Source: Gemmatimonadaceae bacterium
GTDB taxonomy: Bacteria > Gemmatimonadota > Gemmatimonadetes > Gemmatimonadales > Gemmatimonadaceae
Length of the DNA: 42,850 nucleotides
Assembly: GCA_051005015.1 (NCBI GenBank)
Contig: JBPCJT010000243.1
Coordinates: 1-42,850, forward strand
Reading direction: 5' to 3'
Part shown: positions 1 through 42,850 of the stretch, piece after piece
Layout of the letters: each line of letters opens with the position of its first letter
Position numbering within the stretch: the stretch's first letter is position 1
Made by a program: the position numbers and the translations under genes
Notes under the pieces: model-generated
Told to the model about the DNA's origin: nothing
The model's input: only the letters and a program-made list of their open reading frames with translations
Database searches by the model: none

Positions 1-218
1 TACTTCTTCACATACGAGATCACGAACCGCAGGTGCGCCGTGACGAGCCGCTCGGCGGCCGCCGTGTCACCCTGCTGCGTGAGCCGCGCGAGCCGCCGCT
101 CCTCGGCGGCGTCGGTGATGAGGGGGAGCTTCTGGATGTCGTGGAGGTACTGTTCGAACGCGGTGGAGGGAGAGGAACGGAAAAAACCTTTGGACCTGGT
201 TTCGGTCACGTGCTCCAT
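1..218 (-). CDS. RNA polymerase sigma-70 family factor, N-terminal part (gene continues beyond the window start)
   Basis: My translation of the minus strand from the ATG at 218..216 gives MEHVTETRSKGFFRSSPSTAFEQYLHDIQKLPLITDAAEERRLARLTQQGDTAAAERLVTAHLRFVISYVKK. This fits the sigma-70 region 1.2/2.1 pattern (YL..I...PL.t..eE..La.....GD..A...Lv..hLRfV). It is missing from the ORF track only because it is open at the window edge. AAGGGG lies 5 nt upstream of the ATG. Confidence 0.6.
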   Translation of the reverse strand, partial: MEHVTETRSKGFFRSSPSTAFEQYLHDIQKLPLITDAAEERRLARLTQQGDTAAAERLVTAHLRFVISYVKK

Positions 219-621
219 ACACGCCCCTTATTTGAGTGCCGGAGGGAGGCGAGCGCTGCCTGCTCGCTTGCGGGGAATCGCAGAGGACTGGCAGGATATA
301 TCACAAGCGCACTTCGGTCAACTGCCAAATTGCGTGCCGGACTGTACGGATTGTGTCGCCTAGCTGCCGGTTGCGTTCCCCTCGCCAAGGCAACAGGTGA
401 ACCGATTAGGGGCCGAATAACTCCTGAAAGGGTCCGAATGGAGTTAGGAAATTTCCTGGCCGAAGCAAATTGACGACAAGGAATTCAGGCACCGGTGGCC
501 GCGGCAGAAGCCGGTGTGGCACGGATTCCCGTGAGTGGCTCCGCCGGGGGCTTCGCGACATAACATCACACTAGATATGGCGTTACAGGAGGTCCAGTAC
601 GGACGTCCTAGCCATCCAGCC

Positions 622-801
622 TCACACACTGGGTGGATCGCGAGGCTTGGTTCGGCTCGTACCCATGACGACGCCGATTCCGATAGCTACCAGAACGCCT
701 ACCAGAATCCAGAGTGGAGGCACGGCCAGCATGTACGCGCCGATTGCGAGGCCGGCTACGATTACGATAGAGCCGATGAGGTAGGTACTGAAGGAGGACA
801 T
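622..801 (-). CDS. small hydrophobic membrane protein (about 59 aa, two predicted TM helices), function unknown
   Basis: Track ORF 622..837. The internal Met gives MSSFSTYLIGSIVIVAGLAIGAYMLAVPPLWILVGVLVAIGIGVVMG. It lies 55 nt downstream of the 3D-domain gene on the same strand. The Shine-Dalgarno sequence is weak. Confidence 0.4.
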   Translation of the reverse strand: MSSFSTYLIGSIVIVAGLAIGAYMLAVPPLWILVGVLVAIGIGVVMGTSRTKPRDPPSV

Positions 802-855
802 AGGGTTTCCCGTTTGGGTTCGATGTTGCAAAGGCAAGTGTAGGGCCAGCAGTGG

Positions 856-1338
856 CTAAGTGCTGGTCTTTGAAACGAGCAGGGCGAGTCCCCGTCGGCG
901 GCCAAAGAGGATAGCCTCCGCGCAGCTGCGCTTCCAGATGTCAAGCCGCGAGCCAAGTACGTCCCTGCCGGTATCACTCACGTAGAAGCGTCCGTAGTGG
1001 CGCCGCCCAACCCAGACCTCTATCTCCCTTCCCAGAGGGAAAACCCTTGGGTCTGACGCGACTATTCCTTCGCGCACATGGTCGCCGAGTCGTGTTGTCC
1101 CGCGAAGGCAATACGAAGTAAGCTCCACGGTGACGAGTTCGCCTGGCCCTGCCAACCTGGGGGCTGCGAGGCGGGGGCGTGGCCGCCCAGCAACCACACG
1201 TACGGCGGGAAGGCGTAGTCGGAGACTGGGGAGCTGGTAGGGAATAGAATCCGAGGGCTCCGAGTAGGGATCTTCCCGCGTGAGCAGATGAACCAGCAGG
1301 ACGAGCGCGACCAAAGCGAGAGCAATGGGACGCTTCAC
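856..1338 (-). CDS. 3D (MltA-like, Asp-Asp-Asp) domain protein with N-terminal signal anchor
   Basis: The C-terminal half matches the 3D-domain pattern: TSYC..G.T..G......GIVASDPRVFPLG..I.V...G.FYVSDTG..V.G.RLDIW....EA..FG. The GTG at 1338..1336 overlaps the aroB TGA stop (GTGA, 4-nt coupling). That start yields (M)KRPIALALVALVLLVHLL, a typical signal peptide. The track start at 1383 (also GTG) would overlap aroB by 49 nt. Confidence 0.7.
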   Translation of the reverse strand: MKRPIALALVALVLLVHLLTREDPYSEPSDSIPYQLPSLRLRLPAVRVVAGRPRPRLAAPRLAGPGELVTVELTSYCLRGTTRLGDHVREGIVASDPRVFPLGREIEVWVGRRHYGRFYVSDTGRDVLGSRLDIWKRSCAEAILFGRRRGLALLVSKTST

Positions 1339-2480
1339 CCAAGTACCTCGAGAACCGCTGAATCGGCTATTGGAATCGCCCACCCCGATTCCGAACCCGC
1401 CATCTCGCCGATGCGGCGCGGCAACGCATATTCGACGATCCCGCTACGAGCTTTTTTATCGTGGCGCGTCGCGGCCAGGACGGCATTCGAATCCAGCCCG
1501 CCCGAACTGGCAATGGGAAGGCCTGCGCCGGCAAGCGCGGCTCGGATCGAGGACGCGGTGCCTGCCTGGGCTATACCGGAACGCTCCGCGATCTCCGCTT
1601 CAAGGGCCATCCCGATGGCTATCGCTTCGCCGTGCAGAAGCCGGTAGTTGCTTTGAGATTCTAGCGCGTGGCCGAGCGTATGTCCGAAGTTCAACACTTT
1701 CCTGCGACCCCGTTCGTATTCATCGCGCCGTACGATATCACCTTTGATGGCAATACTCGCAGCGACCAGTTCGACAATTTCATCGGTTTGGCCAAGGCCG
1801 CTGGCCGACCATTGTGCCACCAGGTCGAAGTATCCGGCATCGGCAACGACGCCATGTTTCAGGGCTTCAGCAATTCCGGATCTTAGATGCCGCTCTGGTA
1901 GCGTTTGGAGCACCAGCGGATCGACTATTACGGCGGCCGGTCGGTGAAATGCGCCCACGAGATTCTTGCCGGCGTGGGTGTCCACGGCGGTCTTGCCGCC
2001 GATGGCTGCGTCGACCATTGCAAGGAGCGTGGTCGGCACGTGGACGTACTGTATGCCACGCATGAAGGTCGCGGCAACGAACCCGGCAAGGTCGCCTACC
2101 ACACCGCCTCCGAGCGCGACTATGACCGCGTCGCGTCCGTGACCCTGCTCGAGAAGTGCGTCGGTAAGATGTGACCAAGTCTCTCGCGTCTTGTGTATTT
2201 CGCCAGCGACGATGGTGAAAACACTGCAGCGGTCCGCTCCGATTGACGCTGCGGCGCGCGAGGCGTAAAGAGGTCCTACGACGTCGTCTGTGATAATAGC
2301 GTATCGATGCGCTGGCGAGTCGCGCTGGATGATGACTCCAACTTCATCCAGCAAGCCCGCCGCGATACGGGCGAAGTAACCGTCGAGCTGGATCGATCGA
2401 GTCACCTGCGGGCGAGGGGGCCCCCCCCCACCGGGAATATTCCGCTCGCTGGTCCAACCTGGCTCATCTAAATCTCGCAT
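1335..2480 (-). CDS. aroB: 3-dehydroquinate synthase
   Basis: Motifs GGGVVGDLAGFVAATFMRGIQYVHVPTTLLAMVDAAIGGKTAVD and NFGHTLGHALE. The start is uncertain. The GTG at 2405 gives a length and motif spacing closer to E. coli AroB. The ATG at 2480 adds 25 aa, including a Gly/Pro run encoded by a G9C5 homopolymer tract. Confidence 0.9.
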   Translation of the reverse strand: MRDLDEPGWTSERNIPGGGGPPRPQVTRSIQLDGYFARIAAGLLDEVGVIIQRDSPAHRYAIITDDVVGPLYASRAAASIGADRCSVFTIVAGEIHKTRETWSHLTDALLEQGHGRDAVIVALGGGVVGDLAGFVAATFMRGIQYVHVPTTLLAMVDAAIGGKTAVDTHAGKNLVGAFHRPAAVIVDPLVLQTLPERHLRSGIAEALKHGVVADAGYFDLVAQWSASGLGQTDEIVELVAASIAIKGDIVRRDEYERGRRKVLNFGHTLGHALESQSNYRLLHGEAIAIGMALEAEIAERSGIAQAGTASSIRAALAGAGLPIASSGGLDSNAVLAATRHDKKARSGIVEYALPRRIGEMAGSESGWAIPIADSAVLEVLG

Positions 2481-2496
2481 CCACAGTTGTTTTTGC

Positions 2497-3042
2497 TCAC
2501 CAGGTCACTTCCCCAACTCCCGCGCGCCGATTGGCAACGCGCGAGAGCACGAACAGGAGATCCGAGAGCCGGTTGAGATACTTCACAACGATTGTGGGGA
2601 GTTCTGCCTCGCGGGATAACGCTATGACTCGTCGTTCCGCGCGGCGGCAAACCGTGCGCGCCACGTGCAACGCAGCCGATTTTGGGGTTCCTCCGGGAAG
2701 TATAAAGGCGCGCAGAGGCTCGAGCTCCGCCTCCGCTTCGTCGATCGCCCGTTCGAGCTGGGTAATGCGGCCCTCATCGATGCGCGCCTTCTCGAGATGC
2801 TGGCGCATCTTCTCGCGATCCGGAGTGGCCAGCATGGAGCCCAGGCTGAAAAGATCTCGCTGGATCAGGACTACCACCTCGTCTATACGGGGCATGAGCT
2901 CCACGGCCCGCGCAACGCCAAGCACGGCATTCAACTCGTCGACGTCACCGTATGCCTCCACGCGAGGGTCGTCCTTGGACACACGGCCGCCACCAAAGAG
3001 GCTCGTTTGCCCTGTGTCGCCGGTTCTCGTGTAAATGTTCAT
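2497..3042 (-). CDS. ATP:cob(I)alamin adenosyltransferase, PduO type
   Basis: Canonical N-terminus MNIYTRTGDTGQTSLFGGGRVSKDDPRVEAYGDVDELNAVLG, and a length of 181 aa. Confidence 0.9.
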   Translation of the reverse strand: MNIYTRTGDTGQTSLFGGGRVSKDDPRVEAYGDVDELNAVLGVARAVELMPRIDEVVVLIQRDLFSLGSMLATPDREKMRQHLEKARIDEGRITQLERAIDEAEAELEPLRAFILPGGTPKSAALHVARTVCRRAERRVIALSREAELPTIVVKYLNRLSDLLFVLSRVANRRAGVGEVTW

Positions 3043-3138
3043 CTAATGGGTGATTCGGTGTCCGTGAAACCGAGTTCCGGGAATCCGAGAGCGATATCGT
3101 GATCGCGGCATGGCAATGTCTGTTTGTCCAGGACCAAG

Positions 3139-3515
3139 TAGTCAATTGCGTAAAAACGGCCGAGCTGCTGCACTTCTGGTCAGCCACCGACAGCGCAGGA
3201 GCTGCACGGCAGCTTGAATGCTCCCATCTTCAGTAAATCGAACGCTTAGTGGTCGATTGCGTAAATACGGCGGCATTCGAGCGGCGCAGCACTGAAGCCC
3301 AAGGTGTACTCACAGAAAAAATGAGACAGGATGACAGGATGACAGGATGGAAATAGTCCGCTGATTCACTTACGAGCCCATCCTGTTAATCCTGGTCATC
3401 CTGTAAAAGAAGGCATCCTTTTCTCCGAACGGCGGCGGTCATTCAACGCTGCGCTGGAGGAGGCGTTTCGGCGCTCCCGATACGTTGCCGTATTTACGCA
3501 ACCTGCCGCTTAGTC
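3139..3515. repeat. three copies of a 15-16 nt motif ATTGCGTAAA(A/T)ACGGC (two direct, one inverted) with related flanks
   Basis: Cores are at 3145..3160 (attgcgtaaaaacggc), 3256..3271 (attgcgtaaatacggc) and, inverted, 3487..3501 (gccgtatttacgcaa). Flanks share agt(a/g)gtc(a/g) upstream and cgagc(t/g)gc..gcac downstream. All copies lie in the 643-nt non-coding gap between the divergent PduO-type and FNR genes. Confidence 0.7.
3316..3403 (-). terminator. long imperfect hairpin built from (GACAGGAT)x3 and its inverted copy, followed on the minus strand by a T6 run
   Basis: 3325..3350 reads gacaggatgacaggatgacaggatgg, and 3378..3403 reads ccatcctgttaatcctggtcatcctg. About 23 bp can pair, with bulges. 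On the minus strand the stem is followed by tcaTTTTTTctg (A6 at 3316..3321 on plus). No annotated minus-strand gene lies upstream of it. Confidence 0.45.
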
Positions 3516-3685
3516 ACCAAACATACCGAAATAACGGTGCCGTTCTCGAGTCCGGATCGAGTTTGCCTCCCGATGAGTCTTGTGAGGAAGCGTCGTGCAC
3601 AGGAGGCGTGGCCGGGGTTTTCGCTCCCGGTCTGGCTCGGAAAACGAGACTTGCCTGGGTGGGTGGGTGCGTACAACGTTAGTGA

Positions 3686-4702
3686 ATGCCTCAGGAAATC
3701 AAAGACATCATCATTATTGGTGGAGGGCCGACCGGACTTTTCGCCCTCTTCTATGCCGGCATGCGCGGCGTGAGCGCGCGGTTGGTGGACGCCCTTCCGG
3801 AGCCGGGCGGCCAACTCGCCGCCCTGTATCCCGAAAAATACATCTTCGACGTTGGCGGTTTCCCGAAGATTCTCGCCAAGGATCTGGTAAAGGCCCTTCT
3901 GGAGCAAGCGTCCCAGTTCGGCCAACCGCTGCACTTCGGGGAGCGCGTCGTTGGACTCGAGGAAGATAGTGGACTTTTTACGCTGGTAACAGAGAGCGAG
4001 CGCTATCCAGGGCGAGCGGTTGTGATCGCTGGTGGGATAGGAGCGTTCTCCCCACGACGTTTGCCCCAGGCGGCAGCGGCACCCTGGTACGGACGCGGCG
4101 TGTATGATCGCGTACTGAATCCGGAGCAGTTCCGCGGGCAACGCGTGCTGATCGTAGGAGGAGGCGACTCGGCGTTCGACTGGACCCACCAACTCCTGGA
4201 TCGGGCCGCGGCCGTAACGCTGGTGCACCGCAGCGACCGCTTTCGCGCGCACGGAGCGACCGTGAGCGCCGTGAGCGCCGCCGCCGCCGCCGGCCGGGCC
4301 AAAATTCTAACCTTCCACGAACTCGCTGACGTGCGCGGGAATGGTGATCACCTTACAGGGGTAACACTTCGGGACACCAAATCCAAGTCGACACACGACA
4401 TAGAAGTGGATGCCATTATTCCGATGCTTGGTTTCGTCAGCGATCTCGGAGCGATTGCAGAATGGGGGCTCCCTCTACAGAAGGATGAAATCGTAGTCGA
4501 CATTCTTATGGAGACCGGCCGCCACGGAATCTACGCCGCCGGCGACATCACAACCTATCCCGGCAAGCTCAAGCTGATCGCCACCGGTTTCGCCGAAGCC
4601 GCCACAGCCGTGAATCAAGCCGTTCACCGCATTTATCCGGAGAAGAAAGTCGCTCCGGGACACAGCTCGAACATGGCGATTTTTGGGCAGAAGGACGACT
4701 GA
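3686..4702 (+). CDS. ferredoxin-NADP+ reductase, thioredoxin-reductase-like type (YumC-like)
   Basis: FAD motif IIIGGGPTGLFA and NADPH motif LIVGGGDSAFDW. The N-terminus is typical of TrxR-type FNR (GGQL..LYPEKYIFDV.GFP). The redox-active CxxC of true thioredoxin reductases is absent. Confidence 0.88.
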   Translation: MPQEIKDIIIIGGGPTGLFALFYAGMRGVSARLVDALPEPGGQLAALYPEKYIFDVGGFPKILAKDLVKALLEQASQFGQPLHFGERVVGLEEDSGLFTLVTESERYPGRAVVIAGGIGAFSPRRLPQAAAAPWYGRGVYDRVLNPEQFRGQRVLIVGGGDSAFDWTHQLLDRAAAVTLVHRSDRFRAHGATVSAVSAAAAAGRAKILTFHELADVRGNGDHLTGVTLRDTKSKSTHDIEVDAIIPMLGFVSDLGAIAEWGLPLQKDEIVVDILMETGRHGIYAAGDITTYPGKLKLIATGFAEAATAVNQAVHRIYPEKKVAPGHSSNMAIFGQKDD

Positions 4703-4720
4703 ACTGTGATCAGTGAACTA
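4700..4720. repeat. heptamer array TGAACTG TGATCAG TGAACTA starting at the FNR stop codon
   Basis: Read directly from the sequence. The first unit contains the TGA stop at 4700..4702. Confidence 0.6.
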
Positions 4721-4782
4721 ATTGCTCGTCTCAAGTCCCGGGATTTTTTTCGTGCAGCGCAACGTTTCAGTAACAGCATTTG

Positions 4783-5700
4783 ATGACTGAGGCTGCCAGA
4801 GCTGTCGTTCTCAGTGGAACGGGTGGCGTGTGGCGCGTGCGTACCGATGCGGGTGACACGCGCGAGGTATCGCTGAGGGGCAGGTTGAAAAAAGAAGGAG
4901 CGGTGAAGCTCGCGGTTGGGGACGAAGTAGTGCTGGAGGCCGGGGAACGGGGCGATGAGTGGGCAATCAGGGAGATCCTGCCGAGGCGCTCGAAGCTAGC
5001 GCGGCGCGCACCCAGCGGCGCGTACGGCGAGCGCATTGTCGCCGCCAACATCGACCAGGTCGTCGCTGTATTTGCCGCGGCGGAGCCGGAGCCGCACGAA
5101 AGGATGCTCGACCGGTTTCTGGTGATAGCTGCCGCGAACGACATCGGTGCGCGAATAGTGATCAACAAGGTGGAGCTGGTGGACAACGCGGCGGCGCGGT
5201 TCGCGGTGTATGAGAGGGCTGGATATCCGGTTCACTATACCAGCGTCAAGCTCGGTGATGGACTCTCGGCATTGCATGATGTACTGGCTGGCCGCGTCTC
5301 GGCGCTGAGCGGACCATCTGGGGTAGGGAAGTCTTCGCTGCTCAACGCAATGTATCATGGGCTGAATATTCGAGTTGGGGAGATTAGCCGGAGCGTCAAC
5401 AAGGGCCGCCACACAACCGTGGGTGCCGAGCTGCATCCGCTGCCGGACGGCGGATACGTAGTGGATACACCGGGCCTGCGGGAGGTGGGAGTATGGGGCG
5501 TAGAGCCAGGCGAGCTGGATCGCTGTTTTCTGGAGTTCCGGCCGCTCCTGGGAGCCTGCCGTTTTGGAGATTGTACTCACGCCACTGAGCCCGGTTGCGC
5601 CGTTCGCGCCGCTGTCAGGGACGGCAGCATCAGCGCCGCTCGGCATGATAGTTATCTGAAGTTGCGCACGGAGATCGAGGACGGTGCGCCGGCCTGGTGA
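4783..5700 (+). CDS. rsgA: ribosome small-subunit-dependent GTPase A
   Basis: Circularly permuted GTPase motifs NKVEL, GPSGVGKSSLLN and DTPGLREV, plus the C-terminal zinc knuckle CRFGDCTHATEPGC. The ATG at 4783 immediately follows the TTG at 4780. Confidence 0.92.
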   Translation: MTEAARAVVLSGTGGVWRVRTDAGDTREVSLRGRLKKEGAVKLAVGDEVVLEAGERGDEWAIREILPRRSKLARRAPSGAYGERIVAANIDQVVAVFAAAEPEPHERMLDRFLVIAAANDIGARIVINKVELVDNAAARFAVYERAGYPVHYTSVKLGDGLSALHDVLAGRVSALSGPSGVGKSSLLNAMYHGLNIRVGEISRSVNKGRHTTVGAELHPLPDGGYVVDTPGLREVGVWGVEPGELDRCFLEFRPLLGACRFGDCTHATEPGCAVRAAVRDGSISAARHDSYLKLRTEIEDGAPAW

Positions 5701-5760
5701 GAGCGAAGTAGTAGCCATACTGTTGGGGAATTTGTAGCGGTTGCTGTTAGGAGGCCGCAT

Positions 5761-5788
5761 TTCGCAGTCCGCAGTTCGCAGCTCGCAA
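5761..5788. repeat. heptamer array TTCGCAG TCCGCAG TTCGCAG CTCGCAA (C-form of the GATTGCG/GACTGCG family)
   Basis: Read directly from the sequence. Its reverse complement shares the words gattgcg, gactgcg, gaactgcg and gagctgc with the arrays at 24121 and 37742. Confidence 0.65.
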
Positions 5789-5809
5789 TCCTTTGCGACG
5801 GGGAGGGGC

Positions 5810-6889
5810 ATGATGCAGATCGGGAACCGAGCACCGAGTACCGCGCAGTGCCACCCGGACACCGGGCACCGGGCACCGGGCACCGGATTCGTTGCGAGTG
5901 AAAGCCCGTTCAGGCAGCGGCCGCGCCGCGCAATTGCGCTCATTTTCACAGCTCTATTCGTGGTCGCTACCGCGCTTCAGGCGCAGAAGAGCATGACGGA
6001 GCGCGGCATACAGCTCTTTGAGCTAGGTCAATACGACGCTGCGAAAAAGGAGCTTGATGCAGCTCTCCAGCAGGATGAGCGAACCACATCCACACTTTTC
6101 TATCTGGGGCGAATCGCCATGATAGAAGGTGATTTCAGCGGGGCGTCCCGGCTGTTCGAGCGCGCTACTCGCACTGAGGGCGCAACGTCCGAACACTATA
6201 GATGGTTCGGGCAGGCATTGGGACAGTTGGCGGCGCGCGGAAGCAAATTCAAAGCCCCGTTCGCTGCCAGGAAAGCCAGGGCGGCTTTCGAGCGCGCGGT
6301 GTCCCTGGACCCGGAGAACGTGGAGGCGCGCGTGGCGCTGCTGCGGTATTATCTCATCGCGCCCGGCGTGATGGGTGGAAGCACCGAGCGGGCCGCGCGA
6401 CAGGTTCCCGAAATCGCCAGGCGAAGCCCGTTCTGGGGGCGGCTCGCCGCGGCCGGTGTGCACGAAGACCGAGCGGACAATGCCGCCGCGGAACGCGAAT
6501 ACCAGAAAGCCGTCGATGAGTACCCCGACAGCTCATCGGCGCTGTATGCGCTCGGCCTTCTATACCAACGGCTGGAGAAGAACGATGAGGCATTCGCCGC
6601 GTTCGAGCGGATGGTGGAAAAGCACCCCGCCAAAATCAACGCGCTGTATGCTATCGGCCGCCTGGGCGCCCAGACCGGACTGAGGCTGGATCGCTCCGAG
6701 GAGGCTCTCAAACTCTTCCTCTCCAAGCCAGTGAAGGAAGACAACGTGCCGCGATCATCCGCGCTTTACCGGCTGGGTATGATCTACGAGAAGACCGGAC
6801 GGCGAGAACTGGCACGTAAGGAATACGAGGCCTCCCTTGGAATCGAGCAACGCTCCGAAGTAAGGCAAGCGCTTGCCCGGCTAAAATAG
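5810..6889 (+). CDS. TPR-repeat protein, probably secreted
   Basis: There are several TPR-like units (YDAAKKELDAAL, FYLGRIAM.EGDF..A, ALYALGLLY.R.....EA...FE..V, ALYRLGMIYEK.G....A). A signal-peptide-like segment reads RRAIALIFTALFVVATALQAQ. The start is uncertain. The ATG at 5810 has GGGAGGGG upstream but would translate the heptamer array at 5824..5886. No ATG/GTG/TTG exists between that array and the signal-like segment. Confidence 0.7.
   Translation: MMQIGNRAPSTAQCHPDTGHRAPGTGFVASESPFRQRPRRAIALIFTALFVVATALQAQKSMTERGIQLFELGQYDAAKKELDAALQQDERTTSTLFYLGRIAMIEGDFSGASRLFERATRTEGATSEHYRWFGQALGQLAARGSKFKAPFAARKARAAFERAVSLDPENVEARVALLRYYLIAPGVMGGSTERAARQVPEIARRSPFWGRLAAAGVHEDRADNAAAEREYQKAVDEYPDSSSALYALGLLYQRLEKNDEAFAAFERMVEKHPAKINALYAIGRLGAQTGLRLDRSEEALKLFLSKPVKEDNVPRSSALYRLGMIYEKTGRRELARKEYEASLGIEQRSEVRQALARLK
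5824..5886. repeat. nine phase-coherent heptamers (63 nt), consensus GCACCGG, decaying toward the 5' end
   Basis: Units are gaaccga gcaccga gtaccgc gcagtgc cacccgg acaccgg gcaccgg gcaccgg gcaccgg. I verified the coordinates unit by unit. Confidence 0.8.
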
Positions 6890-6914
6890 CAACGCGATCG
6901 AAGCGTCCCATAAT

Positions 6915-6944
6915 GGTGCCTGGCCGGTTTCGGTGCCTGGTTTG
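6915..6944. repeat. two copies of GGTGCCTGG 17 nt apart (inverted form of the GCACCGG unit) just after the TPR gene
   Basis: The sequence is ggtgcctggccggtttcggtgcctggtttg. It contains cggtgcc, the reverse complement of ggcaccg from the 5824 array. Confidence 0.5.
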
Positions 6945-6965
6945 TCGATTTTGGCTCCTGCTTCC

Positions 6966-6994
6966 TTGACCAGAAACAGGTCCAGCGCTAAGAT
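6966..6994 (+). promoter_or_regulatory. candidate sigma-70 promoter for the KaiC cassette (TTGACC - 17 nt - TAAGAT)
   Basis: TTGACC lies at 6966..6971 and TAAGAT at 6989..6994, with exactly 17 nt between them. This would give a leader of about 145 nt before the ATG at 7147. The call rests on sequence pattern only. Confidence 0.3.
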
Positions 6995-7146
6995 GATGCA
7001 TGGCGTCGCCCCCCTATCTTTCAGCCGCGCGGCGCTTTAGGTGCGCTGCCCGCCGCGGAGACGACCGGCTGTTCGCGATCGGCCGGGTGCCCCGTTTCGA
7101 AAAAGCGAAGGCGGCTTAGTGCAATCTGTCCTGCTGGCCACCGGCT

Positions 7147-7557
7147 ATGTCTGAGGCATTTGCACCTGGAATGGTCCGCCGCCTTACGGCAATTAGAATC
7201 GCTGGAGCGGCGCCGGACGCCCTGGCTGGCGCTCGGGCCGCGTGTCAGTTTTTACACCACGAACTGTCTCTCTGGTTGGGCGTGGATGGCAGTCGTGCGC
7301 TCTTCAACAGCGCCATTGGCCGTGCGCGCCCAGACCATCCTGTTCTCAGCGATATCCAGCATGAGGCCTTGTTATCGCCAACCCACCCAGCGATAGCACG
7401 AGGCGTACAGATCCATGGAACCGGCGCGACGGTCGCGGCTCTGGAATCCACGCTCGTGGTGCTCATCCAGCTGCTTGGCCGGCTCATCGGAGATGATATG
7501 GCCACCAGGATTGTCGAGAACAGCGAGAAAAACGATGCCGGCATTGCCCGGGGTTAG
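7147..7557 (+). CDS. hypothetical protein (136 aa, Ala/Leu-rich), first gene of the KaiC cassette
   Basis: The track ORF ends 12 nt before the KaiC start, and its stop codon overlaps the KaiC Shine-Dalgarno sequence (tAGGAGaaagg). I recognise no family. It is not KaiA- or KaiB-like. Confidence 0.55.
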   Translation: MSEAFAPGMVRRLTAIRIAGAAPDALAGARAACQFLHHELSLWLGVDGSRALFNSAIGRARPDHPVLSDIQHEALLSPTHPAIARGVQIHGTGATVAALESTLVVLIQLLGRLIGDDMATRIVENSEKNDAGIARG

Positions 7558-7569
7558 GAGAAAGGACTC

Positions 7570-9072
7570 ATGAAAGACGCGAGTGATCTAATCCGGAAGA
7601 TCCGGACCGGCGTACCCGGGTTCGATGCCGTGCTTGGGGGTGGCTTGCCGGAGAATTCCTTCAACCTGGTCGCTGGCGGTCCGGGGTCCGGCAAGACCAC
7701 GCTGACTCTGCACACCATGTTCGCGAACGCCACAGTGAAGAGGCCAGGGCTGTATTTCACGGTGCTCGGCGAGCCGACACTGAAAATGATACGGTACCAG
7801 CGGCAGTTCAGCTTTTTCAAGCCGGACATGGTTGGTTCTGCCTTGCAGTTCGTGAACCTGAGCGAGCAGGTGCTGAAATACGATCTCGACCTGGTTTTGG
7901 AGCGGATACAGCGAGAAGTTGAGCGCGCCAGACCCGGCATCATCGCGGTCGACTCGTTCCGGCCGATAGGCCGCAAAATCGGCGAACCTGTTTCGGCGCA
8001 TGCCATGGACCTCGAGCACTTCCTTCAGCGGCTGGCGCTCAATATGACTTCCTGGGAGGTGACATCCTTTCTGCTCGGCGAGTACTCCGAAGAAGAGAAG
8101 CAGAACCCGGTTTTCACCGTGGCCGACGGAGTGTTCTGGATGCAGCAGGTGACCGACCGGAATTCTGTAGTCCGCAAGATGCAGGTCATGAAGGTACGTG
8201 GGCATGAGCCCATGCCGGGCTTGCACACTTTTCGAATAACGGATGCCGGCCTGCAGATATTCCCACGCATCCCCGAGCAGCAGAAGTCGCGCCGGCCGCA
8301 GTCATTCAAGCGAACCGGCACCGGCGTACCAGGGCTCGACGAGAGAATGGGGGGCGGAATTCCGGTCGGAGACGTGGTAATGCTCGCGGGGCCGGCCGGG
8401 AGCGGCAAAACGACGTTCGCTTCGCAATTCGTGTCAGAAGGTCTCCGACAGGGTGAGTCCGCGGTGATCGCGATTTTCGAGGAATACCCCGAGGAGTATC
8501 TCGGGCGCGCCCGATCCCGGAATGGGGACCTGGAGGAGAAGCTGAAGTCGGGTAAGCTGAAGCTCCTGTACTTGCGTCCGCTCGATCTCTCGGTGGACGA
8601 AACGCTGCATGAAATTCTGGAGGCCGTCAACGAGGTCGGTGCCACACGAGTGGTAATAGACTCGCTGTCGGGTTTCGAGATTGCGCTCGCACCTGCATTC
8701 CGTGAAGACTTCAGGGAGTCGCTTTATCGTCTTGCTGGTGCGCTGACTGCGACTGGCGTGACCGTTTTCACGACCGCAGAAACGACCGGCAGGTATTCCG
8801 ATTTGAGCTTTACGACCGAAAGGGTTTCCTTCATCACCGATGACATCATCGTGCAGCGCTATGTCGAGGTTGACGGGGAGATTCTTACGATCCTGTCGAT
8901 CATGAAAATGCGCGGGAGTGAGCACAGCCGGGAGTTTCTCATCTACGAGATCACCGAAAAGGGAGCGTCCGTGGGGGGTCCGCTTCTGGGCTACCACGGC
9001 ATCCTGTCGGGAATACCCAGCCCAATAGCGTCACTCGAGCGCCCGGCCGGGGTACATGGTGAAAATGGCTGA
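7570..9072 (+). CDS. KaiC-family double RecA-like ATPase
   Basis: There are two tandem KaiC/RecA domains, each with GVPG(F/L)D...GGG(L/I)P and a Walker A motif (GGPGSGKTT, GPAGSGKTT). Walker B motifs are IIAVDSF and VVIDSLS. The C-terminal KMRGSEHS...EIT.KG segment is typical of KaiC. Confidence 0.9.
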   Translation: MKDASDLIRKIRTGVPGFDAVLGGGLPENSFNLVAGGPGSGKTTLTLHTMFANATVKRPGLYFTVLGEPTLKMIRYQRQFSFFKPDMVGSALQFVNLSEQVLKYDLDLVLERIQREVERARPGIIAVDSFRPIGRKIGEPVSAHAMDLEHFLQRLALNMTSWEVTSFLLGEYSEEEKQNPVFTVADGVFWMQQVTDRNSVVRKMQVMKVRGHEPMPGLHTFRITDAGLQIFPRIPEQQKSRRPQSFKRTGTGVPGLDERMGGGIPVGDVVMLAGPAGSGKTTFASQFVSEGLRQGESAVIAIFEEYPEEYLGRARSRNGDLEEKLKSGKLKLLYLRPLDLSVDETLHEILEAVNEVGATRVVIDSLSGFEIALAPAFREDFRESLYRLAGALTATGVTVFTTAETTGRYSDLSFTTERVSFITDDIIVQRYVEVDGEILTILSIMKMRGSEHSREFLIYEITEKGASVGGPLLGYHGILSGIPSPIASLERPAGVHGENG

Positions 9073-10804
9073 CAGGCTGGCGGGTGAAGACAATCCCTTC
9101 GCCCAGGGCGCCTTCCGGGAGTACATGGAGCACGCTCCACAGGCGTTCACGGTCACTCAGGGCGCCGCACAAACGCTCATTTATGCCAATCCAGCGTTTC
9201 GCCGCATGACCGCAATGACCGGAAAGGACGTGGTGGGTATCCCAGTCTGCGACATGTTCGCAGGGCGCGATGCAACAGAGTTACTCGCACTGCTCGACGG
9301 TGCGATGGAACAGGGCATTCCCGTGCGGGATTACCCGGTGGAGTCCTTCGACAATATGGCGGCGATGTGGATCTGTACGGCCTGGCCCGTTCTGGATGCC
9401 AGCGGCCATCCGAATCACCTTGTCATCGAGCTACGAAATGACTCCCACGTGGAGCATTCCCTGGCTATGCAGAGGGATGTTACCGAGCGCCTGCTTCTGA
9501 GCGCGTTGCGCGAGAGTGAGGCCGCGGACAGCGCCAGGGTATCCAGCTGGCGAGATGCATTTCTTGCGAAGGCGAGCCGCGAGCTTGCCGAGACGCTCGA
9601 CGAGCAAGTCATGATTCAGACCCTGGCGAAGCTCGCGCTGCCCCACCTCGGTGCATGGTGCATTGTCGACACTATCGAAGCCGATGCCTCCGTACGGCGT
9701 CTGGCGATCTTCCATCCAGATCCAGTTAAACAAGCGCTGGCTCGGGAGTTGGAAGGCCGCTGGGCTCCCGCGCCAGAAGATCTGTTCGGTGGCCCGGCCG
9801 TACTTCGCGGCGCCGCAGCGACGATTAGCGCCGAACACGTGGAAGCGGCAATAAGAGATACCGAAAGTGGCAGGGACAATGCCTGGGCGCTTTCGGAGCT
9901 TGGCATAGGGCCTGTGCTTACAGTCCCCCTGGTTGCCCGCGCGAAGCTCCTCGGTGTCGTAACCTTTGTAGGAAAGAGTGGTGCGCACGACTATACCCTG
10001 GCCGACGTGGAGTTGGCCCAGGACCTCGCGGCCCGGAGCGCGGTGGCTATTGACGGTGCGCAATTGTATCGCGAGGCCCTCCTGCGCAAGGTAAAGGCCG
10101 AGGTGGCGAACCAGGCCAACACGGCATTTCTGGGAAGGGTCAGTCATGACCTTCGCGCACCCCTGAACGGCATACGCGGCTACATCGACCTCATCGACGA
10201 GGGAATACGCGGGCCCGTGACGGATGCGCAGCGCAGGGACCTCGACCGCATTCGCAAGAACCAGCAGCACCTGCTTCGCCTGGTCACCGAGATTCTGAAC
10301 TTCGTGCGCCTGGGAAGCGATGGCATGCCGTACCACATCACGGACGTCACCGTGCAAGACGCCGTGCATTCCGCCGTGGCCCTGATCGAGCCGCTGATCG
10401 AGGAGAAGAGGCTCGCATTTCAGGGACCCGAGTGCGGTGCGGACGTAGTTTTGCGTGCCGATCCCCTGCACGTGCGAAAGATTCTCCTCAATCTGCTCTC
10501 CAACGCGATCAAGTTTACGCCGTCCGGGGGTCACGTGACGATCATCTGTGAGGCAAAGCCGGAGTCAGTCATGGTGAGAGTAGAGGACAGTGGCATTGGC
10601 ATCCCTCCAGACAAGCACGAGTCCGTGTTCGAGCCATTCGTGCAGGTGAAGAACGGTCTGGCGGACGGCGACGCCGGATTTGGCCTGGGGCTGGCAATCA
10701 GCCGCGATCTCGCGCGCGGCATGCAGGGCGATTTGCGAGTGGAGAGCGAGCTTGGTGCGGGCTCGCGCTTCACGCTCACTCTGCCGCGAGCCAGCAATCA
10801 CTAA
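9056..10804 (+). CDS. PAS-GAF sensor histidine kinase (no receiver domain)
   Basis: H-box FLGRVSHDLRAPLNGIRGY, N-box LLNLLSNAIKFT, G-boxes DSGIGIP and GFGLGLAISR. The N-terminus is a PAS-like then a GAF-like region. The start overlaps the KaiC 3' end (ATG at 9056, or ATG at 9065 in an ATGGCTGA overlap). Confidence 0.9.
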   Translation: MVKMADRLAGEDNPFAQGAFREYMEHAPQAFTVTQGAAQTLIYANPAFRRMTAMTGKDVVGIPVCDMFAGRDATELLALLDGAMEQGIPVRDYPVESFDNMAAMWICTAWPVLDASGHPNHLVIELRNDSHVEHSLAMQRDVTERLLLSALRESEAADSARVSSWRDAFLAKASRELAETLDEQVMIQTLAKLALPHLGAWCIVDTIEADASVRRLAIFHPDPVKQALARELEGRWAPAPEDLFGGPAVLRGAAATISAEHVEAAIRDTESGRDNAWALSELGIGPVLTVPLVARAKLLGVVTFVGKSGAHDYTLADVELAQDLAARSAVAIDGAQLYREALLRKVKAEVANQANTAFLGRVSHDLRAPLNGIRGYIDLIDEGIRGPVTDAQRRDLDRIRKNQQHLLRLVTEILNFVRLGSDGMPYHITDVTVQDAVHSAVALIEPLIEEKRLAFQGPECGADVVLRADPLHVRKILLNLLSNAIKFTPSGGHVTIICEAKPESVMVRVEDSGIGIPPDKHESVFEPFVQVKNGLADGDAGFGLGLAISRDLARGMQGDLRVESELGAGSRFTLTLPRASNH

Positions 10805-11546
10805 AGCGGGCCCACACTCTCGTCGTTTCGGCACCGTCATTTTCGATTGCGACTCGACGCTCTCGTCGATCGAGGGTATCGAGGAGCTGGCGACCGTACA
10901 CCGCGATGAGATCACACGCCTCACTGAGTCAGCGATGCGGGGTGAAGTCGCGCTGGAGAATGTCTTCGCGCGGCGTCTCGAGTTGGTACGTCCATCTCGC
11001 GCGGACGTTACGGCGCTGGGTAATCGCTATGTTCAAACGCTCGTTCCCGACGCAAAGGCGATCGTATCCGCGCTTCGGAGCGAAGGAATAAATGTTCGCG
11101 TGGTTTCGGGGGGACTGCGCCCCGCCGTTCTCGTGCTGGCTCGGTCTCTTGGGCTCAGCGACAGCTCGGTGGCGGCGGTTGATATCCTCTTCGACGAAGC
11201 AGGCGGGTACGCCGGCTTCGATCGGGACTCGCCACTGTCGCGGTCGGGCGGAAAACGGGTTCAGCTCGAACGTTGGCTGCCATCCCTGGCTCGTCCCATC
11301 ATGTTTGTCGGAGATGGCATCACCGACCTCGAGGCTCGGCCGCCTGCCGATCTTTTCGTTGCCTACACGGGAGTAGTGCTGCGCGCCGAAGTCGCGGCCG
11401 GCGCCGATGTGGTCGTGAAATCCATGTCGCTCGCGCCCGTGTTGACACTCGCGCTCGGTGGCGTGCCGCCGGAAGACGCGAAGATCCGTGGGCTGTTCAA
11501 TCTAGGGGCAAGCCTGATGGCCGAAGGGGATAATCTGCGGGAATGA
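10755..11546 (+). CDS. serB: HAD-IB phosphoserine phosphatase-like hydrolase
   Basis: Motif I FDCDSTLSSIEGIEELA, then AM.GE..........RL.L, motif II VVSGG, motif IV VGDGITD. No ATG/GTG/TTG lies in frame between the kinase stop (10804) and the DxDxT motif. The start must therefore be TTG 10752 or GTG 10755, inside the kinase gene. Confidence 0.78.
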   Translation: MRARASRSLCREPAITKAGPHSRRFGTVIFDCDSTLSSIEGIEELATVHRDEITRLTESAMRGEVALENVFARRLELVRPSRADVTALGNRYVQTLVPDAKAIVSALRSEGINVRVVSGGLRPAVLVLARSLGLSDSSVAAVDILFDEAGGYAGFDRDSPLSRSGGKRVQLERWLPSLARPIMFVGDGITDLEARPPADLFVAYTGVVLRAEVAAGADVVVKSMSLAPVLTLALGGVPPEDAKIRGLFNLGASLMAEGDNLRE

Positions 11547-11609
11547 TTCTGCAGCGTGCTTATCTTTCTTCCGTCAGTCAGTAAACGCAGCCTTTTTTGG
11601 AGATCAGGA

Positions 11610-12740
11610 ATGCCCGAATCCACAGCCGAGCCAGGGACGGCTCAAACGTCCACAGCGTTCGGCAAGTTTTTTCTTCCAGGGCCCACTGAAGTGCGCGCCG
11701 ATATCCTCGACGCCATGCGCCGGCCCATGATCGGTCATCGGGGATCGGCGATGGAGGAACTGGTCGGCCGCCTTCAAGCAGGGCTCAAACTCGTTTTTCG
11801 CACCGAGCGCCCAGTCTACATCTCCTCGTCATCGGCGACGGGCCTCATGGAGGCGGCGCTGCGGAATGGAGCGCGCCGCAAGGTACTATCCCTCGTCAAC
11901 GGTGCTTTCAGCGAGCGCTTCTTTCACATTGCGCGTGCATGCGGGCTCGAGGCCGTCGCGCTCGAGGTTCCCCTCGGCGCGGGACATACTACTGACATGC
12001 TCGAGAGTGCGCTGCGCACAGGGGACTACGATGCCGTTACGGTGGTTCATAGCGAGACATCCACGGGGGTTCTTAATCCCATCGCGGAGCTATGCGAGGT
12101 GACGCATGCGGCCGGAGATGTAATGTTTCTCGTCGATAGCGTTTCCGGTGTCGCCGGAGCCCCGGTTGAGACTGATGACTGGAAGATCGACTTTCTGCTG
12201 ACAGGCTCACAGAAGGCGCTGGCGCTGCCGCCCGGCCTTGCCTTGGGCGTTGCGCAGGACAGCATCCTGCGCCGTTCGGAAAGGATTCCGGCTCGCGGAG
12301 TCTACTTCGATTTCATCGAGTTCGAAAAGAACATTCGGAAGAACCAGACTCCGAACACACCCGCGCTGTCGCTCCTGTATGCGCTCGAAGCGCAGCTCGA
12401 GCACATTCTGCGTGAGACCCTCGAGACGCGCTGGGAAAGACATGCGGCAATGGCGCGCCGCACGTGGGAGTGGGTCGATAAAATGAGTAGCTCCGGCTAC
12501 GATCTCAAGATGCTCGCACCGGATGGCTTAAGGTCGCCGACGGTCAGCTGCATTCGTCTTCCCGACGGCGCGCCTACGGGTACTGAGTTGACGCGCAGGA
12601 TGAAGGCGCGCGGATTCACTATCGCATCAGGCTACGGAACGCTCAAGGATGCGACCTTTCGAATCGGTCATATGGGCGATCACACCGTCGATGAGCTGAC
12701 GGTGTTGCTTGGCGAGCTGGAAACCGTGATCGCGCAATGA
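11610..12740 (+). CDS. class V aminotransferase (AGXT / phosphoserine aminotransferase-like)
   Basis: N-terminus FLPGPTEV...M..PMIGHR, and a PLP-lysine context TGSQKALALPPGL. GGAG lies 8 nt upstream of the ATG at 11610. The stop overlaps the serA start (ATGA). Confidence 0.85.
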   Translation: MPESTAEPGTAQTSTAFGKFFLPGPTEVRADILDAMRRPMIGHRGSAMEELVGRLQAGLKLVFRTERPVYISSSSATGLMEAALRNGARRKVLSLVNGAFSERFFHIARACGLEAVALEVPLGAGHTTDMLESALRTGDYDAVTVVHSETSTGVLNPIAELCEVTHAAGDVMFLVDSVSGVAGAPVETDDWKIDFLLTGSQKALALPPGLALGVAQDSILRRSERIPARGVYFDFIEFEKNIRKNQTPNTPALSLLYALEAQLEHILRETLETRWERHAAMARRTWEWVDKMSSSGYDLKMLAPDGLRSPTVSCIRLPDGAPTGTELTRRMKARGFTIASGYGTLKDATFRIGHMGDHTVDELTVLLGELETVIAQ

Positions 12741-14338
12741 CCCAGCCCGTCTTCCGGATCCTGATCGCCGACAAGATATCAGCCGACGGCCTCCTGCCGC
12801 TGCGCCAGGACAGCCGCTTCGAGATCGTCAACCGGCCCGGCCTGACGGGCGATGACCTGGCGCGCGCCATGGCGGACGCGGATGCCGTGATCGTTCGAAG
12901 TGCGACCAGAATTTCTCGGGCGGCGCTCGCGTACAAGGGACGGCTCAAAGTAATCGGCCGAGCCGGAGTCGGTGTCGACACCATCGATGTCGATGCCGCC
13001 ACTGAGCACGGCATCGCAGTGCTGAATGCTCCCTCCGGGAATACCATATCCGCGGCGGAGCTGGCGTTCGCGCTGCTGCTCGCACTCGTTCGCCGCGTGC
13101 CAGCGGCGGACCGTTCGATGAAACAGGGCGAGTGGGATCGAGCGAAGTTCAGCGGCACCGAGCTGCACGGCAAGTGCATGGGTCTCGTTGGCGCTGGCCG
13201 CATTGGCGGGGAAGTGTCGCGCCGCGCGCGGGCTTTTGGGATGCGGGTTTTGGTGTACGATCCGTACCTCAATGAGGAGAGGGCGCGCACACTCGAGGTG
13301 GAGCTTGCTTCGCTCGACGACGTCCTTCGGCGCGCGGATGTGCTGTCGATTCATGTACCGCTCACTGAATCGACCGCGGGGCTGATCGGCGAAGCGCAGC
13401 TGGCCATGATGAAGCCCGGCGCGCTCCTGGTGAACGCTGCTCGGGGAGGCATCGTTGACGAAGCAGCGCTTGGCCGGGCGCTGGCAGAGCGCCGGCTTGG
13501 TGGTGCGGCGCTCGATGTCTTCGAGCAGGAGCCGCTTCCATCCGATCATCCCTTGCGCGGTCTGGACAATATCGTGCTTACGCCGCATCTCGGAGCATCC
13601 ACTGAAGAGGCGCAGCAGAACGTGGCGCTGGAGATAGCGGAGGCTGTGCGTGATGCCCTGGTCGACGGCGATCTATCACGGGCGGTCAACGCTCCAGCGA
13701 TAGGGGGCGATGCGATGCGGAGGCTGCGTCCCCTGCTCGATCTCGCCGAGCGAGTGGGGCGCCTGGCTGCCGCTCTCGCGCCCGGCGCAGTATCGCATGC
13801 GGAAATCCGCTACGCCGGGGCCGCGGAAGACGCACTTCGCCCTCTGGTGGCCAGCACGCTGGTGGGGGTGCTCATGCCCGTTGTCGGCGAGCGCGCCGTC
13901 AACTTCGTAAACGCGCTTCATCTAGCCAAGACCCGTGGCATCGAGGTGCAGAGCACCCGTCTCAGCCCGCACGGTGACTACACGGAGTACATCGAATTGA
14001 GGCTCGCCTCGCGCGAAGGTGAAGCGCGGGTGGCTGGCACGCTGCTGGGCGAAGGTCACCCGCGAGTAGTGCGGATTGGCGATCACCAGATGAACGTCAC
14101 GCCGGTTGGGGCTCTGGTGATGATTCGCAATCGCGACGTGCCCGGCGTGATCGGCCGGGTTGGAACCCTCCTCGGAGACGCCGGCATCAATATCGCCGAG
14201 TACCATCAGGCCAGATTGGAAGCCGGCGGCGACGCTTTTGCGGTGATCCGCGTGGACAGCCGCCTCGCTGCAGCCGCGATCACGGCGTTGCGTCAGGTGC
14301 CGGAAGTGCTTGACGTGCGGCAGGTGCAGTTGGGGTAG
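12737..14338 (+). CDS. serA: D-3-phosphoglycerate dehydrogenase (long form with ASB and ACT domains)
   Basis: NAD-binding motif GLVGAGRIGGEV, plus NAARGGIVDE and TPHLGASTEEAQ. The C-terminal ACT-like segment reads PGVIGRVGTLLGDAGINIA. Confidence 0.93.
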   Translation: MTQPVFRILIADKISADGLLPLRQDSRFEIVNRPGLTGDDLARAMADADAVIVRSATRISRAALAYKGRLKVIGRAGVGVDTIDVDAATEHGIAVLNAPSGNTISAAELAFALLLALVRRVPAADRSMKQGEWDRAKFSGTELHGKCMGLVGAGRIGGEVSRRARAFGMRVLVYDPYLNEERARTLEVELASLDDVLRRADVLSIHVPLTESTAGLIGEAQLAMMKPGALLVNAARGGIVDEAALGRALAERRLGGAALDVFEQEPLPSDHPLRGLDNIVLTPHLGASTEEAQQNVALEIAEAVRDALVDGDLSRAVNAPAIGGDAMRRLRPLLDLAERVGRLAAALAPGAVSHAEIRYAGAAEDALRPLVASTLVGVLMPVVGERAVNFVNALHLAKTRGIEVQSTRLSPHGDYTEYIELRLASREGEARVAGTLLGEGHPRVVRIGDHQMNVTPVGALVMIRNRDVPGVIGRVGTLLGDAGINIAEYHQARLEAGGDAFAVIRVDSRLAAAAITALRQVPEVLDVRQVQLG

Positions 14339-14385
14339 TCCTGAGGGACGAGGGAAGCGCCTGCCGCCTCCCCGAGGTTCCCCTA
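14336..14385. terminator. imperfect G-rich/C-rich inverted repeat between convergent serA and OsmC, containing both TAG stops
   Basis: The sequence is ggggTAGtcctgagggacgagggaagcg cctgc cgcctccccgaggttcccCTActc. The central stem is gggaagcg/cgcctccc. There is no T-run. Confidence 0.4.
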
Positions 14386-14832
14386 CTCAATCTCCACTTC
14401 CCACTCAACCGGTATCGCGGGATCGAGTGAATCGCGGACCGAACAATACTTTGCGACCGCCAGGTTGATTGCGCGTTCAACTTTTTCGCGCTCGATCCCT
14501 TGTCCACTCAGGCGCACGCGCAGCAGAACGTGCTTGAGCCGACGGGGCGTCGTATCCACGCGCATACCCACGACTTCTACCGAGTAAGCCGCGGGCGGCG
14601 TGCGCTGCTTCTTCAGGATGTCCACCACATCGATGGACACGCACGTCCCAAGCGCTGACAGCAGCGCGTCTACCGGACTCTGTCCTGCCTCCGCATCCCC
14701 ATCCAGATGTGCGACTGGTCCACCCGGCCGTCCTGTGTCGAAGCGCCGATCGCCCGCCCAGGCAACCAGCACCACATTTGGTGACGCAGGGGGTGGTGGG
14801 ACGTTGAGGATGCCGGACTTTCGATTTGCCAT
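14383..14832 (-). CDS. OsmC/Ohr family protein
   Basis: The length and pattern match OsmC-like proteins (P.DALLSALGTCVSIDVV.IL.K.R, then LAVAKYCSV..SL). Confidence 0.85.
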   Translation of the reverse strand: MANRKSGILNVPPPPASPNVVLVAWAGDRRFDTGRPGGPVAHLDGDAEAGQSPVDALLSALGTCVSIDVVDILKKQRTPPAAYSVEVVGMRVDTTPRRLKHVLLRVRLSGQGIEREKVERAINLAVAKYCSVRDSLDPAIPVEWEVEIE

Positions 14833-14871
14833 CTCAGCTCCGCCAGTCGGTTTTCCGGCCAGGAAACAAGT

Positions 14872-15753
14872 CTATCTCTCGATAGGTACGCGAACCGAGT
14901 TGCCCCACTCCGTCCAGCTTCCGTCATAATTGCGCACGCGGCCGTAGCCCAGCAGGTAGGTCAGCACGAACCAGGTGTGTGACGACCGTTCGCCGATGCG
15001 GCAGTATGCAACTATGTCAGCGCTCTTGCTGAAGCCGCACTCCTTTTCGTAGATCGCTCTAAGCTCGTCCGCGTTCTTGAAAGTGCCGTCCGAGTTCGCC
15101 GCGCGCGCCCAGGGAACGCTCTTCGCCCCGGGGATGTGCCCACCTCTCAGAACGCCCTCCTGGGGATACTCCGCCATGTGCGTCTTCTTACCCGTATACT
15201 CATCCACGGAGCGCACGTCCACCATCGGACGCTTTGCTTCCATGTGCTTCCTTACCTCCGGCATGAAGGCGCGGATGCGGGTGTCATCGCGCTCCCTTGC
15301 CATGTACGACGTGGGTTGGAAGCGCGGGACATCCGTTGTCATCTCGCGTCCTTCCTGCTCCCATTTTATGCGCCCTCCATCCAGGATTTTCGAGTTGGCG
15401 AAGCCGAAGAGCTGAAATACCCAGAAGGCGTACGTCGCCCACCAGTTATTCTTGTCGCCGTAGAAGATTACGGTAGTGCTGTCGTCGATCCCCTTTCGCC
15501 GGAGCAGCTCCTGAAACTGTTCCCGGCTGATGTAATCCCGGAGAAGGGAATCATTCAGGTCGGCATGCCAATCGATCTTCTGCGCGCCGGGGATGTGTCC
15601 GGTGTCGTACAGCAGAATGTCTTCGTCGCTTTCGATGATCCGCAGATTCGGATCGGCAAGGTGCTCAGCCAGCCACTCGGTCGTCACGAGGACCTCGGGA
15701 TGCTCGTATCCCTTTTCCGTTACCGCCGCATCAATCCCTTGTGTTGTTGACAT
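14872..15753 (-). CDS. thiosulfate/3-mercaptopyruvate sulfurtransferase (tandem rhodanese)
   Basis: Two rhodanese domains with active-site loop [20 protein letters not shown] lies upstream of the ATG at 15753. The gene sits 37 nt upstream of OsmC on the same strand. Confidence 0.9.
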
Positions 15754-15856
15754 GGTATCTCCTTTCCCCATTCAGGGGAGTACCGGTGAACCAATGACGC
15801 GGCGCTTCCCGGATCTCCAACTCGCCGTCCGTTCGCGCCTGCTCCACGTACGATAA

Positions 15857-16198
15857 TCAAGCGATTCGAGTACCATTCTCAACGGGCCGGTCCGGTTCGA
15901 GCAGAACCACCTCGTGCGGCTGGGCCATCGCGCCGAGCACCAGGACTTCGCTGGCAAAGCCCGCGACGCGCCGCTCGGGAAAATTCACGACCGCCACGAC
16001 CTGTCGCCCAATGAGATCCCGCGGCTCATAATGCGTGGTCAACTGCGCACTCGAACGACGCTGGCCGAGCTCCGCACCGAAATCTATCCAGAGCTTCATT
16101 GCGGGGTGGCGCGCCTCGGGGAACGGCTCAGCCCGGGTAATCGTGCCAACCCGGATATCAATTCGTAGGAACTCGTCGATGGTAGCCACGCCAGACAT
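15857..16198 (-). CDS. csaA: tRNA-binding domain protein (CsaA/EMAP type)
   Basis: IDEFLRIDIRVGTI..AE.FPEARHPAMKLWIDFG...G.R.SSAQ......P..LIGRQVVAVVNFP.R.VAGF.SEVLVLG. Start taken at the internal Met (MSGVAT). Confidence 0.85.
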   Translation of the reverse strand: MSGVATIDEFLRIDIRVGTITRAEPFPEARHPAMKLWIDFGAELGQRRSSAQLTTHYEPRDLIGRQVVAVVNFPERRVAGFASEVLVLGAMAQPHEVVLLEPDRPVENGTRIA

Positions 16199-16272
16199 TT
16201 CTATCAGGATAGCAAATGCCACTTCAACTTGGAAGTGCGCTTGGCCCATCTAATACAGTTTATCTTTTCCGC

Positions 16273-16584
16273 ATGGGACAATACAAACACCACGTTTTCG
16301 TATGCACATCTGGTTCTCAGTGCCCGGGCAGAGGCTCGGAAGCTGTGCACAGCGCGCTGAAACACGGCGTCAAGGACGCGGGCCTAAAGGGAACTGTTCG
16401 CGTCAATCACGCGGGCTGCATGAACCAGTGTAAACATGGTCCGATGGTTGTTGTTTACCCGGGCGATATCTGGTATCACTCAGTGGACGTGCACGGGGCG
16501 AACCGAATCGGGCGCGAGCATCTGATAGCCGGCCGAGTCGTCGAGTCGTATAGATACAAAGCGCCGCCGGGCGATAACAAGTGA
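16273..16584 (+). CDS. thioredoxin-like [2Fe-2S] ferredoxin
   Basis: MGQYKHHVFVCTSGSQC...GCMNQCKHGPMVVVYP...WY. The Cys pattern is Cx5C...Cx3C. It is a paralogue of 21080..21409. Confidence 0.8.
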   Translation: MGQYKHHVFVCTSGSQCPGRGSEAVHSALKHGVKDAGLKGTVRVNHAGCMNQCKHGPMVVVYPGDIWYHSVDVHGANRIGREHLIAGRVVESYRYKAPPGDNK

Positions 16585-16697
16585 AGAGTGAACAGCCCAA
16601 CAGCGAACAACTGTAAACAACACTTGTGGGAGTCGATGCATGCCGGCTAACCGCACTTCACTGATCACTTAATCACTGTTCACCGTTCACCGTTCAC
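16581..16697. terminator. inverted pair of 6x7-nt heptamer arrays (GTGAACA family) between the convergent ferredoxin and hydrolase genes
   Basis: Left arm 16581..16622: gtgaaga gtgaaca gcccaac agcgaac aactgta aacaaca. Right arm 16656..16697: cttcact gatcact taatcac tgttcac cgttcac cgttcac. The ferredoxin TGA (16582..16584) lies in the first left unit. The hydrolase C-terminus EVNGER-stop is encoded by the right arm. Confidence 0.6.
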
Positions 16698-17765
16698 TTC
16701 AAAGGCAAAAATATCCTCCAGCGGTGCTGCGGCCACGCGGCCAGGTTTTGTCTCGGCTAAATGAGGTGGGCCAATCTCGATGACGCTCCGCACCTGATAA
16801 ACGATCTCGGCCGGCTCCTCGAAGTCTATGGAAATGATTTTCGCCTGCACCATGTGGCCGTCCCGAAAATTCAGTCGTACTTCCTTACCGCGCTGCCGCG
16901 CAAGCCGCTGCAGATGAATAATTCCCGGTGATTTGTAGCGGTAGCAACCTACTGCGCGATCGAGCCATTGCTCGATTTCTTCCGCGGGATGCTCCCAGCC
17001 TGGTTCCCACATAATGAAGTGCGCATGGCCGAGATACTGGTGAAAGGCAGCGCCGTACTTCCGAGCAACGCGACGGGCGACACGTGCAGTCACAAACCTG
17101 TCGTCCGTTGCGGAGACGACGAGCATTGGGCACCTGACGCGGGCTTCGTCCACGCGAACGCCGAGGAGAATATCCAACCCAGCGCGTCCGCTGTCAGGAA
17201 CGAAGCGCGCGTGTAGCGAAGCGACCTCGTCGCTCGGTATGCAGTTGAGCGTCAGCGCCCGATCATCTGCCAGGGTTCCCATAATGGGGCATGAACGCAA
17301 CAATGTTGGCAGGTATCTGATCTGGCGAAGCAACAGCGTCGCACCGATGAGAGGAATGCCCCGCGGCGGCGCCGGTCCGAGCAGCACGGCCGCGCGCACT
17401 GCGTCCGCCTCCGCCAGCTTCTGCGCGATCAGTCCCCCCATCGAATGCCCTACGACGATGGGTCTATAGTCAGAATCGTGAGTTGTCAGCTTGAGGGACG
17501 TCAGCCAATTGGCCGCCTCGAGGGCGTCTTCCACATAGTCCAGAAAGCGCACGGAGCCGATGTCTCGTACGGGACGACTGCCGTGATGGCCGCGCAGGTC
17601 GAGCGCGTATGTCGGATATCCAAGCGCCGAGAAGAAACCCTGGTACTTCTCGAAGTACCAGGCGCCGCCGAGGAATCCATGAACGAAGAGAATTGGCGGC
17701 CGCTGAGCAGTTCTCGGCTGTTCAGAGAAGATGTTCAAACCGTTTAGAGTCAGCACCTCAGCCAT
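16680..17765 (-). CDS. alpha/beta hydrolase with a C-terminal extension of about 95 aa
   Basis: ILFVHGFLGG, nucleophile elbow GHSMGG, and a late GHAHF. The ATG at 17765 (MAEVLTLNG) has GGAAGG upstream. The last ~95 residues (KSPGIIHLQRLARQRGKEVRLNFRDGHMVQAKIISIDFEE...) lie outside the hydrolase fold. Confidence 0.85.
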   Translation of the reverse strand: MAEVLTLNGLNIFSEQPRTAQRPPILFVHGFLGGAWYFEKYQGFFSALGYPTYALDLRGHHGSRPVRDIGSVRFLDYVEDALEAANWLTSLKLTTHDSDYRPIVVGHSMGGLIAQKLAEADAVRAAVLLGPAPPRGIPLIGATLLLRQIRYLPTLLRSCPIMGTLADDRALTLNCIPSDEVASLHARFVPDSGRAGLDILLGVRVDEARVRCPMLVVSATDDRFVTARVARRVARKYGAAFHQYLGHAHFIMWEPGWEHPAEEIEQWLDRAVGCYRYKSPGIIHLQRLARQRGKEVRLNFRDGHMVQAKIISIDFEEPAEIVYQVRSVIEIGPPHLAETKPGRVAAAPLEDIFAFEVNGER

Positions 17766-18055
17766 GGGGCCTTCCGTATTGAGCCGGTGGTACACGCTCG
17801 GTGCAGTCCTTTTTTGAGGAAGCCGCTTTCCGGTATCCGCATTATGGCGACGCGATTCCGACGGTGGAAGATTCACAAGCGTAACGTGGCGTCAAGCCCG
17901 CGTTTCGCATGGGTGCGTTGCTCTTGACCGCCTATGTAGGTATCCTAACCTTCGTTCGGGGGTCGCAAGCGCTGTGCGACAGGGTGTTCGTAGATCGCAT
18001 CCACCTGAAACCGTCAAGCCGTCGTTCAGTCTTCTCTTTATCCGGAGTCTTGAAT

Positions 18056-20905
18056 ATGGCCCCTTGTCCATTCGTATTGCGACACCGGCCAGTACCGCGT
18101 CGCACTGGAAGTCTCGCTGCTGCTCGCCTTTGTCGAGCCGCCATAACCCTGACATTTGTGCTCCTGGCAGCGGCACTCGAGGCGCAGACAGGCAGCGTTA
18201 CGGGTCGTGTCACCGACGCGGAGTCCGGCCAACCCATTTCGGACGTGCAGGTCCGGGTTACCGGAACATTGCAGGGAGCGCTTACGCGTAGCGACGGCTC
18301 GTATAGGCTTCAGGTGGTGCCGGGCAGATTCGCCATCCGCGCATATCGCGTTGGCTACAGCGCTCGAACCGACTCGGTCACCGTTACCGGGGGAGGGATC
18401 GTCACCCAGAATTTCAGCCTTCCGCGCGCCCCGATCAATCTCGATCAGGTTGTGGTTACCGGCACTCGTGCATCGGATCGGACCGTTCTCGACGCTCCAG
18501 TCCCGATAGACGTGCTCTCATCCGCGGATATTAGGCAGACAGGCCTTACGGAAACCAGCCAGGTGCTTCAGATGCTGGCGCCGTCGCTAAACTTCCCACG
18601 GCCGACAGTAAACGACGGGACGGACCACGTGCGTCCCGCAACCCTTCGTGGTCTCGGTCCCGATCAGACGCTGGTCCTCATTAACGGCAAACGTCGGCAC
18701 ACCACTGCCCTTGTGCACGTCAACCAGACCGTTGGCCGGGGATCGACGAGCGTAGACCTGAACGCAATTCCGGTGAGTGCCATAGAGCGAATCGAGATTC
18801 TCAGAGATGGCGCGGCGGCGCAGTACGGCTCCGACGCTATAGCTGGTGTGATCAACATCATCCTTAAGTCGGAACAGCAGACCAGCATCTCGGGCACGGT
18901 AGGTCAGGTGCGGACCACCCCCGACGGCGGCGGCGATTACAGGGACGGTGAGCTGGTACAGGTTGATGCGAACTTCGGCCGCGCGTTCCGCGGTGATGGG
19001 TTCTTTCACGTAGCCGGCGAGTTCAGAGACCGCGATCGCACGAACCGCGCGCGGGCAGACACGACGGTGCAGTGCTTCACTACCGACCCCAATTGCAGCG
19101 AGCTGCCTGACGGTACGGACATCTACGATGAAAGGGTGCGTCAGAGCTGGCAGGGGGACTCCGAGTCGCGTGACTGGACGTTCTTTCTGAACAGCGAGAT
19201 CCCATTGGAGTCGGGAGTCAAGCTATACGGCTTTGGCGGCTTCGGGATGCGCGATGGACTGTCGGCCGGCTTTTTCCGGAGGCCCACCGACGATCGCACT
19301 ATTCGCAATCCCGCTTTTTACCCGAACGGATTTCTGCCTCTCATCCAGAGTGACATCAAGGACTATTCCGGCGCCATAGGTGCGAAGGGCAATTACCGCG
19401 GTTGGGGCTGGAACCTCGGTGGAGTGTACGGCGGCAACTCCTTCGAGTTCAGCCTCGAACAGAGCGCAAACGTCTCGCTGGGTTTATCGAGCCCAAAAAC
19501 GTTTTACGCCGGCGCGCTGCGTGATAATCAGGGGACAATCAATCTGGATCTGGTCAGACCATTCACAACAGTCTTCATGGGTCCGTTGAACGTGGCCATT
19601 GGAGCGGAACTCCGGAGGGACGGCTACAAGCTCGAGCGCGGTGATGTGAACTCCTTCGCGGTTGGAGATCAGACTATCCTCGACGGACCGCGCGCGGGCC
19701 GGCCGGCTCCGCCCTTTTCGCAGGTATTTCCCGGCTTCAGACCGGTTGATGAAGTGGACGACTCGAGGACGAACGTTGGTGCTTACGTCGACGTGGAGGC
19801 CACGCCAATCGAACGGCTTCTGGTAGCAGTGGCTGGCCGCGTCGAGAACTACAGTGACTTCGGCTCCACCGTGGATGGCAAGCTTGCGGCGCGTCTCGAC
19901 ATCGTCACGGGCCTCGCCCTGCGAGGAGCAGTGCAAACCGGTTTTCGGGCGCCGTCCCTCGCACAGTCCAACTTTTCCTCGGTGGCAACCAACTTCGTCC
20001 TTATCAACGGCGTCAACACCCCGTTCGAGATCAGAACCTTCGCCGTCGGAAGTCCTGGAGCAAGGCTTCTGGGTGCGAAGGATCTGGAGCCGGAGGAGTC
20101 CGTGAATCTGAGTGCCGGGGTGACGCTGCAACCGATCAGTAATTTTTCGCTGTCCGCGGACTATTACAACGTCGACATCGATGACCGCATTGTTCTATCG
20201 GGCAACTTCATTGACGCGTCCGTGCGCACGCTCCTGGAAAACAACGGGATTCCAGGTGTGGCCGGAGCACGCTACTTCACCAACGCGATCGATACGCGCA
20301 CGAAGGGCGTCGACGTTGTTCTCAACTACGGCATGGAGCTCGAACAAGCGGGCCTTCTCCGTTTCACGGGCGGGTTCAACCACAACGAGACATCGGTCAC
20401 GCGCGTGTCGGATACCCCCCCACAACTCGCGGCTGTGAGCACAGCCCTGTTCGACCGCGTTCAACGGAACCTTATTGAGCGCGGCCAACCCAGGAACAGC
20501 GTCAGTCTGACCCTGAATCACGTGATCAAGAGCTTCGCGACGAATCTGCACACCAGCCGATTCGGAGAGATCACGATCTACCAGTCCGTGACGGCGACGG
20601 CGGCGGACCCGAACGCACCCAAAGACCCCACATTCCGCGAAAACCTGGATCAGAGGTTTGGCGCCAAGTGGGTCACCGATCTGGCTTTCTCGTACCGCTT
20701 CTTCGACAGGCTGGGCCTCACTGTTGGCGCGAACAATGTCTTCGACGTGTATCCTGATACGGTCATCACGCCAAACACGACGCGCGGTATTTATCGGTAC
20801 AGCAACTCTGTTCCCTTCGGGTTCAACGGGAGGTATCTCTACGTACGCGCCTCATACGACTTGACGAACGTATTCGGGCGGTACAGGCGCGAAGAGCGGG
20901 AATAA
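18056..20905 (+). CDS. TonB-dependent receptor with N-terminal carboxypeptidase-regulatory-like domain
   Basis: Signal peptide ending LAAALEAQ. CarboxypepD_reg-like segment GSVTGRVTDAESGQPISDVQVRVTGT...SDGSYRL. Plug segment LDQVVVTGTRA......DAPVPIDVLS..DI...G and NGKRRH. A long beta-barrel follows. The ATG at 18056 is preferred over the track start at 17909. Confidence 0.9.
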   Translation: MAPCPFVLRHRPVPRRTGSLAAARLCRAAITLTFVLLAAALEAQTGSVTGRVTDAESGQPISDVQVRVTGTLQGALTRSDGSYRLQVVPGRFAIRAYRVGYSARTDSVTVTGGGIVTQNFSLPRAPINLDQVVVTGTRASDRTVLDAPVPIDVLSSADIRQTGLTETSQVLQMLAPSLNFPRPTVNDGTDHVRPATLRGLGPDQTLVLINGKRRHTTALVHVNQTVGRGSTSVDLNAIPVSAIERIEILRDGAAAQYGSDAIAGVINIILKSEQQTSISGTVGQVRTTPDGGGDYRDGELVQVDANFGRAFRGDGFFHVAGEFRDRDRTNRARADTTVQCFTTDPNCSELPDGTDIYDERVRQSWQGDSESRDWTFFLNSEIPLESGVKLYGFGGFGMRDGLSAGFFRRPTDDRTIRNPAFYPNGFLPLIQSDIKDYSGAIGAKGNYRGWGWNLGGVYGGNSFEFSLEQSANVSLGLSSPKTFYAGALRDNQGTINLDLVRPFTTVFMGPLNVAIGAELRRDGYKLERGDVNSFAVGDQTILDGPRAGRPAPPFSQVFPGFRPVDEVDDSRTNVGAYVDVEATPIERLLVAVAGRVENYSDFGSTVDGKLAARLDIVTGLALRGAVQTGFRAPSLAQSNFSSVATNFVLINGVNTPFEIRTFAVGSPGARLLGAKDLEPEESVNLSAGVTLQPISNFSLSADYYNVDIDDRIVLSGNFIDASVRTLLENNGIPGVAGARYFTNAIDTRTKGVDVVLNYGMELEQAGLLRFTGGFNHNETSVTRVSDTPPQLAAVSTALFDRVQRNLIERGQPRNSVSLTLNHVIKSFATNLHTSRFGEITIYQSVTATAADPNAPKDPTFRENLDQRFGAKWVTDLAFSYRFFDRLGLTVGANNVFDVYPDTVITPNTTRGIYRYSNSVPFGFNGRYLYVRASYDLTNVFGRYRREERE

Positions 20906-21079
20906 AGCGCCGTAGTTGCGCCGGCAATTGAAGCATGGTGCCAAACCGCGTCGGTAACTCCGGCGCGACGCGAACGCCAGCATAAGGGGCAAGTACGGAA
21001 GGAATTGGGCGGCTACGCGATGAACCTGGCGCGGAGTCGCTCTTTCCTCGACTCAACACGCCTGGCCCAGGAGCAGAGA

Positions 21080-21409
21080 ATGGTTCCCGTCATGGGAGGA
21101 TACCGCAGGCATATCCTCGTGTGCACGGGAGCATTCTGCTCGCCCGACCGACGCGGCGCGCAGCTGTATGCGTTGCTGCCGCAGCTCCTTCAGGACGCTG
21201 ACCTTCTGTTCGGAGAGAGCAGGGTCAAACGCGGCGAAACCCCATGCCTTGGCGTCTGCGCAAGCGGGCCGATAGTCGTCGTTTATCCGGAGGGCGTATG
21301 GTACGCCTCCGTAACCCCCGCGCTACTCGAACGCATCGTGAACGAGCATCTAAAGTCGGGGAAGGTGGTTGAAGAGGCGGTGTTTTACAGGATGAGGACT
21401 GGTGAGTAG
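21080..21409 (+). CDS. thioredoxin-like [2Fe-2S] ferredoxin (second copy)
   Basis: GGYRRHILVCTGAFCS...PCLGVCASGPIVVVYPEGVWY. GGAG lies 6 nt upstream of the ATG at 21080. The ATG at 21092 is an alternative start. Confidence 0.8.
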   Translation: MVPVMGGYRRHILVCTGAFCSPDRRGAQLYALLPQLLQDADLLFGESRVKRGETPCLGVCASGPIVVVYPEGVWYASVTPALLERIVNEHLKSGKVVEEAVFYRMRTGE

Positions 21410-21435
21410 GTGCGACCCGTGGTCCCCTTGTCTCT

Positions 21436-22311
21436 TCACCTGGGCATTTCAGTCTGTCCTTCCGCGCCCCTGCTCCCGAGTCCTGCTATCGCTTCCAATT
21501 TCGCCACGCGCTCCGCCGTTGGAGGATGCGTCGAGAAGAGTTTGGCGACGCCGCCGCCGTGGGCCGCGAGCGGATTCACGAGCGCCAGAGGGGCGGCGGC
21601 CGGTGATACGTGCATCGGAATGCGATGCGACGCGTCGTCCAGCTTCTTGAGCGCACTCGCGAGACTCAAAGGCCGACCGCTTATCTCCGCACCCACCGCA
21701 TCAGCCTTGAACTCGCGCTGACGGCTGATCGCGAACTGGATCAGCATCGCACCGATCGGCGCGAGAATCATGAGCAGAATGGCCGCGATGGGGTTGCTGT
21801 CGCCATCGTCATCGCGTCCGCCGAAAAACATCCCGAAATACGCGAGGTTGCTTATCGCACCGGCCATCGTAGCTGCTACGGTCTGCAGCAGCATGTCACG
21901 GTTCTTGATGTGCGCAAGCTCGTGCGCGATGACCCCTTCCGCTTCCTCGCGGTCCAGGATGCGCATGAGTCCCTCCGTCACACAGACCACCGCGTGCTTC
22001 GCGTCGCGTCCCGTGGCAAACGCGTTCGGCTGTTCGTGCGGTGCAATGGCGACGGTTGGCATTGGAAGACCGGCCCGCTGCCGGAGACGGTCAACCATCG
22101 CGAACAGTTCGGGTGCCGCCGCGGCATCGACTATTTTCGCTCGATACATGCGGAGAACCATCTTGTCCGACGCGAAATACATGAAGAAGTTCATCCCCGC
22201 GGCCATGATAAAAGCCATCATCATTCCACTCTGGCCGCCGAAATACCCGCCTATGGCGATCATAAGGCAGGTGGGGCCGGCCAACAGTATGAAAACCTTG
22301 ATTCTGCTCAT
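21436..22311 (-). CDS. htpX: zinc metalloprotease HtpX (peptidase M48)
   Basis: HELAHIKNRD zinc motif, four hydrophobic segments, and the EF.AD motif (REFKADAVGA). Confidence 0.92.
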   Translation of the reverse strand: MSRIKVFILLAGPTCLMIAIGGYFGGQSGMMMAFIMAAGMNFFMYFASDKMVLRMYRAKIVDAAAAPELFAMVDRLRQRAGLPMPTVAIAPHEQPNAFATGRDAKHAVVCVTEGLMRILDREEAEGVIAHELAHIKNRDMLLQTVAATMAGAISNLAYFGMFFGGRDDDGDSNPIAAILLMILAPIGAMLIQFAISRQREFKADAVGAEISGRPLSLASALKKLDDASHRIPMHVSPAAAPLALVNPLAAHGGGVAKLFSTHPPTAERVAKLEAIAGLGSRGAEGQTEMPR

Positions 22312-22469
22312 TGCTTCCTCCTTGCTGACAGTCGCCGCTCGGCTCCAGCGCGTTCGATAAGGATATTATACACGAATTGGTGGCAAGGGGTCGCGCGCGG
22401 GAGGAGGGAGGCGCTTCGCGGGCGGCGAGGGCTAATCCGATGACGTATTTGTCGGGCGCAAGTCATTGC

Positions 22470-22565
22470 CGTCTCCACGTCTCCCGCCTTCACGCCTTCC
22501 GTCTCTCGCCTCCAACGCTTCCCGCCTCCACGCCTCCCACCTCCCGCCTCCCGCCTCCCGCCTCC
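22470..22565. repeat. 13-unit CG-initiated pyrimidine array (units CGYCTYC, 7-9 nt); the complement is a run of GGAGG motifs
   Basis: Units are cgtctcca cgtctcc cgccttca cgccttc cgtctct cgcctccaa cgcttcc cgcctcca cgcctcc cacctcc cgcctcc cgcctcc cgcctcc. The array lies between divergent htpX and the 22583 gene. It is followed by TATATT (22567..22572) 10 nt before the ATG. Confidence 0.8.
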
Positions 22566-22582
22566 CTATATTCCACTCCCTC

Positions 22583-22897
22583 ATGCCGAACCCCTTCAAC
22601 CTCGATCCGCGCCGCCTCGCTCTCGGAGCTGCCAAGCGTTATCTCCTGGACGATCGCCCACCTGGCTCGGCGGCAGACAAACCGCCGCGCCTGACTCCCG
22701 AAGCCCTTTCACACACAAAAATGTCCCGTTCTCGCGAGCGTATTCTCGCCAATCTCGACGATATGTTCGGAGAGGCGTTCGAGCGCGCCAAAGCCGCCGG
22801 CGACGACGCGCAGATGCAAACCCTCGACTTCGCGTACAGGCGCGAGCAACTCTACCTGGAGATCCTCCTGGACATTCGCGATGCGGTAGAAAAGTGA
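22583..22897 (+). CDS. hypothetical protein (104 aa)
   Basis: An in-frame ATG follows the pyrimidine array (MPNPFNLDPRRLALGAAKRYLL...). The C-terminal half is helical and charged. I recognise no family. Confidence 0.5.
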   Translation: MPNPFNLDPRRLALGAAKRYLLDDRPPGSAADKPPRLTPEALSHTKMSRSRERILANLDDMFGEAFERAKAAGDDAQMQTLDFAYRREQLYLEILLDIRDAVEK

Positions 22898-22915
22898 ACA
22901 CTGATCACGGTTCAC
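22894..22915. terminator. short hairpin GTGAAC-actgatcacg-GTTCAC shared by two convergent genes, with both TGA stops inside the stem arms
   Basis: The plus-strand gene stop TGA is at 22895..22897, and the TerC stop (tca on plus) is at 22912..22914. The stem is 6 bp. The motif belongs to the same GTGAACA/TGATCA family as 4700 and 16581. Confidence 0.5.
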
Positions 22916-23910
22916 AGCTTCTTTCCGGTGGATCGTCGCCGTGGCAGTGCGCCAAAGAGTGATCCCGTCTTACCCTCTATCTCGTGCCCATCCAGTTCGG
23001 CTGCGGCAGGGTAGAGGAGTGAGAGGCCGATCGACAGCGCGAGCACCAAAAGGATCACCCCGAGAGAAACGAAAATCGGAATTACGTACAGTTCGGCGAT
23101 AACCATCTTGATTCCGACGAATGTAAGAATTACCGCCAGGCCGTACTTGAGCAGGTGAAATTTGTCCACCATTCCCGCCAGCAGGAAATACAGCGAGCGG
23201 AGCCCGAGAATGGCGAATATGTTGGATGTGTACACCAGGAAAGGATCGGACGTGATGGCGAAGATCGCGGGAATGGAATCCACGGCGAAAATGAGGTCGG
23301 TGAACTCAACCATGATCAGCACGAGAAATAGCGGGGTGCCGACGCGAGCGCCGTTCCTGACAGTGAAAAATTTCTGTCCGTCATATTCGTCAGTGAACGG
23401 GAGGTAGCGTCGTGCCAGTCGCAGAAGCCGGTTCCGCTCGGCGTCGAACTCCTCGTCCTGCCTCAACGCCATTCCGATGCCCGTGTAGATGAGGAGCGCG
23501 CCGAACACGTAGATGATCCAGTGAAATTTGGCGAGCAGAAGCGCGCCAAGTCCGATGAAAATTCCACGCATCACGAGCGCCCCGACGATACCCCAGAACA
23601 GTACGCGGTGCTGAAACTCCGATGGGACGCCGAAGTACGCGAAGATCATCACGATCACGAAGATGTTGTCGACGCTGAGCGACTGCTCGATCACGTAACC
23701 GGTGAGAAACGTCAGGGCTACGTGCGACCCCTCGAGGTACAAGAGCCCAGCCGCGAACAGCAACGCCAGGGACGCCCACACTGCTGTCCATGTCGCTGCT
23801 TCCCTTGGCTTTATGACGTGCGCCTTTCGGTGAAATACTCCCAGATCGAGAGCCAGCATTCCAAGCACGAACGCATTGAACGCGATCCAGAACCATGGTT
23901 TGGTTTCCAA
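22912..23910 (-). CDS. TerC/Alx family integral membrane protein
   Basis: TerC signature EQSLSVDNIFVIVMIF and a second repeat EFTDLIFAVDSIPAIFAIT, with many TM segments. The start codon is TTG at 23910. Confidence 0.9.
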   Translation of the reverse strand: METKPWFWIAFNAFVLGMLALDLGVFHRKAHVIKPREAATWTAVWASLALLFAAGLLYLEGSHVALTFLTGYVIEQSLSVDNIFVIVMIFAYFGVPSEFQHRVLFWGIVGALVMRGIFIGLGALLLAKFHWIIYVFGALLIYTGIGMALRQDEEFDAERNRLLRLARRYLPFTDEYDGQKFFTVRNGARVGTPLFLVLIMVEFTDLIFAVDSIPAIFAITSDPFLVYTSNIFAILGLRSLYFLLAGMVDKFHLLKYGLAVILTFVGIKMVIAELYVIPIFVSLGVILLVLALSIGLSLLYPAAAELDGHEIEGKTGSLFGALPRRRSTGKKL

Positions 23911-23933
23911 GTCTGCCTCGGCTATCGCTTCGT

Positions 23934-23979
23934 AAAAAAAGACGAGACCCTACGGCACTCATGTGTCCGTAGTGGTCTC
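23934..23979 (-). terminator. intrinsic terminator (expression platform of the Mn2+ riboswitch)
   Basis: The minus strand reads GAGACCACTACGG-acacatgagtg-CCGTAGGGTCTC, then gtcTTTTTTT. This is a 12-bp stem with one bulge followed by T7 (A7 at 23934..23940 on plus). Confidence 0.75.
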
Positions 23980-24090
23980 GCCTCGTGAGCCGGCCAACCG
24001 GGTGCGCCGCTGACGCTCCGTATTGACGATTGACCGCGCCGGCTTAGAATCGCCGGCAGGCTACTCCCCACCTGCGCGTAGTTTCGCCAG
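23934..24090 (-). promoter_or_regulatory. yybP-ykoY (Mn2+) riboswitch upstream of the TerC gene
   Basis: The minus strand reads ...gcgcaggtGGGGAGTAGcctgccggcgattctaagccggcgcgGTCAATcGTCAATAcggagcgtcagcggcgcacccggttggccggctcacgaggcGAGACCactacgg.... The hallmark GGGGAGUAG lies at 24069..24061, together with a UCAAUAC-type segment and a closing GAGACC. It sits directly 5' of a TerC gene, a classic regulon member. The aptamer 3' strand overlaps the terminator 5' arm. Confidence 0.8.
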
Positions 24091-24120
24091 GCGAAGGTAT
24101 TAGAGCAAGGGGGTCGAGGG

Positions 24121-24207
24121 GATTGCGGATTGCGGATTGCGAAGCACAGGCCAGTTGCGAACTGCGTCCGCAAATGCGAGCTGCAAGTTCCTGGTTCCTG
24201 GTTCCTG
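24121..24207. repeat. composite heptamer arrays: (GATTGCG)x3, a degenerate GCGAACT/GCGAGCT stretch, then (GTTCCTG)x3
   Basis: 24121..24141 reads gattgcg gattgcg gattgcg. 24153..24186 reads agttgcgaactgcgtccgcaaatgcgagctgcaa. 24187..24207 reads gttcctg gttcctg gttcctg. Confidence 0.8.
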
Positions 24208-24273
24208 GTGTACTGTTGCATTCAAAATACGACTCTGGTTCCTTTCTCGGTCACGGGTCACTCCAATTCCCGC

Positions 24274-25959
24274 ATGCTCACCAAATCTGTTTTCCTCCCC
24301 GCGCTCATCTTTGCTCACTCCGGGTGCGCGATGACATCCCCTGCTTCCCAGCCGGTACCATCTCCCTCCGGATCCGAAATCACCCTCGCGGTAATCAATG
24401 CGAGAGTGTGGACCGGAGACACCCGGCGTCCGTGGGCGGATGCAGTTGCTGTGCGTGGCGACCGGATTGCCGCGGTGGGGTCCGGGGCGGAAGTTCGCAA
24501 GATTGCTGGTGAGAAGACGCGCGTAATCGACGCGGGCGGAAAAATGCTCGTGCCTGGTTTCATCGATGCGCACGTGCATTTTATCGACGGCGGTTTCCGG
24601 CTCTCATCCGTGCAGTTGCGCGATTCAAAAACGCCGGCGGAGTTCATAGCCCGGATCAAGTCGTACGCCGCAACTGTTCCTCCGGGTACATGGATCACTG
24701 GCGGCGACTGGGATCACACTGTGTGGGGGGGAGAGCTTCCTCACCGAGGCTGGATCGACCCGATCACCCCCAATCATCCCGTTTGGGTCAACCGGCTCGA
24801 TGGCCACATGGCCCTGGCCAATAGCGCGGCGCTCGCAGCAGGCCGGATAACCGCCTTGACCCCCGAAGTCGAGGGTGGAACCATTGTCCGGGATGCGAAC
24901 GGGGAGCTTACCGGCTTACTCAAGGACAACGCGCTGGAGCTGGTAAATCGCGCAGTCCCCAGCGCGCCTCCTGCGTTGAGCGATCGCGCGCTCGACGCTG
25001 CCATGCGCTTCGTCGCGGAACAGGGCGTAACGTCGATTCACAACATGGGATCATGGGACGACGTTGCCGTATTCGAGCGCGCTCGTGCGGGCGGACGTCT
25101 GACGACGCGCATTTACGCTGCAGTGCCGCTGGCGACGTGGCAGCAGTTGCGCGATACGGTGGCGACGCGAGGGCGAGGCGACAATTGGCTTGGAGTTGGA
25201 GCGCTCAAGGGATTCGTCGATGGCTCGCTCGGATCTCACACAGCGGCGATGCTCCAACCCTTTACCGACTCACCACGCGACACCGGACTTCTGGTTACCA
25301 CGCCCGAGAACCTGTACGCTTGGACGTCGGGCGCGGACAAGGCCGGACTCCATGTCGCGGTGCACGCAATCGGCGACCGCGCCATTCGCCTGCAGCTCGA
25401 CGTGTTCGAGCGTGTCGCGCGTGAGAACGGTGAGCGCGACAGACGCTTCCGTATCGAGCACGCGCAACATCCGCATCGCGCCGATATCCCGCGCTTCGCC
25501 GCGCTCGGCGTAATCGCGAGCATGCAGCCGTATCACGCCATCGATGATGGACGCTGGGCGGAAGCCGTCATTGGTGCCGAGCGAATAAGGACGACGTACG
25601 CGTTCCGGTCGCTTCTGGACTCCAGGGCGCGAATCGCTTTCGGCAGCGATTGGTTCGTGGCTCCGCCTACGCCGCTCGAAGGGATCTATGCAGCGGTCAC
25701 CCGACGAACGCTCGACGGCAAGAATCCGGGCGGTTGGGTGCCGGCCGAAGCGATTTCGGTGGAAGAAGCGCTGCGCGCATACACGATCGATGCGGCCTAC
25801 GCCAGCTTCGAGGAAAAGGAGAAAGGGACGCTGGAGCGCGGTAAGCTCGCCGATTTCGTTCTCATCGATCGCGATCTCACGCGCATTCCACCCGCAACCA
25901 TTCGCGACGCCCGGATCGTCATGACTGTAGTAGGAGGAGAGCCCGTCTTCGAGCGCTGA
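24274..25959 (+). CDS. metal-dependent amidohydrolase (amidohydrolase-3 / YtcJ-like), secreted or lipid-anchored
   Basis: PGFIDAHVHFIDGG (HxH), HAIGDRA, and later EHAQH and GSDW. The N-terminus MLTKSVFLPALIFAHSGC is signal-like. The ATG at 24274 is preferred over the track start, which would translate the heptamer arrays. Confidence 0.88.
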   Translation: MLTKSVFLPALIFAHSGCAMTSPASQPVPSPSGSEITLAVINARVWTGDTRRPWADAVAVRGDRIAAVGSGAEVRKIAGEKTRVIDAGGKMLVPGFIDAHVHFIDGGFRLSSVQLRDSKTPAEFIARIKSYAATVPPGTWITGGDWDHTVWGGELPHRGWIDPITPNHPVWVNRLDGHMALANSAALAAGRITALTPEVEGGTIVRDANGELTGLLKDNALELVNRAVPSAPPALSDRALDAAMRFVAEQGVTSIHNMGSWDDVAVFERARAGGRLTTRIYAAVPLATWQQLRDTVATRGRGDNWLGVGALKGFVDGSLGSHTAAMLQPFTDSPRDTGLLVTTPENLYAWTSGADKAGLHVAVHAIGDRAIRLQLDVFERVARENGERDRRFRIEHAQHPHRADIPRFAALGVIASMQPYHAIDDGRWAEAVIGAERIRTTYAFRSLLDSRARIAFGSDWFVAPPTPLEGIYAAVTRRTLDGKNPGGWVPAEAISVEEALRAYTIDAAYASFEEKEKGTLERGKLADFVLIDRDLTRIPPATIRDARIVMTVVGGEPVFER

Positions 25960-26046
25960 CTCTTGCGCTCCTGTTTGATCACCCTAGCTTCGACCTGTAT
26001 CATGTCTTTTAGGTGGGGCGCTGAACGTTCAGGAGACCGGACTCGC

Positions 26047-26469
26047 ATGAGCTACGCGCGCAACATGTTGTCGTTTTCCCTCGTCCTGGCGGTTCTGGCT
26101 TGCCCATCGCCGCCTCCGGGCGAGGAAACTGCTCCGCCGAGCGATAAGGCGCCCGCAAGTGAAAGGGTCGGCGAGCCAACGATAGCCGGGCTGGAGCAGG
26201 AGGTGAAAGCGCTCGCGAAGACCAACGGTTGTACGGGGAGCAGTCAGTGCAAGGCGGCGCCCGCGGGAGCAAAGGCATGCGGGGGGCCTCGGTACTGGAT
26301 CCCGTACTGCCCGTTGACCACCGATGAGGGGGCGCTAATGCGAAAGCTGGAAGAGCTGCGAACTGCGGAGGAGCGCTCCAACCGCGACAGCGGAATGATG
26401 TCTGACTGCGCTATGACTGCGGAGCCGAAGGTTGCTTCGGTGAACGGAGTCTGTCAGGCGGTACCGTAA
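26047..26469 (+). CDS. hypothetical Cys-rich lipoprotein
   Basis: MSYARNMLSFSLVLAVLAC has a lipobox-like VLAC. AGGAG lies about 12 nt upstream. I recognise no family. Confidence 0.5.
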   Translation: MSYARNMLSFSLVLAVLACPSPPPGEETAPPSDKAPASERVGEPTIAGLEQEVKALAKTNGCTGSSQCKAAPAGAKACGGPRYWIPYCPLTTDEGALMRKLEELRTAEERSNRDSGMMSDCAMTAEPKVASVNGVCQAVP

Positions 26470-26556
26470 CGAACGGTTGGGGGATGGTCAGCCCGGGTTG
26501 CCGTGCAGCGTCTTGTGAAGTGAGCGATTCGCAGACTGGAACTCGAGCACCCGCGG

Positions 26557-28665
26557 TCAATACCGCACGATCTCCTCGTAAGCCCGCTTGAAATCCTCCA
26601 CCTGTGGGAGGATCGCGTCCTCGAGAGAAGGCGCGTAACCCACAAAAGTGTCGGTGGAAGCTACGCGTCTTACCGGCGCATCCAGCCATGCAAAGCACTC
26701 GTCAGCTATTGCCGCCGAAATCTCTGCGCCGTATCCCCAGGAAAGCGAGTCTTCGTAGGCGACAATAACGCGGGACGTTTTTCTGACGGATGCGAATACT
26801 GTCTCACGGTCCCATGGAGAAAGCGATCGGAGGTCGATTACCTCCACGCTCACGCCGGAATCCGCGATCTGATTCGCCGCCGCGAAGGCGCGCTGCACCG
26901 TGGCGCCGTAGGTAACCAGAGTGACGTCCGTTCCTTCGCGAACCACCCTCGCTTTTCCGAAAGGAACCATGAAATTCGGTCCGGGATACTGCGCCTTGTT
27001 GTAAGTCTGACGGTAGAGGTGCTTGTGCTCGAGAAAGATCACCGGATCATCGCACCGGATCGCGGTGCGGAGCATACCGTTTGCGTCAAGCGCCGTTGCC
27101 GGGCAAACCACCCGAAGCCCCGGGCAGTGCGTGAATAGCGACGCCCCCGTTTGCGAGTGGTAGATGGCGCCACGGATGTACCCACCGTACGTCACTCGCA
27201 CGACAACCGGGGAGCTGAAGGCGTTATTGGACCGCCAACGCATCGTGGCGAGCTCGTCACGGAGCTGCATGTACGCCGGCCAGATGTAGTCGAAGAACTG
27301 TATCTCGACGACCGGCTTGAACCCTCGCGTGGCCAGCCCGATGGCGCGTCCCACAATATTCGCTTCGGCGAGGGGAGAGTTGTACACCCGCGCTCCTCCG
27401 AACTCCTTCTGAAGTCCCCAGGTCACCTTGAAGACGCCGCCCTTTCCCTTGACCTTGCCGAGGTACTCTTCCCGGCTCACATCGGCCACGTCCTGGCCGA
27501 ACACCAGAATCTTCGGGTCACGCCGCATCTCGTCCTTCATGCACGCATTGAGGAGATCGACCATGGTCGTCTCATTTCCCGAGAACTGCGGGTCGTCCTC
27601 CGTGTCGAACTGCTCGCCGGAAGGATCCACATCGGGTGAGTAAACGGCGTAGTACACCGTGTCGGAGCCGGGCTGTGGCTGCGCGAGCGCATCGTCGGTC
27701 GCCTCGAGCACCAGGGCGTCCGTGTCCTCGTTTATTTTTCTGATTTCGTCCTGGGTCGCATGGCCCTCGCTTACAAGCCAGGCGGGAAAGACGGTAACCG
27801 GGTCGCGCGTCGCATCCGCTTCGCGCTCGGCGGGCGGACGGTACATCGATTCGTCGTCCGAAAGCGAATGCGAATAAGGCCTGATGACGTGAGCGTGCAC
27901 GAGCGCCGGCCCTTTGCGCTTTCGTGCATATGCAACCGCTTTTTTCATCACCTCATAGCTGGCCAGAAAGTCGCAGCCGTCTACCTCCTGAATGAGAAGC
28001 GCGGGGAAGGAAGCGACCAGCCTGGAGATCGAGCCGCCAGCCGTGTTCACCTCGACGGGAACGGAGATGGCATAGCCATTGTCCTCAACTACATATACGA
28101 CTGGGAGCTTGAGATTGCAGGCCGAATTAAGTGATTCCCAGAACTCGCCTTCGCTGGTCGTACCGTCGCCGGTGGAAACGTAAACCACCTCGTCGCCCTC
28201 GAATCCTCCCGCGATGTTCAGCAGCGAGGCGCGCATGGATGCTTCGGCGCAGCCGACGGACTGGAGAAACTGTGTTCCCGTGGGAGAGGACGACGAGACA
28301 ATGTTGAGCTTCTTGTGTCCCCAGTGGCTTGGCATCTGCCTGCCGCCGGAATTGGGATCTATCGCGGCGCCCACCGCCTCGTAAAGCATCTCGGCCGGAG
28401 TCATGCCGAGCTGCAGACATAGCGCGCGATCACGGTAGTACGGGTAGAACCAATCGTAACTCGGCTTGAGCGCCATGCCGGCGGCGGTGAGAATAGCCTC
28501 GTGGCCCGCGCCAGAGATCTGGAAAAAGATCTTGTTTTGCCGCTTGAGCTGGATCTCCTTGTCGTCCAGCTTGCGGGACAGGTACATGGTCCGGTACGCG
28601 TCGAGGAGCTGCTCGCGGGTGAGGGCGGCTGGAGGTCCGCGCTCGGCGCGGGTTTGCGTTGCCAA
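26557..28665 (-). CDS. 2-oxoacid (branched-chain type) dehydrogenase E1 component, fused alpha-beta subunits
   Basis: The N-terminal half is E1-alpha-like with the TPP motif [16 protein letters not shown]. The C-terminal half is E1-beta/transketolase-like (VFGQDV...[30 protein letters not shown]). The start is TTG at 28665, preceded by GAGGAG 7 nt upstream. Confidence 0.9.
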
Positions 28666-28728
28666 ATTGAATCTCCTCGGTGGGTTCAGAGGTAATGGCG
28701 AAAGATAGCAGCGGCTCGTGGCCCGGAG

Positions 28729-30385
28729 CTACCGCCGGGGCTCTCCCAACACCGTCTGCAGCGCGGCTCGGACCTGTGCCACCTGAGTGTTGATGGCAGG
28801 CTCGGCATTCGCTCGGAGTGCCAGATAATGTGAATATGCACGTATCGCCCCTTCGCGATCGCCCGTGACAACCGCCAGGCGGCCTTCTTCACGAAGGTAG
28901 GTGGGCAGGTACTGTGGAACTCTGAGTCCGTATCGCCGGCGGCGCGTCGATGGCCAAGCCGCCTATCGTCGCGCGCGCTTCTGGGATGCTCTGGAGATCC
29001 ACTAACGAAAAGAGACTGTCGGCGGGGCCCTCGGCGTTCGCTTGAGCCTGCGTTTTTCCGCTCGGAACGTCCAGGATGCTTGCGTTCAGAACGATTCGCG
29101 AAGACGTACCAACTGCGCCGCCGAGGAGGAGCTGCCGGCACCCAACTGCCGCGCGATATTCAATGCTGCTTCCTGCGAAAAGCTCTTCACCGTCGGACAT
29201 TCCCGCCCGTCGCCAGGCGCTGACCGCGGACCGTGGATCAACCGCTCGAGGACCACCATCGCCGGTGAGCTTAGCGGCGAGTAGGTCGATCATCCCGTCG
29301 TGTAGATACTTCAAGTCCGGGGCTGCGCCTGTAACGCGAAAGGGAAGCACGGCTATCACGTCTGAAGCCATCGCCATTTCGGTCCCCCCGTCGTGCTGGC
29401 GAAGTGCCCACCCAATGCTGAGAGCCACGATTACCGATCCGACCCCGATGACGAGTGCTGCGCGGCCTGGCAGTCGCCGGGGTACGGTTCCGGTTCCGCT
29501 TCGACCAAGTAGTTCCTCCGGTTGTCACGAGTCTGTCCAACGCGGCTCGAAGCTCTCCGGCACTCTGAGGCCGGTCAGCCGGGCGCTTCTCGAGGCACTG
29601 CTTGACTAGCGTCGCGAGCGCCGCCGGTACGGACGAGCGATGCTTGGCTAGCGGATCGGGCGTCTCGGTCAAGTGGGCCGCGAGCATGCCTTGTGGCGAG
29701 AACGTAGCGAATGGCGGCTGAACCGTGAGCATCTCATACCCGAGAGCGCCCGTAGCGTAGATGTCCGCGCGATGATCCGTGCGCGGGTCGCCGACCGCCT
29801 GCTCCGGGGCCATGTACGCTGGCGTACCAAGAGCGACGCCAGTTGCGGTTAGAGCCGGACCAGAGGACGATTTGCCGGGCGCGTTGCTTTGAGAATCGAC
29901 GAGAGCGCCAACCAATGCCTTGGCGACGCCGAAGTCGGTGACAACTGCGTGCTGGGCAGTCAGGAGCACATTGTCCGGCTTGATGTCGCGGTGAACGACT
30001 CCATGCTTATGCGCGTAATCGAGCGCATCGGCTACGTCCCGGAGTACTCGAACGGCGTCTGCAATCGGCAACTCGCCATCGCGGGCAAGCCTGGCCCGAA
30101 GCGACTCGCCTTCGATCAGGGGCATCGTGTAGTAGAGGATGCCGTCCGCCGTCCCAGCGTTATGGATCGGAACGATATGCGGGTGGTGTAACTGCGCGGC
30201 GACCTGCACTTCGAGGCGAAAGCGGTCGGAATTCACGCCTGCGGCGAGATCGGGCGGAAGGGTCTTGAAGACTACGTGTCGTCCTAGCGCGGTTCCCGCG
30301 CAACGAAAACACGGCTCATCCCGCCGCCGCCCAGCTCGCGCTCAATGGCAAAGGCGCTTCCCAACGCAGATTGGAGGCGCTTCAT
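28729..30385 (-). pseudogene. Ser/Thr protein kinase (Hanks type, TM + IAVLPF domain + TPR-like tail) disrupted by at least three frameshifts
   Basis: The N-lobe MKRLQSALGSAFAIERELGGGGMSRVFVARE runs into a TAG at 30286..30284. The rest of the kinase continues in another frame (TALGRHVVFKTLPP...HRDIKPDNVLL...DFG...GTPAYMAPEQ; track ORF 29271..30236). The TM segment and IAVLPFRVTG domain are in a third reading (track ORF 28889..29428). The tail YLREEGRLAVVTGDREGAIRAYSHYLALRANAEPAINTQVAQVRAAL ends at TAG 28731..28729 in yet another frame. Confidence 0.75.
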
Positions 30386-30625
30386 GAAGTCGGTCAACAG
30401 ACAAGCTCCGGCTGAATGCCTCTAGAATAGACCATGCAACGAACGCGAGCTAGCCAGGCATTGCGCGCTAAAGCTAGCTGGCCTGGCGTCCATGTGAGGA
30501 TTGGAATGTGGGTGCGCCGAGAACTCGGTTGCCGCTTCTGGCCAGATTCTGACTGGACTCCGGATAGACGCTCCCCTATTCTTGTCGGGACGTACCGCAG
30601 CCCCCACTACAAATGGAATAGAAGC

Positions 30626-31828
30626 ATGCAAAAGATTCCCTTCCTTTGCGGCGCCATTCTAGCCGCGAGTCTGACTGTCCCTTCCACATCCTCCGCCCAG
30701 ATAGGCGGTCTCATCAAGCGAAAGGCGAAGGAAAGGATCGAACAGAAGATTGTCGAATGCATGGCGACGGATCTGGAGTGCATCAGGAAAGCGAAAGCCG
30801 AGGGGAAGGAAGTAAAGGTCACGGAGAGTAGCGAAGTCGCGACAGACGCTGGAGGCGTGAGCGCGGCAGCAGGCGGCTCCGTTTCTCTTAAGCCTGGCGA
30901 AGGCGCGTGGGCGAACTACGACTTCAAGCCCGGCGACAGGATCCTCTTCGCAGACGACTTGACCAAGGACAACGTGGGGGACTTTCCACGGCGGCTGGAG
31001 TTTATCGAGGGGACCTCGGAGATTGTTGAATGGAAGGGGGGGCGGTATCTTCGCGGCACATCGGCTGTGAGGTTCGAGATTCCGCTCGCCGAGGTTTTGC
31101 CGGAGCGGTTCACGCTTGAATTCGACTACAGTGCCGGCTCGGGCTCGCTGAATGTCTACCTCGACAAAGTCAAGCACCAGTACGATCACTTCGTCTTTCA
31201 CCCTCACGGAGAGGGTGGTATTCAGATGGAAGGCCGGTCTGCGATCGCCAGGATCCCTGGAGTAAGCGGAGCCGCCGGCGCTCTTTACAAAGTGCGCATC
31301 ATGGGTGACGGCAAGTACCTCAAGGTCTACATGAACGAAACCCGGGTCGCCAACGTACCGAATGCCGACCTCGGCCGAACCAACAAGATCCATTTCTGGG
31401 TTGGTAGCAATAACGATCTTCCATCGTTTATCACAAACTTCAAGGTGGCCGCGGGCGGTAAGCCTCTATACGACGCACTCTCCGAAAAGGGCCGCGTCGC
31501 GACGCAGGGCGTTTATTTTGACTCCGGGTCCGACAAGATTCGCCCCGAATCCACCCCCACTCTCAAGGAGATCGGCGCGATGCTCAAGGAACACGCCGAC
31601 CTCAAGCTGACTATTGAGGGGCACACTGACAACGTGGGCAATGCGCAGGCGAATCATGACTTGTCGCACAAGCGCGCCGCTGCGGTCAAGGCATTTCTTG
31701 TCAGCAGTTATGGAATCGACGCGGGGCGGCTCGAGGCGACAGGGTTCGGGGACAAGAAGCCGCTGGCGCCGAACACCACACCGGAAGGACGGCAGCAAAA
31801 TCGCAGAGTGGAGCTCGTCAAGGGCTGA
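30626..31828 (+). CDS. OmpA-family protein with an N-terminal beta-rich domain
   Basis: Signal peptide MQKIPFLCGAILAASLTVPSTSSAQ. C-terminal OmpA-like domain GVYFDSGSDKIRPES...L.IEGHTDNVG....N..LS.KRA.AV...L.....I...RL...GFG...P......EGR..NRRVELV. Confidence 0.88.
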   Translation: MQKIPFLCGAILAASLTVPSTSSAQIGGLIKRKAKERIEQKIVECMATDLECIRKAKAEGKEVKVTESSEVATDAGGVSAAAGGSVSLKPGEGAWANYDFKPGDRILFADDLTKDNVGDFPRRLEFIEGTSEIVEWKGGRYLRGTSAVRFEIPLAEVLPERFTLEFDYSAGSGSLNVYLDKVKHQYDHFVFHPHGEGGIQMEGRSAIARIPGVSGAAGALYKVRIMGDGKYLKVYMNETRVANVPNADLGRTNKIHFWVGSNNDLPSFITNFKVAAGGKPLYDALSEKGRVATQGVYFDSGSDKIRPESTPTLKEIGAMLKEHADLKLTIEGHTDNVGNAQANHDLSHKRAAAVKAFLVSSYGIDAGRLEATGFGDKKPLAPNTTPEGRQQNRRVELVKG

Positions 31829-31859
31829 GCGAAGCCAGGGAAGCCGACGGCGGGGAGTC

Positions 31860-31881
31860 GGGAAGCGTCCAACACGCTTCC
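31860..31881 (+). terminator. hairpin GGAAGCG-tccaaca-CGCTTCC 32 nt after the OmpA-family stop (no T-run)
   Basis: A perfect 7-bp stem with a 7-nt loop, read directly from the sequence. Its 3' arm is also the first unit of the heptamer array at 31875. Confidence 0.4.
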
Positions 31882-31937
31882 CGCTCTGCGCCTCCCGTCT
31901 CCCGCTCTGCGCCTCCCGCCTCCCGCCCCCCGCCCCC
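31875..31937. repeat. nine phase-coherent heptamers (63 nt), consensus CGCCTCC, ending 1 nt before the HIT start codon
   Basis: Units are cgcttcc cgctctg cgcctcc cgtctcc cgctctg cgcctcc cgcctcc cgccccc cgccccc, followed by c and the ATG at 31939. I verified the coordinates unit by unit. Confidence 0.85.
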
Positions 31938-31938
31938 C

Positions 31939-32433
31939 ATGACCAAGGCTAGTGCGCATTGTATTTTCTGCGACATCGTCAAGGGTGCCGCAGAGGTGTC
32001 CGTGTGTTACGAGGACGCGGACGTGCTGGCATTTATGGACATTCAGCCCGTAAATCCGGGGCACACCCTCGTTGTTGCGCGAGCTCATCACGAGTCACTC
32101 GAAGAACTGCCCAGGGCACTCGGCGAACATCTCTTCGGGGTGGCGCTCATGCTCGGGCCTGTGATCCACAAAGCATCGCAAGCCGAGGGAATGAATCTGA
32201 TAGTTTCGAGCGGGGCGGCGGCGGGGCAGGATGTCTTTCACTTCCACATTCACCTGATTCCGCGCAGGAAGGGGGATGGCTTCGAAGTTCAGCTCCCCTT
32301 TGGCAGATCGGAGATGCCTGACCGCACCATGCTCGACGCCATGGCTGCGCGCATCATATCGGTGCTTCGAGATCCAGCGAGGAGCAGGAAAACGAATGTC
32401 GGGAAGCGAAGGGACCGGGGGAGTGGAGAGTAG
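31939..32433 (+). CDS. HIT (histidine triad) family hydrolase
   Basis: C.FC.I..G, then DI.PVNPGH.LV, and the triad HFHIHLIPR. Confidence 0.9.
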   Translation: MTKASAHCIFCDIVKGAAEVSVCYEDADVLAFMDIQPVNPGHTLVVARAHHESLEELPRALGEHLFGVALMLGPVIHKASQAEGMNLIVSSGAAAGQDVFHFHIHLIPRRKGDGFEVQLPFGRSEMPDRTMLDAMAARIISVLRDPARSRKTNVGKRRDRGSGE

Positions 32434-32497
32434 GGAGCAGGGAGGGAGATTACAACGGTTACCCGCCATCCTTACTCCCTACTCCCCGCTCCCCTTC
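32422..32497. terminator. inverted pair of 4x7-nt arrays (AGTGGAG family / complement) between the convergent HIT and MCP-like genes; both TAG stops lie inside the arms
   Basis: Left arm 32422..32449: agtggag agTAGgg agcaggg agggaga. Right arm 32470..32497: ccttact ccCTAct ccccgct ccccttc. The 21-nt cores match 17/21 as inverted copies. Both proteins end in GSGE-stop. Confidence 0.65.
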
Positions 32498-34644
32498 CTG
32501 TTTCCTCCGTCCCTTACGGCCGCCACCGCCGACGAGAGGTCTTGAGCCATCCTGCTCAAATCGGTCGCTGCGTCGTTCAGCGCCGCCAGCGACGACGCCT
32601 GTTCCTCGTTCGCCGCCGCCACGGAGTCAGTTTCCGTCGCCGCGCGCTCCGCGTCTTCCCGGGCTGCCACAAGCGAATTCGCCATCGCGGCTGAGCGATT
32701 AGCGGTTTCTCTGGCAGCGATCGCTATCCGGCCGCCCACGGCCGCGACTGCTTCCGAAGCTTCAACAATCTTGTCGAGATCGCGGGACCAGCTGCCGCTG
32801 GCCTGTGCGACCGACAGCACTTCGCTGCGAGTGCGTCCCATGAGCGTCACCGCTCGATCGAGCGTCGCGCGAATGTCGCGGACCGCGCGTTCCATCCCTT
32901 CCGCCTCCTCGGTGCTCTTGTCGGCCAGTTTGCGAACTTCCTTGGCGACGACCGCAAAGCCGCGGCCGTGTACGCCTGCCCGTGCGGCTTCCACAGCAGC
33001 GTTCAGCGCGAGTAACCCGGTCTGGTCGGCGATGGTGGTAATCGTATGTCCGAAGCGTTGCACGACGCGAGACACCGTCTGTAGTCGAGCAACCTCGTCG
33101 CTTCCTTCCTGAACGATTGCGGCCGCGGCGGTAAGTTTCGTAATGGCGTCGCGAATTGCGTCTCGGACACCGCGCGCTGTATGCACCATGCGTTGTCCGC
33201 TGTCTCTCGTCTCGGCCCCTTCACCGTGCGCGGTGTCGGCGGAAGCGCGCACGACGTGAGCGTCCTCAGCGCCGGCCGCGAGTGTGTCGGCGAGAACGCG
33301 GACTGAGGCGTGAACCTTGGCCGCGCTCTGTGCGCTCTCGGCGGTTGACGCCGCGAGCTGCTGAGTGGTGGCGGTGATCGATTCCACCTGGATCGCCGTG
33401 CGCTCCGATGCTGATAATACCGGTCGTACCAGGGAGTCCAGTTGCATCGACAGCGCCAGCTGAGGAGCGAGATAGCCGAGTAGAGAGGCATCGTGCTGGC
33501 GGTACATGCGCGCGAGCCTGTGCCTAATGCTCCAGAGTCCCACTAGCTGAGCGCCATGTTTGAGAGGAATGATGATCTCGGATCCCGTGTGCCCCCATTC
33601 TTCGCGCGCGTGGCGCGGCAGATCGGTGTCCGTGGTGGCGGTTCCGCTCTCGACTGCGAAGCCCGCCATTCCACCACTGGCGGAAAAACGCGAACCGAAC
33701 GGCTTGGCAGGATCGGTTTCAGCAAGAACCACGAACTCGTGCCGCTGGCGGTCATATGCCGAGAGTCCCATTTCCTGCCAGGGTACAAGGGTGCGCGTCA
33801 AGGCCTGTGTGTCCTGGAGCGCCTGCATGATCTCCGCGCGCGCTGTAATCAGGCTGCCCAGGCGATTCACCAGCTGCATGCTCTCACCGGTGGCGCCCTG
33901 CCGCACCAACCAATGCGACATCATCGTCAGACCGCAGATAATCAGCGCGAAGGTCACGTACTGTGGCGCCGTCAGCGACGAGTAATGCAGCCGTAGCGCT
34001 CCCAGGCCGAGGAGCGTAGCCAGTACCGTTACCGTCGCTTCCCATCGCATGCTCAGCTTGACGTCTACCCACGCTATGGCCGGAGAAAGCCGAAGCTGCA
34101 GATAGAATGTCGTATTCTGAATGACAGGGACGAGAGCGCAAAGCAGGACGAGTCGCCAGACATTCCAGGGGGCAAAAGCCGCGGTGCCAAGCCCCCCACC
34201 GAGGAGCGTGTAGATCCAGCCACTGACTGCGACCGCAGCCGTGACGTGCGACGCATTGGAAATCGCGTTGCGTGCGGGCAGCCGCCGAACCACCATGTCG
34301 CCGGCAACGATGCCAATGGCGGAGACGATAGCTCCAGCGGCCCACCCGAGCGCAAACACCGACGCCGTAGCAGTTCCGATGACGAAGCTGGCGAAGCCCT
34401 TTCCGGGGAGGGGAATACCGAATGCCCGAGCGCCAACGGTCAGCCAGAAAACGAGTAGCGCTACAGTCCATGGGAAGGGGCTCAGGTACTGCTTGAAAAC
34501 AAAGCCGAGTGATACCGCGAGCACGGCTGCCGGCATCACGGTGCGCCGGACGATCTCATCGGTAAGCCAGGAAGGCTTCTGCAAAGGGTCGGTGTCGCCG
34601 GTCGGGGTATCGAACTGCGTTGCTGGTGCGGTAGCTGCGGTCAT
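32479..34644 (-). CDS. methyl-accepting chemotaxis-like sensor: polytopic membrane N-terminus + GAF-like domain + MCP signalling domain
   Basis: The C-terminal signalling hairpin reads [44 protein letters not shown]. About 8 hydrophobic helices occupy the first ~300 aa. I see no HAMP domain. The ATG at 34644 ([10 protein letters not shown]) is preferred. Confidence 0.85.
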
Positions 34645-34941
34645 GTTTCGGTCTCGAGCACGGCGGATACCGCTGGAGCCCGGGTGGGATTCCGGCCGTC
34701 CGGGCGGCAACCTCGGAACGCTATTGCGCGTTTGGTTTACACGCTGCAATGTGAGGACGCGTGGCGCGCCCACGCCGTCACGCTTAACCGTCTCCTGGGG
34801 AGCGCTTTGGAGCCTCTGCCCATTGCCCGACGATCACGCCGCTTGCGAGCGGGTGAATCGACGCCCCTCTCATCTCTCCGCTCGACGCCCTGGCCTGGGA
34901 CCATTTCCCGGGCTCGGGCGTCTCTCTTTTGGTGAGGTGCC

Positions 34942-35346
34942 ATGTTGAAGACTGGCCAGACTAGACAACGCGTTCACCGAACAGCCCTTCCACGTGCGAT
35001 AATGCGTCGCGCGCGCCCGCACGTGCACGCCGCCCACAAGCGAGCGCTCAAGCGCGCCACCTTACGAGATTGCGCCAACCGCTGCGTTTATTGCGGTTTA
35101 TGTCTCGATTCGGAGATGGCGACGCTGGACCACGTTTTTCCAATCGCCAGAGGAGGCATGCACACACCCGGGAACGTGGTCACTGCATGTGGTCCATGCA
35201 ACCGGCGCAAGGGGGACATGCTCCCGCACGAGTTTTTTCACCGGTATCCAGGAGCGGGATTGAATTTTCTGGCTTATGCGCGCGTGGTGCACAGGGCCTT
35301 GAAGCGAGGGGCGCGCCGGGCGGTCAGTCTGGCCATGGCGGCCTAG
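34942..35346 (+). CDS. stand-alone HNH endonuclease
   Basis: CVYCG...LDHVFPIARGG.....NVVTACGPCNRRKG (CxxC...DH...N...CxxCN). Confidence 0.8.
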   Translation: MLKTGQTRQRVHRTALPRAIMRRARPHVHAAHKRALKRATLRDCANRCVYCGLCLDSEMATLDHVFPIARGGMHTPGNVVTACGPCNRRKGDMLPHEFFHRYPGAGLNFLAYARVVHRALKRGARRAVSLAMAA

Positions 35347-35404
35347 ACAGTGCTGCCGTAAACAATGGGGTCGTCCCGCAACGAGTGTGCGATGACGCCA
35401 AGCT

Positions 35405-35767
35405 CTAAAAAGGTAGAAGCGGCCCGAGAACATGCGCACCCAACAGCACCGCGGGTGTGATTGCGATCCAGCCAGCGGTTCCGCCAACGAGTATCTGCGC
35501 GAATGCCGACATCGATCGCAGAGCTGCCCAGCGAATCGCGTAAACCGCGGCAAGCGTTGGAAGCAAGCCGAGAGCGATGTAAACCATCAGTGGCATTGCA
35601 TGGGAATCAGGACGTCGCCAGGAGACGACACCAAGCGTGACGAGAACCGCCGTCGCAATCGCCCAAGCAACCCACAACCACTTCTTTCCCCCACGCCGGT
35701 TTGCGAGCACCGCGACGATAGCAAACAGGAACGGGGCAACCGCGAACACGACCGCGTATTCGTGCAC
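35405..35767 (-). CDS. hypothetical membrane protein (about 120 aa, 4 TM)
   Basis: The GTG at 35767 is preceded by AGGAGG 4 nt upstream. It has hydrophobic segments throughout and lies 85 nt downstream of nadE on the same strand. Confidence 0.5.
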   Translation of the reverse strand: MHEYAVVFAVAPFLFAIVAVLANRRGGKKWLWVAWAIATAVLVTLGVVSWRRPDSHAMPLMVYIALGLLPTLAAVYAIRWAALRSMSAFAQILVGGTAGWIAITPAVLLGAHVLGPLLPF

Positions 35768-35797
35768 GTATCCTCCTGAAATTGCGCGGTCCGAACC

Positions 35798-35818
35798 GGG
35801 CACCGAACACCAAGCACC
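35798..35818. repeat. heptamer array GGGCACC GAACACC AAGCACC between nadE and the membrane-protein gene
   Basis: Read directly from the sequence. It belongs to the same GCACC family as 5824..5886. Confidence 0.6.
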
Positions 35819-35852
35819 CCGAACGTTGCGCGATTTAGCTCGCCAAGTGTCC

Positions 35853-37697
35853 CTAGAAATCCACCGGCCGCAAATAGGATTCTCCGATCGCCGTTGGGCT
35901 CACCATGGCAACCGTCGGCAGCCGCCGTTTCCAATGCGTACTCTCGAGCCGCTTGCGCACCAGTTCCACCTCGTCCATCACGAAGCCGCGGGATACCAGA
36001 TCGGCTGGTGAGTAGCCCGTCAACAGCCAGTTCAGAATCGTGTCCGCCTTCTGGTAGCTGATTCCGAAGTCTCCTTCATCTGTCTGCCCCGCCACGAGGT
36101 CCGCGGAGGGCGGCTTGGTGACGATCACGTCCGGAATGCGCAGATGCCGTGCTAGTGCGACGACCTGGCTCTTGAAGAGATCGCCGAGCGGATTTACGGG
36201 TGGTGAGTCGTCCGCGTGCCACGTGAAGTAGCCGAACAGGCGTTCCGTCTTGTTGCCGGTTCCCAGCGGGATGGCGCGGTAGCGGGCCGAAAGTTCGAAG
36301 AGCGCAATCATTCGCATTCGCGCCATGACATTTCCGCGCCGCGCGCCGTCCGCGGCGGGCTCGTTTGCGAGGTAGGCATCGACAGGGGCGGTGATGTCAG
36401 TCGTCCTCGCCTCGATCCCTAACGCATCAATGACGAGCTGCGCGTGTGACAGACTTTCCGGACTCGACGCGTGATAGGGCAATCGAACGCCGATGACGTT
36501 TTCGGCGCCGAGCGCGCGCGTGGCGAGGTACGCCGTGACCGCGGAATCGACGCCACCCGAAATGGCGACAATGCCCTTCTGAAAGCCACGCTGACGTATC
36601 TCGTCCCGGATGAATTCGACCAGCCACTGCTCAGTAAGCGCCCCATCTATCTCGAGCGGCGGCGGTCCTTCGAAGTCGAATTTCGTCGGCACGACGAGCT
36701 CGAGGGGTCCAGATGACTCCTGTGACGGCGCTTCCGGATGGACGAGCGCATGTTCGGTTTCGCCCTCTATCACGGGATCGTACACCAGGGGCTCTCCAAT
36801 GCCTGAGCGCACGCGGCTCAGGTTGTCAATGAGATGCGGCAGGGCGGTTCGCATGTCGGCCAGGAGCGGCATGTCGGCGCGTGTGCGGGTGAGATCGCCA
36901 ATGTCGAGCGTGATTGCCACAAGCGCTTCGCGCCAGAGCGGGCCTCGAACACGGACATCGCCCTTTGGTCCGCTGACCATAGCGCCCCCTGGGAATCCCT
37001 TGCCGCCCTCGTTGCCGACCAGATTCGCGAATGGCACGAAGATGCCGTGCTCCTCGGCGATATCGCGGACCAGGCGCTCCCAACGGGCGCAGCTCGCGGG
37101 GCCCGGAACGTCATCGTCGCGCGGCCAGAGTCCGCGCGCGGGAGCGGCGGCCAGAATGAAAACCATCTGGGCGCCGTCGAGCGCCGCGAGGGATCCGGTG
37201 ATGCTGTGCCACGCGTCCTCGCAGACGAGCATCGCAGCGCGTCCCCACGACGTGTCGAAAGCGCGAACCCCGTGCGCGCGCTCCACGAAACGCTCTTCGT
37301 CAAAGAGCCCGTATGTTGGGAGGAAATTCTTGCGGTGTACGTGACGAATGATCGGCTCGCCTGGCCCGAGCGTCACATATATCGCGCTGTTGTACAGAAT
37401 GTTGTTCCAGACCTCGTAGAAGCCAACGGCAACGTCGAGGGCGCGTGCTCCACAACCAGCGCGCTGGTAAGCGCGGGCGAGGTCGCGCACGAGCGTACCC
37501 GCTGTGACGGCAAGGTCACGTACACCACCTTCGACGAAATAACCGGTGAGCGCAGTTTCCGGCAGCAGCAGGATGTGCGGTCTCGGCTCGAGAGCGTCGG
37601 ATTGCGCAAAGATCTTGCTTAGCCGATCGAGATTGGCGGCGTAGTCGCCCTTGCTTGTTTTGAACTGTGCGATGGCGAGGTGAACTAGAGGCGGCAT
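35853..37697 (-). CDS. nadE: glutamine-dependent NAD+ synthetase
   Basis: The N-terminal CN-hydrolase domain includes the catalytic-Cys context MLVCEDAW. The C-terminal NAD synthetase domain carries the PP-loop ISGGVDSAVTAYLA. Confidence 0.92.
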   Translation of the reverse strand: MPPLVHLAIAQFKTSKGDYAANLDRLSKIFAQSDALEPRPHILLLPETALTGYFVEGGVRDLAVTAGTLVRDLARAYQRAGCGARALDVAVGFYEVWNNILYNSAIYVTLGPGEPIIRHVHRKNFLPTYGLFDEERFVERAHGVRAFDTSWGRAAMLVCEDAWHSITGSLAALDGAQMVFILAAAPARGLWPRDDDVPGPASCARWERLVRDIAEEHGIFVPFANLVGNEGGKGFPGGAMVSGPKGDVRVRGPLWREALVAITLDIGDLTRTRADMPLLADMRTALPHLIDNLSRVRSGIGEPLVYDPVIEGETEHALVHPEAPSQESSGPLELVVPTKFDFEGPPPLEIDGALTEQWLVEFIRDEIRQRGFQKGIVAISGGVDSAVTAYLATRALGAENVIGVRLPYHASSPESLSHAQLVIDALGIEARTTDITAPVDAYLANEPAADGARRGNVMARMRMIALFELSARYRAIPLGTGNKTERLFGYFTWHADDSPPVNPLGDLFKSQVVALARHLRIPDVIVTKPPSADLVAGQTDEGDFGISYQKADTILNWLLTGYSPADLVSRGFVMDEVELVRKRLESTHWKRRLPTVAMVSPTAIGESYLRPVDF

Positions 37698-37741
37698 GCG
37701 GAGAAAATGGCGCGGGAGGAGGGGTGAGGCAACTGGGTAGG

Positions 37742-37881
37742 GATTGCGGACTGCGGATTGCGGATGACGCCTAACCGCTCATGGAGGCGGGATGGCAACC
37801 GACTAGATTGCGGCCAAGCTGGTGGTGGCCACAGGGACGCTCTAACGGACGGTTGGTCCGGCAATCCGCGATCTGCAATCA
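37742..37881. repeat. inverted heptamer arrays of the GATTGCG family flanking a ~90-nt spacer
   Basis: 37742..37769 reads gattgcg gactgcg gattgcg gatgacg. 37861..37881 reads gcaatcc gcgatct gcaatca. The 20-nt cores match 17/20 as inverted copies. An extra gattgcg lies at 37807..37813. Confidence 0.75.
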
Positions 37882-37887
37882 TTTTCA

Positions 37888-38613
37888 GTGCCTTTCGATC
37901 TTCGTAACGTTACTCTCGCCGACCGGCTGCGCTGTGCGGTAGACATTCAGCGTGCCGTTCGGCGGGCGCGCAACCTTGAAGACGCCGCGAACGTGGTTGT
38001 GCGGTACCTGTACGAGCAAAGTGCGCCCGCCCCTGACGGGAAGAATGGTTGTGCTCTTGTGCGCTGTTACGTCACGCATCCCTATGGCTCACTCGACGCA
38101 ACGTCCAAGGCATTCGCCGCCGCAATCCTGGGCGACATTGCGCCCTTTGAAAGCATGAACTGCCTCACACTTCTCGCAACGGCTGGAGACGAGCCCGCGT
38201 GGAACTCGCGACTCGAGTCCCAGCGTCACCGGACCATCCCACTTCCGAGCGCGCAGGCAGTGGAGCGGGCACCAATGATCGCGCAGCTCATCAAGCAGTT
38301 CGGGCTGCAGATCGCGGACGTAGTAGATCCTTCTCCTGATCTGCTCCATGAGTTGGCGGGCAAATCATACAACGTCTTTCACGTGGAGAAAGCGCTTGGC
38401 AGTCCCCACGTTCCGGCACAGGACGATTTCGTGATTCCATATGGGATCGAGTCGGTCCTGGGCTTCGGCGGTTCGCTCGCTACGGGGGACCTGTGCGCCG
38501 TAATTCTGTTCTCCCGGCTGCGGATTCCGGAGAAAAGCGCGAACCGGTTTCGCTCGTTGGCGCTGGATGTGAAGGCGGCGTTCTTTCCGTTCAAGGATGC
38601 TGTGTTCGCGTGA
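37888..38613 (+). CDS. conserved-looking hypothetical protein (241 aa)
   Basis: A GTG-start ORF with protein-like composition. The C-terminal segment VFHVEKALGSPHVPAQDDFVIPYGIESVLGFGGSLATGDLCAVILFS looks like the core of a small-molecule-binding (GAF-like) fold. I cannot name a family. Confidence 0.5.
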   Translation: MPFDLRNVTLADRLRCAVDIQRAVRRARNLEDAANVVVRYLYEQSAPAPDGKNGCALVRCYVTHPYGSLDATSKAFAAAILGDIAPFESMNCLTLLATAGDEPAWNSRLESQRHRTIPLPSAQAVERAPMIAQLIKQFGLQIADVVDPSPDLLHELAGKSYNVFHVEKALGSPHVPAQDDFVIPYGIESVLGFGGSLATGDLCAVILFSRLRIPEKSANRFRSLALDVKAAFFPFKDAVFA

Positions 38614-38737
38614 GTATTCGTCGATGCCGCTGAGAGGAGCGCGGCGGAGCGCGCGGGGTATGTCAAGCATGAAGTCGCCGTTGATTTGCAGCGGCCATCG
38701 CCGGGCGAGCTGGATCCGGAGGTCACCGCGCTCGATT

Positions 38738-40747
38738 ATGCCGATCCTCAAAGGTCGTTCAATTGTGGCTCTCTGCGCGTTCGCAGTGGCCAGTAATCAT
38801 GTGGTCGCGCAGCCGCCGGCCGAGCCGTGGCGAATAATCCAGCCAGCGCAGGTCTCGCTCGTCCTGGCCCGGGATGGCTCTCTTATCGGCGAAATCGGCA
38901 GGGAGAAGCGTTTCAGCATCTCGATTCGAACGCTTCCGAAGTATGTAGGGCAGGCATTTGTCGCCGTGGAGGATCAACGCTTTTACCAGCACGACGGAGT
39001 CGACGTCGTTGGAATCGCGGGCGCACTCAAGGATGCTGTCACGGGCGACCTGCGAGGAGCCAGCACGATAACACAACAGCTCGTCGGCAACATGCACCCC
39101 ACCATCATCGACCGCCGCGACCCTGGTCTGGGACGCAAGATTCGCGAGCAACAGGCGGCGCGCGAGATGGAAAAGCATTACTCCAAGGAGCAGATTCTCG
39201 AAGCATACATCAACCAGATTCCTTTCGGCCGGGGTTGGCTGGGAATCGAGATGGCATCCAGGCATTACCTCGGGAAGCCTGCCTCGGGATTGACGCTGGC
39301 TGAAGCGGCAATGCTCGCGGCGATGCCCAAGGGGCCCGCCATATACGATCCCATCAAGTATCCAGACCGCGTGCGTGCGCGGCGCGATCTCGTGCTTTCG
39401 GTAATGGCGCAGCAGCGCTACATCACGTCGGCGCAGGCTGCTGCAGCGAAGCGGGAGCCGATTGTTACCGTGCCCAATGCCGGATTCGTGGCGCGCGCGC
39501 GCTACTTTGTCGACGTCGTGAATGCGCGCGCGTCGCAGATGGGTGTCGAGGCCGGAAGCGGCGGCTTTCGTATTCATACAACCCTTGACCCGTCGCTGCA
39601 GCTCAGCGCATCGGAGGCGCTGCGGGATGGGGCAAAGCGAGTGGAGGAACGCGCGGGCTACCGCCACCCCACATTAGCCAGGCACCAGAAAGGCAATCCG
39701 AACTACCTGCAGGGAATGATCGTCGCACTGGACCCGAGAGTCGGTGATGTACTCGCGCTGATCGGCGGGCGCGACTACGGGGAATCGCAATACAATCGTG
39801 CAGTGAAAGCGACGCGGCAGCCCGGATCGACGTTCAAGCCGATAGTCTACGCGGCAGCGATACGTAGCTTCATTCCTCCAAACGAGATTATCCCCGACAC
39901 ACCACTTGCCATTCCTCTCAAAAACGGCACGATTTACCAGCCGCAGAATTCCGATGGCGAGTTCCTCGGTCCGGTCACGCTGCGCGAGGCCCTCGCCAGG
40001 TCGCGCAACACGGTGGCGGTTCAGCTCGGCCAGCGCATCGGGATGGATACGATCATCAACCTGGCCCGTCGAATGGGAATCGAGACGCCTATCGCGCCGT
40101 ATCCGGCGAGCGCAATCGGCGCGTCCGCTGTGCATCCGCTCGACTTTGTAACCGCCTTTGCACCATTCGCGAACCAGGGTATGGCTGTGGAGCCGCGCCT
40201 CATTACGAAGATCGAGGATCGCTCAGGAAAGACGGTTCGCGTCGCGCCGCGGGCAGCACCGAGTGCGGTGCTCGATCCGCAGGTGGCGTTCATAGTGCGG
40301 GACATGATGCGCGACGCAGTGGACCGCGGCACAGGGACCGCAGTGCGCCGCTTCGTCCCGGATCGCATCCCGGTGGCAGGCAAGACCGGAACTCCGAACG
40401 ACAACACCGATGTCTGGTTTGTCGGCATGACGCCCGACATCCTCGCGGGCGTCTGGCTCGGCTTCGACGCTCCCAGGACAATAACGCCGGGCGCAGCGGG
40501 TGGGTCGCTCGCGGCACCGATCTGGGGGGACATGATCAGCCGGTTCTATCGAGGCCGCGAGGTGGGGGAGTGGACTGTGCCGGAAGGCCTCGTTGTCGCG
40601 GAGCTGGACCGCGTAACGGGTGAGCTGGCGTCAGAGCTGACGCCCGTTCAGCAACGCTATACTGAGTACTTCATACCGGGCACTGAACCCACGGCTATGA
40701 GGCCGAATCCCTGGGGAATATTCTCAGCCGGCCCCATTCTCCCCTAG
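38738..40747 (+). CDS. mrcA: penicillin-binding protein 1A (bifunctional glycosyltransferase/transpeptidase)
   Basis: GT51 motifs VAVEDQRFYQHDGVD, GASTITQQL and RKIRE. Transpeptidase motifs STFKP (SxxK) and KTGT (AGKTGTPND). The ATG at 38738 gives MPILKGRSIVALCAFAVASNHVVA as a signal anchor. Upstream in-frame ATGs exist from 38597. Confidence 0.92.
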   Translation: MPILKGRSIVALCAFAVASNHVVAQPPAEPWRIIQPAQVSLVLARDGSLIGEIGREKRFSISIRTLPKYVGQAFVAVEDQRFYQHDGVDVVGIAGALKDAVTGDLRGASTITQQLVGNMHPTIIDRRDPGLGRKIREQQAAREMEKHYSKEQILEAYINQIPFGRGWLGIEMASRHYLGKPASGLTLAEAAMLAAMPKGPAIYDPIKYPDRVRARRDLVLSVMAQQRYITSAQAAAAKREPIVTVPNAGFVARARYFVDVVNARASQMGVEAGSGGFRIHTTLDPSLQLSASEALRDGAKRVEERAGYRHPTLARHQKGNPNYLQGMIVALDPRVGDVLALIGGRDYGESQYNRAVKATRQPGSTFKPIVYAAAIRSFIPPNEIIPDTPLAIPLKNGTIYQPQNSDGEFLGPVTLREALARSRNTVAVQLGQRIGMDTIINLARRMGIETPIAPYPASAIGASAVHPLDFVTAFAPFANQGMAVEPRLITKIEDRSGKTVRVAPRAAPSAVLDPQVAFIVRDMMRDAVDRGTGTAVRRFVPDRIPVAGKTGTPNDNTDVWFVGMTPDILAGVWLGFDAPRTITPGAAGGSLAAPIWGDMISRFYRGREVGEWTVPEGLVVAELDRVTGELASELTPVQQRYTEYFIPGTEPTAMRPNPWGIFSAGPILP

Positions 40748-40830
40748 TACCACGGTACTGTTTCAGGGAACAGGGAGCATGGCAAGGCAGGTATCTGCTC
40801 CGATGCAATCTTGCGCGGCCGTCCATTTGA

Positions 40831-42850
40831 GTGAATGATCGCTCGGTGCGTGAATTCCGATTCGATATCCCATCCATCGAGCTGCTGCGCCAGCTCCTCT
40901 CCGCTCCCCTCCCACTCGGGTTTCGCGGCTCCGATCCGGAACGTTCGCTCCACCGTGATATCTACCTGGACTCTCCCGACGAGACGCTGAAACGCCGGGG
41001 AGTCTCCTGCAGACTCCGATTCTGCGCGGACGACCGCCGCTTTCTCACCCTGGAGATCGGAAGCCCGGACAAAACGGGCGACCAGAATGTCGAGCGTTTC
41101 AGCGCCCACACCGAGGCATCCGATGCGCGGCTGGCCGTGACCGGAGAGTCCCCTCCGGCGCGCCGGTTGCGAGGAATAATGGACCCTGCATCCCTGGCGC
41201 CAGTGCTGCAGGTGGAGACGGAACGGTGGACGCGCCGAGCGGCAAGCGGTTGGTTCGGTCCCAAAGCCGCATTTCTGTATGACATCGTCACGGTTCGATC
41301 TGGCGCTACCTCAAAGTCTTTTCAACAGCTCACCGTCATTCCGCTTGGTGGTGGGATACTCTCAGCGGAAAAGCTCGAGAGCGAGCTACGGGAAGCGCAC
41401 GGGCTGCGAATCAGCCGCGCGTCCACGTACGAGCGCGCGCGGCTGCTGCTCAAGTGGATGCGCGGGGAGGATGGAACAGCGACCGAAAACCAGCAACCAG
41501 GAACCAGGGAAGCTGCGGATGAGTGGCCCCCGGTTTCCCAGACCGTGGTCCCCCACGCTACTCCTGCACGCACACGCGCAGTCGCTTCTCGCATGCGGGC
41601 GAGCGTACCCGTCACAACTTCCAGCGCCGGGGGCGGCGCCGCCTCCGAGTTCCTGAACAGCGAGCTCAGCCTCCTAGAATTCAACGCGCGCGTCCTAGCG
41701 CTGGCAGAGGACCCCGGAACACCGCTCCTCGAGCGTCTGCGCTTTCTGGCAATCGTGAGCGCAAACAACGACGAATTCTTCATGGTTCGCGTCGCGGGAC
41801 TCAAGGACGATGCAAGCGAGACATCGGAGGAGCGTAGTCAGGATGGAATGTCAGCCGATGAACAGCTCATTGCCATCGCGCTTCGGGTGCCGCCCTTCCT
41901 GGCGCGCCAGTACAACTGCTACAGGCAGTGCATGAACGAGCTCGCAAAGCATGGCGTTCGCACCGTTACCTGGAGTGAGCTCGATGACGCACAGCGCGAG
42001 TATCTCCGGGGCTATTTTCGGGACGAGCTCTACCCCGCGCTCACACCGTTCGCCATGACGCTCAGTCCCGGACACCCATTTCCCACGATCCCGCATCTCT
42101 CCTTGTCGCTCGCGGTACTCGTCCTCGATCCAGGGCGCCCACCGGCGCACTTCGCGGAGGTAGAGCTGCCTGAGAGAATTCCACGCTTTACGACGCTTCC
42201 TGGTTGCGCCCATGTGATCGCCATGGAAGAGATTGTGCGCGCTAATCTCGCCGCGCTGTATCCTGATGCCCACGTCGAGCAGGCATGGATGTTCCGAATT
42301 ACGCGGAGCGGTGACCTGGCGTTGGAGGAGGAAAGCGCCGACAACCTGCTGCAGGCAGTTCATGACGCCACTACGCGCCGGGCGCGCAACGCCGTGGTGC
42401 GCGTCGAGGTTGAGCGTGGGATGCCGGACATGTTGCGCGATCTGCTCCTGCGGCAGCTCAAGAGCGAGCGCGGATCCGATGCAAGCGACCTCTCGCTTGA
42501 CGACTTTTACGAAGTAGAGGGCCTGCTGGATCTTCGTTGCCTGGGCGAGCTCGCCTCGCTGGCAATTCCCGAGCTGCGGTATCCGCCCTTTGAGCCAGGC
42601 AATTCGCTCTCGGCGCGCAGCTCGATGTTCGATCAGATTACCAAGCGCGATTTGCTGGTGCATCACCCCTTTGACGACTTCGCGGCTACGGTGCAGCGGT
42701 TCATGATAGAAGCTGCTGACGATCCGGATGTGAGCGCGATCAAGCTGACTGTGTACCGCGCCGGGGAGCGCTCGCCACTGCTTGACGCCCTCATCAAGGC
42801 AGCGGCAGCTGGCAAGGAAGTCATCGTTTTTGTGGAGCTCAAGGCACGCT
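40831..42850 (+). CDS. ppk: CYTH domain fused in frame to polyphosphate kinase 1 (3' end beyond the window)
   Basis: In my translation from the GTG at 40831 (a TGA lies immediately upstream in frame) I found no stop codon up to 42850. Residues 1 to about 210 are CYTH-like (VREFRFDI...RDIYLDSPDETLKRRGVSCRLRF...LTLEI). From about residue 270 the PPK1 N-terminus begins: FLNSELSLLEFNARVLALAEDPGTPLLERLRFLAIVSANNDEFFMVRVAGLKD. The ORF is absent from the track only because it is open at the window edge. Confidence 0.85.
   Translation, partial: MNDRSVREFRFDIPSIELLRQLLSAPLPLGFRGSDPERSLHRDIYLDSPDETLKRRGVSCRLRFCADDRRFLTLEIGSPDKTGDQNVERFSAHTEASDARLAVTGESPPARRLRGIMDPASLAPVLQVETERWTRRAASGWFGPKAAFLYDIVTVRSGATSKSFQQLTVIPLGGGILSAEKLESELREAHGLRISRASTYERARLLLKWMRGEDGTATENQQPGTREAADEWPPVSQTVVPHATPARTRAVASRMRASVPVTTSSAGGGAASEFLNSELSLLEFNARVLALAEDPGTPLLERLRFLAIVSANNDEFFMVRVAGLKDDASETSEERSQDGMSADEQLIAIALRVPPFLARQYNCYRQCMNELAKHGVRTVTWSELDDAQREYLRGYFRDELYPALTPFAMTLSPGHPFPTIPHLSLSLAVLVLDPGRPPAHFAEVELPERIPRFTTLPGCAHVIAMEEIVRANLAALYPDAHVEQAWMFRITRSGDLALEEESADNLLQAVHDATTRRARNAVVRVEVERGMPDMLRDLLLRQLKSERGSDASDLSLDDFYEVEGLLDLRCLGELASLAIPELRYPPFEPGNSLSARSSMFDQITKRDLLVHHPFDDFAATVQRFMIEAADDPDVSAIKLTVYRAGERSPLLDALIKAAAAGKEVIVFVELKAR
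41486..41506. repeat. heptamer array AAACCAG CAACCAG GAACCAG inside the CYTH-PPK linker
   Basis: Read directly from the sequence. It is the reverse complement of the GTTCCTG family seen at 24187..24207. Confidence 0.6.

Follow-up and report, generated by a model that had tools for sequence, protein, structure and literature searches.

The window, which is the entire 42,850-nt stretch analysed, belongs to the genome of a Gemmatimonadaceae soil bacterium, which is GC-rich and non-cyanobacterial. Its tandem arrays were located with Tandem Repeats Finder (TRF), lag-match scans compared with shuffles, and phased layouts. Period 7 is the sole strongly over-represented tandem period. At a cut-off of at least 17/21 matches, the lag-match scan gives 8 period-7 arrays versus 0.01 in shuffles, one array each at periods 8 and 9, three at period 14 that are harmonics of the period-7 arrays, and none at the remaining periods from 3 to 15. 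Relaxed thresholds give 10 period-7 arrays versus 0.2 expected, and 17 versus 1.5. The period-7 arrays that a first-pass annotation had described in the spacers stand out clearly from shuffled controls.

Eight spacers contain robust arrays (3043-3685, 5701-5900, 16585-16679, 22312-22582, 23911-24250, 31829-31938, 32434-32478, and 37698-37887), and five sites are weak or partly coding (4700, 6915, 22894, 35798, and 41486). The first-pass annotation had counted at least 15 spacers, but lists only 13 sites. The features are as follows, with TRF hits of period 7 unless another period is given.

3325..3404: inverted pair with a 30-nt loop. The left arm is a perfect (GACAGGAT)x3 of period 8 (TRF 3325-3349) and the right arm is ATCCTGTTA/ATCCTGGTC/ATCCTGT of period 9 (3380-3404); the arms are 22/23 identical with 2 gap blocks. 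The spacer is divergent, with a cobalamin adenosyltransferase gene (2497-3042, minus) on one side and an oxidoreductase gene (3686-4702, plus) on the other.
4694..4721: weak array of the GTGAACA family, GACGACT GAACTGT GATCAGT GAACTAA (phased layout). It begins on the TGA stop codon 4700-4702, puts TGA into all three frames, is under the 11/14 scan threshold, and has no fold signal (z +1.4). T7 preceded by TCCCGGGA is present after 4702.
5754..5795: single-arm TTCGCAG TCCGCAG TTCGCAG CTCGCAA (TRF 5756-5787, 4.6 copies; also in scans), the reverse complement of the GGATTGC/GGACTGC/GAACTGC family. It is unstructured (z +0.7), with rsgA upstream and a TPR protein gene downstream.
5824..5886: nine units, GAACCGA GCACCGA GTACCGC GCAGTGC CACCCGG ACACCGG (GCACCGG)x3 (phased layout). 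The 3' end is perfect (exact run 5860-5886; TRF 5855-5886, 96% matches).
6913..6947: weak and irregular array related to the GCACCGG/AACCAGG family (phased layout). GGTGCCTGG is repeated at a distance of 19 nt, so the period is not strictly 7; every scan missed it (fold z -0.3).
16581..16697: inverted pair of the GTGAACA family (TRF 16657-16698, 5.9 copies). The left arm (16581-16622) is decayed and the right arm (16656-16697) terminates in TGTTCAC (CGTTCAC)x2; the arms are 23/32 identical. It spans the convergent stop codons of genes 16216-16584 (plus) and 16680-17876 (minus).
22469..22566: single-arm (CCGCCTC)n of about 13-14 units (TRF 22469-22566, score 95, 13.3 copies, higher-order periods 22 and 38), unstructured (z +0.9) and with four perfect units at its 3' end. 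It lies in a divergent spacer and stops 17 nt short of the start of a conserved 104-aa gene (ATG at 22583); homologues of 104-108 aa place it upstream of the true start.
22894..22915: 6-bp mini-hairpin GTGAACA CTGATCA CGGTTCAC (-6.2 kcal/mol, z -1.3), occupying the 14-nt spacer between the convergent stop codons of the 104-aa gene and TerC.
24120..24183: perfect (GGATTGC)x3, then about six decayed units (TRF 24120-24141, 100% matches; phased layout). TerC/amidohydrolase divergent spacer, adjoining the conserved TerC leader.
24184..24211: perfect (GTTCCTG)x3.3 immediately 3' of the preceding array (TRF 100% matches, exact run 24187-24209).
31875..31937: nine in-register units of the CGCCTCC family, which also form a higher-order unit of 21 nt (TRF 31889-31938, periods 7 and 21; phased layout). 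It is preceded by a short GC hairpin after an OmpA-family gene, abuts the HIT gene ATG (31939), and is identical in independent assembly L081.
32418..32494: inverted pair GGGGAGT GGAGAGT AGGGAGC AGGGAGG / complement, the arms being separated by a loop of 19 nt (inverted repeat I2, 29 nt, 83%). It extends over the stop codons of both convergent genes, HIT (end 32433) and MCP (end 32479), and is identical in L081.
35792..35826: weak single-arm GGCACCG AACACCA AGCACCC in a convergent spacer (phased layout), under the scan thresholds (fold z +0.6).
37741..37880: inverted pair (GGATTGC GGACTGC GGATTGC G) / (GCAATCC GCGATCT GCAATC) around a loop of some 90-99 nt (TRF 37741-37765; inverted repeat I12, 20 nt, 85%). 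Its divergent spacer is flanked by nadE (35853-37697, minus) and a 241-aa gene.
41483..41510: weak three-unit AACCAGC AACCAGG AACCAGG (TRF 41488-41508, score 35) inside an ORF, in the low-complexity linker of a CYTH-polyphosphate kinase (PPK) fusion (Pfam domains, translation).

The unit families named in the first-pass annotation are present where it had placed them, and its two 9x7 = 63-nt arrays, 5824-5886 and 31875-31937, each comprise nine units in one register. The strict register and period claimed for all arrays do not extend to the left arm of 16581..16697, with a lag-7 self-identity of only 0.51 (0.69 in the right arm), nor to the octamer array, whose partner has period 9. The arrays are almost entirely outside coding sequence, but several arms extend into the final codons of genes and the 41486 site is in an ORF, so that "intergenic" is not strict. 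The same unit families are found again at unlinked loci more often than by chance (11 pairs with at most one mismatch versus 2.3 +/- 1.6), and single copies of the recurring units are not enriched. The arrays are not an assembly artefact: between 31169 and 34107, two array spacers included, the window matches an independent Logan assembly of run SRR33880242 at 100% identity.

Inverted pairs and array ends

Inverted pairs with long hairpins had been reported for many arrays. They occur at 4 sites, of which 3 form very stable hairpins: 3318-3410 (-40.3 kcal/mol, z -7.3), 32412-32500 (-53.6 kcal/mol, z -5.4), and 37738-37884 (-67.3 kcal/mol, z -4.4). The fold of 16575-16700 is weaker (-32.9 kcal/mol, z -2.2), and the remaining arrays are single-armed and unstructured. 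Inverted pairs make up about 36% of arrays. At locus L030, the palindrome has perfect 46-nt arms; the arms are identical at 39/39 and 34/35 positions, whereas unit identity within an arm is only 0.86-0.88. The 3325 octamer hairpin is nested in a 270-nt quasi-palindrome (3245-3513) with 27-nt terminal inverted repeats, and a second copy of this element is absent from the 213 loci searched. Apart from the arrays, (GGATTGC)n pairs on five contigs have nothing in common in their loops and flanks.

No U-tracts were found after the array stems, and a stem + U7 terminator occurs in the TerC leader of this lineage. Canonical terminators in the window show no excess over the shuffle level, and 3' spacers without arrays are unstructured.

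Arrays had also been described as perfect at one end and decaying toward the other. This is true of 5824-5886, 16656-16697, and 22469-22566, but it is not general. About 2 Mb of sequence yielded 252 perfect cores, of which 163 have two abrupt ends and 70 have one decaying end, while in 19 both ends decay, compared with 156/85/12 expected if the sides are independent. These counts do not bear out growth at one end.

Strains, relatives, and other contigs

The only differences among three near-identical strains (L084/L085 versus L086) over 150 nt are one loss and one gain of 7 nt, each within an array, and in L086 the unit is lost from one arm only. The window has 3.6 units in the nadE spacer array and L084 has 7 (+2), with flanks common to both. 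The TerC spacer array has, at one site, 3 units in L207/L208, 3 plus decayed units in the window, and about 13 in L210. The convergent spacer between the 104-aa gene and TerC contains the 6-bp hairpin in the window and a 111-nt heptamer hairpin of 5 and 4 units in L207/L208; in L209 the array is absent despite an identical encoded protein. The 22469-22566 array is missing from relatives L207-209, and the 31875-31937 site has different arrays or none in relatives. Arrays are gained and lost between lineages with 84-90% protein identity, units at one spacer can differ between close relatives, and presence is patchy among them. Overall, orthologous spacers have a matching unit at a matching site in 3 to about 13 copies, or no array.

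Period 7 is again dominant, with period 8 second, among related and unrelated contigs that total about 2 Mb (GC 0.36-0.73). In 1.32 Mb of Gemmatimonadota DNA, 58/71 period-7 arrays lie beyond coding sequence or at its edge, even though deep coding sequence represents 76% of the bases. The non-coding fraction contains 58 arrays of period 7, 18 of period 9, 15 of period 12, 13 of period 8, 11 of period 6, 9 of period 11, and 2 each of periods 4, 5, and 10. Contigs bearing (GGATTGC)x3 (688 kb, GC 0.36-0.73) contain 138, 55, and 41 arrays of periods 7, 8, and 9, and at most 9 at periods 4, 5, 10, and 11, the (GGATTGC)x3 array itself being left out. The x3 arrays in IMG/VR number 42/4, 10/0, 9/18, and 0/4 for real/scrambled heptamers. 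Unit variation is often limited to one position, as in GTCAGAG/C/A, GATGGGA/C/T, and GGATTGC/GGACTGC. Corrected array density is alike in divergent, tandem, and convergent spacers, with no preference for gene 3' ends. The same architecture is present in dozens of independent MAGs and metagenomes.

Origin of the arrays

The arrays are probably heptanucleotide (occasionally octanucleotide) simple-sequence repeats, STRR-like, which this Gemmatimonadaceae lineage accumulated in non-coding DNA by slippage. Whole 7-nt units are gained and lost between close strains, copy number differs several-fold at orthologous sites, and coding sequence is largely free of arrays. Slipped-strand mispairing in replication would be the driver, with 14- and 21-nt steps giving the higher-order units (periods 21, 22, and 38 by TRF), and arrays would survive only in places where a unit length not divisible by three is harmless.

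Slippage, as already proposed in the first-pass annotation, agrees with the exact 7-nt indels and the copy-number variation, but independent slippage cannot make arms that mirror one another down to the single unit variants, such as those of L030. An inverted pair would arise when one arm is copied en bloc in the opposite orientation, through intramolecular template switching or fold-back synthesis, after which the arms would slip and mutate separately. Copying en bloc is suggested by the L030 arms, which are more alike than the units inside an arm; separate evolution is suggested by the one-arm unit loss in L086 and by periods 8 versus 9 at 3325/3380. The dominance of period 7 across contigs of widely differing GC and the scrambled heptamers in x3 arrays point to a generic process, and the preference for 7 and then 8 may be a property of the replication/repair machinery rather than of a sequence-specific factor. 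The window contains no transposase, RAYT, reverse transcriptase, integrase, or Rfam family. This absence of mobility genes and Rfam families, the unrelated loops and flanks, and the similar density among spacer types argue against a dedicated system. Most arrays would lack a dedicated function, and the long hairpins may incidentally influence transcript ends or DNA stability.

Some observations stand against slippage. Random seeds do not predict the recurrence of unit families at unlinked loci, and neither the sharp favouring of period 7 over 4, 5, 10, and 11 nor the share of inverted pairs is accounted for. Hairpins that start exactly at stop codons in several lineages could indicate function, and the nadE and TerC arrays, which keep site and unit across lineages, could reflect selection and not mere tolerance. 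The patchiness among close relatives suggests a lineage-specific factor.

The inverted pairs resemble functional RNA hairpins (bidirectional terminators or REP/BIME-like 3'-end stabilisers, the heptamers merely lengthening the stems) in their very stable folds (z -4.4 to -7.3) and in that 16581-16697 and 32418-32494 span convergent-gene stop codons. In relatives and metagenome contigs, pairs begin within a few nt of stop codons (L030, L043, L052, L060, L011 after the same PDH-E1 gene; L088, L112, L139, L161), and the shuffle-level count of canonical terminators and the unstructured other 3' spacers also favour such a role. It is nevertheless unlikely, since one in two robust arrays of the window has a single arm and no structure (z > 0), the pairs at 3325 and 37741, two of the four, lie in divergent spacers where a terminator is needless, and corrected density per kb is alike across spacer types. 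The stems have no U-tract though the lineage has the TerC leader terminator and TCCCGGGA-T7, they vary in presence between strains with identical proteins, and at 46-65 bp they much exceed any terminator. Multimeric protein-binding sites, with one monomer per 7-8 nt of a DNA-bending global regulator, such as was suggested for Geobacter metallireducens, or of a cold-shock-domain protein on RNA, and with pairs enabling looping, are distinctly unlikely: several unrelated unit families within 43 kb would each require their own protein, units at the same spacer vary between close relatives, one site has 3 to 13 copies, scrambled heptamers also form arrays, and the window has no array-linked candidate gene. 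Consistent with binding are the restricted unit repertoire at unlinked loci, the one-position variation between units, the opposite-strand pairs at variable distance as in the Geobacter classes (PMC2700814), and the binding of heptamer repeats by CspB, one molecule per heptamer (cited in PMC4679880).

Contingency loci, in which unit number in promoters or 5' leaders reversibly tunes adjacent genes as do the 7-bp repeats upstream of Haemophilus influenzae hmw1A/hmw2A, would fit the positions of 22469-22566 and 31875-31937 before an ATG, of 24120-24211 and 37741-37880 in divergent promoter regions, and the polymorphic unit number among strains; heptanucleotide phase variation is on record (PMC8262952, PMC12721329). 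They are very unlikely here, as the neighbours are housekeeping (HIT, NAD synthase, amidohydrolase, TerC, TPR protein) and not typical surface or restriction genes, arrays are as common downstream of genes, many have decayed and so lost mutability, and there is no sign of switching. An origin as remnants or ends of small mobile elements, either MITE-like or REP mobilised by a RAYT, that spread through the genome has only a slender chance. One unit does occur at several unlinked loci, the L030 arms are a perfect palindrome, the octamer hairpin sits within an element with terminal inverted repeats, and Geobacter class 1 sites are at a fixed distance from IS elements (PMC2700814). Against this, the (GGATTGC)n pairs have arrays alone in common, target-site duplications were not seen, the window has no mobility gene, and the 3245-3513 element has no second copy in the 213 loci; strain differences are exact single-unit indels and not whole-element insertion or excision, and orthologous sites are retained while copy number shifts. 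The probability of chance or assembly artefact is virtually nil overall. Sites 4700, 6915, 35798, and 41486 are weak enough for chance, but for the robust arrays it is ruled out by the shuffle excess, the independent assembly, and the recurrence in MAGs.

Heptamer repeats in other bacteria

The first-pass annotation was not aware of any earlier description of this organisation, but published cases precede it. According to the passage of Rehm 2015 (PMC4692102) that cites Mrazek 2007, many bacterial genomes have an excess of heptameric simple repeats, and polymerase slippage is the hypothesis for bacterial simple repeats. Xanthomonas has intergenic GGGAATC arrays, some of them inverted pairs (Rehm 2015, PMC4692102), and TAACTGA arrays are found in Beggiatoaceae, Cyanobacteria, and Bacteroidetes (MacGregor 2015, PMC4679880). 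Geobacter metallireducens has several classes of 3-5 tandem hepta-, octa-, or 8-9-nucleotide units, mostly as opposite-strand pairs at variable distance (Aklujkar 2009, PMC2700814); such paired elements were not identified in the sister species, and the authors read the classes as global-regulator sites (PMC2700814). The literature search found nothing that ties such repeats to Gemmatimonadota.

The organisation was rightly called STRR-like, and it is present in a GC-rich non-cyanobacterial genome. The cyanobacterial STRR are alike in heptanucleotide units, tandem amplification, and few unit families over many spacers. G. metallireducens likewise has multi-class paired hepta/octamer arrays, and the Xanthomonas GGGAATC repeats are likewise intergenic heptamer arrays with inverted pairs. 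The arrays of the window behave like ordinary slippage-prone simple repeats of the kind already described in cyanobacteria, Xanthomonas, and Geobacter.

Heptanucleotide arrays in the window

The heptanucleotide repeat family of the window is real and statistically overwhelming. Tandem Repeats Finder finds nine arrays of period 7 and one of period 8 where the first-pass annotation, which had claimed multi-family period-7 arrays in at least 15 spacers, places them. The period scan that it proposed, run on the window as a lag autocorrelation with shuffles that preserve local composition, yields an excess of period 7 over shuffles and not an absence. Exact periodic runs at period 7 number five, with none expected. 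This excess of tandem short units over composition-matched shuffles is that of a slippage-type heptanucleotide SSR.

Table. Arrays in the window by period and threshold (expected numbers from shuffles)
Threshold ≥17/21: period 7, 8 arrays (0.01 expected); period 8, 1; period 9, 1; period 14, 3 (harmonics); other periods, 0
Threshold ≥12/14: period 7, 10 arrays (0.2 expected); any other period, at most 3
Threshold ≥11/14: period 7, 17 arrays (1.5 expected); any other period, at most 9

The unit families comprise GGATTGC, GCACCGG, CGCCTCC, GTGAACA, GTTCCTG, and GACAGGAT. They recur within the window, with 11 pairs within one mismatch (2.3 ± 1.6 expected) and three exact ones (0.14 expected). Seed abundance is rejected as the reason for this recurrence, as single unit copies are not enriched. 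The arrays at 5824-5886 and 31875-31937 have nine units each in a single register, which bears out the strict 9 × 7 = 63 nt described for two arrays, and the array at 24121-24183 starts with three perfect units and continues with about six decayed ones. Two C-rich single arrays stop 17 nt and 1 nt short of the start codons at 22583 and 31939.

The figure of at least 15 spacers overstates the number. The annotation itself lists 13 sites, and eight spacers are robust. The sites at 4700, 6915, and 35798 are weak or irregular, the one at 22894 is a mini-hairpin of 6 bp, and the one at 41486 lies in a linker inside an open reading frame. An assembly artefact fails as an objection, because a Logan assembly of SRR33880242 is 100% identical to the window along a 2,939-nt stretch that takes in the 31875 and 32418/32466 arrays.

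Predicted folding divides the arrays cleanly into inverted pairs, with two arms in opposite orientation, and single arms:

3318-3410, inverted pair, -40.3 kcal/mol, z -7.3
32412-32500, inverted pair, -53.6 kcal/mol, z -5.4
37738-37884, inverted pair, -67.3 kcal/mol, z -4.4
16575-16700, inverted pair, weaker, -32.9 kcal/mol, z -2.2
5750-5890, single arm, -50.5 kcal/mol, z +0.7
22420-22569, single arm, -31.9 kcal/mol, z +0.9
24112-24215, single arm, -33.3 kcal/mol, z +0.6
35785-35850, single arm, -15.4 kcal/mol, z +0.6

The long hairpins proposed for inverted pairs therefore hold for these four pairs, one of them weaker, while the other arrays are single-armed. The four pairs have loops of 19-99 nt. 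Two of them (16581-16697 and 32418-32494) cover the stop codons at which convergent genes end, and the other two (3325-3404 and 37741-37880) lie in divergent spacers. The octamer hairpin is the centre of a 270-nt quasi-palindrome at 3245-3513, with outer arms of 27 nt (3245-3271 and 3487-3513) that are 81% complementary and a DNA fold of -61.3 kcal/mol (z -5.3). No second copy of this element is present in the 213 loci compared.

The arrays are free of stop codons in some orientations and inflate ORF predictions, and three window ORFs are affected. The longest-ORF predictions 5741-6889, 22466-22897, and 24130-25959 pass through stop-free heptamer arrays, so that the N-termini of a TPR protein, a 104-aa protein, and an amidohydrolase are over-extended. 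Homologue lengths and domain positions place their true starts downstream of the arrays.

Host genes and the TerC leader

The window, a piece of chromosome with a GC content of about 61%, carries housekeeping and envelope genes of ordinary kinds. These encode a TonB-dependent receptor, PBP1A, a fused PDH-E1, NAD synthase, phosphoglycerate dehydrogenase, a KaiC homologue with a histidine kinase, an MCP, RsgA, the TPR protein, TerC, a CYTH-PPK fusion, and other metabolic enzymes. The fused PDH-E1 has 72-87% identity to proteins from 80 Gemmatimonadaceae and Gemmatimonadales genomes, and those homologues of two small window proteins that have source names are labelled Gemmatimonadaceae or Gemmatimonadota. 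The earlier description of a GC-rich non-cyanobacterial genome is therefore correct, and the genome belongs to Gemmatimonadota. Several genes deserve mention in their own right:

7570-10804, KaiC homologue (500 aa) followed by an overlapping histidine kinase, in a non-cyanobacterial genome
28997-30385, minus strand, Ser/Thr protein kinase gene in three reading frames relative to the 909-aa orthologue in the relative L084, with the C-terminal ~450 residues missing
34942-35346, stand-alone small HNH endonuclease gene (134 aa), with a gene of the same length at a comparable position in the relatives L082, L083, and L084
40831-42849 (off the window end), CYTH domain fused in frame to polyphosphate kinase 1 via a low-complexity linker

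The split kinase gene is either a pseudogene or the product of assembly indels. Heptamer arrays are rejected as the cause of its frameshifts, which lie elsewhere than the arrays. The CYTH-PPK linker holds the weak AACCAGG array at 41486, and the loci compared contain no orthologue that could confirm the fusion or the coding status of this array.

The TerC gene (22912-23910) is preceded by a leader of ~190 nt (23911-24105, minus strand) with near base-for-base conservation in five Gemmatimonadota lineages (the window and the relatives L207/L208, L210, and L211/L212). The leader contains GGGGAGTAGCC, and its consensus structure has several helices and closes with a terminator made of a stem and U7. 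It has no Rfam family at E ≤ 1. The predicted structure looks like a riboswitch-type attenuator, possibly a divergent manganese (yybP-ykoY-like) element.

Variation, pairing and origin of the arrays

Period 7 is also the commonest period in relatives. The 1.25 Mb around PDH-E1 in 80 Gemmatimonadota species contain 42 such arrays versus one in shuffles, and the load is patchy, with five arrays in some 22-kb loci and none in many. Crude gene calls put 58 of the 71 period-7 arrays beyond coding sequence or at its edge, although deep coding sequence makes up 76% of all bases. This is the depletion of non-multiple-of-three units from coding sequence that characterizes SSRs. In the non-coding fraction, period 7 (58 arrays) stands at least threefold above every other period.

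The comparison of orthologous spacers finds unit number to be polymorphic, as the first-pass annotation had suggested examining. Over 150 nt of the OmpA-HIT spacer of the near-identical strains L084, L085, and L086, the only differences are two exact 7-nt indels inside arrays, one of -7 and one of +7 between L084/L085 and L086. In the nadE spacer, the GGATTGC/GGACTGC array counts 3.6 units in the window versus 7 plus 2 in L084, with common flanks and a common start point. For the array adjoining the TerC leader, the unit numbers are 3 in L207/L208, 3 plus ~6 decayed in the window, and ~13 in L210. Whole-unit allele differences are thus seen in relatives, and the only other copy from the strain of the window shows no difference.

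Sites are also gained and lost. The spacer between the convergent 104-aa gene and TerC holds a 14-nt mini-hairpin in the window, a 111-nt heptamer-periodic hairpin with both ends on stop codons in L207/L208, and an unrelated 41 nt in L209, which encodes an identical protein. L207-209 lack the (CCGCCTC) array that has 14 units in the window. Whole-unit changes, persistent sites with variable copies, and gain and loss together indicate slippage-prone simple repeats. At the place of the (CCGCCTC)x14 spacer, the 90%-identity lineage has a PIN-domain toxin with a small partner gene:

L207 1713-2389, PIN-domain toxin region
L208 101-777, PIN-domain toxin region
L209 507-1183, PIN-domain toxin region

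A sample of ~2 Mb contains 363 period-7 arrays and 66 inverted pairs, which account for ~36% of the arrays and leave ~64% unpaired. The gaps in these pairs are 3-243 nt, with a median of 47 nt. Two pairs in L030, a relative's PDH-E1 locus, have arms that match at 39/39 and 34/35 positions, including those that vary from unit to unit, and form full palindromes of 46-65 nt per arm starting at stop codons. The internal lag-7 identity of these arms is only 0.86-0.88, which rules out independent slippage of both arms. The mirrored unit variants suggest that one arm is an en-bloc copy of the other, for which template switching within the molecule would be the simplest route. After copying, the arms drift independently, as indicated by a unit loss confined to one arm in L086 and by an octamer arm that pairs with a nonamer arm in the window.

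Array organisation appears to be widespread and not specific to Gemmatimonadota. A metagenome scan with (GGATTGC)x3 returns at least 120 contigs, with GC 0.36-0.73 among the matches listed, and the architecture is common in environmental contigs over this range. The listed contigs (688 kb, selecting arrays left out) contain 138 arrays of period 7, 55 of period 8, and 41 of period 9, with at most nine each for periods 4, 5, 10, and 11. Their array density equals that of the window, and each has several unit families and many inverted pairs. Judged by GC content alone, other phyla would be involved and (GGATTGC)n would be spread across them. For L144, an array-rich contig of low GC, the protein chosen for taxonomy is a promiscuous sugar epimerase and is uninformative on the taxon.

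The high-GC metagenome contig L157 (GC 0.60) has inverted arrays at 3956-4130 of TTGGTCA/TGACCAA, the unit of cyanobacterial STRR2. The IMG/VR contig L240 has seven (GGATTGC)n matches in 8.7 kb, and L263 has one ~290-nt (GCACCGG)n array at 12572-12858. Heptamer arrays also occur in DNA of phages or prophages, unless these viral-classed contigs are wrongly binned host DNA. One MAG contig (L079) ends in ~100 consecutive G (12737-12846), which most likely arose in sequencing or assembly.

A fairly probable explanation of the arrays is that they arise by replication slippage, are now and then mirrored by template switching, and are tolerated only outside coding sequence. We infer these molecular mechanisms, together with the near-neutrality of the arrays and any effect that they may have on transcripts. 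Growth at one end, which the annotation had proposed, is not supported as a rule. Anchored on 252 perfect cores, the polarity test finds 163 abrupt on both sides, 70 with one-side decay, and 19 with both-side decay, close to the 156/85/12 expected for independent sides. Sequence-specific amplification is weakened by the IMG/VR x3 arrays, where scrambled heptamers are found as well (42/4, 10/0, 9/18, and 0/4 for four real units versus composition-matched scrambles). Nearly any heptamer can apparently be amplified, with some favoured. As reasons for unit choice, CsrA-type GGA motifs, G-quadruplexes, and sites of the rut type for Rho are set aside, since none appears to fit all families.

The (GGATTGC)n pairs of five unrelated contigs have arrays in common and unrelated loops and flanks, and no transposase, RAYT, or reverse transcriptase is found among the window genes. 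A mobile element is rejected on these unrelated loops and flanks, the lack of a window transposase, and the single copy of 3245-3513. The same single copy among 213 loci argues against a MITE, as do the lack of homologous internal sequence and strain differences that are single-unit indels. A REP/BIME-type unit would require a conserved palindrome of 20-40 nt, which was not found; the 7-nt unit alone is in common. The array hairpins do not fit an intrinsic (Rho-independent) terminator, in which a U-tract comes straight after a GC-rich stem-loop at the 3' end of a gene, and two of the four pairs lie in divergent spacers. The array stems have no consistent T-runs on their 3' side and so lack a U-tract, unlike the TerC leader of this lineage with its stem plus U7 terminator. 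A consensus terminator scan of the window flags no array hairpin, and its terminator and promoter counts are at shuffle level. Array densities are similar in divergent (~0.28 per kb), tandem (0.42), and convergent spacers (0.33), after arithmetic correction for 150 nt trimmed from ORF 5' ends, and there is therefore no preference for gene 3' ends. The whole window has no Rfam family at the gathering threshold.

The sharp 7-then-8-nt optimum, the limited unit repertoire per genome, the abundance of mirror-image pairs tied to stop codons, and an all-or-none spread in sister lineages would suit a dedicated, lineage-variable activity that writes and maintains paired arrays in many soil-bacterial phyla, in place of passive slippage. 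Candidates could be a polymerase or primase capable of template switching, or a protein that binds nucleic acid with a footprint of 7 nt. Such an activity is quite improbable; if real, it would constitute a REP/RAYT-like system of a different kind. Practical consequences are modest, and the arrays could be strain-typing markers for uncultured Gemmatimonadota.

Comparison with known repeat systems

STRR are the short tandemly repeated repetitive sequences of heterocystous cyanobacteria, with the canonical units CCCCAGT, TTGGTCA, and CAACAGT. None of these units is present in the window. The arrays resemble STRR in their heptanucleotide units, tandem amplification, and few families at many non-coding loci, with family recurrence of 11 pairs against 2.3 expected. 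They differ in phylum, GC content, and the prominence of inverted pairing. REP units are imperfect palindromes of 20-40 nt with conserved sequence and no 7-nt period, and are mobilised by RAYT. Like REP/BIME of enterobacteria and pseudomonads, the arrays are abundant, intergenic, hairpin-forming, and often inverted between genes, whereas here the period alone is conserved, loops and flanks are unrelated, and the window has no RAYT. In Haemophilus influenzae, 7-bp promoter repeats drive hmw1A/hmw2A phase variation. Four arrays occupy candidate contingency-locus positions, in a promoter, leader, or 5' coding region (22469-22566, 31875-31937, 24120-24211, and 37741-37880).

The literature searched contains no description that ties such repeats to Gemmatimonadota, and a 2025 tree-of-life survey of short tandem repeats mentions neither heptamers nor this phylum. 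The 2007 survey by Mrazek, Guo and Shah is said to be earlier than any Gemmatimonadota genome. The present data extend the STRR/Xanthomonas/Geobacter-type heptamer organisation to Gemmatimonadota and add comparative evidence of whole-unit change, orthologous persistence at 3 to ~13 copies, and occasional en-bloc mirrored hairpins.

Many bacterial genomes have an excess of heptameric simple repeats (Mrazek 2007, as reported in Rehm et al. 2015; PMC4692102). As summarised there, these prokaryotic long repeats share the period-7 excess, intergenic location, and proposed slippage (Mrazek, Guo and Shah 2007), and one hypothesis is that the DNA segment in the polymerase active site favours slippage at this unit size. 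TAACTGA arrays occur in Beggiatoaceae, Cyanobacteria, and Bacteroidetes (MacGregor 2015; PMC4679880). They are likewise intergenic, with 2-6 or more units often near start codons in RBS position, with other heptamer families in the same spacers, and with presence or absence between close relatives. In contrast to the arrays here, they have one dominant AT-rich unit that bears a stop codon and is nearly always direct, with one inverted case (PMC4679880).

The arrays work like STRR elements and are most closely similar to the paired arrays of Xanthomonas and Geobacter. Two Xanthomonas genomes have 186 and 183 GGGAATC-type arrays, some as inverted pairs, whose length and sequence vary extensively between the two species (Rehm et al. 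2015; PMC4692102). Xanthomonas GGGAATC and Nostoc GGGGAYT share with the present arrays the intergenic location, 2-26 units, and some inverted pairs with one array per strand, and Xanthomonas also shares extensive variation at the same gene pairs between close species (PMC4692102). The unit CGGGAAT/CGGGAAA of an L084 array is a rotation of GGGAATC. Xanthomonas has essentially one G-rich family, read as G-quadruplex-forming (PMC4692102), whereas the window has at least five families, most without G-quadruplex potential.

Geobacter metallireducens has 49 elements of four heptanucleotides, 24 pairs of four octanucleotides, 21 pairs of three 8-9-mers, and 8 pairs of five heptanucleotides; the two sites of a pair are on opposite strands, and their spacing varies (Aklujkar et al. 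2009; PMC2700814). The authors of that study hypothesise that these repeats, of fixed length, are binding sites for global regulators. The G. metallireducens units, GGACCGG, GTTGCTYN, TCTCCGTS[Y], and MTYCTGA, differ from those found here, and one class also occurs within genes (PMC2700814). Copy number is 2 to ~14 and strain-variable here, whereas no polymorphism is reported for G. metallireducens. Both systems have several classes in a non-cyanobacterial genome, are mainly intergenic, and have short tandem units, 3-5 units of 7-9 nt per Geobacter site, an organisation also found in the window (PMC2700814). Opposite-strand pairs include most Geobacter sites and ~36% of the arrays here. No such paired elements are identified in the sister species of G. 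metallireducens, and the arrays of Gemmatimonadaceae loci are likewise patchy among relatives (PMC2700814).

Follow-up and report, generated by a model that had tools for sequence, protein, structure and literature searches.

A three-gene operon centred on kaiC

Within the window, by which we mean the whole 42,850-nucleotide stretch of Gemmatimonadaceae DNA analysed here, three consecutive open reading frames on the + strand were found to code for a small protein, a double-domain KaiC homologue and a sensor histidine kinase (Table 1), with exactly the coordinates and tight spacing given in an earlier, sequence-only reading of this DNA. The small gene ends with a TAG codon at 7555–7557, the 12 nt that follow it are GAGAAAGGACTC, and an AGGAG Shine-Dalgarno sequence overlapping the stop codon could be read directly at this junction, as had been claimed. 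At the second junction the kaiC gene ends with TGA (9070–9072) and the kinase gene has two candidate start codons, ATG 9056 and ATG 9065, which give overlaps of 17 nt and 8 nt, respectively, and account for the 8–17 nt proposed earlier. Only one σ70-like match (6966–6994) was present in the intergenic region upstream of the small gene, and since shuffled sequence gives as many, the operon promoter is only presumed.

Table 1. Features of the kaiC operon and its upstream region.
Feature	Coordinates	Strand	Basis or remarks
TPR gene	5741-6889		upstream neighbour of the 257-bp intergenic region of the operon
Upstream intergenic region, presumed promoter region	6890..7146	+	257 bp, between TPR gene and small gene
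Small all-alpha protein gene, 136 aa	7147..7557	+	unannotated family linked to KaiC
Small gene/kaiC junction	7555..7569	+	TAG stop, AGGAG Shine-Dalgarno, 12-nt spacer
Double-domain KaiC-family ATPase, 500 aa	7570..9072	+	Pfam PF06745
CI Walker A, GGPGSGKT (K42/T43)	7675..7698	+	intact in all orthologues
CI catalytic-glutamate site, LGEPT (G67 = E77, E68 = E78 position)	7765..7779	+	MAFFT and HMMER agree
CII Walker A, GPAGSGKT (K280/T281)	8389..8412	+	alignment
CII catalytic pair, FEEYP (E304/E305 = E318/E319)	8476..8490	+	MAFFT alignment
Phosphosite segment, FTTERVSF (T415 = T426, S420 = S431, F421 at T432)	8809..8832	+	alignments
Cytoplasmic sensor histidine kinase, 582 aa	9056..10804	+	Pfam; alternative start 9065
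Kinase PAS (PAS_4)	9128-9427	+	Pfam
Kinase GAF	9611-10051	+	Pfam
Kinase HisKA, H364 at about 10145	10118-10318	+	Pfam; H-box position
Kinase HATPase_c	10460-10792	+	Pfam

The arrangement was highly conserved in related Gemmatimonadota loci. KaiC directly followed the small gene in all 52 loci with room for the latter, the two genes sharing a 4-nt stop/start overlap in 31 of these 52, and a kinase came next after KaiC in each of the 45 loci that had room for one. Divergent members of the small-protein family from metagenomes were likewise found directly upstream of KaiC (9/9). The flanking genes varied from locus to locus, upstream neighbours falling into 27 clusters over 42 loci and downstream neighbours into 25 clusters over 30 loci, which marks the triad as the selected unit. 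The small gene, kaiC and the kinase gene form one operon that is conserved across the soil phylum Gemmatimonadota, and the module is typical of this phylum.

In line with the earlier statement that the window holds no KaiA, KaiB, SasA/CikA receiver or REC domain, a Pfam scan detected no KaiA, KaiB or REC among the 38 non-overlapping window ORFs of at least 90 aa, and six-frame phmmer searches of all window ORFs of at least 50 aa with seed sequences for KaiA, KaiB and four receivers yielded no match. The KaiB and receiver seeds also provided a positive control, since with them phmmer recovered KaiB and REC genes from related loci. Genes for REC or REC-kinase proteins immediately precede the triad in L044, L051, L052 and L055–57, and in a related metagenome-assembled genome (L013) a KaiB gene (PF07689, E=4.8e-20) is located about 4 kb away from it. 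This KaiB adjoins its own, different KaiC, which shows FEE in CI, 'IST' as its phosphosite pair and a long coiled-coil tail and has its own PAS-kinase-REC gene, forming a separate kaiC–kaiB module beside the triad. KaiB could be encoded elsewhere in the source genome, beyond the visible 42.9-kb window.

Catalytic residues of KaiC and architecture of the kinase

The 500-aa protein matched PF06745 in two stretches (E=1.1e-68), and its best PDB sequence matches were KaiC proteins (E=6.7e-66), with scores of about 194–226 bits for cyanobacterial KaiC and 137 bits for Rhodobacter sphaeroides KaiC. The cut-offs of the NCBIfam equivalogs for the circadian clock protein KaiC, TIGR02655 and PRK09302, were not reached (181.4 vs 546 and 256.3 vs 408, respectively). 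Walker B motifs were found in both domains, VDSF going with GGPGSGKT and IDSL with GPAGSGKT, and by its sequence the protein is what had been proposed, a full two-domain KaiC homologue, a two-ring ATPase of the RecA type in which neither P-loop is damaged. Mean column identity across the orthologues was similarly high in CI (0.83) and CII (0.82).

Reference positions such as E77 are those of S. elongatus KaiC, the reference sequence being checked as identical to PDB 1u9i, and their counterparts such as G67 are numbered along the window protein. The alignment to Synechococcus KaiC made in the sequence-only reading agreed with those computed by MAFFT and HMMER. Both programs placed G67, in the TVLGEPT segment noted earlier, at the position of E77, and the second glutamate, E78, is kept as E68, so that one CI glutamate is lost; 'YFTVLGEP' did not vary among the 44 complete orthologues in the alignment. 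In KaiC CII the catalytic glutamate is E318 (PMC9171630), and since the EE pairs of both domains are homologous, E77 is its CI counterpart. Judged from these alignments, CI has lost its principal catalytic glutamate. It may nevertheless retain residual ATPase activity, since E78 is kept and an E77Q/E78Q double mutant of KaiC still has residual CI ATPase activity. The B-loop of CI was 5 residues shorter in all orthologues, relative to residues 108–112 of S. elongatus KaiC.

The FEEYP motif of CII had been described as kept, and its two glutamates indeed align with E318/E319; FEE was constant among the orthologue variants listed, and the counterpart of K457/R459 (KMRGS) was conserved. CII thus retains the full autokinase/ATPase residue set, namely Walker A and B, E304/E305 and the K/R pair. 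In the phosphosite segment, the formal alignments bore out the claim that T426 and S431 are conserved and T432 is replaced by Phe: T415 was conserved in at least 90% of the orthologues, and every variant listed keeps the S431 counterpart and has Phe at the T432 position ('VSF' in all but one, which has 'ISF'). Of the two clock phosphosites, CII is therefore left with S420 only. None of the three changes (E77 to Gly, the shorter B-loop and T432 to Phe) varied among the 44 complete orthologues aligned.

The 582-aa kinase has a PAS_4-GAF-HisKA-HATPase_c architecture, in which Pfam detected no KaiB-like N-terminal domain, receiver or pseudo-receiver. SasA carries an N-terminal KaiB-like domain, and CikA combines GAF and kinase domains with a C-terminal pseudo-receiver. 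The domain architecture of the kinase and its score with the SasA-type model PRK09303 (NCBIfam; 105 vs a cut-off of 342) rule out its assignment as SasA or CikA.

A small all-helical protein family

An alternative start of the small gene at 7171 (M9), used in the public record (P0001), would give a 128-aa product; the residues before M9 are kept in close relatives, which supports the 136-aa start. The protein had no match in Pfam, NCBIfam or PADLOC, and when a 137-sequence profile was compared with all PDB sequences, the best E-value was 1.3 and no Kai protein was among the matches. Profile searches placed it in a large family (1569 clusters at E<=1e-3, 602 at E<=1e-10). An AlphaFold (AF2) model with a pLDDT of 90.5 and a pTM of 0.83 was entirely helical, consisting of 8 helices, and a Foldseek search of this model against the PDB gave a best E-value of 3.3 and TM values of at most 0.36, with KaiA absent from the matches. 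Conserved features include the motifs W-x-G-x-D-G-x-x-A-L-F (7273–7305) and LLGRLIGDDMA (7471–7503) and two near-invariant arginines. Judging by the family size (602 clusters) and the model pLDDT, the small gene should encode a real, folded protein.

The C-terminal domain of KaiA is a four-helix domain and KaiB has a thioredoxin-like alpha/beta fold. A KaiA-like protein was ruled out by the missing Pfam match and the PDB profile and Foldseek results, and a KaiB-like one by the all-helical model and the lack of any PF07689 or fold match. Pfam, NCBIfam, the PDB profile search and Foldseek thus upheld the view that the 136-aa protein belongs to no recognised family. The gene order that had been suggested for examination proved to be conserved, neither a KaiA nor a KaiB fold emerged, and the residue losses in KaiC were confirmed.

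A proposed KaiC-centred module and its relation to known Kai systems

Environmental Pseudomonas encode a KaiC-like protein together with a PAS histidine kinase, usually with an adjacent single-domain response regulator; this KaiB-less KaiC binds the PAS domain of the operon kinase, group I members have T/S followed by Tyr at 431/432, and the module acts in stress and stationary phase and not in circadian timing (Terrettaz et al., bioRxiv 10.1101/2022.01.26.477890). As in Pseudomonas, the window KaiC has no KaiB nearby, shares its operon with a histidine kinase that contains a PAS domain and has an altered second phosphosite, a non-phosphorylatable Phe in place of the Tyr of group I. Unlike the Pseudomonas module as described, the window has a small upstream protein and is without a response regulator. 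We therefore do not regard KaiB-less KaiC–PAS kinase modules or single-site KaiC homologues as new, since these have precedents in Pseudomonas and myxobacteria; what is new is the small partner protein.

We favour, with a probability of roughly 0.6, a reading in which the three genes constitute a KaiC-centred signalling module that works without KaiA or KaiB and has the small protein as a dedicated subunit. CI would serve mainly hexamer cohesion, with weak ATP hydrolysis, and CII would toggle one serine only, with a phospho-state that is either on/off or builds up slowly in place of the ordered T432-then-S431 cycle. The cytoplasmic PAS-GAF kinase, by analogy with the binding of Pseudomonas KaiC to the PAS domain of the adjacent kinase, would read the state of KaiC and signal to a response regulator encoded outside the window. 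The small protein is probably a dedicated KaiC partner: co-translated with KaiC as a subunit of the complex, it would most likely bind KaiC, perhaps bridging it to the kinase, and set its phosphorylation or ATPase state, filling the place of KaiA and KaiB in cyanobacteria without relation to either. Both the 'one-site switch or hourglass' and the 'KaiC partner' put forward in the sequence-only reading may reasonably be inferred, and a stress or stationary-phase switch is a more likely output than a free-running clock.

Alternatively, the small protein could be an input or adaptor of the histidine kinase, docking on or replacing its N-terminal sensor region and tuning its activity, with KaiC acting in parallel on the PAS domain. 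One pointer in this direction is P0105, a 604-aa family member whose small domain takes the place of PAS and runs in frame into the linker-GAF-HisKA-HATPase portion of an orthologous kinase, although P0105 is one member on one 2365-bp metagenome contig and could reflect a deletion or an assembly artefact. In a mirror-tree analysis, the partial correlation of the small protein was also higher with the kinase (0.62) than with KaiC (0.30), values heavily confounded by shared phylogeny and evolutionary rate, all three pairwise correlations being 0.94–0.96. Against an adaptor role, the order small gene, kaiC, kinase is invariable, and the tightest translational coupling, the 4-nt overlap, joins the small gene to kaiC and not to the kinase; we consider this role rather unlikely. 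It is distinctly improbable, in our view, that the small protein is a non-homologous analogue of KaiA or KaiB that gates the single-serine cycle and makes the KaiC–kinase pair an autonomous timer, binding for example at the A-loop-like C-terminal segment or, via its two near-invariant arginines, at the phospho-serine site. If true, a soil phylum that is largely non-phototrophic would possess an hourglass or damped oscillator, and KaiC regulation would have found an independently evolved solution there.

Most of the closest 120 homologues are a long form of KaiC (560–576 aa), many with precomputed TrmB or MarR matches, and the C-terminal tails of two of the related KaiCs (L042 and L056) match TrmB with E=1.4e-5 and 2.8e-5, at scores just under the Pfam cut-off (25.3 vs 25.6). 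A TrmB-like winged helix-turn-helix (wHTH) on most homologues suggests a direct DNA-binding output for most of the family, and the module might be mainly a DNA-binding transcription regulator in which KaiC would be a switch on DNA driven by ATP, the kinase and the small protein would be accessories, and the window copy would be a derived or decaying version that lost the domain. However, the short form without wHTH (about 497–500 aa), to which the window KaiC belongs, accounts for about 30 of the 44 complete orthologues, is equally conserved and retains the small gene as well as the kinase, and is therefore a functional variant and not a product of decay, which leaves this reading very improbable. 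Least probable of all is a conventional KaiBC hourglass with KaiB elsewhere in the genome and the small protein an unrelated conserved neighbour: KaiB does occur in the phylum (L013) and the source genome is visible over 42.9 kb only, but that KaiB adjoins a different KaiC, the short B-loop, the loss of E77 and the Phe at T432 of the triad KaiC argue against KaiB-type regulation, and 52/52 synteny with overlapping stop and start codons is unlike an unrelated neighbour.

The favoured KaiC-centred module was further compared with other Kai systems. With the KaiABC system of S. elongatus PCC 7942 it shares the KaiC fold, both P-loops, the CII EE pair, T426, S431, the K/R sensor residues and an A-loop-like segment (GILSGIPSP vs RIISGSPTR). 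A histidine kinase would be the reader, as are SasA and CikA in cyanobacteria, and the small accessory gene directly upstream of kaiC recalls the position of cyanobacterial kaiB. Unlike S. elongatus KaiC, the window KaiC has Gly at E77, a B-loop shortened by 5 residues, Phe at T432 and no long C-terminal tail; unlike cyanobacterial KaiABC, the window has no KaiA or KaiB, its accessory protein being all-alpha and unrelated by profile or fold, and its kinase, unlike SasA and CikA, is without a KaiB-like domain or pseudo-receiver. In cyanobacteria the B-loop of CI is the docking site of KaiB, and also of SasA. Proteobacterial KaiBC hourglass timers depend on KaiB and on a coiled-coil C-terminal extension of KaiC. 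Like these (Rhodopseudomonas palustris, PMC4794148; Rhodobacter sphaeroides, PDB 8dba/8fwi), the triad has a KaiA-independent, non-cyanobacterial KaiC linked to a PAS kinase; unlike them, its KaiC has neither KaiB in the window nor a coiled-coil extension. A KaiC of the proteobacterial KaiBC type is present separately, together with KaiB, in the Gemmatimonadota locus L013.

Archaeal KaiC-like ATPases were reportedly proposed as signal-transduction hubs by Makarova and colleagues in 2017, in a study cited in PMC5847659. They occur in linkage with, or fused to, HTH domains and small uncharacterised partner proteins; most have a single KaiC domain and different gene neighbourhoods. The long-form Gemmatimonadota KaiC with its TrmB-like wHTH and the small partner gene resemble these, the partners being likened by description only, whereas the window KaiC differs from most of them in its two domains and its neighbourhood. 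Myxobacterial KaiC paralogues mostly have a single phosphosite, miss the B-loop and keep an A-loop-like sequence, and myxobacteria have no KaiA and only rarely KaiB (PMC11832031). Unlike the myxobacterial KaiCs as described there, those of the Gemmatimonadota have a conserved small partner and a fixed three-gene operon.

The triad and its setting in the window

The sequence-only reading described three coupled genes that form an orphan KaiC cassette with a candidate new partner. The positions, strands and spacing of the triad ORFs, read from the window sequence, are as it claimed, and their products are the protein of no recognised family, the double-domain KaiC and the PAS-GAF histidine kinase that it named.

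Genes of the triad, with product length and domain content
Gene	Position	Strand	Product
Small gene	7147-7557	+	136 aa; no Pfam or NCBIfam match
kaiC	7570-9072	+	500 aa; two KaiC domains (PF06745, E = 1.1e-68)
Kinase gene	9056-10804	+	582 aa; PAS_4-GAF-HisKA-HATPase_c (Pfam)

The TAG stop codon of the small gene (7555-7557) is overlapped by an AGGAG sequence and separated from the KaiC ATG by a 12-nt spacer. The KaiC stop codon (TGA, 9070-9072) falls within the kinase gene, whose start at ATG 9056 or ATG 9065 results in an overlap with kaiC of 17 or 8 nt, respectively. In its public record the small protein begins at Met9 (128 aa); the eight residues ahead of Met9 are kept in close relatives.

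The claim that KaiA, KaiB and receiver domains are missing from the window was confirmed in two ways: no REC, KaiA or KaiB domain was found by a Pfam scan that covered the whole window with 38 non-overlapping ORFs (each 90 aa or longer), and six-frame phmmer searches of the window, seeded with KaiA, KaiB and four receivers, gave no match. As a positive control, these seeds did pick up KaiB and numerous REC domains from related loci. The genes neighbouring the triad are housekeeping genes, coding upstream for a dehydroquinate synthase, a cobalamin adenosyltransferase, a pyridine-nucleotide disulphide oxidoreductase, RsgA and a TPR protein, and downstream for a HAD hydrolase, a class-V aminotransferase, a phosphoglycerate dehydrogenase, OsmC and a rhodanese (Pfam). 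Directly 3' of the kinase gene (10680-14338), the genes for the HAD-family hydrolase, the aminotransferase and the ACT-domain phosphoglycerate dehydrogenase together resemble a set of three for serine biosynthesis. Past the kinase stop, the HAD frame lacks a canonical start codon, and the gene may therefore start inside the 3' end of the kinase gene and be co-transcribed with it; the same neighbours are present in L001, a related locus. Farther from the triad, Pfam identified a TonB-dependent receptor, a Ser/Thr protein kinase (29271-30236, minus strand), a cytoplasmic-looking GAF-containing methyl-accepting chemotaxis protein (32479-34773, minus strand) and others; in related loci, the triad has no link to the chemotaxis protein or the Ser/Thr kinase. 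An Rfam scan of the whole window gave no family at or above its gathering score, and promoter and terminator matches in the window were not commoner than in shuffled sequence. A defence system was rejected, since the PADLOC matches were weak and at the level of the P-loop (mad8, E = 5.7e-11 over the Walker region), with none for the small protein.

Conservation of the cassette

Scanning a single genome for each GTDB species with the motif LLGRLIG[DE]D alone yielded 52 loci, 50 of which were labelled Gemmatimonadota, Gemmatimonadetes, Gemmatimonadales or Gemmatimonadaceae; of the other two, one, on a 1.8-kb contig, was binned as Opitutus, and one was labelled only 'bacterium'. The small gene proved to be conserved beside kaiC: a KaiC orthologue (62-83% identical) follows it on the same strand in 52/52 loci with room for one, the window counted, and the kinase gene follows KaiC in 45/45. 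In 31 loci there is a 4-nt overlap between the stop codon of the small gene and the start of KaiC, and typically 5-10 nt separate KaiC from the kinase gene. Metagenomes were searched with a hand-made degenerate DNA pattern, for which 10 of 74 matches were true family members, and among divergent metagenome members carrying LL[SPTA]RLIGDD, KaiC was directly downstream in all nine with room. Contigs reached through the protein database carry the same triad in other settings, for example after UbiA and flavoprotein genes in L002. Because the flanking genes vary (27 clusters of upstream neighbours in 42 loci, 25 of downstream neighbours in 30 loci), the conserved unit is the three-gene cassette.

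In one subclade the small gene is directly preceded, on its own strand, by a receiver gene or by a gene for a REC-GAF-HisKA-HATPase hybrid kinase (L044:5197-7785, L051:7180-7641, L052:5643-7724, L055:5049-5564, L056:5877-7754, L057:5223-7049). Their products may be cognate phosphorelay partners; the lineage of the window lacks these genes.

The small protein family and its probable partner

The new element is a phylum-wide family of small, probable partner proteins without a detectable known fold. An initial homology search returned 14 relatives, none functionally annotated, and a profile searched against 1.84 billion representative proteins gave 1569 clusters at E <= 1e-3, of which 602 reached E <= 1e-10. 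Family members are nearly all 130-170 aa long, with the consensus motifs W-x-G-x-x-G-x-x-A-L-F-x-R-A and L-L-x-R-[LF]-[IV]-G-x-[DE]. A second profile search found 99 proteins, none with a Pfam domain and almost all named 'hypothetical protein'; wherever an organism was given, it belonged to Gemmatimonadaceae. No plasmid-borne relatives were found. The AlphaFold model built from a 137-sequence alignment is all-helical, with eight helices (pLDDT 90.5, pTM 0.83). Foldseek found no match for it in the PDB (best E = 3.3, TM <= 0.36), nor for an earlier model, with nothing better than E = 2.3 across the two runs, and the family profile matched no PDB sequence (best E = 1.3). By these tests the protein resembles no globin, KaiA, KaiB or other solved fold, leaving intact the view that the small protein is not a known Kai component.

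Gene order and tight translational coupling favour KaiC as the partner of the small protein. Weak signals point to the kinase. In P0105 (L136:166-1980) the small domain is joined in frame to the linker-GAF-HisKA-HATPase portion of an orthologous kinase, where it replaces the PAS domain, with no KaiC in between. P0105 is, however, a single sequence on one 2.4-kb metagenome contig, which may reflect a true fusion, a deletion or an artefact of assembly, and for this reason it was rejected as Rosetta-stone proof and retained as weak evidence. In a mirror-tree analysis the partial correlation of the small protein was higher with the kinase than with KaiC, a signal that says little because the raw correlations were all 0.94-0.96. 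An adaptor role within a ternary complex would fit the gene order and coupling as well as the fusion and the mirror-tree result.

KaiC anatomy, relation to known systems and proposed mechanism

Window KaiC and 44 orthologues from related loci were aligned to S. elongatus KaiC (PDB 1u9i, identical over residues 1-519); the CI register was cross-checked independently with HMMER, and the CII register was also checked separately. The formal alignments bore out the substitutions that the sequence-only reading had described. Walker A and Walker B are intact in both domains. In CI, LGEPT aligns to FEETP, placing G67 at E77 and E68 at E78, and the B-loop region is 5 residues shorter than in S. elongatus. 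CII retains its FEE motif, with E304/E305 at E318/E319, and the KMRGS sensor residues, and in the phosphosite segment T415 and S420 correspond to T426 and S431, with F421 at T432. The protein has an A-loop-like segment (GILSGIPSP) but lacks the long C-terminal tail. These features recur among the aligned orthologues, and both domains are strongly conserved (mean column identity 0.83 and 0.82); they are therefore selected properties and not decay. E318 is the catalytic glutamate of CII (PMC9171630), and E77, the residue lost here, is its CI counterpart, as the EE pairs in the two domains are homologous. Since an E77Q/E78Q mutant retains residual CI ATPase activity (PMC9171630), CI is probably weakened rather than dead. 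The protein scores below the NCBIfam equivalog cut-offs for 'circadian clock protein KaiC', yet it is a KaiC-family member; its best 120 homologues are all 67-85% identical and belong to the same orthogroup.

Most orthologues of window KaiC are about 560-576 aa long (L042-L061, e.g. L042:8436-10124 and L056:8324-10033; most of the database relatives P0251-P0365). Their extra C-terminal ~65 aa match a TrmB/MarR-type winged helix-turn-helix (E = 1.4e-5, slightly under the Pfam cut-off), which makes these proteins KaiC-wHTH fusions. The segment is absent from the 500-aa window KaiC and from a second large group of ~497 aa. In three MAGs named MFD… (L053, L054 and L061; KaiC at ~8381-10118), KaiC is split between two reading frames, with a break near residue 189, owing to either an assembly or sequencing error or a real frameshift.

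The KaiC-kinase core is not surprising, and an orphan KaiC with a kinase and a single phosphosite is of a known kind, since both aspects have been described in Pseudomonas and myxobacteria. Environmental Pseudomonas carry KaiB-less KaiC homologues in an operon with a PAS histidine kinase, an arrangement shared with the triad; group I has T/S followed by Tyr at 431/432, and KaiC binds the PAS domain of the kinase, with a phenotype in stress and stationary-phase adaptation (bioRxiv 10.1101/2022.01.26.477890). Like triad KaiC, most myxobacterial KaiCs have one phosphosite, and they lack the B-loop (PMC11832031). Work cited in PMC11832031 shows that, in the cyanobacterial system, S431 is enough by itself to keep up a temperature-compensated rhythm. 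Second-site variation in KaiC2 and KaiC3 of cyanobacteria has also been noted, as have SasA homologues from outside the cyanobacteria that lack a KaiB-like domain (PMC5520375). In our literature search, neither a KaiC from Gemmatimonadota nor a small conserved or named extra Kai partner turned up.

The interpretation of the triad as an orphan KaiC cassette with a new partner survived the comparisons of synteny, fold and alignment; the mechanism is still one that we infer. The KaiC hexamer would have a weakly active CI ring, and CII would autophosphorylate one serine, S420. In the ordered cyanobacterial cycle, priming at T432 promotes phosphorylation of S431 (PMC12065004). That two-site cycle cannot run without T432, so the phospho-state of KaiC would be a two-state or slowly accumulating signal. 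By analogy with Pseudomonas, the PAS-GAF kinase may read this state and signal to a response regulator encoded elsewhere. From synteny and coupling, the small protein would be made stoichiometrically with KaiC and would set or read its state, in the place held by KaiA and KaiB in cyanobacteria. An hourglass or a stress switch is more plausible than a free-running clock, which is unlikely.

Homologues of KaiC occur widely beyond the cyanobacteria, and to our knowledge few of the regulators that act on them there in place of KaiA and KaiB are known. Gemmatimonadota is an abundant, poorly studied soil phylum, and the small protein, unannotated and genetically locked to one KaiC clade throughout it, is a concrete candidate regulator. 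If it binds KaiC, it would represent a new class of KaiC regulator, and the triad, with its single phosphosite and weakened CI, would offer a simple three-protein system in which to probe ancestral clock properties of KaiC. The triad also provides a lead to the function of a sizeable 'hypothetical protein' family of Gemmatimonadota.

Gemmatimonadota hold KaiB-dependent and KaiB-independent KaiC systems side by side, as a Gemmatimonadota MAG (L013:4188-8264, minus strand) has a separate, classical-looking module ~4 kb from the triad. Its KaiC (591 aa) combines FEE in CI with an 'IST' pair at the phosphosites and a coiled-coil tail, and is adjoined by KaiB (PF07689, E = 4.8e-20) and a PAS-kinase-REC hybrid. 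Another KaiC paralogue (L048:12998-16126, minus strand), with 'TLSEP' in CI (a single glutamate) and 'SY' at 431/432, resembles Pseudomonas group I and adjoins a receiver gene and a histidine kinase.

Follow-up and report, generated by a model that had tools for sequence, protein, structure and literature searches.

Among the stem-loops of enterobacteria that fill convergent gaps are REP/BIME elements and bidirectional intrinsic terminators, presumed to end or stabilise the transcripts entering from either side; REPs consist of one conserved palindrome of about 35 nt per genome, mobilised by a RAYT transposase. The heptamer repeats of cyanobacteria reportedly received the name STRR from Mazel et al. 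in 1990. Other heptanucleotide repeats include the intergenic (GGGAATC)n and (GGGANTN)n heptamers of Xanthomonas (Rehm et al. 2015, PMC4692102), the GGGGA(C/T)T heptamers of Nostoc, named in the same paper (PMC4692102), for which few inverted pairs are reported, and the TAACTGA direct repeats of marine Beggiatoaceae, which lie in 5' leaders and whose largest class ends 1 nt before the start codon (MacGregor 2015, PMC4679880). The arrays of Gemmatimonadaceae described here match these known repeats of Xanthomonas (GGGAATC), Nostoc, and Beggiatoaceae. For Gemmatimonadota, literature searches turned up no account of such heptamers.

We analyzed a stretch of 42,850 nucleotides from a Gemmatimonadaceae bacterium (the window), in which a HIT-family gene (31939..32433, + strand, 164 aa; PF01230, E = 3e-22) is flanked by such arrays. 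Our reading, to which we assign a probability of about 0.6, is that these arrays belong, as local members, to a class of heptanucleotide simple-sequence repeats that is lineage specific and spread through the genome, and that the hairpin at the 3' junction of the gene is most likely a transcript-end structure. The protein carries the HxHxHxx motif of the histidine triad family in the form HFHIHLIP, with H101, H103, and H105 invariant across 30 relatives, and the start at ATG 31939 is consistent with the orthologues, all of which begin M-x(5-8)-HCIFCD. The sole match in a lookup of the HIT protein of the window was a 2.9-kb Logan contig, which gives no information on polymorphism because it is identical to the window, and an exact-match scan of metagenome contigs with the 5' end of the gene returned nothing.

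Directly adjoining the ATG lies a pyrimidine-rich heptamer array (31876..31938, + strand) with the consensus CGCCTCC, its units being, in order, CGCTTCC, CGCTCTG, CGCCTCC, CGTCTCC, CGCTCTG, CGCCTCC, CGCCTCC, CGCCCCC, and CGCCCCC. The preliminary description had given it as nine copies of CGCCTCC; the nine-unit array is indeed present, but it is degenerate, with 53 of 63 bases agreeing with the consensus (84% identity), and Tandem Repeats Finder reported it as 7.1 copies of period 7 (82% matches) and 2.5 copies of period 21 (90%). The first units serve as the 3' arm of a short hairpin (31849..31892, + strand) that appears both as an inverted repeat and in the minimum free energy (MFE) fold, begins 21 nt past the stop of an OmpA-family gene, and forms the purine-rich partner and base of the array, the remainder of which is predicted to be unpaired. 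The core of this hairpin is GGGAAGCG-TCCAACA-CGCTTCCC, extended by GGCG.GGAG and CUCU.CGCC, and the MFE fold of 31826-31945 reaches -49.3 kcal/mol (z -2.1). The upstream and downstream flanking elements of HIT are linked by an 11-mer of the hairpin, GTCGGGAAGCG, which is repeated at 32398-32408. No sigma-70 promoter consensus site was found between 31600 and 32700. The leader array may be what a second hairpin of this family, just past the OmpA-family gene, has as its overgrown pyrimidine arm, a growth that would have left HIT with a C-rich leader devoid of a Shine-Dalgarno sequence.

On its 3' side, HIT converges on a gene for a membrane protein with GAF and MCP-signalling domains (32479..34644, - strand, database length 721 aa; PF00015, E = 7.9e-29), and the gap between them is filled by a heptamer-built hairpin (full extent 32401..32506) that reaches into both gene ends and folds on either strand. 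The purine-rich 5' arm (32418..32446, + strand) reads GGGGAGT GGAGAGT AGGGAGC AGGGAGG, and the pyrimidine-rich 3' arm (32466..32494, + strand) ends in CCTTACT CCCTACT CCCCGCT CCCC; the arms are 29 nt each, 83% complementary, and 19 nt apart. As RNA, the hairpin has a folding energy of -62.7 kcal/mol for the + strand and -65.6 kcal/mol for the - strand, with z scores of about -4.3 to -4.4, a stability equaled by none of 200 shuffles. The TAG of HIT (32431-32433) falls in the first arm and that of the MCP gene (CTA at 32479-32481) in the second, as had been claimed of these two convergent stops. A stable GC-rich stem-loop at the stop codon, as expected of a Rho-independent terminator, is present here. 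No U-rich tract follows the stem, whose 3' flank reads CCUUCCUGUUUCC (+ strand) or CCCGGUCCCUUCGC (- strand), and a terminator consensus scan of 31600-32700 came back empty; both observations speak against a terminator role at the junction. An Rfam search of the whole window gave no match at the gathering threshold. Once transcribed, the hairpin would most likely mark the transcript ends of both HIT and MCP, either as a terminator that lacks a U-tract or as a 3' stabiliser.

Both arms also encode protein. HIT ends in GGG AGT GGA GAG TAG, that is, GSGE-stop, and the complement of the 3' arm closes the MCP/GAF gene with AAG GGG AGC GGG GAG TAG, or KGSGE-stop; the identical tetrapeptide is less surprising since the two arms are nearly identical when read 5' to 3' on their own coding strands. 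The conserved core of HIT ends near residue 147 (...LRDPAR), the final 17 or so residues, SRKTNVGKRRDRGSGE, forming a lineage-specific tail into the repeat, and the MCP core ends at ...AVAAVRDG, followed by an eight-residue extension, GNRKGSGE, that is unique to the lineage of the window. None of the 119 HIT relatives listed ends in GSGE, their cores stopping at ...LRDPxR plus 0 to 25 hypervariable residues, and neither does any of the 119 MCP/GAF relatives listed, which stop at ...AVAAVRxG plus 0 to 3 residues. Because both conserved cores end earlier, the tails represent reading on into the repeat, specific to the lineage, and the comparison of orthologues agrees with the original proposal that they derive from the repeat and not from conserved protein sequence. 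At locus L007, (GGGAATC)n, translated literally, gives the HIT tail GIGNRESGIG. The tail is short in the TAG frame only, the other two frames of the + strand continuing for about 37 or more codons. A shared tail as a general rule was rejected, as identical tails occurred only at the window among 17 convergent hairpins examined. Judged from the sequences, the GSGE endings are a side product, the two genes each entering one arm of a single hairpin by a few codons: the two reading frames would have lost or bypassed older stops and would now end at the TAG present in one frame per arm, the passive result being two short, nonconserved, hydrophilic tails, both of which are probably harmless disordered extensions.

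The C-rich leader had further been described as complementary to the G-rich 3' arm, and it is: their duplex is worth -58 kcal/mol, and the arm is the best partner of the leader anywhere in the mRNA. The local hairpin, however, captures the G-rich arm once the C-rich arm has been transcribed, and the MFE fold pairs the arm with the leader only in a transcript that ends before 32466. It is very unlikely, in our estimate, that the HIT mRNA is circularized or regulated through its CCUCC leader and G-rich arm, with the leader as an anti-Shine-Dalgarno mimic controlling translation from a start without such a sequence. This idea draws support from locus L007, which retains GGGAATC-type, mutually complementary units on both sides of HIT, and from a second CGCCTCC-family array in the window (CCGCCTC x ~13; 22469..22566, + strand), which ends 16 nt before the ATG, at 22583, of a 104-aa ORF likewise lacking a Shine-Dalgarno sequence. 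In the sister lineage L001, though, the upstream units (CGGGAAW/CCYGATT) differ from the downstream ones (GGGGAGT/AGGGGTT, read by eye), so that this lineage has not kept the 5'-3' complementarity, and in L004 the upstream array is missing. The units adjoining the ATG in other relatives are quite different (TCGCATC, TCTCTC, CCGATT), which leaves anti-Shine-Dalgarno mimicry without comparative support. The missing Shine-Dalgarno sequence before HIT was correctly noted at the outset but is nothing special, such starts being common in the group (a Shine-Dalgarno-like 4-mer occurs at -18..-4 in 40/73 HIT orthologues and 227/930 gene calls), and complementarity between arrays is to be expected simply because a few unit families dominate each genome and recur at many of its sites.

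Nor did the arrays turn out to be a bracket specific to HIT, as the preliminary description would have it; they are two copies of a genome-wide class present in all intergenic types and with many units. The window alone contains, besides the array at 22469..22566 with its decayed purine-rich partner (GGAGGAG GGAGGCG…) at about 22400-22432, an inverted pair of 8/9-nt period (3325..3404; (GACAGGAT)x3 … (ATCCTGnnn)x3), two adjacent intergenic heptamer arrays upstream of a TPR gene (5756..5886; CGCAGTT x4.6 and CCGGGCA x4.6), a TTCACTG x ~6 array overlapping the stop of a - strand alpha/beta-hydrolase gene (16657..16698), and GGATTGC x3 and GTTCCTG x3 in the divergent gap between TerC and amidohydrolase genes (24120..24209). 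The unit at 24120, the reverse complement of that at 5756, recurs as GGATTGC x3.6 at 37741..37765, and AACCAGG x3 at 41488..41508 is a reverse-complement rotation of the GTTCCTG at 24187. Under strict settings, the window yielded six arrays of period 7, one of period 8, and none of the remaining periods between 4 and 15, while 100 dinucleotide-preserving shuffles of it yielded no period-7 array. A scan of 30 window ORFs brought up no transposase, RAYT included; the ORFs either belonged to housekeeping families or matched nothing.

The class was then followed across 82 Gemmatimonadaceae loci (1.19 Mb). The strict scan returned 90 arrays of period 7, 15 of period 9, 7 of period 14 (twice 7), and 0 to 2 each for periods 4-6, 8, 10-13, and 15; the looser scan (threshold 12) returned 147 of period 7 against 1 to 28 for periods 5, 6, 8, 9, and 10. 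In all these counts, orthologous gaps figure repeatedly because every sampled locus centers on the HIT gene. Such a selective excess of period 7 is a mark of heptamer repeats of the Xanthomonas/Nostoc type. As many as 129 of the 147 arrays (88%) are intergenic, compared with about 11% of the DNA, the remainder being situated where ORFs end or within 5' extensions of doubtful status. Inverted pairs, 43 in number, account for 86/147 arrays, and the purine-rich arm comes 5' in 40 of them (binomial p about 1.5e-9 by our own arithmetic). Array presence is all-or-none by lineage: every locus of HIT clusters 2, 6, and 10 bears arrays, and none was found in the 13 loci (163 kb) of cluster 3 or in several other clusters.

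Genes were called with a codon log-odds caller, a GC3-based one performing poorly at 61% G+C and missing HIT. Since gene starts come from this crude in-house caller, the typing of gaps is approximate: convergent gaps hold 54 arrays and divergent gaps 53, at densities per kb of 4.7 (convergent), 1.9 (divergent), and 1.4 (tandem). Among the 18 pairs in convergent gaps, most have arms that begin -7 to +24 nt from both stops. Termination cannot explain the whole class, because the divergent arrays equal the convergent ones in number and are purine-first as well (15/16 pairs).

The units share the logo R-G-G/A-R-R/W-N-C (147 arrays), and a few unit families per genome recur at many sites; the commonest units are AGAAAGC (11/147) and then GGGAATC (9/147). 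These figures bear on G-quadruplex or i-motif switches in DNA or RNA, proposed for the G-rich heptamers of Xanthomonas and Nostoc, which we consider extremely improbable here. The arm at 32418-32446 does hold at least four G3 tracts (GGGG…GGG…GGG…GGG), the complement of 31876-31938 holds (GGGGGGC)(GGGAGGC) runs, and quadruplex formation has been shown in vitro for GGGAATC repeats. GGG is nevertheless present in only 62/147 array units, and the commonest unit, AGAAAGC, is without any GG; in paired arrays, moreover, the hairpin competes with the quadruplex. As a general explanation, the quadruplex was rejected on the ground that most units lack GGG.

Comparison of orthologous gaps revealed that the hairpin is kept while its unit sequence is replaced, both arms being altered together. 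Upstream of HIT, relatives carry the unit pairs GGATTGC/GCAATCC, GGAATGC/GCATTCC, GGAACGA/TCGTTCC, and GGACCGA/TCGGTCC, both arms turn over in like manner at the HNH-gene junction of relatives, and the HIT 3' junction of array-free relatives has ordinary GC-rich hairpins. Between L001 and L003, which are 98% identical, the sole multibase indels are two exact 7-nt units within arrays, so that length as well as sequence varies at conserved positions in close relatives. An assembly artifact was rejected, the arrays recurring at orthologous sites in many independent assemblies. A mobile REP/MITE-like element was rejected for now: no one element sequence is conserved across the dispersed copies, no transposase lies nearby, and, when pairs of one genome are compared, L038, L040, L020, and L014 show unrelated loops and flanks, some loop similarity being seen only between the two L025 elements.

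According to the main reading, units of the R-G-G/A-R-R/W-N-C type would be gained and lost one 7-nt unit per step, with replication slippage as the putative cause, and the inverted pairing of a purine-rich 5' arm with a pyrimidine-rich 3' arm would lengthen the stem of an intergenic hairpin. Slippage alone does not account for the complementarity of the arms, the strict polarity, or the presence of one unit family at unlinked sites of a genome. It is possible, albeit less probable, that the arrays are a neutral or selfish by-product, slippage-prone junk tolerated only between genes and functionless at the HIT locus, whose inverted layout and arm covariation stem from DNA mechanics (template switching or gene conversion in a hairpin or cruciform) and not from selection. 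Arrays occupy every intergenic type, including the divergent gaps, unit sequence turns over freely, copy number differs between close strains, certain orthologous gaps are array-free (the OmpA-HIT gap of L004 and the HNH-gene junction of the window), and the Xanthomonas analogues could not be assigned any function, all of which fits a neutral origin. It fits less well that hairpins are kept at the same junctions through species-level divergence and that the arms of convergent gaps are closely fitted to both stop codons, and the purine-first polarity would demand an additional mechanistic assumption.

We also regard as unlikely the opposite proposal, that the purine-first hairpins constitute an actively maintained lineage-specific system, in which a trans-acting factor confined to array-bearing lineages creates or homogenizes the units and the hairpins have a second role as bidirectional terminators that need no U-tract and, on their outer side, as pyrimidine-rich leaders for translation without a Shine-Dalgarno sequence. 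Candidates for such a factor would be a protein that binds the repeats with a footprint of 7 nt or some particular activity in replication or repair. If true, active maintenance would explain the all-or-none lineages, the recurrence of units at unlinked sites, the concerted change of arms, and the strict polarity.

The local import of the repeat-class reading is small, the GSGE coincidence being a side effect. More broadly, it extends the short list of groups with abundant intergenic heptamer repeats by a soil phylum, Gemmatimonadota, and offers an unusually clean comparative set, with sister lineages that have all or none, position-stable hairpins with co-changing arms, and purine-first order in nearly every pair. 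This set bears on why period 7 is favored and on the role of such repeats, questions that can be tested through the gene content of array-bearing versus array-free lineages and through transcript-end mapping. It also serves as a warning for annotation, since C-terminal tails and some 5' ORF extensions in these genomes are repeat encoded.

Among the described systems, the Xanthomonas repeats share with those of Gemmatimonadaceae the period of 7, an intergenic fraction of about 90%, a position near the end of the upstream ORF, many convergent inverted pairs with the G-rich arm first, restriction to certain lineages, and even the unit GGGAATC. The Gemmatimonadaceae repeats differ in belonging to another phylum, in the far greater number of unit families that each genome holds, several being poor in G (AGAAAGC, AGAATTC), for which reason quadruplex potential is not general, in not being depleted from divergent gaps in our sample, and in having ORFs that sometimes enter the arms. 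The cyanobacterial STRR and Nostoc repeats are likewise tandem, intergenically dispersed, of several lineage-specific heptamer families, and of unknown function, but they reside in AT-rich genomes and have other unit sequences, with few inverted pairs in Nostoc. The Beggiatoaceae repeats, whose largest class ends next to a start codon, resemble the window array that ends at the ATG of HIT, while differing in their one unit sequence, near absence of inverted pairs, and fixed orientation to the downstream gene. Finally, in contrast to REP/BIME elements, the stems found here are made of variable heptamer units, with unrelated loops, no transposase nearby, and no U-tract.

The array at the HIT start codon, the inverted repeat containing the HIT and GAF/MCP stop codons, and the GSGE endings of both proteins, all reported in the preliminary description, were present in the sequence. 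The upstream array (31876-31938) comprises nine head-to-tail heptamers (CGCTTCC, CGCTCTG, CGCCTCC, CGTCTCC, CGCTCTG, CGCCTCC, CGCCTCC, CGCCCCC, CGCCCCC, in that order) with 84% identity to CGCCTCC and abuts the ATG at 31939; Tandem Repeats Finder called both period 7 and period 21 for it. The HIT ORF (31939-32433) ends in GGG AGT GGA GAG TAG and the convergent GAF/MCP ORF (32479-34644, minus strand) in AAG GGG AGC GGG GAG TAG, both stops being contained in one inverted repeat with arms at 32418-32446 and 32466-32494 (29 nt, 83% complementary). Pfam assigned a HIT domain to the former protein and an MCP signaling domain plus GAF to the latter, and an OmpA-family gene lies upstream. The junction RNA was predicted to form a long hairpin on both strands (-62.7 and -65.6 kcal/mol), and none of 200 shuffles was as stable. 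The two hairpins on either side of HIT represent one family, GTCGGGAAGCG and GGGGAGT being common to both. An 89-aa ORF in a different frame (32276-32545, plus strand) crosses the entire HIT/MCP hairpin; such through-hairpin ORFs, together with 5' extensions that swallow arrays (e.g., 5741-6889 and 24130-25959), would probably mislead annotation of these genomes.

The C-terminal tails were then compared with those of the best 120 relatives of each protein, and no GSGE ending without the repeat was found among them. In the HIT relatives the core ended in LRDPxR followed by 0 to 25 unconserved residues, with GSGE found in the window protein only; the GAF/MCP relatives ended in AVAAVRxG plus 0 to 3 residues (AVAAVREGQ in the closest of the matches listed, 88% identical), and only the window protein carried a longer C-terminal extension, which ends in KGSGE. 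The tail of the HIT relative with 81% identity at comparison locus L007 includes GIGNRESGIG, which is translated (GGGAATC)n, and that at locus L004, REEGGGKRGAKSG, is a reading of a decayed (GGGAGGC)n arm. Since GSGE is absent from the listed relatives and the L007 and L004 tails are themselves read from repeats, the refuting case named in the preliminary description was not encountered, and the tails derive from the repeat, as had been proposed. The tetrapeptide is the same on both proteins because the arms are alike on the two coding strands and the TAG is met in one frame of three; the other two plus-strand frames stay open for at least 37 codons. Matching tails occurred in 1 of 17 convergent heptamer hairpins, that of the window itself, so the match is an accident and not a rule.

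The window comes from a Gemmatimonadaceae bacterium, and heptamer arrays recur in some lineages of that family. In a sample of 1.19 Mb (80 HIT-orthologue loci of species-representative genomes, the window, and loci L001 and L004), strict scanning gave 90 arrays at period 7, 15 at period 9, 7 at period 14 (twice 7), and 0 to 2 at most other periods. A slightly looser threshold gave 147 heptamer arrays; when the threshold was relaxed further, about 2 were obtained from sequence simulated with a first-order Markov model. Intergenic DNA, only about 11% of the total, held 129 of the 147 (88%), the remainder lying at ORF ends. Of the arrays, 86 belong to 43 inverted pairs, whose arms are a median of 45 nt apart, and a decayed partner was seen beside many of the seemingly unpaired ones. 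The purine-rich arm came first in 40 of the 43 pairs, a polarity true of both strands because the pair structure is symmetric. Aligned units gave the logo R-G-G/A-R-R/W-N-C, the commonest being AGAAAGC, GGGAATC, GCGGATT, AGGGGTC, GAGGAAC, GGAATGC, and GGGGAGC. Several hairpins have a unique GC-rich hairpin in the middle, its stem lengthened by the arrays. Arrays were densest in convergent gaps, at 4.7 per kb (divergent gaps, 1.9; tandem gaps, 1.4), and there an arm typically starts a few bases from each stop codon; the window HIT/MCP junction is therefore typical, except that its ORFs reach slightly deeper.

Within the window, a strict scan of periods 4 to 15 detected six arrays at period 7, one at period 8, and none at others, and 100 dinucleotide shuffles of the window contained no strict array. 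Besides those at HIT, heptamer arrays lie at 5756 (CGCAGTT), 5855 (CCGGGCA), 16657 (TTCACTG), 24120 and 37741 (GGATTGC), 24187 (GTTCCTG), and 41488 (AACCAGG), and a CCGCCTC x13 array of 98 nt (22469-22566) exceeds the HIT array in length. The sole non-heptamer member seen was an inverted pair with an 8/9-nt unit, (GACAGGAT)x3/(ATCCTGnnn)x3, at 3325-3404 (arrays at 3325 and 3380). A decayed GGAGGNG partner of the CCGCCTC array lies at about 22400-22432, and 16 nt past the array end there is a 104-aa ORF (22583-22897) with neither a Pfam match nor a Shine-Dalgarno sequence. Elsewhere (7570-10804), a KaiC-like double-domain ATPase gene extends 17 nt into the start of a PAS/GAF histidine kinase gene, which suggests an operon.

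Between L001 and L003, two assemblies of one sister species with 98% identity over 980 nt, the only two multi-base indels were each exactly one 7-nt unit, in arrays upstream of HIT. In orthologous gaps the hairpin was kept while the unit was replaced, both arms being altered in concert: upstream of HIT the relatives carry GGATTGC/GCAATCC, GGAATGC/GCATTCC, GGAACGA/TCGTTCC, GGACCGA/TCGGTCC, or GCGAGAT/ATCTCGC, and the window GGGAGNN/CGCCTCC. The same pattern held 3' of a conserved HNH-endonuclease gene, where five relatives (L011, L014, L022, L031, and L033) carry heptamer hairpins built of four different units; the corresponding window junction (34942-35346/35347-35404) had no array. Arrays occurred at every locus of HIT clusters 2 (that of the window), 6, and 10 and of one cluster 4 subclade, and none was found at 13 loci (163 kb) of cluster 3 and clusters 1, 8, 9, 14, and 15. 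Across the sampled loci, array presence is thus all-or-none by lineage; G+C content did not separate the two groups. In each genome a small set of unit families predominates across sites that are not linked (for example, AGAAAGC in L025, GGGAATC in L038, and GGGGAGC in L040), which is why complementary arrays can flank one gene. Two AGAAAGC hairpins of L025 (3224-3322 and 10482-10599) show some similarity in their non-repeat centers (GTGAAC.GCCTCGG...GAGCCGTT), the sole hint that duplication or mobility may have spread some of the copies.

The proposed pairing of the HIT leader with the 3' end of its transcript is energetically feasible but unlikely. In the mRNA the best partner of the leader array is the 3' purine arm, with which it could form a duplex of -58 kcal/mol, and L007 has matching arrays on both sides of HIT. 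However, the predicted fold contained this pairing only when the transcript ended before the pyrimidine arm, the local hairpin forming otherwise, and the units flanking HIT do not match in L001, while L004 has no upstream array. A HIT-specific regulatory interpretation was not supported. HIT indeed has no Shine-Dalgarno sequence, but this is ordinary, an SD-like 4-mer being in place in only 40 of the 73 orthologues with secure starts and in 227 of 930 gene calls (108 in a control window). The leader had also been likened to the anti-Shine-Dalgarno sequence; pyrimidine arrays with unrelated units reach the HIT ATG in L024, L032, L037, and L038 as well, and the recurrent feature is a pyrimidine-rich leader, not CCUCC.

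Other signals were seen around HIT. In many relatives (L009-L046 and others), a motif of the sigma-54 promoter type, TGGCAC-N5-TGC (e.g., ctggcactcggcctgcgtat), lies about 25 to 50 nt 5' of the ATG. The window, L001, L004, and L007 are without it and have an OmpA-family gene preceding HIT, which suggests that control of HIT expression was rewired in this lineage. In L009-L036 the gene divergent from HIT has a conserved AAGATAG (reverse complement, CTATCTT) about 8 to 15 nt from its start codon; this resembles a -10 box very near the ATG, a position that may point to mRNAs with no leader or a very short one in the family. In cluster 10 genomes (L009-L011, L014, L015, L018, L020, and L022), a conserved non-repeat stretch (cctttttcgg...gtcgaaaatatgaaaggcggacgcg...) just 3' of the HIT stop may represent a conserved RNA or a small gene.

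The best-supported reading of the HIT/MCP junction is a putative transcript-end hairpin serving both genes. In its favor count the ordinary GC-rich hairpins at the HIT 3' junction of array-free relatives, the density peak in convergent gaps, and the arms hugging the stop codons. Judging by established hybrid thermodynamics, the pyrimidine-rich 3' arm would provide a weak RNA:DNA hybrid that could stand in for a U-tract. Against it count the absence of a U-tract and an empty consensus terminator scan at the junction, as well as the divergent gaps, where roughly one array in three lies and the polarity is unchanged; for these reasons, neutral "slippage junk" stays a serious rival explanation of the whole array class. 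G-quadruplex formation was discarded as a general explanation, GGG being missing from most units. No feature pointed to mobility: loop sequences are unrelated, the window genes are housekeeping, and neither a transposase nor a reverse transcriptase was found among them.

According to Mrázek (2007), cited in both PMC4692102 and PMC4679880, many bacteria have more heptanucleotide repeats than any other class of long simple-sequence repeat. Our literature search found no report of such heptamer repeats for Gemmatimonadota; a 2024 paper mentions unexplained short repeats of 90 and 150 bp in two Gemmatimonadota genomes, left uncharacterized there. The Gemmatimonadaceae arrays match the GGGAATC repeats of Xanthomonas feature for feature: the latter are about 90% intergenic and lie near the end of the upstream ORF, convergent inverted pairs contain 70 of the 186, the gene neighbors stay the same in related species while length and sequence vary, and no function has been assigned to these repeats (PMC4692102). 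Further relatives in kind are the Nostoc heptamers and the TAACTGA repeats of Beggiatoaceae, the largest class of which stops 1 nt short of the start codon and for which an S1-type or cold-shock-protein mechanism has been suggested (PMC4679880). The window repeats extend a known kind of repeat, as yet unexplained, to a new lineage, in which the all-or-none lineage pattern, the concerted change of the arms, and the purine-first polarity are worth following up.
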